Assembly: GCA_002269645.1 (NCBI GenBank)
Contig: NIVC01002505.1
Span: forward strand, 1 to 40,329
DNA length: 40,329 nucleotides
Reading direction: 5' to 3'
Source: Macrostomum lignano
Lineage: Eukaryota
Position 1 is the stretch's first letter, and every line of letters starts with the position of its first letter. Positions 1 through 40,329 of the stretch are shown piece by piece. A program made the translations under genes and the position numbers. Under the pieces are notes generated by a model. It was not told the DNA's origin. It searched no databases and saw only the letters and a list, made by a program, of their open reading frames with translations.

Positions 1-465
1 ATCTGAGTCAGTGATTTGATAACTGGGTCAGTGATTTGGTATCTGAGTCAGTGATTTGATAACTGGGTCAGTGATTTGGTATCTGAGTCAGTGATTTGAT
101 AACTGGGTCAGTGATTTGGTATCTGAGTCAGTGATTATATGATCAGTGATTTGATAACTGGGTCAGTGATTTGGTATCTGAGTCAGTGATTTGATAACTG
201 GGTCAGTGATTGGTATCTGAGTCAGTGATTTGATAACTGGGTCAGTGATTTGTATCTGAGTCAGTGATTTGATAACTGGGTCAGTGATTTGGTATCTGAG
301 TCAGTGATTTGATAACTGGGTCAGTGATTTGTATCTGAGTCAGTGATTTGATAACTGGGTCAGTGATTTGGTATCTGAGTCAGTGATTTGATAACTGGTC
401 AGTGATTTGGTATCTGAGTCAGTGATTTGATAACTGGTCAGTGATTGGTATCTGAGTCAGTGATT
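1..465. repeat. Tandem repeat, 40-bp unit made of two related 20-mers (ATCTGAGTCAGTGATTTGAT-AACTGGGTCAGTGATTTGGT), cut by the window start
   Basis: Direct periodicity; about 11-12 units with occasional 1-nt deletions. Confidence 0.95.
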
Positions 466-962
466 TTTGTGTAAAAAAACAGTTAAATGAGCGCAGTGAA
501 TTGCAATTATTATATTTTATATATTCAACTGTACGTATATTGACAAGTTTATTTTTATAATCCTTTATACGCGAATCTGTTATTGCTAGCTTTAAAAACG
601 TATGCCAAGATTTTGTGCCATGCTGCAAGTTTAGTTTCGTATATGAGGGGTAAAATTTGAAATTTCTATGGTTAAAAGTCACCTGACTGGAGACTGCCTT
701 AGAAACAGACTAGTAGCGATAAAATTAGCTTTCCAAGTCAGTCAAGCTTGAGGCAGAACTCTATAGACAAAAACTTGATTCTATTATTATTTTAGTCTGT
801 GGCCTAACCTTCAGCTATGTACATAGTCTGTCTTATCTAGACTGCAAGTCCATCTGTCTATGGCTAAGAATTTTGTGTGACGTGAATTTTGGTTAGGTGT
901 GTACAAGAAATTTTACTCCAAACAAACTTAGTAGTAAATCGATTGCATTTCATTAGTTTATA

Positions 963-1303
963 ACGGGTGTCCCAAAAAAAGGGTGGCACTTTGTGCGCTC
1001 ACTGTGAGTGAGCAGTTAGGCCTATAGCAAGTTAACAGGTCCACAGTAAACATTTGTAAGTTTTTCCCACAAACATTTGGTTGCGAAAAATTGCTCCAGA
1101 GGCGAGTTATTGAGCACAGAAGTGTACGCTAGCTTTTCTGCCAAGCTTTGCCATACACAGCTGCCATAGACAATCTTTCGCAACCAAATGTTTGTGGGAA
1201 AAACTTACAAAATGTTTACTGCGGACCTGTTAAATTACTGTGCTATAGGCCTAATGCCACTCACAGTGAGCGCACAAAGTGTTACCTTTTTTGGGACACC
1301 CGT
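963..1303. mobile_element. MITE (non-autonomous DNA transposon, Tc1/mariner-like) with ~130-bp inverted arms
   Basis: 963-1093 is the near-perfect reverse complement of 1171-1303 (ACGGGTGTCCCAAAAAA...TTTTTTGGGACACCCGT). TA at 961-962 and 1304-1305 fits a TA target-site duplication. No transposase ORF. Confidence 0.85.
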
Positions 1304-1614
1304 TATTTTGTATTAAATTTATTAATTATTTTTGCTACCTTAGAAATAAGTCAATTTAGCTTTTAATTATCATTGCTTGTAGAATTAAAACAATCTTTAA
1401 CATCCCATATTATAATTATAATTGCATTTTGTTTTAAACGTGTTCGAAAAAGAAAATCTGTAGTTTTTGTTTGTTATTTTCGGTTTAATTATTTCATTTC
1501 ACCATTCGATTGCCTTGCATATTGAATTTAGACTGAAAGAGATACACGTAAGAATGTGTGAGACATATGCTAGATTGTTTCAGATATACGTTATCCTAAG
1601 GTGAAATATAGTGT

Positions 1615-4440
1615 AAACTAGGATGAGATTAAGAGGTTAGACTAGGGTAGGTAGGGGGTTAGACTAGGGTGAGATAGAGGTTAGACTACGGTGAGATAGA
1701 GGTTAGACTAGGGTGAGAGGTTAGACTAGGGTGAGATAGAAGGGAGATTGAAATGAGATAGTAGTTAGACTAGTTTGAGATATAGGTTAGACTAGGGTGA
1801 GATAGAGGTTAGACTAGGGTGAGATAGAGGTTAGACTAGGGTGAGATGCAGGTTAAACTAGGGTGAGATAGAGGGGAGAATGGAAGGAGATAGTAGTTAG
1901 ACTAGGGTGAGATAGAGGTTAGACTAGGGTGAGATGCAGGTTGAACTAGGGTGAGATAGAGGGGAGAATGGAAGGAGATAGTAGTTAGACTAGGTGAGAT
2001 AGAGGTTAGACTAGGGTGAGATAGAGGTTAGACTAGGGTGAGATGCAGGTTAAACTAGGGTGAGATAGAGGGGAGAATGGAAGGAGATAGTAGTTAGACT
2101 AGGGTGAGATAGAGGTTAGACTAGGTGAGATGCAGGTTGAACTAGGGTGAGATAGAGGGAGAATGGAAGGAGATAGTAGTTAGACTAGGGTGAGATAGAG
2201 TTAGACTAGGGTGATAGAGGTTAGACTAGGGTGAGATGCAGGTTAAACTAGGGTGAGAATAGAGGGGAGAATGGAAGGAGATAGTAGTTAGACTAGGGTG
2301 AGATAGAGGTTAGACTACGGTCAGATGAGTTTAGACTAGGTGAGATAGAGGGGAGAATGGAAGGAGATAGTAGTTAGACTAGGGTGAGATAGAGGGGAGA
2401 ATGGAAGGAGATAGTAGTTAGACTAGGGTGAGATAGAGGGGAGAATGGAAGGAGATAGTAGTTAGACTAGGGTGAGATAGAGGTTAGACTAGGGTGAGAT
2501 CAGGTTAAACTAGGGTGAGATAGAGGGAGAATGGAAGGAGATAGTAGTTAGACTAGGGTGAGATAGAGGTTAGACTACGGTCAGATGAGTTTAGACTAGG
2601 GTGAGATAGAGGGGAGAATGGAATGAGATAGTATTAGATAGGGTGAGATAGAGGTTAGACTACGGTCAGATGAGTTTAGACTAGGGTGAGATAGAGGTTA
2701 GACTAGGGTGAGATAGAGGGGAGAATGGAATGAGATAGTAGTTAGACTAGGGTGAGATAGAGGTTAGACTAGGTGTGAGATAGAGGGGAGAATGGAATGA
2801 GATAGTAGTTAGACTAGGGTGAGATAGAGGTTAGACTAGGGTGAGTTAGAGGGGAGAATGGAATGAGATAGTAGTTAGACTAGGGTGAGATAGAGGTTAG
2901 ACTAGGGTGAGATAGAGGGAGAATGGAAGGAGATAGTAGTTAGACTAGGGTGAGATAGAGTTAGACTAGGGTGAGATAGAGGGGAGATGGAATGAGATAG
3001 TAGTTAGACTAGGTGAGATAGAGGTTAGACTAGGGTGAATGGTTAAACTAGGGTGAGATAGAGGGAGAATGGAAGAAGATAGTAGTTAGACTAGGGTGAG
3101 ATAGAGGTTAGACTACGGTCAGATGAGTTTAGACTAGGGTGAGATAGAGGTTAGACTACGGTCAGATGAGTTTAGACTAGGGTGAGATAGAGGGGAGAAT
3201 GGAATGAGATAGTAGTCAGACTAGAGTGAGATAGAGGTTAGACTAGGGTGAGATGCAGGTTGAACTAGGGTGAGATGAGATAGAGGTTAGACTAGGGTGA
3301 GATAGAGGTTAGACTAGTGAGATGCAGGTTAAACTAGGGTGAGATAGAGGGAGAATGGAAGGAGATAGTAGTTAGACTAGGGTGAGATAGAGGTTAGACT
3401 AGGGTGAGATGCAGGTTGAACTAGGGTGAGATAGAGGGGAGAATGGAAGGAGATAGTAGTTAGACTAGGGTGAGATAGAGGTTAGACTAGGGTGAGATAG
3501 AGGTTAGACTAGGGTGAGATGCAGGTTAAACTAGGGTGAGATAGAGGGAGAATGGAAGGAGATAGTAGTTAGACTAGGGTGAGATAGAGGTTAGACTACG
3601 GTCAGATGAGTTTAGACTAGGGTGAGATAGAGGGGAGAATGGAAGGAGATAGTAGTTAGACTAGGGTGAGATAGAGGGGAGAATGGAAGGAGATAGTAGT
3701 TAGACTAGGGTGAGATAGAGGGGAGAATGGAAGGAGATAGTAGTTAGACTAGGGTGAGATAGAGGTTAGACTAGGGTGAGATGCAGGTTAAACTAGGGTG
3801 AGATAGAGGGGAGAATGGAAGGAGATAGTAGTTAGACTAGGGTGAGATAGAGGTTAGACTACGGTCAGATGAGTTTAGACTAGGGTGAGATAGAGGTTAG
3901 ACTAGGGTGAGATAGAGGGAGAATGGAATGAGATAGTAGTTAGACTAGGGTGAGATAGAGGTTAGACTAGGGTGAGATAGAGGGGAGAATGGAATGAGAT
4001 AGTAGTTAGACTAGGGTGAGATAGAGGTTAGACTAGGGTGAGTTAGAGGGGAGAATGGAATGAGATAGTAGTTAGACTAGGGTGAGATAGAGGTTAGACT
4101 AGGGTGAGATAGAGGGGAGAATGGAAGGAGATAGTAGTTAGACTAGGGTGAGATAGAGGTTAGACTAGGGTGAGATAGAGGGGAGAATGGAATGAGATAG
4201 TAGTTAGACTAGGGTGAGATAGAGGTTAGACTAGGGTGAGATGCAGGTTAAACTAGGGTGAGATAGAGGGAGAATGGAAGAAGATAGTAGTTAGACTAGG
4301 GTGAGATAGAGGTTAGACTACGGTCAGATGAGTTTAGACTAGGGTGAGATAGAGGGGAGAATGGAATGAGATAGTAGTCAGACTAGAGTGAGATAGAGGT
4401 TAGACTAGGGTGAGATAGAGGTTAGACTAGGATGAGATGG
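1615..4440. repeat. Purine-rich satellite, 22-bp base unit (GTTAGACTAGGGTGAGATAGAG) with recurring variant units
   Basis: Direct periodicity (ACTAGGGT at 1791 and 1813); variants GGGAGAATGGAAGGAGATAGTA, GATGCAGGTTAAACT and CTACGGTCAGATGAGTTT recur. Confidence 0.95.
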
Positions 4441-4899
4441 AGGTGGTGTTTTCACTTCTTATTAAGTATATGACTAGCAGTCTAATCACTAGTAGAGGAC
4501 ATATTTTGCTTGCTCGATTAAAACTGCTGACCTAATCATAGGATTTTTCGATTCAATAAAAAATCACTTTGGCATTGTCAATAATTTTTTGTGAATCGGT
4601 TTTGACTGACTTGCTATTTTGATTGTTGCATGCTGTAGTCAGAGCGAAGAATAAAACAACAGGTGAAATTCTGATTTGGATCGAATGCACCTCTCGACTT
4701 GGATATCAGAACATAAAAATCAACCGAAAAATCTTGTCAACTAGAAATAAATAATTTATTGGCAAAGGCAGGTGTCTTTTAAACACTACTGATTGAAAAT
4801 TGGGTTGATCAGTAGTATAATCATAAATCATGATTTGAGCTATCTGCTTGGCTCAGCATAAACAGTCGGGGGGGGGGGTTGCAGATTGCAAAATTTCTG

Positions 4900-4905
4900 T
4901 ATAAA
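4900..4905 (+). promoter_or_regulatory. Possible TATA box of the giant gene
   Basis: TATAAA about 135 nt upstream of ATG 5039; position only, no transcript support. Confidence 0.2.
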
Positions 4906-5038
4906 TTTGTTGGCCCCAGGAATCCAGATTTGCCTCTTGAGTTGTGCTAGCAAAGTTGTCTTTGGATCAGTGTTTCACCTTGACAACTTGGAATTTGGAT
5001 AGCGACAAATATAGCTCTTCATTCTGTGCGAATTGAAG

Positions 5039-5117
5039 ATGGCTGCTGGACAAGTGCCGCTTCTAGCTGCTCTTGTTTGCCTTGCAGCTCTGAGTGCCCC
5101 TGCGTTGGCTCATAGTG
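5039..5117 (+). CDS. Exon 1: signal peptide MAAGQVPLLAALVCLAALSAPALAHS
   Basis: ATG at 5039, hydrophobic core, A-L-A cleavage motif, donor GTGAGT at 5118; phase 1 matches the acceptor at 5872. Too short to appear in the ORF track. Confidence 0.85.
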
Positions 5118-8100
5118 GTGAGTTTCTTTATTGTTGTTGGCGTTGAGCGGGATGCGTTACAGGTGGATGCAGGTATAGATACAGGCTTTTAAGGTATTTC
5201 TTGATGGATTGGACATTGAGGGGTAATTATAATTGGTAGATTAGGGTTGACATTGAGGTAATTTTTATTGGTAGATTGTGGTAGACATTGTGGTTAAATT
5301 ATAATTGGTAGATTAGGGTAGACATTGGGGTTAAATTATAACTGGTAGATTAGGGTAGACATTGGGAGGTAATTTTTATTGGTAGATCAGGGTAGACATT
5401 GGGAGGTAATTTTATTGGTAGATCAGGTAGACATTGAGGGGTAATTTTCATTGGTAGATCAGGGTAGACATAGAGGGGTAATTAAAATTGGTAGATCATG
5501 GTAGACATTGAGGGGTAAAATTGGTAGATCAGGGTATAAATTGAGAGGTAATTAAAATTGGTAGATTGGGGTAGACATTGAGAGGTAATTTTAATTCGTA
5601 GATCAGGGTTGGCATTGAGAGGAAATTATAATTGGCAGATCAAGGTAGACATTGAGAGGTAATTAAACTTCGTATATTATGGTAGACATTCAGAGATAAG
5701 TATGACTGGTAGTTAAAGGTACACATTGTTGAGAGGTAATAATTGGTAGATTAGGGTAGAAATTGAGGGTACTCATAACTGGTACATGTAGATTAGGGTA
5801 GACATTATGGGAGATGGAAGCAGGTGTAGATATGCTCAAATCAAAGCCATTTGTTTTCCTTTAACTCAATAGACTGTTACGCCAGCGTCGGCGGCGCCAG
5901 AGGCCATATTTATCAGTTCGATGGCGGCAGGGTGACTGCTGACCCCGCCCTCGGAGGCTGCCTTAAACGGGATCTGCTGTTGACGAGATCCGTTGCCGAC
6001 AAGGATGCTTCATCGCTGTGCGAGCTGGAGATTCTGGCCAGCTTCAAAGCTGTCAGCGGTCCGAGCAGCGGCCTGTCCCGGTTGAGTGCCGTCACCGTTA
6101 AAGTCGATGGGAAGGTCTATCGACTGCTGGCTGGGCGGAAACTCACCGTGAGTTTGGCTGGTGTTTGATTATTGTTTGGTTTGGATCTGGGAGGCTGGCC
6201 CAGCAACTGAGGATCTGGGAGGCTGGCCCAGCAACTGAGGATCTGGGAGGCTGGCCCAGCAATTGAGGATCTGGGAGGCTGGCTTAGCAACTGAGGATCT
6301 GGGAGGCTGGCCCAGCAACTGAGGATCTGGGAGGCTGGCCCAGCACTGAGGATCTGGGAGGCTGGCTTAGCAACTGAGGATCTGGGAGGCTGGCCCAGCA
6401 ACTGAGGATCTGGGAGGCTGGCCCAGCACTGAGGATCTGGGAGGCTGGCTTAGCAACTGAGGATCTGGGAGGCTGGCCCAGCAACTGAGGAGGCTGGCCC
6501 AGCACTGAGGATCTGGGAGGCTAGCTTAGCAACTGAGGATCTGGGAGGCTAGCTTAGCAACTGAGGATCTGGAAGGCTGACCCAGCACCTGAGGATCTGG
6601 GAGGCTGGCTTAGCAACTGAGGATTTGGGTGGCTGGCCCAGCAACTGAGCATCTGGGAATTCTAAAAGCTTCCTGAACTCTAGACATGTTATGCTAGATA
6701 TTCACACCCATCAGAGCCAACCCTCAAGGCGTAGAGAGTGTACATTCCTGACGATCAGAAACCGTGTACACCCCGTGGGAGCATGTGTAAGACTCTGGTT
6801 GCCCAAGGCCAAACCGATATTTCGCACAACCATCGCAGGTGAACGGCCAGCTGAAGTCGGTGCCCCACGGGCCGGACAAAGGTGTGAGGATTTTCTTCTC
6901 CGGCGAAGACCTGGTGCTGGCGCACAAGCGCTGCAACTTCTGGGTCGGCTTCGACGGAGACTGGACCGCCACCTACTGGCTGAGCGGCAAGTACCGCGGC
7001 AAGCTGGAGGGTCTGGCCGGCGACTGCGACGGACACGGCAAGGACGAAGTCGGCAGCTGGCTGTCCGAGGCTGGCTGCCGTCCGGTCAAGCGGAAGCCTC
7101 GATGCCTGAGCTCGGCCGCCAAGCGGGAGGCTGTGCACCGGTGCAGTCGGTGATTAACGGCAAGGACGGCTGCTTGAATCGAGAAGTACTGCGGCCGTGC
7201 ATCGCAGACGCCTGCTCGGCTAAGGGGGCTCTCAGAAAGAAGATTCTGTGCGCCAGCTTCTACCTGCAATCGAGACGCTGCGCCAGGCACCACAAGCCGC
7301 TGTCTTGGAGGCATCGAAGCGGATGTCGTAAGCTGTGTTTATAACTAATAAGTTGATGCGCAATTCACCTACTATGAGTAGCATCAATTAGCAATACTTT
7401 TATTCTTGTTTAAAAAAGGAAAAGTGTAGGAGCGGCTTTTTACAGGTGAAATCAGAGATAAGGTGGATATGGTTGGCGGCCCTCTCTCCTCACAGGTGAA
7501 ATCAGAGATAAGGTGGGTGGTTGGCGGCCCTCTCTCCTCACAGGTGAAATCAGAGATAAGGTGGGTGGTTGGCGGCCCTCTCCTCACAGGTGAAATCAGA
7601 GATAAGGTGGAGATGGTTGGCGGCCCTCATCTCAGGTGAAATCAGAGATAAGGTGGGGTGAGTGGCGGCCCTCTCTCCTCACAGGTGAAATCAGAGATAA
7701 GGTGGAGATGGTTGGCGGCCCTCATCTCAGGTGAAATCAGAGATAAGGTGGGGGTGGGTGGCGGCCCTCTCTCCTCACAGGTGAAATCAGAGATAAGGTG
7801 GGGGTGGGTGGCGGCCCTCATCGCAGGTGAAATCAGAGATAAGGTGCCGTGGCCTCTGATTAAATTATAGATCAAACGCATGGCTAATCGACCTAAAATA
7901 TTCAACCAAATCAGCCTCCTCAACAACAACCTTCAGCAATAAAGTGCGGCCCGAACGAGCACTTCACCAGCAGGGCCAGCCCATGTCCTGCCACATGCGG
8001 CAGTCATTTCTTCGGCACACCTAAGAAATGCTTTCACCTGCCCAGCGCCGAAGGCTGTCGCTGCAAGCGAGGCTTCGTCCTGGACAGCAGCAACCGCTGC

Positions 8101-11100
8101 GTGCCGCCCAAGGAGTGCGAGTGCCTGAACAAACTGTGCTTGGACAGAATGCCTCGGAAAAAGTGTCTGAAGTGGCGAGCTCGCGGCCGGTGCAAGAGGT
8201 ATCCGGAGGTGATGGCGCGATTCTGCCGGCTGACCTGCGGCCACTGCGAGACAAGATGCGGGGAGAATCAGTTTAGCGACAAATTGTGCAAAAATATTTT
8301 GCGGCAAGGGAAATGCAGCAAGCCGCTGTACAAGGCTGTCTGCGCGGCCACTTGCGGCCGCAATAAGTGTCGTGAGTTGCTTTTTTACGGCTCGTTCGTT
8401 TTGAAATTTTCTAATGATTTCTGGATTACGTTTAGGTGTAGAACGTGTCAGTTGGCGCCAAAATAAAGTAAGATAGCTCAAATTAAAAGTTAGTTGACGC
8501 CAAAAAGAGCGTTAAGATGGCGCCAAAATGGAGATTCAGTTAGCGCCAAAATAGAGTATCAGTTTGGGCGCCAAAATAGAGTGTCAGTTTAGGCGCCAAA
8601 ATAGAGTGTCAGTTTAGGCGCCAAAATAGAGGGTCAGTCTGGGCGCCAAAATAGAATGTCAGTTTAGGCGCCAAAATAGAGGGTCAGTCTGGGCGCCAAA
8701 ATAGAATGTCAGTTTAGGCGCCAAAATAGAATGTCATTTTGGGCGCCAAAATAGAATGTCAGTTTAGGCGCCAAAATAGAGGGTCAGTTTAGGCGCCAAA
8801 ATAGAGGGTCAGTCTGGGCGCCAAAATAGAATGTCAGTTTAGGCGCCAAAATAGAGGGTCAGTCTGGGCGCCAAAATAGAATGCCAGATAACGGAGTCAG
8901 TTAGCGCCAAAATAGAGAAGCTATCAACAATTGTTTTCTTCAATTTGTTCAAATCTTTAACATTTGAGTTGAAGCTTAAAGCCGCTCGCTAACTTTCTAT
9001 TCAGGCTGCCCAAACAAGCGCCGGATCGAGTCCAAGTGCTCCACGCGGTACAAAAATCGAATAATAAAATCGATTCGTTATCTGCCCGGTCCGCACGGCA
9101 AGTGCATCAAGAGCACTGTAGTCCGCTACGAACCGTGCGGGGGTGAGTTCGTGTTCTATGGACACCTTTTTTACATAGAAAAAAAAACTGAGGATTGCTG
9201 ATCGGGCTTTGTGAATGGCTGGTGAATGGGCTTTAGCACCAGGGGCTTTAGCACCAAGGGGCTTTAGCACCAAGGGGCTTTAGCACCAAGGGGCTTTAGC
9301 ACCAAGGGGCTTTAGCACCAAGGGGCTTTAGCACCAAGGGGCTTTAGCACCAAGGGGCTTTAGCACCAAGGGGCTTTAGCACCAAGGGGCTTTAGCACCA
9401 AGGGGCTTTAGCACCAAGGGGCTTTAGCACCAAGGGGCTTTAGCACCAAGGGGCTTTAGCACCAAGGGGCTTTAGCACCAAGGGGCTTTAGCACCAAGGG
9501 GCTTTAGCACCAAAGGGCGCCAGCACCAACGGGCGCCAGCACCAAGGGGCGCCAGCACCAAGGGGCGCCAGCACCAAGGGGCGCCAGCACCAAAGGGCGC
9601 CAGCACCAAGGTGATAAGTTACGTTTTAAGTAGCTGCAATCAACCCATTCATTTGCAGCCTGTCCCAGCATAGCCAAGACCAAGCTGCAGCCGTGCAATT
9701 ACTGCAAAGGCGTGCGAACAGGCAAGCGCACTATGCAATACCGAGAGACCCACGGTAAGCACCGCTGCCTGCGTCGAGTCACTCGAGTCAGCAAGAAGTG
9801 TCCCTGCCCTCCCTCTGGCCAGCTGAAGGTTGTCAGCAGCAGCAAATGCGTGAAACACACCGAACTGGTCCGCGTCACCAAGGTGTTCAAAGCCGCCGAG
9901 AAGTGCACCAAGTGCAAGCGAATAACCCGACGACAAGTTGTAAAGAAAATTAGTGAGCTTATAATTATAACAATTTTGTTTTTTTAAGCATTAGATTAAG
10001 GCAGGGGTTGTAGCCTAGTTGTCAGAGCGTCAGACTCGCGACTTGAAGGTCGGGGGTTCGATTCCCGATCGCACTGGAACAGTTTGTGTCCTTGAGCAAC
10101 TTAACTCTGCATTGCTTCAGTTCACCCAGCTGTAAAATGGGTGCCAGCATTAGCTGGGGTAATTGAGGGTGTGCGGTGACCCCGCCGTTAGCAACCTGCA
10201 GATGTGCCGCGCATTAGCTGCGGCTGAGCTGTCGGTTGCATATGCGGCCCAATTAGCGAGGTTACAGAGATTGTCTCTCTCAGAGAGTCACTCTCACCAT
10301 GTGTAATTTACCTTTTAATCTATCTACGCTTCTACCTTTTTAATCACAGAATGCTCGGGCAGACGAACCGTTCTCAAGAAGTGCACGTCGGGACGCAAGC
10401 ATCGCAAGAAGCTGGTGTACACTAAGCAAGCGAGAAACTGCAAATGCATCTGGAAGCTGGCCAAGGAGCAGAACCTGCTCTGCTACTGCAGCAAGAAGCG
10501 CAGCGTGAAGCGTAGTTGCTCGAACGGCTATCGGATTAAGAAAATAACTGGGTTGCGGCTCAAGAACAACAAATGCGTTCGTTGGGTGCGCCAAGTGAAA
10601 CGGAAGATTAACTGCCCCAAGAGACGCCAAGCAAAGCTGATTTGCCAACGAAAGACGTGCAAAGCGACCAAGATTTCCAGCTATTACCAGCTCAGTGGAT
10701 GCAAGTGCAGTAAAAAAGTTGTTAAGCGGCTGGTTGGAAAATGCTGTGAGTTTGGCAAAGATATTTCTATTCTGTCTTGCTTTGTCGACTCGACCTGTTT
10801 TTTTGCCAGACGTATGCCAAATTTAGCTCTACATTATACTTTCTACTCATCAGTAGACGAACTCTGACACAAAGTCTTCACTAAATAGAAAATGCGAAAC
10901 GAAACGAAGTCGAAGCTAGTCTGTATCCTTGGAAATCCTGTGCACCAGCCGCCCAGGCTCGATTCCATGTGCAGTCGCATTAATTTGGGGCTAAATTGGA
11001 ATCTCGGCTTGGCTCTGCTCGTGCAATTGAGGGCTTTGAGGGCCCACTCCCAAGGCACAGTGAAGTGTACATGCCTAACGATAAATAAAGTTATGGCCCC

Positions 11101-14100
11101 TGCGCATGACGGCGTACGTATCCGCGCGCTTGTGTGTGCCTGCTCAGGGGAGTCGGCAGAATTGGCAGTAATGCCTTTCACCGGTTGTGCAACAATGTCG
11201 CTCAAAGTTCTCCAGGCCTCCTGCCTCTTAAAAATCTTTAATTTTCAGTTTTTAGTAGTCGTTTTTGAAAACTGCTTGAATTTTTCTTAGAAACAAAGAA
11301 TTTTTCTTAGAAACATTGATTTTTTTTCTTAAAAACAACGAATTTTTCTTAGAAACATTGATTTTTTTCTTAGAAACAATGAATTTTTCTTAGAAACACT
11401 GATTTTTTCTTAAAAACAAAAAATTTTTTCACATTTTTAAAAGGTTGTCCGAAGGGCTACAAGAAAATTGTGCGAGTCGATCGCTACTGGAAGAAGCTGA
11501 TCAAGGTGCAATACCTGCTTGAAGATCACAAGTGTCGCAAGAAGACAACCACCAGAAAGTACCGGGTTGCTTGTCCACCAGCTAAAAAGGAGGCTCGATG
11601 CGACAAGGTCACCGGTGCCAAGGTGTTCAAGAAAATCTGGTACGTCCTCAAAAATGGCGACTGCGTCAAGAGGCGGTCGAAACGAGTGGCGAGACTGCGT
11701 GAGTTTCGATTTGCGCTTTTTGCTAGATTTTTGACACCTTTAAATCGCATTCCCTATCTATAAAGCTGGTGCCAGACAGTGGTAAAATACTCATTTAGTA
11801 AATATTTTAAATATTTTTGGATGGTTTCATAGATAATGATCCTGTCTAACAGGTGATGATCCTGTCTAACAGGTGATGACCCTGTCTAACAGGTGATGAT
11901 CCTGTCTAACAGGTGATGATTTTGTCTAACAGGTGATGATCCTGTCTAACAGGTGATGATCCTCTCTAACAGGTGATGACCCTGTCTAACAGGTGATGAT
12001 CCTGTCTAACAAGTGATGATCCTGTCTAACAGGTGATGATCCTGTCTAACAGATGATGACCCTGTCTAACAGGTGATGATCCTGTCTAACAGGTGATGAC
12101 CCTGTCTAAGAGGCTATGATCCTGTCTAACAGATGATGACCCTGTCTAACAGTCTATGATCCTTCTAACAGGTGATGAACTTGTCTAACAGGTAATCACC
12201 ATGTCTAACAGGCTATGATCATGTCTGATTGTCTGTATATCCCTGTCTGGAGCAAGTTATGTATTTTGTCTGTTTGTCTGTGCAATTTACAAGCTTTTCT
12301 GCAGACTAAACTGAATTAGAGTTCGAACTCACGCAGACTGCCTGCACGGTGTCTACCGACACGTCGGGCCCTGCCATCGCTCTGGCGGCAAAGGCGTCTC
12401 ACGCTATCGCAAAGTCCGCTACGAATATTATCGCCGAAAGAAGGGCAGCTGCAGCTGCGAGAAAGTCCGGCGCACCGTCAAAGAGTTGTGCGGCTGTCCG
12501 CAGGGTAACTTCGTCAAAACGACAAAATGTCCGAAGACTGGCTGCAATAGTAAGAAGTGCGGCTCCAAGTGCCACTATACTAAGACGTACTTTTACTTTA
12601 CGAAATGGTCGTATGATGGAGACAAACATCACAAGAGAAAGCACTGCCATGCTAAGGTACGTCATGAACTTTAATCTAGCCACCCGTGAAAGTTGTACCC
12701 GTCATATTTCATAAGCAATGGGAGCATCAAATGAAACTATTCCAGGTGTTTAAGCACATCCATTTCCCTTGCTGCTGCGCCAGCAACAAGCGCGTGAAGA
12801 CTTGGTGCCGTTCGCACAAGCACTCCGTCAAACAAGTCACCTACACCAAGCTCAGCAAGGACAAACACGAATGCGTCCGTTTGAGACGCACGACGACCTC
12901 CAGAATTCGATGCAAGCACAATAGCGAGGGGACCGCCATTAAGAAGCGTCTGCCGCATCCGAAGCCTGGATACTACTATATCGCCACCTATCGCTGGCAC
13001 GTGAAGAACTGTCGCTGTCTGTCAACCGTTGCCAAGCGAACCTGTCGCAAGCGATGCAATCCGACTAAAACGAGTCGACGCTGCAATCGCGTCACCGGAG
13101 AATGGATCACTAGGAAGGTGAGCTGGAAGCTGCGCGGCTGCCGGACCTGCGTTCAACGGGTGCGAGAGGCTCGAACTCCCGTGCATTGTCGACGGAAGAC
13201 AAAACGAACTAAACGGTGCGACAAAAAAACTGGTATTTTAACCGTCACGGTGACGCATTGGAAGCGCAAGGGATGCAAATGCGTGCAAAAGAAGCGAGTC
13301 ACACGAAGACGTTGCAGTGAGTGCAAAATTCCCTTTAAATATTCAACTGCAGCACCGGTAGTTGATTTTTCGGCTAATTTAAGCTAATCTTTTATTTCAG
13401 AATGCCCCAAGCCGATCGTTGGAAAACGCCACTGCGACCACGAGTCGAGCGCTTACGTCACTCGCACCACCTACTGGCTGTTGAAGTCTGGAAAGTGCGT
13501 CAAGCGACGCAGAGTCAAGGTCAGCCAAGTGACCTGCTCGCATAGCGTCAAACGAAAGAGCGTCTGCAAAGCAAAGTCGGGAGTGAAGTTGGTCTACATT
13601 GGAGTTTTGAAGCCTAAAGGATGCCGCTGTGTCAGGCAATGGTCTCTAGAGAATCGACTTCGGTGCAGTAAGTAGTCTGCACATTGTCATCATTATCTGA
13701 CCTCTACAGACGATATCATACAGAATGAAAGCAACTTTTTCCTCAGATTGCAACCGTGAGAACAACGAAGCCAAGCAGGACCGCAGAAAATATTGCGATA
13801 AACATCGCAACCTGAAAGTGACAGTAACCTATCGCTACGTGCTGAAGAAGGGTTCCTGCGTTCGCAAGCGTCAAAAGAGATATCGGGCGTACAGCTGTCC
13901 GCCATCGTTCACCGAGAAGAAAAAGTGCGACGTTAAACGACGCATTCAGGTGACGCTGACGCACTACTCGGTCAAGCGGAAGTGCTCCTGCGTGCGAGCA
14001 GTTAAGCGCCGATCGCGCAAATGCGGATGCGCTCACAAGGTGCGCCGGAAACGCTATTGTCGCAGAGCTGAGGGCGTAGTAGTGACCGAATTGCATACTG

Positions 14101-17100
14101 AAAGGTGGAGTCACAAGAAGGAGCGTTGCATCAAAAAGAAAACTACAAAGAGCCATCGAGTTTGTAAGTCGATTGTAGAACTGCTTTGTTGTTGCTAAAT
14201 ATGTTTTTAACAATCGAATAAATTACCTCCATTTACAGCATGCAGCCAGAAGACTCACTATAGCGTCACAAAGTGCATTAAGAATAAGCACTACGTTGAG
14301 ACAAAAGTCTACCAAGTTCGCAAGGGCTGCCGATGCATTAAGCGAAGAGTCAAGAAGAGACGAAACTGCCGTAAGTGAAACTTTTTGCGCATTTAAGCTT
14401 TATGTATTTTTAAGTTTATCGATAGTACGTACGATTTTTTCTATCTAATTAGCAAATGTTTTCATGAGAACATTATTATGCACCCTATTCAGACTGCAAG
14501 ACAATAACCCGCAAATACAAGTGCCCGAAGGCTGGCTTTACTCGACGAATTGTCACCCAGATTCGACGTTGGGACTCCGCTAAAAAGCGTTGTAAAACAG
14601 TTCGCTACGTAACTCGCCGCATTCGATGCCGCTGCCCAGCTGGTGGACGCAAACGCCTTTGTCGCGCTGGTTCCTGGGTTACTGAAACCATATCCTTTGC
14701 TCTGCGTCACGGCCGCTGTTACAAGCGCGTAAAAAGGCGCAAGCAGAGGGTGACGTGTCGACACAAGATCCGCCGTAGATACACAGCTTGTAAGAAAACT
14801 GGTTGCAAGAAACGCCACATCTACACGATGAAGCTGAAACTTGACAGCAAGCGTTGCTCGTGTTACTATGCGGTTGTCAAGCGAATCGCATGCCCCTGCT
14901 GCTGTCCAAAGACTGTGAAACATCCAAAGCGTTGCGTCAAGGACGGCAAAGCTTGGCAACAAGTGACTGTTGGCTATCGAGTTTTGAGCGGCAAAAAGTG
15001 CGGCTGCAAACGTTGGCTAAAGCGAAAGACACGCCCAGTCGCGTGCACCAAGCTTCGCCAGCTTGTTTGGCAGCCCTGCGACCGACACAAATGCATCAGC
15101 CATCAGCGCAAGGTTCACCACGTGGTTCACGGATGTCGGTGCCGCAAGATCAGCCGGCTCACAGGAAAGAAGCGCGTCTGCTGCTGTCGAGGCAAGACAA
15201 AGCGAAAGCGCTTCTGCCGTCGGAGCGCAATCTACGAGCGAGTGACGCTAGTGCGGCTTCGGAACTGGCGTTGTGTGCGTATCAAACAATTGCGATTACT
15301 AAGATCTTGGCACTGCAAGGCCAAACGGAAGACTGTAGTAGGAAAGTAAGTTAAATATCGATTCCGTAAAATTTATATTTGAGGGAATGCTTTTAAAGAT
15401 TTCTAGATTCATCGCATGCCCGATATTTTCAAAGTATTGTCTCATCAATTTTAACTTACAACATGATAAATATATAAAAACATCCCAGGTGCGATCGTAC
15501 TACCTGTAAACAGCCGCTGCACACTCTAGTGTACAAGGTTTCCCGACCTCATTGCCGCTGTCGGCGAGTAGCCATCAAGCGACGCCACCGCACCTGTTGC
15601 TGTCTACAGCGACCTAAGCGAACGAAACGCTGTGACTCTGCCACTGCGGCCTGGGTTCACACCCGAGTCTACTACGTATTCAATGCTTCGAAGCACGTTT
15701 GCGTACGTCGACGAAGCACAGTCCGAACGCCCGTTCGCTGTTCTAAGCATGTAAAGCAAAAGAAAGATGGATCGTGCAATCGGCACACCTGTCGTCGAGT
15801 TGTTAAGCAGATCGATCACTACGTTCATCATTGCCGGTGCCGGCGTCGGGTTAAGCGTGTCAGTAAAGTCTGCTGTTGTCCACGAGCAAAACGCCTGCCA
15901 GTGCGCTGCGACAGGTCCAAGCACCAGTGGCTTCGGAGTAAGATCACCTGGCATCTCAGTCATGGTCGTTGCGTTAAGCGAGTCACCACAAAGAGGCATC
16001 AACTGACCTGTCGACGCGATGTTAAAACTCGAGTACTAGCGTGTAGCCGTCGCACTTGCAAGCGTAAAATTGTAAAAATTTTACACAGACCCAAGGGCTG
16101 CCGCTGCGCTATTCGGCACAAAATCACCCACCGAACTTGCTGCTGCAGACCAGCTGTTAGGTCCAATGTCAAATGCGTGAATGATCGCGATGTTGTTAGA
16201 ATCACTAAGCGCCGAGTGTTTAACCGTCACACCTACAAGTGCAAAACTAAAGTTGTCAAAAAATTGCTGCACCGGCTGCACAAGTGTCGCAACACAATCT
16301 ACCGAAGCAAATGTAATAAAAAGACTCGGCACCGAACAGTTCGCAAGGTGCTACGGCGACCGAAAAAGTGTCGGTGCAAAGTTTACCGTCGAGTCACTCA
16401 TCGAGTGCTGTGCAGTAAGTTTCATTTCAAGCTTTTGTATGTTAAATAGTAGCTTGTGGCTTTTTTATATTATCCAATTTTCAAATCAAATTATCTACCG
16501 TCAGGTTGTCCAAACACTCGCGTTAAGCGAACCAAATGCAGCAAGACCAGCTGTCACAAGTCTATCGTGAAGACCTGGTACACCTCGTCTGGCCACGGAG
16601 CTCATTTCAAGTGCCGCAAGCATCGCCAGGTAATTAAAGTTCGCTGCTGTTGCAAGCGCAACCCGACCAGTCGAGTATATTGCGATCGGAGCAGCGGAGC
16701 GACAAAACGAGAGAGCAAATGGACTGTGTTTATCGCTTCTAGACGAGCCTGCGTGCGTCGCAGGAAAGTCGTGCTCGTTCGTCGACTTGGTAACCGAAAG
16801 CCTCTTAGTCTAATACTGCGATTGCATGTTCTATTTTAAATAGTAAAGATTGTTATTCATTCCCCTTTCCAGCTTGCAAAAGAGGCGGTTGCAAGTTGGG
16901 AAAATGCAACAAAAGCACCGGCTATCGGATCAAAGTTTGCGTTTCCTATAAGCCTCTAAGGCATAAGTGTAGTTGTAAAAAGCGCACTGTTAAACGAAAG
17001 ATCATCTGTCGTAAGTGTTGCTGAGAAATACGAGTATCTTTGTTTAATTTTAATTTAAAAAACAGTCATTCTATAAAACTCCCTGATCCGAATTTCTGCC

Positions 17101-20100
17101 AGACTGTCCAAAGAGTTACACAAAAAAGTTCTGCAAAGGTGACGAGCGGAAGCTTGAAGTCAGAACTAGCTGGAAAATTTCGCGACTCGAAAATCGTTGC
17201 GTCAAGCGCGTCAAAACTATTACTAACCATCTAGAATGTCCTAAGCGTCGTTGGCGCGAAAAGAAGTGTCCAACTAAGCCAGACTGTCAAGGAAAAATCA
17301 CCACTAATTGGTATCAGTTGAAAAAATGCCGCTGCAAACGAATTACCCGATCCAAACCCATCGTTTGCTGTTGTCCAAAGCCGACTAGAGTAAAGCGTTG
17401 CTTAGAAAACCAATGGGTAACTGTGCTGACTAAACACAATCTATTCAAGGGCCACTGCTTGCAGAAGGTCAAACGGATTCGAGTCAGTGTTCGATGCAAG
17501 CGAAAGCGAGTACGAATCGGTCGCTGCAGAAAGGATTGCAAAAAGCATCGAGTTATTCTGCTCTACGAAGTGAAGAATTGCAAATGCGCAATAGCAAAGC
17601 GAATCATTCGCACTAAAATGTGCTGCTGTCCTCGACCGAAGCACTACAAGCGCTGCAAGGCAGCCAAGGGAGTTGTCCAAAACATCAAACAGTTTTGGCG
17701 CCTCTCCCACGGAAAGTGTCTCAAGCGTAGGCGGATTGTCTCGCGCAAAATTGTCTGCCCGAAAGGTTCGACTCGAGCCAGCAAGTGCAACCGACACACC
17801 CGCAAACAGAAAGTTGTGATCGTGCGCTACAGTCGAGTAGCCTGTCGGTGCCATCGCCGCAAACGAATTCGTCAATTGCTGTGCATGTGTCGACCGCCGC
17901 GTACTGTGAAAGAGAAGTGCACTTCAGAGCGAATTAAGAGGCGGGTTTACCGGATCACCTATCATTTGTCGCATCCGCGCAGCAAACTAGTTAAGAGGCA
18001 TTGTCTAAAGCGTCGGAAAGTATGGTAAGAAGCTGTTCGGTCCTGAAGTTTGCAAGTTGCTAACTGAAATTTAATTATAATAGATTTTACGAGCGCACGT
18101 TTTAATTTCAGGTATACGGAACCTTGCCGCTGTCCGAAGCCTACTCGTCGACAGCGCTGTTCTCGCAAGGGCACAGTTCTGACAACCAAAATCCGCAAAT
18201 GGCGTCTTAAAATAGTTAAGAGATTGCATCATCGTAGATGGATTCGCAGGCGCACGTGCGTGCTGAAAATAACGAAGAAGCACACTAGAATCCGATGCAA
18301 ACGTCGAAGTGTTTCCTGGACTAAGTGTCGCAATTTTCGCCGAAAGAGGACCACAGTCAAACACTGGGTGCATCGGTGCAAATGTCGACGACGCGCTGTA
18401 GTTCGAGTGTTTGCTTGCAGTGAGTGAAAGTATTAATAAAAATATCTTCGGCCATTTGTATTTAGAAGCTGTTTGCAATCACTTTTAAAAACACTTACTT
18501 CGATACACTGACGCATCCAGATTGTGCGAAGAAATCTACCAAAAGTCGTCGCTGCGACGCTAAAGCCGGAGACCTGGTCTACACGCGCAAGTCCTGCTAC
18601 AGCAAGCGCGGCGCCGCCACGTGCAGCTGCACTACCCGACGCTGGCGCAAACACATCAACTGTCCGCGTCGCTACGTACGGCGTCGACTCACTAAGCGAC
18701 ACTGCGGGCTCAAGCGACACCGCGCTTGGTACAATCGGTTCTCAATCGAATGGACGAAACGCCGCGGTTGCGGTTGCGTGCGCAAACGACGCACAGTGCT
18801 GCGCTTCTGCCATTGCCAGCGAGGTTCCAAACGCGCCGGGTGCGCCATTAACGGCAAGACATGGGTAAAAACGAAGGTGACTTATCGCCCCAGCGGCTCC
18901 AAGCATGGCGGCTGTAAGAAAGTGAAACGAGTCACCAAGCGGCGCATTTTGTGCCGCCGACATGCCGGCAAGCCAAAAGTTAAAATCGGTGGCTGCAGCA
19001 AGCACTGCAAGCGTTCTGTGTCCGTGCGCCAGTGCTACGTGAAAAACTGTCGCCGAAAACTGTACATCCAAAGTCGTTTGCAGTTGTGCTGCAAGCCGAA
19101 ACCAAAGCGGCATCGCTATTGTGAGAAAAAATCTGGGAAGTGGGTCACAAAGACATTGCACTACAAGTGAGTTAAATGCCTCCGTCTATGTACTTTTATT
19201 AGGACCATTTTGTTATTCACTCCTACGTTTATGGATAATATGAAACAAACGCTTTCCCTAATGTTGTTTCTCAGACTTGTTCCATCTGGTCCACTGCTGA
19301 AAGACCGACATGGTCGAGTCCTAGCTAAGCAGCTGAAGGTGGTAGCCACAACTAAACGTCACTATCGAAAAGTACGCTGCCCTCGAAATAAAACTCGCGA
19401 AAATTGTCACCGACGTTCCGGCCGCTGGGAGAAAACCCAAATTACTTGGCGTCGCGTTGGCTGTCATTGCAAACGTCGAATCGTTCGTAAAAGGGGTCGA
19501 TGCAGTGAGTTCTTCTCTGAAAAAATCGTTAATTCGAATCACTTTTCTTAATTAAAATGCAAGCATTAAACTTAAATATTATTACTAAACCAAAACAGAG
19601 TGCCCACCAAAGCGAGTCCGCTGGGGTCGGTGCCATAACAGACACAAGGTTCGCACCGTCATCAAATTTTTCCTGAGGAGTCAAAAATGTCACCGCGAAG
19701 TCAAGAAGCGACTATTCCTGTGTGCTTGCCCCAAGCCTCGACGTTACACCGTGTGCGACGGCAAAGGTGCCTGGAAGAAGTGTCATGTGACGTATCGTCT
19801 TAAATTCCGTCAACAGCGCTGCATCAAAAAGCGACACTGCCGAAGTCGCCTACAAACGTGCGAGGCGTCGTCTGAAACTCGTAGCAAGTGCAAGCATTGC
19901 CACCGAATAATTCGCACAGTCTCGTGGCGCTTGAACCGACGTAAGTGCTCGTGCACTCGAATAACTCGCAAGCGAAAGGTCGAATGCGATTGTTGGAAGC
20001 GGAATAGTCGGAAGACTGTTTGCAAGCACGGAGCGTTCGTCACGAGCATTGTCAAGTATCATCAAAAAGGCGAGAAGTGTGCCAAGGTTGTCCGAAAGAT

Positions 20101-23100
20101 TACAAGAGCTGTCCGTAAGTTTAACCTTTTTTCGGTAAAAAGCTACTCATATTAGCGATGCAAATTACTCCTAAATATAATGTATTTATCGTGCAACACT
20201 CAATCAGGCTGCAGTCGTCGCCACATCAAGCGAATTTTGAAGGGCACCTGTGTGAAAAAGGCTGGTCATAAGCGCCGCGGCTACCAGAAGCTGTTACGGC
20301 TGTGGCACGAGCGTCGTGGTTGCAAATGCTACCGAAAACGAGTCTATTCCTGGGTGCCATGCGTCTGTCACCTGATTAAGAAATACCGAACAAAACGATC
20401 GGTTTATTGCAGCCGGGGTCACGTGACTGTTCACAAGAAAGTTTATTACGTTCTAAAGAGGAAGAGCCACAGATGTGTAAAGCGTGTCCACAAACGAAGG
20501 ACTCCAGTTGGTGAGATTTATGTTTAAGCTTATTTACTGGTTTTAAGCTAATCTGTAGGCAGCACAAAGCAAATCGAAATTCAGGATAGTTGGTTAGGTA
20601 TCTATTTAGGTCTACAATCAGTGAATTTAGGTTAGTTATAGTTGTACTGATGCAATGTCTACTGATGCAATAACTTCCAGTATGCAAGGGCACCAGGACC
20701 CGACGCAGTCGTTGCAAGCCAAACGGCAAAGGCGACAAGTTTTCTGTCACACGAGTTCTGCGTCAGCGCAGCGATGGCAAATGCGGCTGTGCTTGGCGTT
20801 CGGAGAGCACGCGTAAAAATGTTTGCCACTGCCGTCCACCTCGCCGAATTAAGCGCTGCGTGCAGAATAAGACGCGTCAACAAATCCTTATCCGCTACCA
20901 CCCAGTTCGCGGACGCAGTCACTGCAAAGGAAAGCGCCGTGTTTACAACAAGCATCTGTCCTGCCCGAGCAACTTCTCCCGACGAGACAAGTGTCATCGA
21001 TGTACCTTTTCAGTTAGAAAATACGCTTATCATCCGGAAAAGTGTCGCTGCGTAGCACGAAAGGTTGCCACAAAGCGACTCCGCTGCTGCTGTCCAAATC
21101 CTGTCACAAAGCGTCACTGCGATGCCAAACGACATATGATTGTCACCGTCAGGAGCATCTACAAGCTGCGACACCATCGCTGTCATCGCCGACGCGTCAC
21201 GCGCACTCGCCGAGTTCGTTGTGGACGAACGCGACCCCTATACCGCGTGTCTAAGTGCAGCAAGGACGGTTTCCGTAAAATTCGCAAAATGTGGCGTTAC
21301 ACGGTCGGTTGCTTGTGTCGCAAGCGCACGGTTGTCCGCAAGCAACGTTGCTCATGCCCGCACGCTCGCGTCTACAAGCCCGGAAAGTGTGGTCGCCGCT
21401 TTGCTCACGACGTCTGGCTAGGTTACAAACTAAAAGACACTGGCGTGAAAATTCCCGGCACCAACAAACCAGTGTTAAAGTGCGTAAAAGTGGTTGTCGA
21501 TAAACGAAAGCGCCGTTGCCGCTGTCCAAAGCCATACCGTCGGTCGATCTGTCGTAGAGATAACCTCATTCTCCGGATAACCGTTTCTTATCGCCTGCAC
21601 GCTAATAGCTGTCAGCGAAAGCGAGTTGTTCGTAAGCGACGCTTGTCCTGTCGTCGTCGTCCCCACCTTGTTCGTCGGATAGTATCGCCAGAAAAGTGTT
21701 CAGCAAAGCATGGCTATTCCCAGAAACTAACATACATTTACGTGCATGCAAAGGGCTGCCATTGTAGAAAGACCCGACGAGTGAAGCATATAATCTGCGA
21801 CTGTTTCCGCAAGTACGGTGGCAAAAAACATCACGTTAAATGCGTTAAGCACAACCGGCTGTTTAGGCGCAGCTTTTGGATGGCAAAGCGCGGTAAAGGC
21901 TGCGTAAAGCGAGTCAAAACTGTCGCCAAGACAATCCGTTGTGCCAAGAAGGTACGCATTCGTTCCGGTCCGTGTAAGCGCTCGAGCGGGAAGAAATCTT
22001 TCCGTATCTATCATCTGGTTGCCCGTCACTGTCGCTGCGTTTGGCAGCTGGTGCGCCGCGCAAAAGCTGCTTGCCGATGTCCGCCATCGAAGCGCTCCAC
22101 GCGTTGTCACAAGAATGCTAGCTGGGTGACAACCAAGTTCAAGTGGCGTCTAGTTGGAAGCGGGCCAAAAGCTCGCTGTGTCCTGCACAAGCGGAAAATA
22201 GTGCGCCATATCAAGTGTCGGGTTGGTCGACGAGTTCGTCGCTCAAGCCGCTGCAATAACTCAGGCTACAAAGTCACCGAAGCCACTACTCGAAGACTAG
22301 TTAAATGCAAGTGCATGAAGCGCACTGAACGTCAAAAGTGCAGGTGCCGATGCCCAAAGAATCGTAAAGCGCGCGTATGTCGCGGCAGTGTGTGGGTGAC
22401 GGAGCGCATTACTCACAAGCTGGCCAAGTGCGCTTGCAGAACAACGCGTCAAGTGATTAGAGAGCCGGTTTCCTGTCCGAAGAAAACTCGAGTACAAGGC
22501 CCCTGTCGGCGTGGCAAAAACGGAGATTTCTACAAAAAAGTTGTGCGAACAAGTTGGAGGATTAGTGGGTAAGCTTTGCATTCACGGACTTTGTATTTTC
22601 ATTGACACTATGCGATGTACAAATACAAACTAGGCCTTTATAGAAAATTTGTGATCCATTTTTAAACAAATGACGTTCATTGATGATTTTCATTTTTAGC
22701 TGCAAATGCAAACGCATCCGCAAAATCCGACACCGCCTCTGCGGCTGCGACGCCCAACAACTTAAGCGTCGCATTTGCGAATCTGGATTTGTTCGCGTCA
22801 CAGTCGTCTGGAAGCGACTGTTAGTTAACAATGCATGCCGCCGAGTGCGAAAGTATCGGCGAAAAGAACGCCTTCACTGCGGCCGGGTTCAAGTGCGTCG
22901 AGTGTGCGACAGACGGAGCGGCAAATTGAGCGTGTTTGTTATTAGGCCCTACGCCAAGAGTTGCCGTTGTCATAAGCGTGTGGTTCGGCGCCTACGACGA
23001 TGCGGTGAGCCGATGCTCAAATTATAGATAAATGGCACTTTCCCAATAAGAGCTCATTAGCAGTGCTTCGTCTTAGCTAGTTGTAGCCTACTAGTTGGAG

Positions 23101-26100
23101 CGTCGGGCTCACGACTTTGAGGTCGGGGGTTCGATTCTCGACCCATTAGGAACAATTTGTGTCCTTGAGCAAGACACCTAACTCTGCATTGCGTCAGTTC
23201 ACTTTTAGCTGTAAAATGGGTGCCAGCATTAGCTGGGGTAATTGAGGATGGGTGTGGTGACCTCCCCCCAGTCCTTGGACTGAACAGCTGTACGCTGCCT
23301 TCAGATGCGCCGCGTAATAGCTTCGGCTGAGCTGTCGGTTGCACATCTGCCCATTAGTGTAGGTGTAGTAAATTATTATTCATATTATTAGTGTTATGAT
23401 ATCAAGTAAATCAATGCGTCTTTAATAATTTTAGGCTGCCACCAGCGCCGCAAGATGAAGGTTGGAAAGTGCAACCGTCATACGTGCCGGCAGCGGCTGC
23501 TGTACTTGCGTCGAGTATTCAACAAGGCGTCCGAAGAGTGCGTATGGCGACGTTATCAAAAGCAGCGGACCTGCTGCTGTAAGGGAGTGAAACGCCTGGA
23601 AAAGTGCAAGCACAAAGAGGGCCAACGAGTAGTCAAGGTTCTTAAACGTGTGCTCAGACATTGGAGCTGCGTCACTGTGGCGACAGAAGTCCGTCATCAA
23701 ATCAGTAAGTGAAATTAAAGCTTTGCTTGACATAACTAGTAAATTTATCTACAATTTCGCAACTTTTCGTTCCAGAATGCAAGCGTCATTTGACTGTACT
23801 GAAAAAGCGTCAGAAGAACGGAGTCCTCAAGCTGGTCAAGTGTTGGACGGTGCGCAAAGGTTGCGGTTGTGGCAAAAGATGTAAAACAATTTTCCGACGC
23901 TACCGTAAGTACTGAATGTTTCGTTGTTTCCCTTTATATTCTAAAGATAGAAAGATTTGGCTCTACTGTGTCAAAGTACCAATCATACCCACCCGACAGG
24001 CTGCAAGCGTCCATTGAAACGCAAGAGATGCATCTGTGTCAATGGCAAGTGTCGCACCCAGCTTATGTTAAAGCATTGGCGTCTGACCCACGGCGGATGC
24101 TACGGCCAGATCCGGGTCCGCACTCGGCCCACCGTTTGTCCGCCAGTGCTATTCAGTCAAAGCAGATGCGCCGTGCCTACAAAGTACGGCTTCTACCGCG
24201 TTAAGCGCACTGTTCACTGGCGCCAGAAGCGCTGCCGTTGTGTGCGCATCATCAAACGTCAATCTGTCGTGTGTCGCTGCTGGCGATCAAGCTCGAAAAA
24301 GCACTGTCATCGACGACGCGGATTGATTGAACACATCCGAGTTCACTATCGAATCAACAAGGGCCGTTGCGTGAAAGCGATCAAGCGAACGCAGCATCGG
24401 GTGAAGTGCGGTCATAAAACCTGGCGCTATTCGCGACGAGTTGCCCACCCGAAGCGCAAGGATGTACACTTGAAGATCTACGTAAAACACGTCCGAATTG
24501 GTTGCAATTGTAAGAAACAAATTAAGCGAGTGCCCTGCAGATCAAGGTTAGCTGCTACCTTTATTTCGAGGTCTGGGCTTCCATTAAAATATTATTAATT
24601 TTTTGTTTCTAATCTACTATTTACTCACCCCAGGTGCCGACCATGCATCAAAAAGCGTCGCTGCAGCTCCGCTGGTAGAGTACTCGTCAGTTCAAGAATT
24701 TGCTGGCACCTTTCTAATTGTCGATGCATCCGTCGTGTGGTCGTCAAACGACACCGTGTACGCTGTCCGCGTTCTCGACGTCGGACAATCTGTCACCGTA
24801 GCAAAAAGTGTGCCATTGCAATAGCCACTAAGCAATACCGTGTTCAAGGTTGCCGATGCGTAGCAAAAAACAAAGTGCATCGAACTGGCCGAAAGTGCTG
24901 CTGTCCTGGGCCAAAGAAAATTCGCAAATGCGTCCGCGGTTCCATACGCCATCGAACTGTGCGCTACCAGTTGCGCGATGGTCGATGCCACGCTATCGTT
25001 TCCAATGCCTTCCGACCAGTACAATGTCCCAAAAAGCGTCGCCACGTTGTTCGCGGACGCTGCCGTAACGGTCGACAGGCCTACGTCCAGCACTTTTGGA
25101 CTAAGCGTGGCTGTCGATGCGTTCGAGTGAAACGCTCCTATCACCGCCGATGCGGTTGTCGGTACAAGATAGTCGAGCTGGTTGTCGCTGTGGATCTTCA
25201 TTCTTCGGTGAAGGAAGGCAGTCCAAACTATCGATCGCACGTCTCCGATTTTCTTGAAGTAGTCCTGCGCCAATTCGAATCCGGCTCAGCGAAGGTTCGC
25301 ACGGTGTTGTTCACATACAGCTCAACTGTGCGCAAGCATCATATCGAGTCCAGCGAGAATGATGCTTCTGCATTGTTCAACGATTTCACCAACAGTAAGA
25401 CAAATCTTTTCGGCGCTCTGAAAGCTATTAAGGCTCACCTGGTTCGCAGCAGGCGTCAATATTCGAATAAAGTCAAGCGAATCGTGCTCGTAGTGACCAG
25501 AGGAAGACATACAAAGAGCAGGCGCTCGATTTTACTCGCGGATAAGATCAAACACATGGCTCGATTGTTCGTCATCGGATTCGGTTCGCTGCCTAAATCG
25601 GGTCGCTATGTTAAATGGTTGGCTAGCAGGCCAAGACGGGTGCATTATCTGAGGATGAAGAAGACACAAAAGTAAGTCTAGGCAATAACTCCTGACTATC
25701 CGGACATATAAGTAGTATAAACGCATATAAATTTCAAAAGTACCAAGCACAAAACATCTTGGTACTTAGTATTGTTCTTAATAAGACAAAAAGCATTCAG
25801 AGGCTGGTTAAGGTCAGGTAAAGTTCCTGGACCAAGTTCCAGTGCTCGTAGTAGTAACGAACGATTAATTATTTACGATCCGCGCAGTCAGTAGTAAGTA
25901 TAGTTAAGTAGCCAATAGTAAGCACCATTGATTTTTCAGATACAAGTTCATCGCTTCGCGAATCTTTGAGCACGCCTGTCGCAAGCATTGTCGACGACGG
26001 CCTAAACGTCATATTGGCAAGTGCAAGCGCGACACGTGCCGTCGTCTGCTTACCGAAGTCACGTGGCATCGCGACAAGCGCAGCGGAAAGTGCGTCCGAC

Positions 26101-29100
26101 GCCGCCGGACAAAATCTCGCACCTGCTGCTGTAGAGGTCAAAATTCGAATCGCCTGGTGTGCAGAAACGGTCGCCGACTTCGAATCATTGTCCGATACAA
26201 GTTCGACGGGCGTCGAGGCGTCTGTCATAGGCGAGTTCATAAAATCGACACCTCAGCCTCGCTACACGCTCGCTGCCGTCCAGTCAAACTGCGACGTCGC
26301 GGCTCTTGCGATGCTAAAGGCTGGCGTCGCGACGTTTTGGTACATCGCTACGTCACTAAGAAATCTTGTCGATGCCACACAAAACGGCGCCACCTACGCG
26401 CTGTTCGCTGCCGTTGTCCATCGACTAAACGTCAGCAAAAATGTCGACGCAATCGACGCGGTCATTGGTACCGCGTTACCTGCCGTATTGAGTACAAACT
26501 GCATCGTCGCGGTTGCAAAAAGCGGAGACATTGTTCAAAGCGTCGAGTCGTTTGTCGACACAAGAAAAGAGTTGTCCGGGTTCGAGGCCGGTGCCATCGA
26601 CATAGCTGCCGTCGCCGAAACAGTGTAGTCACATACAGCGTTCATAAATGTCGCTGCAGGAAAAGAGTCAAGACTTTAACTCAAGTCTGCTGTAAGTATT
26701 CGTAAGAGTATTTGCATGCGTGCTTAGAATACAAAAATGCGTCTTGCTCGTTGAAAACCAGCCACGTATGCAAAAAGCAGGCGCGGCGCATCCAAAGGCT
26801 GTGTACAGCTAGGTGCCCATAACTTCCGTCCAGAATTTTCACCACAGCTCAGGGCCATCTATCATATCAGAGTTAGGTAAAGTGAAGCTCAACTTCATTT
26901 TTTGTCTTTTCTTACTGTGGCTATTTTGAGGGGTGACACTATACGACGTAGCCTATTAGGTTGCGCACTAACCGCGAAAAACTCTGCTTAACTTGCCTCT
27001 CTAGCAGTGAATTTACTAGCCTACTAAGCTAGGGACCTTCTGGCCTACTAGAGCGCTATTATGGCATTACAAAAGTCGCTCTATTAAAACATTTTCGGAA
27101 CATTTTCAACAGGCTGCAAGCGAAAAAGTCGTAAGCACAGTTTCTGCAACAAGCGCCGACACGCTATAGTTCGAGTTAAAACGCACTACCGCCTGGTTCA
27201 CGGCGCTTGTCGCCCTGTCTCGCGCAAGACGGAGCACCCCATCCGATGTCGCACCGATCGTCGTAAGCTACCGGGCCACTGCCGACGCCACAAAAACGGC
27301 TTTTATCGACGCGTAGTCACGCAGACCTGGCATCGACGTGGCTGTCGTTGCATTCGACGAACACGTAAAAGTGGTTTGCGCCTTTGCCGATGCTCGTCGA
27401 AGAGACGCAAAGTTCAGCGCTGTCTGTCGCGACGTGGAGTGATAGTTACAATCGAGAGTTGGCTGCATCCGCGCGGCAACAGCTGTAAACTGCGCAGTCG
27501 CACCGTCGGCCGAGAGCGAGTCACCTGCAGCCATCGTCGCGTTCGAGTTAAGGGTCGCTGCGGTCGCGGCAAAGCGGCAAAGGCGGCCGCTGCTGCAGCG
27601 AAGGACGGTCGGAAATTCGCTATTGAAACTGTCACGTGGCAGCGCAGGGCTGGCTGCAAGTGCAGGCAAGTTGAAGCGTTTTTGATCTTGATTTGTTTAT
27701 CTTGTCTTTTATCTTTCTGTTTTATCTTTATCGTCTTTTTGCAGACGGATCCGCCGCTCCCACGTCCGCCTCTGTGCATGTACAAAACGCGTTCGTCGAG
27801 TGACACGTTGCCATGCCAACCGCCAACTTTCGGTTACGCTTTATCATCACCGTCTGGCGCATTCTCGCAATGGATCTGCGACATGCAAAATCGTACGAAA
27901 AACTCGCCGCCACCGAGTCCGCTGCCGTCGACCAGTGATCCGCATGGGACGAAAATGTCACTCAGGCAAACGAACTGTCATCGTTAAAGTCTTCACGCCG
28001 AAGAAATGTCGCTGCAAAGCAAAACTTTACCGACGTTTGATAGCCTGCAAAGCCGCCTGCACTGACAAGCTTCCTAGCAAGGTGTGCAAGAAGTGGGCCG
28101 CATCTCGTAAAATTAAGATTTGCCGTCGACACCCCCACTTGGCTGATCGGCTGTGCGCTGCAACATGTGGAAAATGTAAGCTTAGGATAGTGGAACTGTC
28201 TTCGATTTTCCATTTTTATAACTAAGTTATGACTCTATTTAATTTACCATCAAACAGGCTGCAGCAAATCGACAATCGTCCACGTAGGAGAGCACTGTCT
28301 GCTGGCTCAAAATCGTACACTGCTTGCCAGTCAAAATGATACGAGTAGCAACCATAAACTTACCCTTGCAAAGCTGACCACGTTTGAGGCCTGCAGCCGT
28401 TCCTGCTTGGCTAATCCTCACTGCCGAGCCTTTGACTATAAACGCAGCAGCGGCCACTGTCGCCTGCTCCGCATCAACCACCACAGCCTCGACCGCGACC
28501 TTCCGGAACTCAAGCCCACCCCGGGCTGCCTGCTGTTCGAAAAAGCTTGTCAACGAAAGCCAAAAGGCTGCCCGCATCGACGCATTCAGAAGTCTTGGGC
28601 CTGCGTTTGTCGTCGATTCTTTGGCAAGGATCGACGTCCGCTGTGTTATCGACGCGCTCTCATCGCTGTTTACTTCCGACGCAGCCGCCGCCGCTGTGTC
28701 CACAAACTTCGCCGAATTTTAATTCCTTGCCACGATTGCGAGGACAAGAAGCGCTGGTGCCAACAAGCCGCTCGTAAGGGCAAGTGCGCCAAGGATTCCC
28801 GCGTGAGAAAACTTTGTCCGCACAGCTGTCACAAGTGCGCCCGACATCGCACTCGGGCAGGACGCGCAGGTCATGGTCATCGGCTAATGCGCCGTCGCAT
28901 TAGTGCTTGCTCCAAATCTGGCTGGCGTAAGATCGTTCGAGGTGGACTGTACTACGACAGGCGACTGAAGCTGTGGCGAGTTTATAAGGGAGTGAGTCAC
29001 AAACGCTGCATTCGCTGCCCAATCGGTTCCAGACTGATTGTTGGACGCTGCACCAAGCACGGCAAACGGAAGCTGACCTGGATTGTGGTTACTAGACACA

Positions 29101-29664
29101 GTCGTCGGGGTCATCACGGTCGACCCTGTCGAATCAAAAAGAAACATCGCCTGGTGAGCTGTCGCGGCTGCGGCGGACTCGATATAGTTCGAAAAGTTGG
29201 CCATTGCGTTCGCAAGCCGGGACACGGCTGGCACCGCGTGGTGACGAGTACATTCACGGAGCGCAACAGTCGTAAGCATCGCTGCATTGTGCGCCACCAT
29301 AAGAACACATTCGCGTGCTCGCCGAAGTGTCCCAAGCGTAGCGTTAGCCGGTCTCGGTGCAAGTGCGGCCGTCGCGTTGTTTGCACTCGGTATTATGTCA
29401 CCTACCCCGGTCGGCGCCGCTGCGTGGCTAAGAAGATCACCCGAAGCGAGAAATGCGTCAGTGCCGCCTCTGGTAAGAACCGTCCTTGACGTCAAATTAC
29501 TTTTTACAAGCATGAACAAATTCACTATAGTGATCTACAATTTCTAACTCTTTTTAGATTGCAACGATCAAATCAAGGCGCACGATTGTCAAGCAATCAA
29601 GCACTCGGGAATGTGCTCTACGCTGCACCGTCTATGCGCGAAAACTTGCGGTCGCTGCAAGTAG
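5039..29664 (+). CDS. Giant secreted Lys/Arg/Cys-rich multidomain protein (~5,476 aa): SP-VWD-C8-TIL-ShKT x2-(K/R/C modules)n-vWA-(modules)-ShKT-PAN-ShKT-(modules)-ShKT. Candidate adhesive, mucus or extracellular structural protein.
   Basis: Hand-spliced join(5039..5117,5873..6147,6839..7327,7937..8371,9005..9142,9659..9952,10350..10745,11444..11698,12337..12656,12746..13316,13401..13667,13747..14163,14239..14370,14493..15345,15489..16414,16505..16789,16873..17010,17103..18024,18112..18419,18521..19166,19275..19504,19599..20114,20208..20510,20681..22568,22700..23004,23435..23704,23776..23904,24000..24546,24634..25671,25940..26691,27113..27665,27745..28175,28258..29472,29558..29664). All 33 introns have matching phases (32 GT-AG, 1 GC-AG). 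Exons total 16,430 nt, one short of 5,477 codons, which matches the frameshift near 7144. Stop TAG at 29662-29664. Confidence 0.88.
5200..5810. repeat. Diverged ~30-36-bp minisatellite in intron 1 (GGTAGACATTGAGGGTAATTATAATTGGTAGATTAG-like)
   Basis: Recurring GGTAGACATTG and ATTGGTAGAT motifs. Confidence 0.85.
5873..7327 (+). CDS. Exons 2-3: von Willebrand factor type D domain followed by a C8 domain
   Basis: CYASVGGARGHIYQFDG...GC, KLT|VNGQ, GLAGDCDG and SWLSEAGC match VWD hallmarks. PCIADAC...C..FY...RRC...LSWRHRSGC matches C8. C8 is in a shifted frame after ~7144. Confidence 0.8.
6183..6657. repeat. 28-bp minisatellite in intron 2 (GGATCTGGGAGGCTGGCCCAGCAACTGA)
   Basis: Unit starts at 6183 and 6211; about 17 units. 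Confidence 0.95.
7440..7846. repeat. 46-50-bp minisatellite in intron 3 (CAGGTGAAATCAGAGATAAGGTGG...GGCGGCCCTC), 9 copies
   Basis: CAGGTGAAATC at about 7443, 7493, 7541, 7587, 7633, 7682, 7728, 7778 and 7824. Confidence 0.95.
7937..8371 (+). CDS. Exon 4: TIL domain plus two ShKT domains
   Basis: CGPNEHFTSRASPCPATCG...C...GCRCKRGFVLDSSNRCVPPKEC is TIL. CLDRMPRKKCLKW..RGRC......ARFCRLTCGHC and C......DKLCKNILRQGKC....YKAVCAATCG are ShKT-like. Confidence 0.88.
8530..8905. repeat. 25-bp minisatellite in intron 4 (GGCGCCAAAATAGAATGTCAGTTTA)
   Basis: Direct periodicity. Confidence 0.95.
9005..28040 (+). CDS. Exons 5-32: long array of ~40-50-aa Lys/Arg/Cys-rich modules, interrupted by vWA
   Basis: Recurring patterns CP(K/R)P-x5-C-x6-W/V-x6-Y/W-x-L-x2-G-x-C-x10-12-C and C-x3-(T)C-x8-Y-x4-C-x-C-x9-CCC; very few acidic residues. 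Confidence 0.85.
9228..9611. repeat. 16-bp minisatellite in intron 5 (AAGGGGCTTTAGCACC, switching to AAGGGGCGCCAGCACC at the 3' end)
   Basis: Direct periodicity. Confidence 0.95.
10004..10255 (+). mobile_element. tRNA-derived SINE, copy 1 (intron 6)
   Basis: A-box-like TAGCCTAGTTG, B-box GGTTCGATTCCC, central GTGTCCTTGAGCAA...CCAGCTGTAAAATGGG; closely similar copy at 23080-23356. Confidence 0.8.
10948..11146 (+). mobile_element. Second interspersed repeat family, copy 1 (intron 7), possibly SINE-like
   Basis: CAGGCTCGATTCCA.GTGCAGTC.CATTAATTTG...GAATCTCGGCTTGGCTCTGCTCGTGCAATT and GCGTACGTATCCGCG..GTGTGCCTGCTCA are shared in inverted orientation with 30444-30630. Confidence 0.7.
11281..11425. 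repeat. ~20-bp AT-rich tandem repeat (TTTTTCTTAGAAACAAAGAA / ...ACATTGA)
   Basis: Direct periodicity just upstream of the exon 8 acceptor. Confidence 0.85.
11835..12222. repeat. 20-bp minisatellite in intron 8 (GGTGATGATCCTGTCTAACA)
   Basis: Direct periodicity, about 19 units. Confidence 0.95.
23080..23356 (+). mobile_element. tRNA-derived SINE, copy 2 (intron 25)
   Basis: GTTGTAGCCTA..AGTTGGAGCGTC...GGTCGGGGGTTCGATTCTCG...GTGTCCTTGAGCAAGACACCTAACTCTGCATTGC...GCTGTAAAATGGGTGCCAGCATTAGCTGGGGTAATTGAGG, as in 10004-10255. Confidence 0.8.
25168..25980 (+). CDS. Degenerate von Willebrand factor A domain (exon 29 and start of exon 30)
   Basis: ELVVAVDLHSSV...VRTVLFTYSS...KTNLFGALKAI...KRIVLVVTRGRH...ARLFVIGFG...WLASRP follows the vWA motif order. 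Confidence 0.8.
28048..29664 (+). CDS. C-terminal cap: ShKT, PAN/apple, ShKT, basic Cys modules, terminal ShKT
   Basis: CTDKLPSKVCKKWA...CAATCGKC; TFEACSRSCLANPHCRAFDYKRSSGHCRL (PAN); CEDKKRWCQQAARKGKC...CPHSCHKC; CNDQIKAHDCQAIKHSGMCSTLHRLCAKTCGRCK*. Confidence 0.85.
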
Positions 29665-29777
29665 CATTTGCGCTCTGAAACTGAAAACTTTATTCAAAGC
29701 ACTCAAAGCACTCTGGTCAAGAAAACTGATTACATTTTTTTGTGGTGGTTGAACTGAAGCGAGTCTCGCTACTCAAA

Positions 29778-29783
29778 AATAAA
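29778..29783 (+). terminator. Probable polyadenylation signal of the giant gene
   Basis: AATAAA about 115 nt after the TAG stop. Confidence 0.6.
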
Positions 29784-30443
29784 ACCAGTTAGCTGACGAA
29801 ATTACATTTATCATTTGACGCTCAACTGACTTTGCGTGCCTTATTTAGGGTAATTAAGCTCTCAATTATAATTAAGTTAGGCTGTGTAACTTGAAAAAAA
29901 GGTAAAGTTGCATGCCAAATGGACTAATTTGACCCCAAAAATGCACTCAGTTTGTCGTGATTAAGCCATTTCGAGCCCGCGAAATGTGTCACAAAGTCAG
30001 TCAGGCTTGTCTCTAAAATGAGACACTAGATTATAGAAAGGGAGACGAGGTTGCTCAAAGCTAAGGAAGGTCCTTCGAAGCGGTCGCATTAACTTCCTTA
30101 GTTAACGGGTCGGGCAGGTAATTGAGTTAAACGAAAAAAGAAGGTAGGTAGAAAAGAAATAAGAGGTTGGACGGTCTGAAGCTGAGAGACTTCAGTCACT
30201 TCCTTCTATAAAGGCGTCTGCCCGGATTCAAACCAGCCTGCCTAACCTCATATTTCCGTGCGCTTAACCCTTCTCAGTTCCTCGTCATAAGGAAGCTTTT
30301 ATATCCTTCGTGCCTGGAGTTCTCTTTCTCAGTCTCTCATTAGCAGCGAATTTTGTAAAGCCGCAACTGACCATGGAATGGGTGACAAGTAAGATCTTCC
30401 TGCCTTAGTAATTCTACTTATCCTGACTGTGGTGCTACACAGT

Positions 30444-30630
30444 GAGCAGGCACACGGATACGTACGCGGATACGTACGCAGTCATACGCACAGGCACACA
30501 CTCACACAGGACAGTACATCTGCCCTAACTTCAATAATTATTGTTAGGGTCGCTAATTGCACGAGCAGAGCCAAGCCGAGATTCAAATTTTGCCTCAAAT
30601 TAATGTGACTGCACTTGGAATCGAGCCTGG
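30444..30630 (-). mobile_element. Second interspersed repeat family, copy 2
   Basis: Reverse-complement match to 10948-11146 with a divergent middle. Confidence 0.7.
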
Positions 30631-31339
30631 CACATAAGAGCGCGGCGCCAGACCACTGACTCTGGTGCTGATGAAAAGCTTTAGAAAGGTATTGCTGACC
30701 TGGTCTACCTAAGTAACACTCCATAGTTTATTAATATACTTGAAGCAATTGACTCAATGGTGATACTTTAGCGCCTATTGTATCACATTTTGCGATTCAA
30801 CTACTCAGATGTAGGGATGAACGTATTTATACTGTGTATAGTTATTGACTAAGCGAGACTTCACTCAACGAGAAATCGGTCCTGCAGTTGAATTAGGAGC
30901 AAATATAGTTAATACAGAGAGAGCATTGTCAACAGAACCGACATAAAGAGAGAGAGATTGCAATGCATTGCTACCTACAAATAAACCGTATATTATCGAT
31001 TGCAAAAGCAAGTTGCAATGAATATGAATGAGTAGATGAAGCACCTGGCTAGTTACTCTAGTTACTCTACATCAGCGCGAAGCTGGTACGCAATGAAAAA
31101 AGCCACATCACTTTCAAGGCAGGAAATTTGTTTTCTGAGTTGCCTGGATTTATCGTCACACTATCTGGTGTTGTACTTGTCGTTGCGTGCTATAACCACG
31201 GAGGAAACCATAGCATTCTGATATTTGAACTATAGTTTAGATGTAACAACAACGGCGAAAATGTCTCATTTTGCCTGTCGTCTATCTGTCTACCTGCCTG
31301 TTATAGTGTCAGTCTATCTTCGTTCTGCCTGTATATCTT

Positions 31340-31399
31340 AGTGTCTGTGTCTTAGTGTCTGTCTGTCTTAGTGTCTGTCTGTCTGTCTGTCTGTCTTAG

Positions 31400-31436
<37 letters not shown>

Positions 31437-31545
31437 GCCTGCTTGTTTTAGTGTCAGTCTATTTTCGTTCTGCCTGTCTGTCTTAGTGTCTCTGTCTGTC
31501 TGCCTTCCTGCCTGTTTTAGTGTCTGTCTGTCTGTCTGTCTATGC
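31340..31545. repeat. (GTCT)n microsatellite with GTCTTAGT interruptions
   Basis: Direct. Confidence 0.9.
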
Positions 31546-31909
31546 ATTTCAAAGCATCGTGACTTATTGCATTAGCGGTCTTCATTCGTTTCCAAGCTTT
31601 ACTTTGATAAAAATTTGCAACTAGCTACGCCCAAACTCATAAATCTGCACTTTAATCTGCAATATAACACGTTTTACCCACCTGGAAATCAGAAATTTTC
31701 AGTTTCTCTCCTTCCCCCACCGCGATTCCTTCTTAACTGATCTTCACTTCCCCGGCAATCCACCTCATCCCTACTGTATCCCGAACGGGCCAACAGGATT
31801 GGTCAAATTTGCCGTCCCATCATGATACGAGTATTTAGCATCTCCGCCTAGAGAACTCATCCAGCCACTTTCAAATTGAACCTTAGCGCCTGCAATATCA
31901 GCCAGAGCC

Positions 31910-32530
31910 ATGTCTCCAACCGCAACCTTGGCGTCCGCAACTTGGCCAGTCTGTTTGGCACTCGTCACCTCGGCTATCAGCGCGGGCGTACTGGTGGCAG
32001 CGGCTCTCTACTGCTGCCTCCGGGACACAAGTCGGTTCACCTGCTGCGGCGCTGAGTTTTACTTTGCCTCCGAACTGTCGTCCTGGAGCGACTACGATGA
32101 ACCCGGATGTACATGTAGCAGCGGAATCGGTGACGCCGCTACCACATCCGTCAGCCACTATTCAACGCACTGTCGATATCAGCGTCAGGCTGCACTGTTG
32201 TCCTCACCGACAATGTTTCAGCAGCAGGGCGACAGCGGCAGCCTCAGGCTTCAACCGATGACCTCATCGACTGTGATTAGTAACCACAGCAACGCGAGCT
32301 CCCTACCTGTAACGCCTCGAACCGTGGATGAAACTCGAGTGCTGTTAGTACCCACGGTAGTCGAGCTAGACGACGACGAAGAATGCGACGAGTTTGTTGA
32401 TGGCGACAACGGAGCTCTGCAAACAGCTACTGCGTCGTCTCGGTTTGCTGCTCTGATCAATAGCGGATCTAGTGGGTCAGCTGGACAGCGAATGGGAGCT
32501 GAAGCGCCTTGTAGACGAGACTATGTGTAG
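31910..32530 (+). CDS. Probable single-exon orphan single-pass membrane protein, 206 aa
   Basis: gccATG start with an upstream in-frame TGA at 31877; hydrophobic VCLALVTSAISAGVLVAAALY followed by CC; Ser/Thr-rich and acidic tail; GC-rich against AT-rich flanks. No recognisable domain. Confidence 0.55.
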   Translation: MSPTATLASATWPVCLALVTSAISAGVLVAAALYCCLRDTSRFTCCGAEFYFASELSSWSDYDEPGCTCSSGIGDAATTSVSHYSTHCRYQRQAALLSSPTMFQQQGDSGSLRLQPMTSSTVISNHSNASSLPVTPRTVDETRVLLVPTVVELDDDEECDEFVDGDNGALQTATASSRFAALINSGSSGSAGQRMGAEAPCRRDYV

Positions 32531-32629
32531 CGATGTACGTTGAATAGTTGAAGAACGTTTTGCTGACCAAGAATTGCGTAACCTGCTTTGAAATTTACTT
32601 ACAGTACGCGTACTTTGATAGCAGCCTAT

Positions 32630-33745
32630 TGAAACGCACCGGAAGAGGGATTAGCAGTTCATTTAAACACACCGGAAGAAGGATTAGCAGTTCATTTAAA
32701 CACACCGGAAAACGATTAGCATTTCATTTAAACACACCGGAAGAAGGATTAACAGTTTATTTAAACACACCGGAAGAAGAATTAACAGTTTATTTAAACA
32801 CACCGGAAGAAGGATTAACAGTTTATTTAAACACACCGGAAGAAGAATTAACAGTTTATTTAAACACACCGGAAGAAGGATTAACAGTTTATTTAAACAC
32901 ACCGGAAGAAGGATTAACAGTTCATTTAAACACACCGGAAGAAGGATTAACAGTTTATTTAAACACACCGGAAGAAGGATTAGCAGTTCATTTAAACACA
33001 CCGGAAGAAGGATTAGCAATTCATTTAAACACACCGGAAAACGATTAGCATTTCATTTAAACACACCGGAAGAAGGATTAACAGTTTATTTAAACGCACC
33101 GGAAGAGGGATTAACAGTTTATTTAAACACACCGGAAGAAGGATTAACAGTTCATTTAAACACACCGGAAGAAGGATTAACAGTTTATTTAAACACACCG
33201 GAAGAAGGATTAGCAGTTCATTTAAACACACCGGAAGAAGGATTAGCAATTCATTTAAACACACCGGAAAACGATTAGCATTTCATTTAAACACACCGGA
33301 AGAAGGATTAACAGTTTATTTAAACGCACCGGAAGAGGGATTAGCAGTTCATTTAAACACACCGGAAGAAGGATTAGCAGTTCATTTAAACACACCGGAA
33401 AACGATTAGCATTTCATTTAAACACACCGGAAGAAGGATTAGCAGTTCATTTAAACACACCGGAAGAACGATTAGTAGTTCATTTAAACACACCGGAAGA
33501 AGGATTAACAGTTTATTTAAACACACCGGAAGAAGGATTAAAAGTTCATTTAAACACACCGGAAGAAGGATTAGCAGTTCATTTAAACACACCGGAAGAA
33601 GGATTAGTAGTTCATTTAAACACACCGGAAGAAGGATTAGCAGTTCATTTAAACACACCGGAAGAAGGATTAGCAGTTCATTTAAACACACCGGAAGAAG
33701 GATTAACAGTTCATTTAAACACATCGGAAGAGGGATTAGGATATT
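32630..33745. repeat. 33-bp minisatellite (TTAAACACACCGGAAGAAGGATTAACAGTTTAT) with periodic 32-bp variant units
   Basis: Direct periodicity, about 33 units. Confidence 0.95.
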
Positions 33746-35719
33746 TTTACAAATACAGTACCATGCTTTGTATTTTGTAACTGCATGTTCTATAAACAAT
33801 GAGTCTTATTTGTCTATAAAAAGTTTGCCTATTAAATACGAATAAATATATATATATCTCAAAATAAGCTATATTGTAAAAAAATCAAGTTCATTCCCAA
33901 AATACACGCGAGCCGTTTTGATGTAAACTGTTTATCCGATTAACGTAGACAAATATATATTAGTATTGTTATATTCTGTTTTATTAGTATATTTGGCTTT
34001 AATTGTTTAAAAATACAGAAAAATATACTAGAAGGCAGCAATTATAATCCAGTGAAAGCAAATTAATCACAAGAGTGGCAAAGAGACAGTTGAAGCGTTG
34101 CAAAGAGTTTCAAAAGAAGTCTTTTTATAGAAAAAATATTCAAGAACAACAGCTTCCGCGTACGTGACAAAACGAAGATTTTTAATTTGTAGCTTAGCAA
34201 AGACAAACAAAGCAAAACGATTTAACTTTTTCCGGCGTTAACTGCGACAGAAGAACAGGTTCTCACATGCAATTAACAAGGACTGCTCAAGTAAAAGTAC
34301 TTCATTATAACTCGATTGATATTCCTATAGAGCTTTTTGTTTAGAATAAAAATGTTTCATTATATTAGGCAAGTATACGAGTATATATAGGCCATACTTA
34401 TGAGAAAGCTTACCTAGTTGCTAGTTATGCCATTTTATGACTTTCCGACACAGGAGAAGTACGTACAAGAGGAAATTAGCATATAGAATCCTAATTTTCT
34501 TTAAAACAGCTCTTCGAATATCAATAGAGTTATTATAAACGAAGCCACATCAGGAGATGCAGAAACATTGGGTCTGCCCTGCCTTAGGCAACTATAAATT
34601 TTGCGCTGTAAAATATGAAAATCGCTATGATCTCCAAAATGTACTAATTGGTAATTATTGATAAAACTGATTGATTGCATCAGTAACTAAATTGAAACAA
34701 TTTTGGCGAAAAAAATTAAAGTTAGAGAGAAAGCTTCAATAATGAAGACATTAAGGAGGTCAGGGAAACAACAAATCAGTTGACAACGCAGATAAAACGT
34801 TTAATAAAGATGAGAACGCGATATTGAGAAGGCATTTGAAAACGAAGCTCTTAAATCTCAAAAAAAATTATAGAAAAGGCGTCTTCAACTGAAATTTTAT
34901 CAAGTATGATCGAGTGTTGAGTGCTAGCTAACTTCCTAAATCCTAACCCACAGAGGCATCAAATCAGATTAACGCCCATCTCAAGTCTCGGGCACAATTA
35001 GCAATTCAAGACTCCTCATGGGAACAGAAAAATCCTGGCGCCTAATCAGTGCGACATGAAAATCAATTCTAGATCTTATAGCTGACACTTTTTCAGGGGG
35101 GGGGGATATTTCAGCGCTTCTATAGTGGATTAAAAATTTTCATTCCAACACGAAATTAATTTGACACACAACAGACGGTTTGGTAAACGTGCGCTCGCGC
35201 TTACTACAAGTAGCATTTACAGGAAAAGTTATCTTGTATAAAAAATACAGTTTAAAGTATAAAAAATAAAGAGAATTGTGGCGGTCACGCCACACGCGCG
35301 TACGCGCTCCAGCAGCCACCCCAACCCCGGCCGGGGAGGCCGGCGCTAGGTGCACGGTCGCTGTGCGTTGATTGGCTGCCCAGTGTACACCGCTGGCCTA
35401 TATAACTTTAGACTTTTGTCTCGCGCGCCTCCACTCTGCTACTTCCAAATAAACTTTACGTGGCTCAACTCGCCACAAAATTTTATGACTCAATGGGTAA
35501 AAATTCTTCATATCTCACTCTCCATTCAATCCGAATGCTTGGTAAGTATTATAGTGTCGGTTTTGGGGGCGTTACAGCTTCTATAGAAAGTATTAACATG
35601 TAACCAGGCTGATCAACAAGCCTATAAGTTTCTATAAATCTAAATCTAAGAAGTATTAATTTAGCAACCAATTTTTCACCTATCTAAATATACCCTTTTT
35701 GCAGCATATATTGTTATAC

Positions 35720-35930
35720 TGTAAAGAGACGAGAGAGGAGAAGAGAGGAGAGAGGGTAGAGAGAAGAGAGAAGAGACGAGGGAGAAGAGAAGAGAGAGCA
35801 GAGATGAGAGAAAAGAGATGAGATAAAAAGAAAATTGATAAAAGAGGAGAGAAGAGAGAGAGAATACAAGAGGATAAATAAGATGAGAAAAGAAAATCCG
35901 AGAGGAAAGAGGAGAAAGGAGAGAAGTTTC
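35720..35930. repeat. GA-rich polypurine low-complexity tract
   Basis: Almost only A and G on the + strand. Confidence 0.85.
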
Positions 35931-36208
35931 AAAGAAGCCCACATGCTTAAGACAGACATTTAGAGAGATTCATTCTGCGTGGCGGCACCCCAGCTGACCA
36001 GATCAATGCTTGGCTCAAATCTTAATTTAACACGAATTTACTCCATTTTTCAAACCTCTATATCTTAAATATTGACAAGTTTTTGTTTGAGTATTAGTAT
36101 GACTTCAAAATAAAGAATTTTTGCAAAAATAGGTCCGGGGATCGGAATTCTGCGGGTTTAAAATCCGCGGTTTTCAACAGCTTATACTTTAATATGAAGC
36201 ACTTATTA

Positions 36209-36214
36209 TTTATT
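36209..36214 (-). terminator. Probable polyadenylation signal of the TRAF gene
   Basis: TTTATT on + (AATAAA on -), about 130 nt after the stop at 36344. Confidence 0.5.
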
Positions 36215-36343
36215 CACCATTTTTTGTTAAACCAGGTGCCAAAGCGCCCCGCAATGCAAAACACTGGCTATCTACAGCTAGCCTGGTCTAAAGCATCTCA
36301 AGTTTTATCGGTGCTTTTCGTTTACCGAGCTTTCTTCAACGTT

Positions 36344-39168
36344 TCAAAACGGTTTGATATTCTCGCAATCGACCGTCACTTTGATGAAGATTGAGTCGTC
36401 TCGTACAAACTGCTTGGCGGCGATGCAGTCCAAGTCGGCGAAGCGAACGCATCCGAAGCTGGGATTTCGTTCGCCAATCGGCCTGTCAAGGAATGGCCGA
36501 TTCTCGGAGCACAGATTCGGTTTGAACGAGTAGGAAATGTTGCGCCTGGCTTCGGTTTGATCTCGCTGGTCGAGTAATTCGAAGTTGATTCGATGGCTGA
36601 ATGGCCACTGAAGCAGCGAGTCGTTGTCGCTTTTACAGATGCAGATGAACACCGACATGTACTTTCCGCGGGCTGCGCGGAATTAACGGTGAATTATTGG
36701 CTTTGTTTTAGTAATTTAAAGAAGTCTGCAAACTTGTTTTCTTCAAAATTACGTGTTGAAGACAAAGTACACACCATGACAAAAATAAATAATTATAGCT
36801 AATATTCGCTTCAAATAAATACAGTATTCATTGAATGCATTGGAGTAACTCAAACTGGCTTTCTAATTTTTGGACTGAACATTTTAGCGCACTTCAGTAA
36901 AACAATTTTACTTGGTTGTACTCGGGAACTATTAATAGATAACAACAGTCTAAAAACTAATGTTTTGAGTGGCCTTAAGTTCTTCATCAGAAACACAAAT
37001 ACTTGTGGATCCACATGCTTTTAATATAGCACTAACCCTTAATCGATTTTTCCATTTAGCTCGTAAATCCATATTGATTAAAAAGAGAATAAAGAGATCG
37101 AGAATAAGGACATATATATTAGTCTATACTATACTTATACTTACATTATATAGTATATTATGCCAATGGTTATACAAAGTACAAAGACAGTCGTAAAGTG
37201 TTTTTACTTACGTGCGTTAAACATGCAGGTCACCAGATTTTAAAAATTATACGCCACGATCTACTTACTCTACGCCCATATGCTACTTAACTATTCAAGT
37301 ATAAGTATGCAATGCCATTTCAAGCCAACAAGAATTGTGGCTCCAATTATGTAAATGTTCCTTTAAGTCACAAGTTGGAAAGTTGTCAAAAATTTCAAAG
37401 TTCAATATTATTTATATTAGCTAGCTATTCCCTTTCAAAACTATTTTGGGTAAAATTTTAAGCTTTTGGTTGCTAAAACTTGTTTTAAACGCGTCCTCTT
37501 ATAATTAGCTATCGTGGATTTAATTTGAAACGGGGGTTGGGGGCCCTATGAAAGCTTTCGCAAGTTCTGACCAACTTAATTAAATACTATAATTAAAAGT
37601 ACATATCTATCTAAAAAAAGTAGTATAGGTAGAATTAATCTTTCTGAATTTACCAAATCCTAGCGAATTAAAATGTTTTTTCTCGGCTAGCAAGTATTTT
37701 TCTACTTTTCAAAACGTAATTTGGAAGCTATGCGTAATATAACAAAGTTGCATATATACAGTTTCAAAAGATACTTTAATCTTGAAAAAAGTTAAGTCTA
37801 GGCTAATTTTTTCAAAAGTGAAATGATTGTTATTATACTTTCATTGTTAGACGTAATGAAAAAGAAGACTAAAATTTCTTGCCTAGCATACAAATTTCAG
37901 GATTTGCACGTAAGCGTGTGACCCAACTCATACAATTTATCCTAGAATATAATTGGCCTGTAGCACTGGTAAAGCAGAGCTAGCTACAGACAAATTATTC
38001 AGCAAATTTTTAATTGCAAGAAAACCAATCCAAGGTTAATATCAGCCCACATCACGTATTGGGGCATGACAATTTGTTAAAAATCGTGTGTAATCCTAAT
38101 GCCTGTCAATTTTTTTTCATCATTCAACTAAAACTTTTTGTCACGAACTAAATAAAAAAAACTCTTTAATATACAAATTTTTTATACATGTTCAATTTTT
38201 ACGAGCTAAGTATAGAAGCTAATGAAACAAATAATGGTTTTTCATTGGGAAAAATTAGGTTGAGATTACATTGTAATGGGATTATATTGAGATTGGATCA
38301 TACTGAGATGGGATTAGATGATTGAGATAGGATCAGATTAAGATTAGATCAGATTGAGATTAGATCAGATATAGATTAGATCAGATTAACATTGGATCAG
38401 ATTGAGATTAGATCAGATATAGATTAGATCAGATTGAGATTAGATCAGATTTAGATTGGATCAGATTTAGATTGGATCAGATTGAGATTGGATCAGATTG
38501 ACATTGGATCAGATTGAGATTAGATCAGATTAACATTGGATCAGATTGGGATTAGATCAGATTAAGATTAGATCAGATTGGGATTGGATCAGATTTAGAT
38601 TGGATCAGATTGAGATTAGATCACATTGAGATTAGATCAGATTGTGATTGGATCAGATTGAGATTGGATTAGACTGAGATGAGATGAGATTGACATCGGA
38701 TTAGAGTTCAGTAGGATTAAGATTACAAATTCTATGAACAATATGTGATTAGACACTGCTACATGTATTTGTATTGATAAGTGAGGACTAATCTGCTAAT
38801 AAAGATAACAAATTCCCGTGCTCAGCATCCTCACCAGCCCCATCGCCAAACAGGCAGGCTGACGCAGCCAACTTATATCCATGCCGATGACTCAGAAATG
38901 GCGGGCTGTAGATGGTGACCTTCTTTCCAGACTTCGCCTCCGCCAGCTTTTCGGCGTAGTTCTCGATTCGCCAGATCATCTGCGGCCCGTAGACGGACTC
39001 CATGCAGCGGATGCGCTTCTCCAAGCCGATAACTTTCTCCTCGAGGTCAGCGGCTTGTTTTTCTTTTGTTTCCAGGCGCTCACGAGCCGACTTGAAGGCT
39101 GTGCAAAGTAGCTCAGTGTGATACGACTGCATAGTTTGCAGGTGCGACTGGACATCCTGCTTCTTGCC
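36344..39168 (-). CDS. TRAF4: TNF receptor-associated factor (TRAF4-like), last two exons: coiled coil plus TRAF-C/MATH domain; 5' part lies outside the window
   Basis: complement(join(36344..36672,38835..39168)) gives ...LEEKVIGLEKRIRCMESVYGPQMIWRIENY...IYSPPFLSHRHGYKLAASACLFGDGA|ARGKYMSVFICICKSDNDSLLQWPFSHRINFELLDQ...FVRDDSIFIKVTVD. TRAF motifs are clear and the intron is phase 1 GT-AG. The paralogue number is tentative. Confidence 0.9.
38280..38720. repeat. 5/10-bp satellite (GATTA/GATCA/GATTG) in the TRAF intron
   Basis: Direct periodicity. Confidence 0.9.
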
Positions 39169-39180
39169 CTGGGTGTTGTT

Positions 39181-40329
<1,149 letters not shown>

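What the first reader, a model, noticed from the sequence alone, without database searches (positions are those of the whole stretch)
5039..29664. Giant (~5,500 aa) secreted polycationic Cys-rich protein with a mucin-like head: candidate glue or extracellular fibre
Seen: 34 exons splice in phase into SP-VWD-C8-TIL-ShKT2, over 4,000 aa of K/R/C-rich modules almost free of acidic residues, an embedded vWA, and a ShKT/PAN cap. Known: VWD-C8-TIL is the multimerisation head of gel-forming mucins and VWF, where it precedes glycosylated PTS regions. From memory, the Macrostomum lignano adhesive proteins are Mlig-ap1 (K/R-rich, with C-type lectin, vWA and EGF domains) and Mlig-ap2 (with VWD, C8, TIL and TSP1). 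Inference: this gene joins an ap2-like head to an ap1-like cationic body in an order I do not recognise. It may be an undescribed polymerising, disulfide-locked polycation used in adhesion, mucus/rhabdite secretion or egg cement, complexing with polyanions.
Basis: partly seen in the sequence, partly recalled or inferred. Interest (0 to 1): 0.9.

Follow-up and report, generated by a model that had tools for sequence, protein, structure and literature searches.

The report
Giant polycationic cysteine-module secreted flatworm protein
This is a real, almost unannotated Macrostomum lignano gene for a 5,474-residue secreted protein with extreme positive charge, built from at least 66 copies of a new disulfide-rich beta-hairpin module; it belongs to an undescribed flatworm-wide family, and its tissue and role are still unknown.

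Summary
An independent exon-chaining model recovers 34 plus-strand exons from 5039 to 29664. All 33 introns are GT-AG and 24 are phase 1. The product is 5,474 aa, about 647 kDa, 30.7% K+R, 9.4% Cys, 3.5% D+E, pI about 11.2, net charge about +1,489.

The layout is signal peptide, VWD-C8-TIL, two ShK-like domains, about 3,860 aa of body, VWA, about 540 aa of body, then ShK-PAN-ShK-tail-ShK. One base appears to be missing inside C8, near 7149.

New findings:
- The window is M. lignano itself. Public proteomes hold this gene only as short, partly frameshifted fragments.
- The body is at least 66 copies of a ~45-aa module that AlphaFold2 models with high confidence (pLDDT 95.4). The module has no Pfam or PDB counterpart.
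- The same module and C-terminal cassette occur in M. lignano paralogues and in Monogenea, Trematoda and Cestoda, where the proteins are only mildly basic.

The body is therefore not ap1-like, and the head is a generic D assembly. Published adhesive-organ screens and the held footprint mass-spectrometry tables give no support for a glue role. The most likely function is a secreted, disulfide-locked structural polycation that binds polyanions. Tissue is undetermined.

The parts
5039..29664 (+). Whole coding span: 34 exons from ATG to the TAG stop, 5,474 aa after one frame correction. Exons: 5039-5117; 5873-6147; 6839-7327; 7937-8371; 9005-9142; 9659-9952; 10350-10745; 11444-11698; 12337-12656; 12746-13316; 13401-13667; 13747-14163; 14239-14370; 14493-15345; 15489-16414; 16505-16789; 16873-17010; 17103-18024; 18112-18419; 18521-19166; 19275-19504; 19599-20114; 20208-20510; 20681-22568; 22700-23004; 23435-23704; 23776-23904; 24000-24546; 24634-25671; 25940-26691; 27113-27659; 27745-28175; 28258-29472; 29558-29664
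   Evidence: Exon chaining, manual 5' end, splice sites and phases, collinearity with a paralogous locus.
5039..5117 (+). Exon 1. Start codon and signal-peptide-like N-terminus, MAAGQVPLLAALVCLAALSAPALA|HS; the signal peptide spans about 5039-5110.
   Evidence: Sequence read directly. Paralogue P0001 has the same signal peptide followed directly by VWD. No signal-peptide predictor was run.
5875..7078 (+). VWD domain (residues 28-198), split by the 691-nt intron 2.
   Evidence: Pfam VWD 31.6 bits, GA 22.9. Aligns to the VWD domains of FCGBP.
7103..7326 (+). C8-like segment (residues 207-281) with exactly 8 Cys.
   Evidence: No Pfam hit. The C-terminal part aligns, together with TIL, to FCGBP, MUC2, MUC5B and VWF. 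Conserved in paralogue P0001.
7147..7151 (+). Apparent 1-nt deficit inside C8 ('tcggtgatt'; an in-frame TGA follows). The frame must shift from window frame 1 to frame 0 here.
   Evidence: The paralogous locus reads through in one frame. Public fragment P0046 contains 'CSRVINGKDGC', which is the corrected junction.
7945..8124 (+). TIL domain (residues 285-344).
   Evidence: Pfam TIL 36.8 bits, GA 24.5. 100% identical to UniProt fragment A0A1I8FGR0.
8137..8370 (+). Two ShK-like domains (residues 349-385 and 389-426).
   Evidence: The first scores ShK 28.3 bits, GA 20.9. The second has the six-Cys pattern but no ShK hit. UniProt names the identical fragments 'ShKT domain-containing'.
9005..25168 (+). 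Body I (residues 427-4290, exon 5 to the first part of exon 29). Tandem ~45-aa basic Cys modules with 32.6% K+R, 2.9% D+E and 9.8% Cys.
   Evidence: Module HMM and module count, alignments A1 and A2, structure prediction, composition, no Pfam match.
25169..25671 (+). VWA domain (residues about 4291-4457) with no Cys. The MIDAS motif is degenerate (DLHSS).
   Evidence: Pfam VWA 39.8 bits, GA 23.8. The motif was read from the sequence.
25940..28057 (+). Body II (residues 4459-4995). The same modules, with 34.8% K+R.
28058..28175 (+). ShK-like domain 3 at the end of exon 32.
   Evidence: ShK 15.1 bits, below GA. The six-Cys pattern aligns with the ShK of family members.
28260..28550 (+). PAN/Apple domain (residues 5036-5132).
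   Evidence: Pfam PAN_1 38.2 bits, GA 21.4. Conserved across the family.
28737..28838 (+). ShK-like domain 4 (residues 5195-5228).
   Evidence: ShK 18.1 bits, below GA. Conserved in all aligned family members.
28839..29471 (+). C-terminal tail of 3-4 Cys modules (residues 5229-5439).
   Evidence: Cassette alignment with conserved Cys positions from Macrostomum to cestodes.
29558..29664 (+). Last exon. Terminal ShK domain (29560-29658) and the TAG stop (29662-29664).
   Evidence: ShK 21.1 bits, GA 20.9. Paralogue Mlig008915 ends with the same kind of domain.
29778..29783 (+). AATAAA polyadenylation-signal-like hexamer, about 115 nt after the stop.
   Evidence: Sequence read directly.

Best explanation
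This is a functional Macrostomum lignano gene for a ~650-kDa secreted structural polycation.

SHOWN.
- A signal-peptide-like N-terminus is followed by one VWD-C8-TIL D assembly and two ShK-like domains.
- Next come at least 66, and probably about 85, tandem copies of a ~45-aa module. Each copy is predicted to be a short strand plus a long two-stranded beta-hairpin pinned by conserved cysteines.
- The array is interrupted once by a Cys-free VWA domain and capped by ShK-PAN-ShK-tail-ShK.
- Between paralogues, selection preserves the cysteines and the basic character of K/R positions.

INFERRED.
- The module array forms an extended, protease- and shear-resistant, disulfide-locked chain carrying about +27 net charges per 100 residues.
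- In the secretory pathway and after release it is neutralised by, and condenses with, polyanions such as sulfated glycans or acidic proteins. It would also bind negatively charged surfaces.
- The D assembly, VWA and PAN domains provide covalent or non-covalent links to itself or to partners. The result would be a gel, fibre or granule matrix.

It is the most cationic member of an old, flatworm-wide family whose other members are only mildly basic. The extreme charge is therefore a derived specialisation for a free-living flatworm secretion. Candidates are gland, mucus or rhabdite material, egg cement or egg envelope. The tissue cannot be determined from sequence.
For: - The gene is intact over 16.4 kb of coding sequence, and its 33 introns are all canonical.
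- Extracellular domain set: VWD, TIL, VWA and PAN score above Pfam cut-offs, as do two ShK copies. The head aligns to the D assemblies of FCGBP, MUC2, MUC5B and VWF.
- Module definition and count.
- AlphaFold2 on a di-module gives pLDDT 95.4 and an all-beta structure.
- Against a paralogue at 44% identity, Cys is 98-99% conserved and aromatics 79-85%. K/R positions stay basic at 55-64%, against a ~30% background.
- Introns are mostly phase 1 at the module start, as expected for duplicated extracellular modules.
- Charge figures.
- Family with a conserved VWA and a conserved ShK-PAN-ShK cassette in M. lignano paralogues, Monogenea, Trematoda and Cestoda. Cys is constant at 7-10%, but K+R rises from 15-19% to 26-37% in the Macrostomum members and some unnamed ones.
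Against: - I have no expression, localisation or protein-level evidence of any kind.
- Secretion rests on an N-terminus judged by eye.
- One base is missing in C8 in this assembly. If that is real, this copy would be truncated after about 222 residues.
- Multimerisation is not demonstrated. There is a single D assembly, the usual VWD 'CGLCG' motif reads GLAGDCDG, and there is no CTCK domain.
- The VWA MIDAS motif is degenerate.
- The alignment used for the structure prediction was made only of repeats from this one protein.
- Polyanion binding and condensation are inferred from composition alone.
Confidence: 0.5

Rival explanations
1. It is a conserved extracellular-matrix or surface-coat scaffold. 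Its essential job is shared with the homologues in parasitic flatworms, for example in basement membrane, tegument or epidermal coat, or egg envelope. It would work through its VWA, PAN and ShK binding domains, with the extreme charge a secondary, lineage-specific tuning.
For: The module, the VWA and the ShK-PAN-ShK cassette are conserved from Macrostomorpha to Monogenea, Trematoda and Cestoda, with conserved Cys positions. Neodermatan members have pI about 9 and 10-13% D+E, so the family's fold does not need the charge. The Sparganum member keeps an intact MIDAS motif (DESVS).
Against: The window's gene and its closest paralogue keep K/R positions basic well above background, which argues that charge itself is selected. 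M. lignano has several paralogues, so the ancestral role may sit in a less basic copy such as Mlig008915. No expression data exist for any member.
Confidence: 0.2
2. It is a third component of the duo-gland temporary adhesive. It would act as a cohesive polycation alongside Mlig-ap1 and ap2 and be released by a polyanion.
For: It is from the same species as ap1 and ap2. Its size (5,474 vs 5,407 aa), high K/R content and the presence of vWD-C8-TIL resemble ap1. The published model uses positive charge for cohesion and a negatively charged releasing factor.
Against: A differential transcriptome and two in situ screens found 10 adhesive-organ transcripts, and all belong to ap1 or ap2. None of 17 predicted tryptic peptides occurs in the held footprint and tail mass-spectrometry tables, although those files are truncated and the protein is a poor tryptic substrate. 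There is no sequence relationship to the ap1 or ap3 KR regions. The family is present in flatworms without duo-gland organs.
Confidence: 0.08
3. It is a polyprotein precursor that is cut at basic sites into many small cationic, disulfide-rich peptides with antimicrobial or toxin-like activity.
For: Each module is small, strongly basic and Cys-rich, like defensin-type peptides. ShK domains are known from toxins (general knowledge). 46 R-x-K/R-R motifs are present.
Against: The furin-like motifs fall inside the module at two K/R-rich offsets and do not mark a regular linker. Modules abut directly and share Cys clusters (CCC or CxC) at their boundaries. The di-module is predicted as one confident unit. 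There are no acidic spacers or pro-pieces. The VWD, VWA and PAN domains, and the mildly basic parasite homologues, fit a structural protein.
Confidence: 0.07
4. This particular copy is a recently disabled pseudogene. The frameshift at about 7149 is real and truncates the protein within C8.
For: In the window as given, the VWD frame runs into TGA at 7150-7152, and no GT-AG intron restores the conserved C8 reading.
Against: The remaining ~15 kb of coding sequence has no other stop or frame break, and all splice sites are intact. The out-of-frame segment still encodes the conserved C8 residues: 13 of 21 are identical to the paralogue. Other public copies read through. The lesion is one G in a G-run, a typical long-read assembly error (inference).
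Confidence: 0.05

Closest known systems
Uncharacterised flatworm giant Cys-module proteins: M. lignano BOX15_Mlig029998g6 with A0A1I8HV10 (one paralogous locus), Mlig008915g3, Mlig022069g3; Cichlidogyrus casuarinus Ciccas_003938; Echinostoma caproni A0A183A713; Sparganum proliferum SprV_0501750900; Dibothriocephalus latus A0A3P6TW38
   Same: They share the ~45-aa Cys module in tandem, with up to 47 matched stretches in one protein. Several have an embedded VWA. The large members that retain a C-terminus share the C-terminal ShK-PAN-module-ShK-tail cassette. Cys content is 7-10% throughout. The Mlig029998 locus is collinear with residues 6-4467 of the window's protein at 34-50% identity.
   Different: The parasite members are only mildly basic: K+R 15-19%, D+E 10-13%, pI about 9. 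The N-terminal VWD-C8-TIL-ShK-ShK head is shared with Mlig029998 and lies at the other end of the Mlig022069 model. I did not see it in the (partial) parasite models. None of these proteins is characterised, and all carry automatic names only.
Mlig-ap1, the cohesive protein of the M. lignano temporary adhesive (PMC6410801)
   Same: Same species, similar size (5,407 aa), secreted, very K/R-rich, contains vWD-C8-TIL and has a Cys-rich part.
   Different: The KR regions of ap1 are low-complexity Gly/Arg/Lys repeats that flank a central core of C-lectin, vWD-C8-TIL and 17 EGF domains. Here the D assembly is N-terminal and the basic region is made of folded Cys modules. There is no C-lectin or EGF domain, and VWA, PAN and ShK domains are present. 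ap1 lies on another scaffold.
D-assembly proteins: FCGBP, gel-forming mucins (MUC2, MUC5B, MUC5AC) and von Willebrand factor
   Same: The VWD-C8-TIL unit aligns by sequence: FCGBP E=2.6e-50 summed over its repeats, MUC5B 1.6e-5, MUC2 3.3e-5, VWF 2.7e-4. All are giant, secreted and disulfide-rich.
   Different: This protein has only one D assembly and no Pro/Thr/Ser-rich glycosylated region (at most 25 P+T+S in any 100 aa). No CTCK dimerisation domain is found. It is polycationic, whereas mucins are polyanionic after glycosylation.
Polybasic proteins of coacervate-type marine cements, such as sandcastle-worm Pc proteins and basic mussel foot proteins (from my own knowledge, not tested here)
   Same: Secreted, very basic, and thought to work by pairing with polyanionic partners and then being cross-linked.
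   Different: Those proteins are small, largely disordered and rely on DOPA or phosphoserine chemistry. No homology is known. This protein is giant and built of folded disulfide modules.

Membership tests
Gel-forming mucin / VWF family | VWD-C8-TIL D assembly | tested here: met
   Pfam VWD and TIL score above cut-off. The C8-TIL stretch aligns to FCGBP, MUC2, MUC5B and VWF. C8 itself gets no Pfam hit.
Gel-forming mucin / VWF family | Several N-terminal D assemblies (D1-D2-D'D3) that drive N-terminal multimerisation | tested here: not met
   Only one VWD and one TIL were found in the parts of the protein scanned.
Gel-forming mucin / VWF family | Central Pro/Thr/Ser-rich, heavily O-glycosylated region | tested here: not met
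   The highest P+T+S count in any 100-aa window is 25. The body is K/R/C-rich.
Gel-forming mucin / VWF family | C-terminal cystine-knot (CTCK) dimerisation domain | tested here: not met
   The C-terminal 525 aa give only PAN, and ShK when scanned singly.
Flatworm adhesion protein 1 (ap1) | Core of C-type lectin, vWD-C8-TIL and an array of calcium-binding EGF domains | tested here: not met
   vWD-C8-TIL is present, but no lectin or EGF hit occurs anywhere. Definition taken.
Flatworm adhesion protein 1/3 (ap1 flanks, ap3) | Low-complexity Gly/Arg/Lys (GRK, GRKHS) repeat regions | tested here: not met
   The body has 9.3-9.8% Cys and only 4.9% Gly overall. It consists of ~45-aa modules predicted to fold.
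Flatworm adhesion protein 1/2 | Expression in adhesive gland cells and presence in footprints | tested here: inconclusive
   Published screens assign all 10 adhesive-organ transcripts to ap1 or ap2. 17 predicted peptides are absent from the held, truncated MS tables. No direct expression test was possible.
Flatworm adhesion protein 2 (ap2) | Long central tandem repeats of 221-255 aa (330/230 in Theama), TSP-1 repeats and an LDL-receptor domain | tested here: not met
   No TSP-1 or LDLa hits. The repeat unit here is about 45 aa, or about 92 aa as a pair.
ShKT-domain proteins | Six-Cys ShK/ShKT domain | tested here: met
   Two of the five copies score above the Pfam cut-off (28.3 and 21.1 bits). 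Two score below it, and one is recognised by Cys pattern only.
Flatworm giant Cys-module family (undescribed; defined here) | Tandem ~45-aa module matching the profile built from alignment A1 | tested here: met
   66 copies at domain E<0.01, and 87 at E<1. The profile was built from this protein, so membership is shown instead by the other proteins matching it.
Flatworm giant Cys-module family (undescribed; defined here) | C-terminal ShK-PAN-module-ShK-tail cassette | tested here: met
   It aligns with conserved Cys positions to Mlig029998-type, Mlig008915, Cichlidogyrus, Sparganum, a metagenome protein and, without the PAN segment, a MetaClust protein.
Flatworm giant Cys-module family (undescribed; defined here) | Embedded VWA domain | tested here: met
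   Pfam VWA scores 39.8 bits. VWA is also present in Sparganum, Cichlidogyrus P0031 and the M. lignano paralogues.

The most novel reading that the evidence does not exclude
The gene and its paralogues define a previously undescribed, flatworm-specific family of giant extracellular proteins built from a new disulfide-pinned beta-hairpin domain. In Macrostomum the family has been pushed to about +27 net charges per 100 residues. That would make a ~650-kDa covalently stabilised polycationic rod, a new kind of protein building block for a polyelectrolyte secretion: granule or rhabdite matrix, egg cement, or a so-far-missed part of reversible adhesion. Its assembly and dissolution would be controlled by polyanions.
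Probability: 0.3. Interest if true: 0.8.

Novelty: new variant of a known kind. Interest (0 to 1): 0.62.

Why it matters
M. lignano is the main model for reversible bioadhesion, and its glue is currently explained with two giant proteins. This work adds a third giant, even more basic, secreted protein, plus several paralogues. All are effectively invisible in current annotations, where they exist only as short, frameshifted fragments named after single domains.

The protein introduces a domain that AlphaFold2 models with high confidence and that has no Pfam family and no detectable PDB relative. It also gives a natural example of a folded, disulfide-locked polycation, unlike the disordered KR-rich stretches known so far. 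That is of interest for biomaterials such as coacervates, heparin-reversible glues and antimicrobial coatings.

The family's presence in monogeneans, flukes and tapeworms means it may also mark an unknown extracellular structure common to all flatworms, parasites included.

If expression turns out to be in an ordinary matrix, the finding reduces to a new domain family and a corrected gene model, which is still useful for annotation.

Tried and rejected
1. Orthologue in another species. I first took the 44%-identical M. lignano hit as a cross-species orthologue. The head-only search then gave 98-100% identical M. lignano fragments, so the window is M. lignano and Mlig029998 is a paralogue.
2. 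A '57-63% paralogue group' (P0043, P0045, P0046). Inspection shows frameshift-corrupted models of this same gene from an older assembly.
3. A small intron to fix the C8 frame. The only GT-AG solution (7150-7235) deletes three conserved C8 cysteines, so I rejected it in favour of a 1-nt indel.
4. A fold relative for the module. Foldseek against the PDB gave only spurious GFP strand matches (best E 0.6). The profile against PDB sequences gave nothing at E<=10. Pfam and NCBIfam gave nothing.
5. Pfam on whole giant relatives (P0041, P0020, P0012) returned nothing at E<=1e-3. Short domains are diluted in long proteins, so this was uninformative.
6. Literature. Searches for the gene ID, rhabdite chemistry, cell atlases and ShKT/VWD flatworm proteins gave no description of this family.
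7. Peptides of a 6,570-aa VWA/zonadhesin-like protein in the footprint MS table. None matches any family member I hold.
8. Species of the hyper-cationic raw-read fragments. Only run accessions were obtained (SRR23162813, SRR3932155), and they are not cited in the searchable papers.
9. The M. lignano DNA beyond the fetched flank, needed to check the terminal ShK exon in the closest paralogue, could not be obtained. P0002 is not on record in the contig index.
10. Regular furin-type linkers between modules were not found.


Full report
CHECKING THE OBSERVATION

The window is eukaryotic. On the plus strand between about 5.0 and 29.7 kb there is a dense series of stop-free stretches that are rich in Lys, Arg and Cys and almost free of Asp and Glu.

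I built a gene model independently. A dynamic-programming chainer used codon log-odds trained on the longest open stretches plus simple GT/AG scores. Its 5' end was unreliable because the training was biased towards the K/R body, so I read that part by eye:
- ATG at 5039, with a signal-peptide-like MAAGQVPLLAALVCLAALSAPALA|HS and a donor at 5117|gtgagt.
- Exon 2 at 5873-6147, starting the VWD domain ('CYASVGGARGHIYQFDGG').
- Exon 3 from 6839 ('VNGQLKSVP...').

The final model has 34 exons (list in 'parts') and 33 GT-AG introns with strong consensus. Of these, 24 are phase 1, and most fall at the same point of the repeat ('...C | x-C-P...'), which is the signature of modules duplicated by exon shuffling.

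The product is 5,474 aa and about 647.5 kDa. It has 13.4% K, 17.3% R, 9.4% C, 4.9% H, 3.5% D+E and pI 11.2, with net charge +1,489. An AATAAA lies about 115 nt after the stop. A 16.4-kb reading frame with canonical splice sites is far beyond chance.

ONE DEFECT

The VWD frame runs into a TGA at 7150-7152, while the conserved middle of the C8 domain ('VINGKDGCLNREVLRPCIADAC') is encoded one frame over. Adding one base anywhere in 7147-7151 restores 'HRCSRVINGKDGC'.
- The paralogue reads 'ERACRKVIGRHGCSNTEVLRPCVIDYC' in one frame.
- Another public copy of this very gene contains 'CSRVINGKDGC'.
- The only GT-AG alternative (intron 7150-7235) would delete three of the eight C8 cysteines.

I therefore treat it as a one-base deficit in a G-run. 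It is most likely an assembly error and less likely a real lesion in this copy.

DOMAINS

GA denotes the Pfam gathering cut-off.
- VWD scores 31.6 bits (GA 22.9), TIL 36.8 (GA 24.5), VWA 39.8 (GA 23.8) and PAN 38.2 (GA 21.4).
- Scanned singly, the first head ShK (28.3 bits) and the terminal ShK (21.1) pass the cut-off of 20.9. Two others score 15.1 and 18.1. The second head copy is ShK-like by Cys pattern only.
- C8 gets no Pfam hit. It has eight Cys, and its C-terminal half aligns, together with TIL, to the D assemblies of FCGBP (E 2.6e-50 summed over repeats), MUC5B, MUC2 and VWF.
- Nothing else is found in the scanned exons, which cover most of the body: no EGF, C-lectin, TSP-1, LDLa or CTCK.
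- There is no Pro/Thr/Ser-rich region.

WHAT THE BODY IS

Self-comparison shows a ~92-97-aa unit that also matches itself at ~46-aa offsets. An iterated HMM finds 66 copies of a ~45-aa module at domain E<0.01, and 87 at E<1. The consensus is C-x-C-P-x7-9-C, then about 19 residues with alternating hydrophobic positions, then C-(x-C), then a K/R-rich tail. Modules alternate between two subtypes.

AlphaFold2 on one di-module, with 22 sister repeats as its alignment, gives mean pLDDT 95.4 and pTM 0.68. The structure is all-beta: each module is a short strand plus a 12-residue two-stranded hairpin.

The module has no detectable known relative. Foldseek against the PDB finds nothing (best E 0.6, spurious GFP strands). 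The sequence profile finds no PDB chain even at E<=10. The caveat is that such searches are weak for small disulfide-rich repeats.

Against the 44%-identical paralogue, Cys is 98-99% conserved and aromatics 79-85%. K/R positions remain basic at 55-64%, against a ~30% background, while His is not conserved (13-14%). Selection thus keeps the disulfide scaffold and the charge.

WHERE IT COMES FROM AND WHAT IT IS RELATED TO

The first search found one relative, M. lignano BOX15_Mlig029998g6, a partial model at 44% identity. Its locus is collinear with residues 6-4467 of my model, up to the end of the fetched flank. The C-terminal part matches two more M. lignano fragments, and one of them maps to that same locus at 94-100%.

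The head-only search then returned M. lignano UniProt fragments that are 98-100% identical to exons 4-6. The window is therefore M. lignano itself, and Mlig029998 is a paralogue. Three further 'hits' at 57-63% identity are frameshift-ridden models of this same gene.

In public proteomes this gene exists only as fragments named 'ShKT', 'VWFD', 'NTR' or 'TRAF-type domain-containing'.

A profile of the module, searched against 1.84 billion representative proteins, found 29 multi-module proteins. The named ones are:
- further M. lignano loci (022069, 008915, 000884);
- the monogeneans Cichlidogyrus and Protopolystoma;
- the fluke Echinostoma;
- the tapeworms Sparganum and Dibothriocephalus;
- one spurious bacterial protein.

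The large members that retain a C-terminus share the C-terminal ShK-PAN-module-ShK-tail cassette with conserved Cys positions, and several have the embedded VWA. The window's terminal ShK exon has a counterpart at the end of Mlig008915.

Cys content is constant across the family (7-10%), but charge is not. The parasite members have 15-19% K+R with 10-13% D+E (pI about 9). The window's protein, Mlig029998 and some unnamed raw-read fragments have 26-37% K+R and little acid. One such fragment lies on a 37%-GC contig covered by K/R/C-rich frames, so at least one other organism has hyper-cationic members.

COMPARISON WITH THE KNOWN ADHESIVES

Mlig-ap1 (5,407 aa) has low-complexity KR regions at both ends and a central core of C-lectin, vWD-C8-TIL and 17 EGF domains. 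Mlig-ap2 (14,794 aa) has 221-255-aa repeats, vWD and TIL domains, LDLa and TSP-1. In Minona and Theama the basic part is a separate Gly/Arg/Lys(His/Ser) low-complexity protein, ap3. None of these matches the Cys-module body here.

ap1 and ap2 lie on scaf1170 and scaf3366, and the ten adhesive-organ transcripts found by a differential transcriptome and two in situ screens all belong to them. I searched the held footprint, tail and pull-down tables for 17 predicted tryptic peptides from the less basic parts of this protein and found none. This is weak evidence, because the files are truncated in storage and the protein is a poor tryptic substrate.

MECHANISM

Shown: a secretory-type N-terminus, extracellular domain types only, a long array of conserved disulfide modules predicted to fold, and selection on charge.

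Inferred: an extended, disulfide-locked chain with very high positive charge density must be neutralised by polyanions for packaging. It will condense with them or bind negatively charged surfaces after release. The D assembly, VWA (with a degenerate MIDAS motif, DLHSS) and PAN domains offer sites for covalent or non-covalent linkage.

Multimerisation like that of mucins or VWF is not established. There is only one D assembly, and no CTCK domain was found.

The family is present in flatworms which, by general knowledge, lack duo-gland organs and rhabdites. The ancestral role was therefore something common to all flatworms. The hyper-cationic Macrostomum copies look like a derived specialisation. 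Which secretion or matrix it serves cannot be told from sequence.

VERDICT

It is wrong in detail, because the body is not ap1-like, the head is a generic D assembly, polymerisation is unproven, and the adhesive role is unsupported and mildly disfavoured.

I file it as a new variant of a known kind: a giant modular secreted D-assembly protein or polybasic secreted material, carrying a new domain and belonging to an undescribed flatworm family. Interest 0.62.

Noticed in passing
window 5212-5784, 6183-6658, 7442-7846, 8519-8887, 9228-9611, 11277-11428, 11836-12226: Seven of the first eight introns of the gene (the exception is intron 6) carry their own, unrelated minisatellite array, with periods of 37, 28, 46, 25, 16, 20 and 20 bp. 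These eight introns are 397-755 nt long. Of the 25 later introns, 21 are 71-170 nt and the other four are 268-430 nt.
   Followed up: partly
window 3-466 and 1582-4444: There is a large satellite upstream of the gene: a 22-bp unit repeated about 131 times, with strong G-over-C skew, plus a 20-bp array at the window start. No coding sequence was seen between it and the start codon.
   Followed up: no
window 36347-36682 and 38791-39180, minus strand: Two exons of a TRAF-type gene lie here: MATH domain (PF21355) at 83.3 bits, and a coiled-coil plus MATH start. One public M. lignano model (A0A1I8JNR8) fuses a TRAF-type N-terminus to the head of the giant gene. That looks like a mis-joined annotation of neighbouring genes.
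   Followed up: partly
window 32628-33739: A 33-bp tandem repeat of about 34 copies at 93% identity is open in several frames on both strands. It produces long spurious ORFs ('FKHTGRRI...', 'LNTPEEGL...').
   Followed up: no
window 39181-40329: A (TTAG)n microsatellite of about 286 units runs to the end of the window.
   Followed up: no
window 31910-32527, plus strand: A 206-aa ATG-started ORF has a hydrophobic, membrane-anchor-like N-terminal part and an acidic tail. It matches no Pfam family. It is unclear whether it is a gene.
   Followed up: partly
L001 (M. lignano NIVC01002243.1), locus 10001-27720 and beyond: The NCBI model BOX15_Mlig029998g6 stops at 1,526 aa, but K/R/C-rich coding sequence collinear with the window's protein continues for at least 10 kb more. 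The UniProt fragment A0A1I8HV10 maps to the same locus. The paralogue is therefore split and truncated in public annotation, and it has fewer and shorter introns than the window's gene.
   Followed up: partly
P0032 (M. lignano BOX15_Mlig022069g3): In this paralogue's model, about 1,600 aa of modules come before the VWD-C8-TIL-ShK-ShK unit, not after it. Either the domain order differs between paralogues or the model joins or truncates neighbouring parts.
   Followed up: no
Supplementary dataset S2 of PMC6410801 (footprint mass spectrometry): Besides ap1 and ap2, the footprint table lists a 6,570-aa, 763-kDa, pI 9.7 protein with VWA and zonadhesin/FCGBP-like annotation, with 81 peptides. Its peptides match none of the family members I hold. 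It is another giant secreted protein that the paper does not discuss.
   Followed up: partly
L002 (Logan contig SRR23162813_88057, 5,606 nt, 37% GC): The contig is covered end to end by K/R/C-rich module-coding frames with 32-33% K+R, including one uninterrupted 1,329-aa ORF. It comes from an organism I could not identify.
   Followed up: partly

What the first reader, a model, noticed from the sequence alone, without database searches (positions are those of the whole stretch)
9005..28040. Unrecognised ~45-aa disulfide module repeated dozens of times in two alternating flavours
Seen: type A (CPKP-x5-C-x6-W-x6-Y-x-L-x2-G-x-C-x11-C) alternates with type B (C-x3-TC-x8-Y-x4-C-x-C-x9-CCC), with alternating hydrophobic/basic residues typical of beta-strands. 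The copies have diverged so far that no DNA-level repeat is visible, so the expansion is old. Inference: a disulfide-pinned beta-hairpin resembling a TSP1 repeat without its Trp strand, stacked into a long cationic rod. It may be a domain family with no profile yet.
Basis: partly seen in the sequence, partly recalled or inferred. Interest (0 to 1): 0.7.

Follow-up and report, generated by a model that had tools for sequence, protein, structure and literature searches.

The report
Unannotated flatworm disulfide β-hairpin repeat
The region encodes most of a giant secreted flatworm protein made of about 100 copies of a 44-residue, disulfide-stapled β-hairpin module that no domain or structure library recognises, here in an extremely positively charged form that probably binds negatively charged material outside the cell.

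Summary
Window 9005-28048 (+) is the repeat part of one spliced gene (about 34 exons, 5039-29664). My 30-exon model from 9005 reads 5,049 codons without a stop (R 18%, K 14%, C 9.5%, about +29 net charge per 100 residues).

It holds about 96 tiled ~44-aa modules in two alternating flavours. These are one homologous module and form an 88-aa, 8-Cys super-repeat. Coding copies share no DNA similarity, and non-Cys identity averages 16%.

Neither Pfam nor PDB sequences match. AlphaFold2 is confident (pLDDT 92-97): each module is a short strand plus a 12-residue β-hairpin. Foldseek finds no related fold, so the TSP1 resemblance is not supported.

A profile of the super-repeat finds 86 proteins among 1.84 billion. 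Every named one is a flatworm protein labelled only "VWFA/ShKT domain-containing" or "hypothetical". The closest is Macrostomum lignano PAA59660.

Domain order: signal peptide, VWD-C8-TIL, two ShK, 84 modules, VWA, 12 modules, ShK-like, PAN, ShK-like, four variant modules, ShK-like.

Cys covariation across 593 units supports disulfides C1-C3 and C5-C8 and an optional fifth.

The function is inferred: a mucin/VWF-like multimerising, polyanion-binding extracellular scaffold. It is a new domain family of an ordinary kind of architecture.

The parts
5039..5117 (+). Probable exon 1: start codon and signal peptide (MAAGQVPLLAALVCLAALSAPALA|HS), with a GTGAGT donor in phase 1
   Evidence: Sequence read. 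It joins in phase to the acceptor at 5872/5873. It corresponds to the signal peptide of M. lignano PAA59660. No signal-peptide predictor was available.
5873..6147 (+). Exon with the N-terminal part of a VWD domain
   Evidence: tblastn with P0017 aa 39-128, 49% identity. Splice sites read.
6839..7327 (+). Exon with the VWD C-terminal part and the C8 domain. The reading frame changes near 7140-7150.
   Evidence: Pfam VWD E 9e-4 on a fragment. Pfam C8 E 3.8e-5, above the curated cut-off. tblastn to P0017. Frame change seen.
7937..8371 (+). Exon with a TIL domain and two ShK domains
   Evidence: Pfam TIL 2.7e-10 and ShK 3.3e-8. 58% identity to P0017 aa 302-444.
9005..25159 (+). Module array 1: 84 tiled ~44-aa Cys modules (aa 1-3860 of my model) in 25 exons. 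Most introns are phase 1 and sit in the codon before a boundary Cys.
   Evidence: Gene model. HMM tiling. Alignment A1.
25160..25979 (+). VWA domain, split by the intron 25672-25939
   Evidence: Pfam PF00092 E 3.1e-9. Coordinates.
25980..28048 (+). Module array 2: 12 modules (aa 4045-4567). Includes the GC-AG intron 27666-27744.
28049..28259 (+). ShK-like domain, below the Pfam cut-off (its last codon spans the intron 28176-28257)
   Evidence: Pfam ShK E 0.031, 15.3 bits against a cut-off of 20.9. It has the six-Cys pattern.
28260..28547 (+). PAN/apple domain
   Evidence: Pfam PAN_1 E 7.6e-5, above the cut-off.
28737..28838 (+). ShK-like domain, below the Pfam cut-off
   Evidence: Pfam ShK E 0.0043, 18.0 bits.
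28908..29468 (+). About four variant modules whose boundaries are C-x2-C instead of C-x-C
   Evidence: Only weak hits of the module HMM, none significant. The same pattern is present in the Echinococcus relative. No Pfam hit.
29558..29664 (+). Last exon: C-terminal ShK-like domain and the TAG stop
   Evidence: Pfam ShK E 7e-4, 20.5 bits, just under the cut-off. Splice site and stop read.

Best explanation
The region is the repeat body of one gene (about 5039-29664, + strand). The gene encodes a secreted protein of roughly 5,470 residues and belongs to a flatworm-restricted family.

Shown:
- The body consists of about 96 copies of one ~44-residue module that no library describes. Each copy is a short β-strand followed by a long β-hairpin.
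- The modules come in two alternating flavours, which together make an 88-residue unit with eight Cys.
- Covariation supports the disulfides C1-C3 (the boundary Cys to the first residues of the hairpin's second strand in flavour A) and C5-C8 (an intramodule link in flavour B, from the segment before the hairpin to just after its second strand). It also supports an optional fifth bond between the C-x3-C Cys and the middle Cys of CCC.
- C2, C4, C6 and C7 are left for the A/B junction. C4-C7 with C2-C6 is weakly favoured. If correct, neighbouring modules are covalently interlocked.

Inferred:
- The N-terminal VWD-C8-TIL unit probably drives disulfide-linked multimerisation in the secretory pathway, as in gel-forming mucins and von Willebrand factor.
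- VWA, PAN and the ShK-like domains probably give protein or glycan contacts.
- In this species the array carries about +29 net charge per 100 residues, roughly +1,450 in all. Hydrophobic residues on alternate strand positions and K/R elsewhere suggest a partly cationic surface.
- The protein therefore most likely acts as a very long polycationic extracellular scaffold. It would bind and cross-link polyanions such as sulfated glycans, mucus, glycocalyx or negatively charged surfaces, in a cohesive, glue or matrix role.
For: Gene and repeat:
- Uninterrupted 5,049-codon spliced ORF with consensus splice sites.
- 21 of 29 introns are phase 1 and lie at module boundaries.
- HMM tiling and cross-hits between flavours; significant alternation.

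Fold:
- AF2 pLDDT 92.4 and 97.0, all-β.

No known relative:
- Pfam, PDB sequences, Foldseek against PDB and BFVD.

Family:
- 86 hits at E<=1e-3 among 1.84 billion representatives, 20 of them at E<=1e-30.
- All named members among the 30 clusters looked up are Platyhelminthes.
- The Echinococcus protein has the same order: modules, VWA, modules, ShK, PAN, ShK, modules, ShK.

Disulfides:
- Columns 59-87: phi 0.91, p 3e-81. C5-C8 co-loss: p 9e-11. C4-C7: p 9e-5.
- 18 of 22 units lacking C3 also lack C1 in the alignment, and their preceding boundary reads CC-x-P.

N-terminal domains:
- Pfam C8, TIL and ShK; orthology to M. lignano PAA59660, which has SP-VWD-C8-TIL-ShK-ShK before its modules.
- Signal peptide read.

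Charge.

Precedent for a polycationic cohesive protein in the same group of animals: Mlig-ap1, whose function is blocked by heparin (PMC6410801).
Against: - There is no expression or localisation data for any family member. I found the M. lignano gene identifiers in no paper or supplement.
- The family also occurs in parasitic flatworms, where the protein is near-neutral and carries many N-glycosylation sequons. Polyanion binding therefore cannot be the family's ancestral role.
- Multimerisation is argued only from domain composition.
- A frame change near 7140-7150 in the N-terminal exon leaves open that this copy is damaged or misassembled.
The C2/C4/C6/C7 pairing rests on very few events.
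- pTM 0.52 means the rod shape is not established.
Confidence: 0.6

Rival explanations
1. The protein is a component of the flatworm temporary-adhesion (duo-gland) secretion: a cohesive polycation like Mlig-ap1, released by a polyanionic de-adhesive.
For: It has the same extreme K/R content and a VWD-C8-TIL unit, as in Mlig-ap1, and its closest relatives are in Macrostomum. One M. lignano cluster of module-containing proteins includes entries named SUEL-type lectin or VWFD domain-containing; lectin domains occur in known marine adhesives such as Sfp1.
Against: Published adhesive proteins of M. lignano, Minona and Theama have different architectures: Cys-free KR/GRK low-complexity repeats, C-type lectin and EGF arrays. 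None has VWA, PAN, ShK or this module. Only two adhesive-gland proteins were reported in M. lignano. Relatives exist in parasites, which to my knowledge lack duo-gland organs.
Confidence: 0.15
2. The protein is a conserved structural matrix, basement-membrane or tegument-associated protein of all flatworms. The high charge in this lineage would be a secondary compositional shift without a specific polyanion-binding role.
For: The same architecture and a similar array length occur in cestodes, trematodes, monogeneans and macrostomids. VWA and PAN are, to my knowledge, common matrix-protein domains. Charge varies widely between relatives.
Against: Charge of about +29 per 100 aa sustained over 5,000 residues, and shared with the M. 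lignano orthologue (+22.6 per 100 aa), is unlikely to have no effect on binding. The VWD-C8-TIL plus ShK N-terminus was seen here only in the macrostomid members; the Echinococcus protein starts directly with modules.
Confidence: 0.2
3. The module is a highly diverged thrombospondin type 1 repeat or a midkine/pleiotrophin-like domain.
For: It is a small, basic, three-stranded disulfide-bonded β unit, as TSR-like heparin-binding domains are (general knowledge; DSSP strings).
Against: No TSP_1 or PTN_MK Pfam hit at E<=10. No Trp ladder or CSxTCG motif. Foldseek against PDB found no TSR match of any weight. Cys number and spacing differ.
Confidence: 0.05
4. The repeats are not a functional gene: a decaying pseudogene, or a compositional artefact of K/R/C-rich sequence.
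For: There is a frame change near 7140-7150 in the N-terminal exon. The word-indexed protein search found no hit.
Against: 15 kb of coding sequence in 30 exons has no stop, although many K/R codons are one substitution from a stop. Seven Cys columns are invariant in alignment A1 and Cys frequencies across the family are 95-100%. Homologues reach E 1e-158. AF2 confidence is high.
Confidence: 0.03

Closest known systems
Uncharacterised flatworm proteins of the same family, e.g. Macrostomum lignano PAA59660/PAA60779 (closest), PAA50356, PAA86075; Echinococcus granulosus W6UV63 (annotated 'Collagen alpha-3(VI) chain')
   Same: Same module and same domain order. 41% identity over the first 1,117 residues to PAA59660. 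Collinear 22-26% identity over 2,800-4,700 alignment columns to the others.
   Different: None has been characterised, and their names come only from the VWA or ShK domains. The parasite members are near-neutral and carry many N-glycosylation sequons.
Gel-forming mucins, von Willebrand factor and SCO-spondin (VWD-C8-TIL proteins with long arrays of small disulfide-rich modules)
   Same: Giant secreted protein with an N-terminal VWD-C8-TIL unit and a long tandem array of small Cys modules encoded by phase-1 exons.
   Different: It has one VWD assembly rather than three or four. No CTCK domain was found in this gene. The array is neither a PTS mucin domain nor TSR/LDLa modules, but a module with no detectable relative.
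Mlig-ap1, the cohesive protein of the M. lignano adhesive (PMC6410801)
   Same: Flatworm origin, more than 5,000 aa, extreme K/R content, and a VWD-C8-TIL unit. Its function is blocked by polyanions.
   Different: The Mlig-ap1 KR regions are low-complexity peptide repeats. Its core has a C-type lectin and 17 EGF modules and lacks VWA, PAN and ShK.
Fibronectin type I module
   Same: About 45 residues, β-hairpin based, with a C...C-x-C...C spacing like flavour B. Its 1-3/2-4 connectivity is the one inferred for isolated four-Cys modules of this family.
   Different: No Pfam fn1 hit and no Foldseek match. Covariation pairs C5 with C8, not with the C-x-C Cys.
Thrombospondin type 1 repeat and midkine/pleiotrophin domains
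   Same: Small three-stranded, disulfide-bonded β units, often basic and glycosaminoglycan-binding.
   Different: No Trp/Arg ladder, a different Cys pattern, and no sequence or structure match.

Membership tests
Thrombospondin type 1 repeat (Pfam TSP_1) | Matches the family profile | tested here: not met
   No TSP_1 hit at E<=1 on seven repeat exons or at E<=10 on 26 repeat segments.
Thrombospondin type 1 repeat (Pfam TSP_1) | WxxWxxW Trp ladder and CSxTCG motif; six Cys per ~55-60 residues | tested here: not met
   The consensus from 42 units has at most one partly conserved W (29%) and no such motifs. There are four Cys per 44 residues.
Thrombospondin type 1 repeat (Pfam TSP_1) | Fold superposes on solved TSR structures | tested here: not met
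   Foldseek against PDB: best E 0.2-0.25, TM<=0.38. The only TSR-containing entry (7b26) is rank 36 with probability 0.12. Foldseek is weak on very small domains.
Fibronectin type I | Profile match, and 1-3/2-4 disulfides within C...C-x-C...C | tested here: not met
   No Pfam hit and no Foldseek hit. Covariation pairs C5 with C8.
Midkine/pleiotrophin domains | Profile match to PTN_MK_N or PTN_MK_C | tested here: not met
   No hit at E<=10.
VWD-C8-TIL multimerising secreted proteins (mucin/VWF type) | A VWD domain followed by C8 and TIL near the N-terminus of a secreted protein | tested here: met
   VWD E 9e-4 on a fragment here and 3e-13 in the orthologue. C8 3.8e-5 and TIL 2.7e-10, both above cut-off. 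Signal peptide read.
VWD-C8-TIL multimerising secreted proteins (mucin/VWF type) | Disulfide-linked multimer formation; C-terminal CTCK dimerisation knot | not testable with these tools
   No CTCK domain was found in this gene; its C-terminus is ShK-like. One short M. lignano cluster member is named 'CTCK domain-containing'. Multimerisation needs biochemistry.
The flatworm module family defined here (profile A1) | Tandem 88-residue units with Cys at profile positions 1, 10, 31, 44, 54, 73, 75, 86 and 88 | tested here: met
   42 full-length units in this protein and 593 in the family, with Cys frequencies of 0.95-1.00 at the internal positions.
The flatworm module family defined here (profile A1) | Architecture: modules, VWA, modules, ShK, PAN, ShK, modules, ShK | tested here: met
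   for the window. The Echinococcus protein read has the same order.
Flatworm adhesive protein Mlig-ap1 | KR-rich low-complexity flanks around a core of C-type lectin, VWD-C8-TIL and 17 EGF modules | tested here: not met
   Pfam finds no lectin or EGF here. The cationic part is a structured Cys module, not low complexity.

The most novel reading that the evidence does not exclude
The module is a new small-protein fold and a new domain family confined to Platyhelminthes. Its alternating flavours are covalently interlocked across module boundaries (C4-C7 and C2-C6), which turns about 100 hairpins into one continuous disulfide-laddered ribbon. In macrostomid flatworms this ribbon has become a polycation of about +1,450 charges that multimerises through VWD-C8-TIL. 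That would be a new type of polyanion-condensing or cohesive biopolymer, separate from the known flatworm glue proteins.
Probability: 0.3. Interest if true: 0.7.

Novelty: new variant of a known kind. Interest (0 to 1): 0.55.

Why it matters
- It defines a domain family that annotation misses. In flatworm genomes, including those of medically important parasites, these 1,000-5,000-residue proteins are labelled only by a minor VWA or ShK domain, or mislabelled as 'collagen alpha-3(VI)'. A profile built from alignment A1 would annotate about 75-85% of their length.
- The module is predicted with very high confidence yet matches no solved structure, which makes it a worthwhile target for structure determination.
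- The paired Cys gains and losses give a testable disulfide map.
- The hyper-cationic macrostomid version is a candidate new component of flatworm mucus or adhesive chemistry, a field that looks for polycation/polyanion switching mechanisms. It can be tested directly by RNAi and in situ hybridisation in M. lignano.
- The neutral, glycosylated parasite version may be an abundant flatworm-specific extracellular antigen.

Tried and rejected
1. The search for homologous proteins with the largest exon and with profile A1 found nothing. The exhaustive HMMER search then found the family, so the earlier result reflects the word pre-filter and is not evidence of absence.
2. Profile A1 against PDB sequences gave only a chance hit at E 0.42 to a K+ channel fragment.
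3. Foldseek with both models against PDB, and with the AB model against BFVD, gave only long-hairpin look-alikes such as GFP strands at E>=0.09.
4. Pfam at E<=10 on 26 segments showed no consistent family.
5. I tested positional one-to-one orthology of individual units with the Echinococcus and M. lignano proteins by best-match order. Spearman rho was 0.00-0.31, so the units are too diverged to tell. I rely on equal array length and one conserved landmark module instead.
6. I looked for expression data on the M. lignano paralogues by gene identifier in full texts and in two sets of supplements, and found none.
7. Identity with Mlig-ap1, Mlig-ap2 or the Tmed-ap proteins is rejected because the architectures differ.
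8. Separating the two possible pairings of C2/C4/C6/C7 by co-loss yielded only three co-loss events, of which one is clean, so this stays open.
9. A short intron to explain the frame change at about 7145 is rejected, because the skipped segment aligns to the orthologue.

Full report
**1. What is there**

The + strand between 9005 and 29664 carries stop-free stretches that are rich in Cys, Lys and Arg, in changing frames. Each stretch is bounded by a pyrimidine-rich AG acceptor and a GTAAGT/GTGAGT-type donor.

Joining 30 such exons gives one 5,049-codon reading frame that ends at TAG 29662-29664. All acceptors are AG. Twenty-eight of the 29 donors are GT and one is GC, with the AG|GCAAGT consensus, at 27666.

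Twenty-one of the 29 introns are phase 1 and lie in the codon just before a module-boundary Cys. This is the classic signature of shuffled extracellular modules. The window is therefore eukaryotic and the finding lies inside a single gene.

The composition is R 18%, K 13.8%, C 9.5%, H 5% and D+E 3.1%, which gives about +28.7 net charge per 100 residues.

**2. The repeat**

HMMs seeded from hand-cut 'A' and 'B' copies each recover the other flavour. There is therefore one ~44-residue module with two flavours.

A unified HMM tiles aa 1-3860 with 84 copies at 95% coverage, and aa 4045-4567 with 12 more. Most neighbours share the boundary Cys. Seventy-five of these copies are individually significant.

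Flavours alternate at 63 of 95 junctions, against 46 +/- 4.7 after shuffling.

The natural unit is an 88-residue AB super-repeat: C1-P-x7-C2-x20-C3-x12-C4-x9-C5-x18-C6-x-C7-x10-C8-x-[C1']. Twenty-one such units align with seven invariant Cys columns and about 30% identity (alignment A1).

Coding copies share no DNA similarity. All self-matches in the region are intronic. Non-Cys identity between units averages 16%, with a maximum of 31%.

**3. The rest of the gene**

Downstream of and inside the array lie:
- a VWA domain (Pfam 3e-9) and a PAN domain (7.6e-5);
- three ShK-like domains just under the Pfam cut-off;
- about four variant modules with C-x2-C boundaries.

Upstream, guided by the M. 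lignano orthologue, lie:
- a signal-peptide exon beginning at ATG 5039;
- VWD, C8 (3.8e-5), TIL (2.7e-10) and two ShK domains (3.3e-8).

The whole protein is thus about 5,470 residues: SP, VWD-C8-TIL, ShK x2, 84 modules, VWA, 12 modules, ShK-like, PAN, ShK-like, ~4 variant modules, ShK-like.

One irregularity remains. Near 7140-7150 the frame changes with no room for an intron, and both sides align to the orthologue. This is either an assembly indel or a real frameshift. The 15 kb of intact ORF downstream argue for the former.

**4. Relatives**

Pfam finds nothing on the repeats, and a profile search of PDB sequences finds nothing. The word-indexed protein search also failed.

An exhaustive HMMER search with profile A1 over 1.84 billion representatives found 86 proteins at E<=1e-3. 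Twenty of them score E<=1e-30, with up to 48 matched stretches each.

I looked up 30 clusters. Every member that carries an organism name is a flatworm protein. The taxa are:
- Macrostomum lignano, with several paralogues;
- the cestodes Echinococcus granulosus and Sparganum proliferum;
- the trematodes Echinostoma, Paragonimus, Dicrocoelium and Trichobilharzia;
- the monogeneans Cichlidogyrus and Protopolystoma.

Their names are 'hypothetical', 'VWFA/ShKT domain-containing' or, wrongly, 'Collagen alpha-3(VI) chain'.

The closest relative is M. lignano PAA59660/PAA60779, with 41% identity over aa 1-1117. The window is therefore probably from a macrostomid relative.

The 5,275-residue Echinococcus protein has the same domain order and a pre-VWA array of about the same length. 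It carries only about +3.6 charge per 100 aa and 71 N-glycosylation sequons.

The array is therefore ancient, and the extreme charge is specific to one lineage.

**5. Structure**

AlphaFold2, run on alignments of the protein's own repeats, gives pLDDT 92.4 for ABAB (173 aa) and 97.0 for AB (88 aa). Every module is a short strand followed by a 12+12-residue hairpin. pTM is 0.52 for four modules, so the packing between modules, and hence the 'rod', is not settled.

Foldseek finds no match below E 0.2 in PDB or 0.09 in BFVD. The top hits are GFP barrel strands. Foldseek is weak on such small domains, so this absence of a match does not prove a new fold.

**6. Disulfides from covariation**

I analysed 593 full-length AB units from the family.

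This indicates an optional fifth bond.
- C5 and C8 are lost together (p 9e-11).
- Eighteen of 22 units lacking C3 also lack C1 in the alignment. In the cases listed, the preceding boundary reads CC-x-P instead of C-x-C-P.
- C4 and C7 show weak co-loss (p 9e-5; three events, one clean).
- C2 is never lost, and C6 is missing only where an A-type module occupies the B position.

Relatives with isolated four-Cys modules separated by linkers (P0041) imply the basic pattern boundary-Cys to hairpin-Cys plus C2-C4.

In the linker-less AB tandem the single boundary Cys, C4, seems to serve module B. That would leave C2 to pair with the extra C6, giving a covalent interlock. This last step is tentative.

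**7. Function**

Nothing is known experimentally about any member. I found no mention of the M. lignano genes in the literature held here. The published flatworm adhesive proteins have different architectures.

From the anatomy I infer a secreted protein that multimerises through its VWD-C8-TIL unit. Its very long, disulfide-braced β array is a polycation in this lineage. The most economical mechanism is electrostatic binding and cross-linking of polyanions such as sulfated glycans, mucus, glycocalyx or charged substrates. This is analogous to, but independent of, the heparin-sensitive cohesive protein Mlig-ap1 (PMC6410801).

The rivals are a specific duo-gland adhesive role, a general matrix protein with incidental charge, a diverged TSR, and a pseudogene. 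The first two cannot be excluded without expression data. The last two are disfavoured.

**8. Verdict**

The TSP1 analogy is dropped.

The module is a real, ancient, flatworm-restricted domain family without a profile or a structural relative in the libraries available. It sits inside an otherwise conventional mucin/VWF-like modular architecture.

I rate the novelty as a new variant of a known kind and the interest as moderate to high (0.55).

Noticed in passing
window 7140-7150: Inside the VWD/C8 exon the reading frame shifts from frame 1 to frame 0 with no room for an intron. Both sides align to the M. lignano orthologue. This is either an assembly indel or a real frameshift in the N-terminal region of an otherwise intact 5,000-codon gene.
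   Followed up: partly
window 27666-27744: This is the only non-GT intron of the gene: a GC-AG intron whose donor is the textbook AG|GCAAGT.
   Followed up: partly
window 19090-19380 (model aa 2264-2324): A landmark module lacks C1 and C3 and carries a long insertion in the hairpin. The preceding boundary reads CC-x-P. The same odd module recurs in trematode, cestode and M. lignano relatives, so it is an ancient positional marker within the array.
   Followed up: partly
window 1582-4444: A 22-bp G-rich satellite (AGATAGAGGTTAGACTAGGGTG, about 131 copies) gives a GC skew of up to 0.8. It lies just upstream of the gene.
   Followed up: no
window 5212-5784, 6183-6658, 7442-7846, 8519-8887, 9228-9611, 11836-12226: The six long introns from intron 1 to the intron ahead of the 12337 exon each hold a different tandem-repeat array, with periods of 16-46 bp (some also scored at 83-111 bp) and up to 24 copies. 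The short (~80-100 nt) introns of the rest of the gene hold none.
   Followed up: no
window 10007-10256 and 23080-23357: A dispersed repeat of about 270 bp (76% identity) sits in two different introns. It may be a mobile-element fragment.
   Followed up: no
window 36344-36658 and 38788-39132, minus strand: These are two exons of a neighbouring TRAF-type gene with a MATH domain (Pfam TRAF-mep_MATH 5.5e-21). It converges on the giant gene.
   Followed up: partly
window 31910-32530 (+) and 32628-33739: A 206-aa ORF with an N-terminal hydrophobic segment has no Pfam hit. It is followed directly by a 33-bp tandem array of 34 copies, which produces spurious repeat ORFs on both strands.
   Followed up: no
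window 39181-40329: A (TTAG)n microsatellite of about 286 copies runs to the end of the window.
   Followed up: no
related proteins P0098/P0099 (M. lignano Mlig022069): In these gene models a VWD domain and an ShK-like match (below the Pfam cut-off) lie about 1,300-1,700 residues in, after a long upstream stretch. This may mean that two tandemly arranged paralogous genes were fused by the annotation.
   Followed up: no
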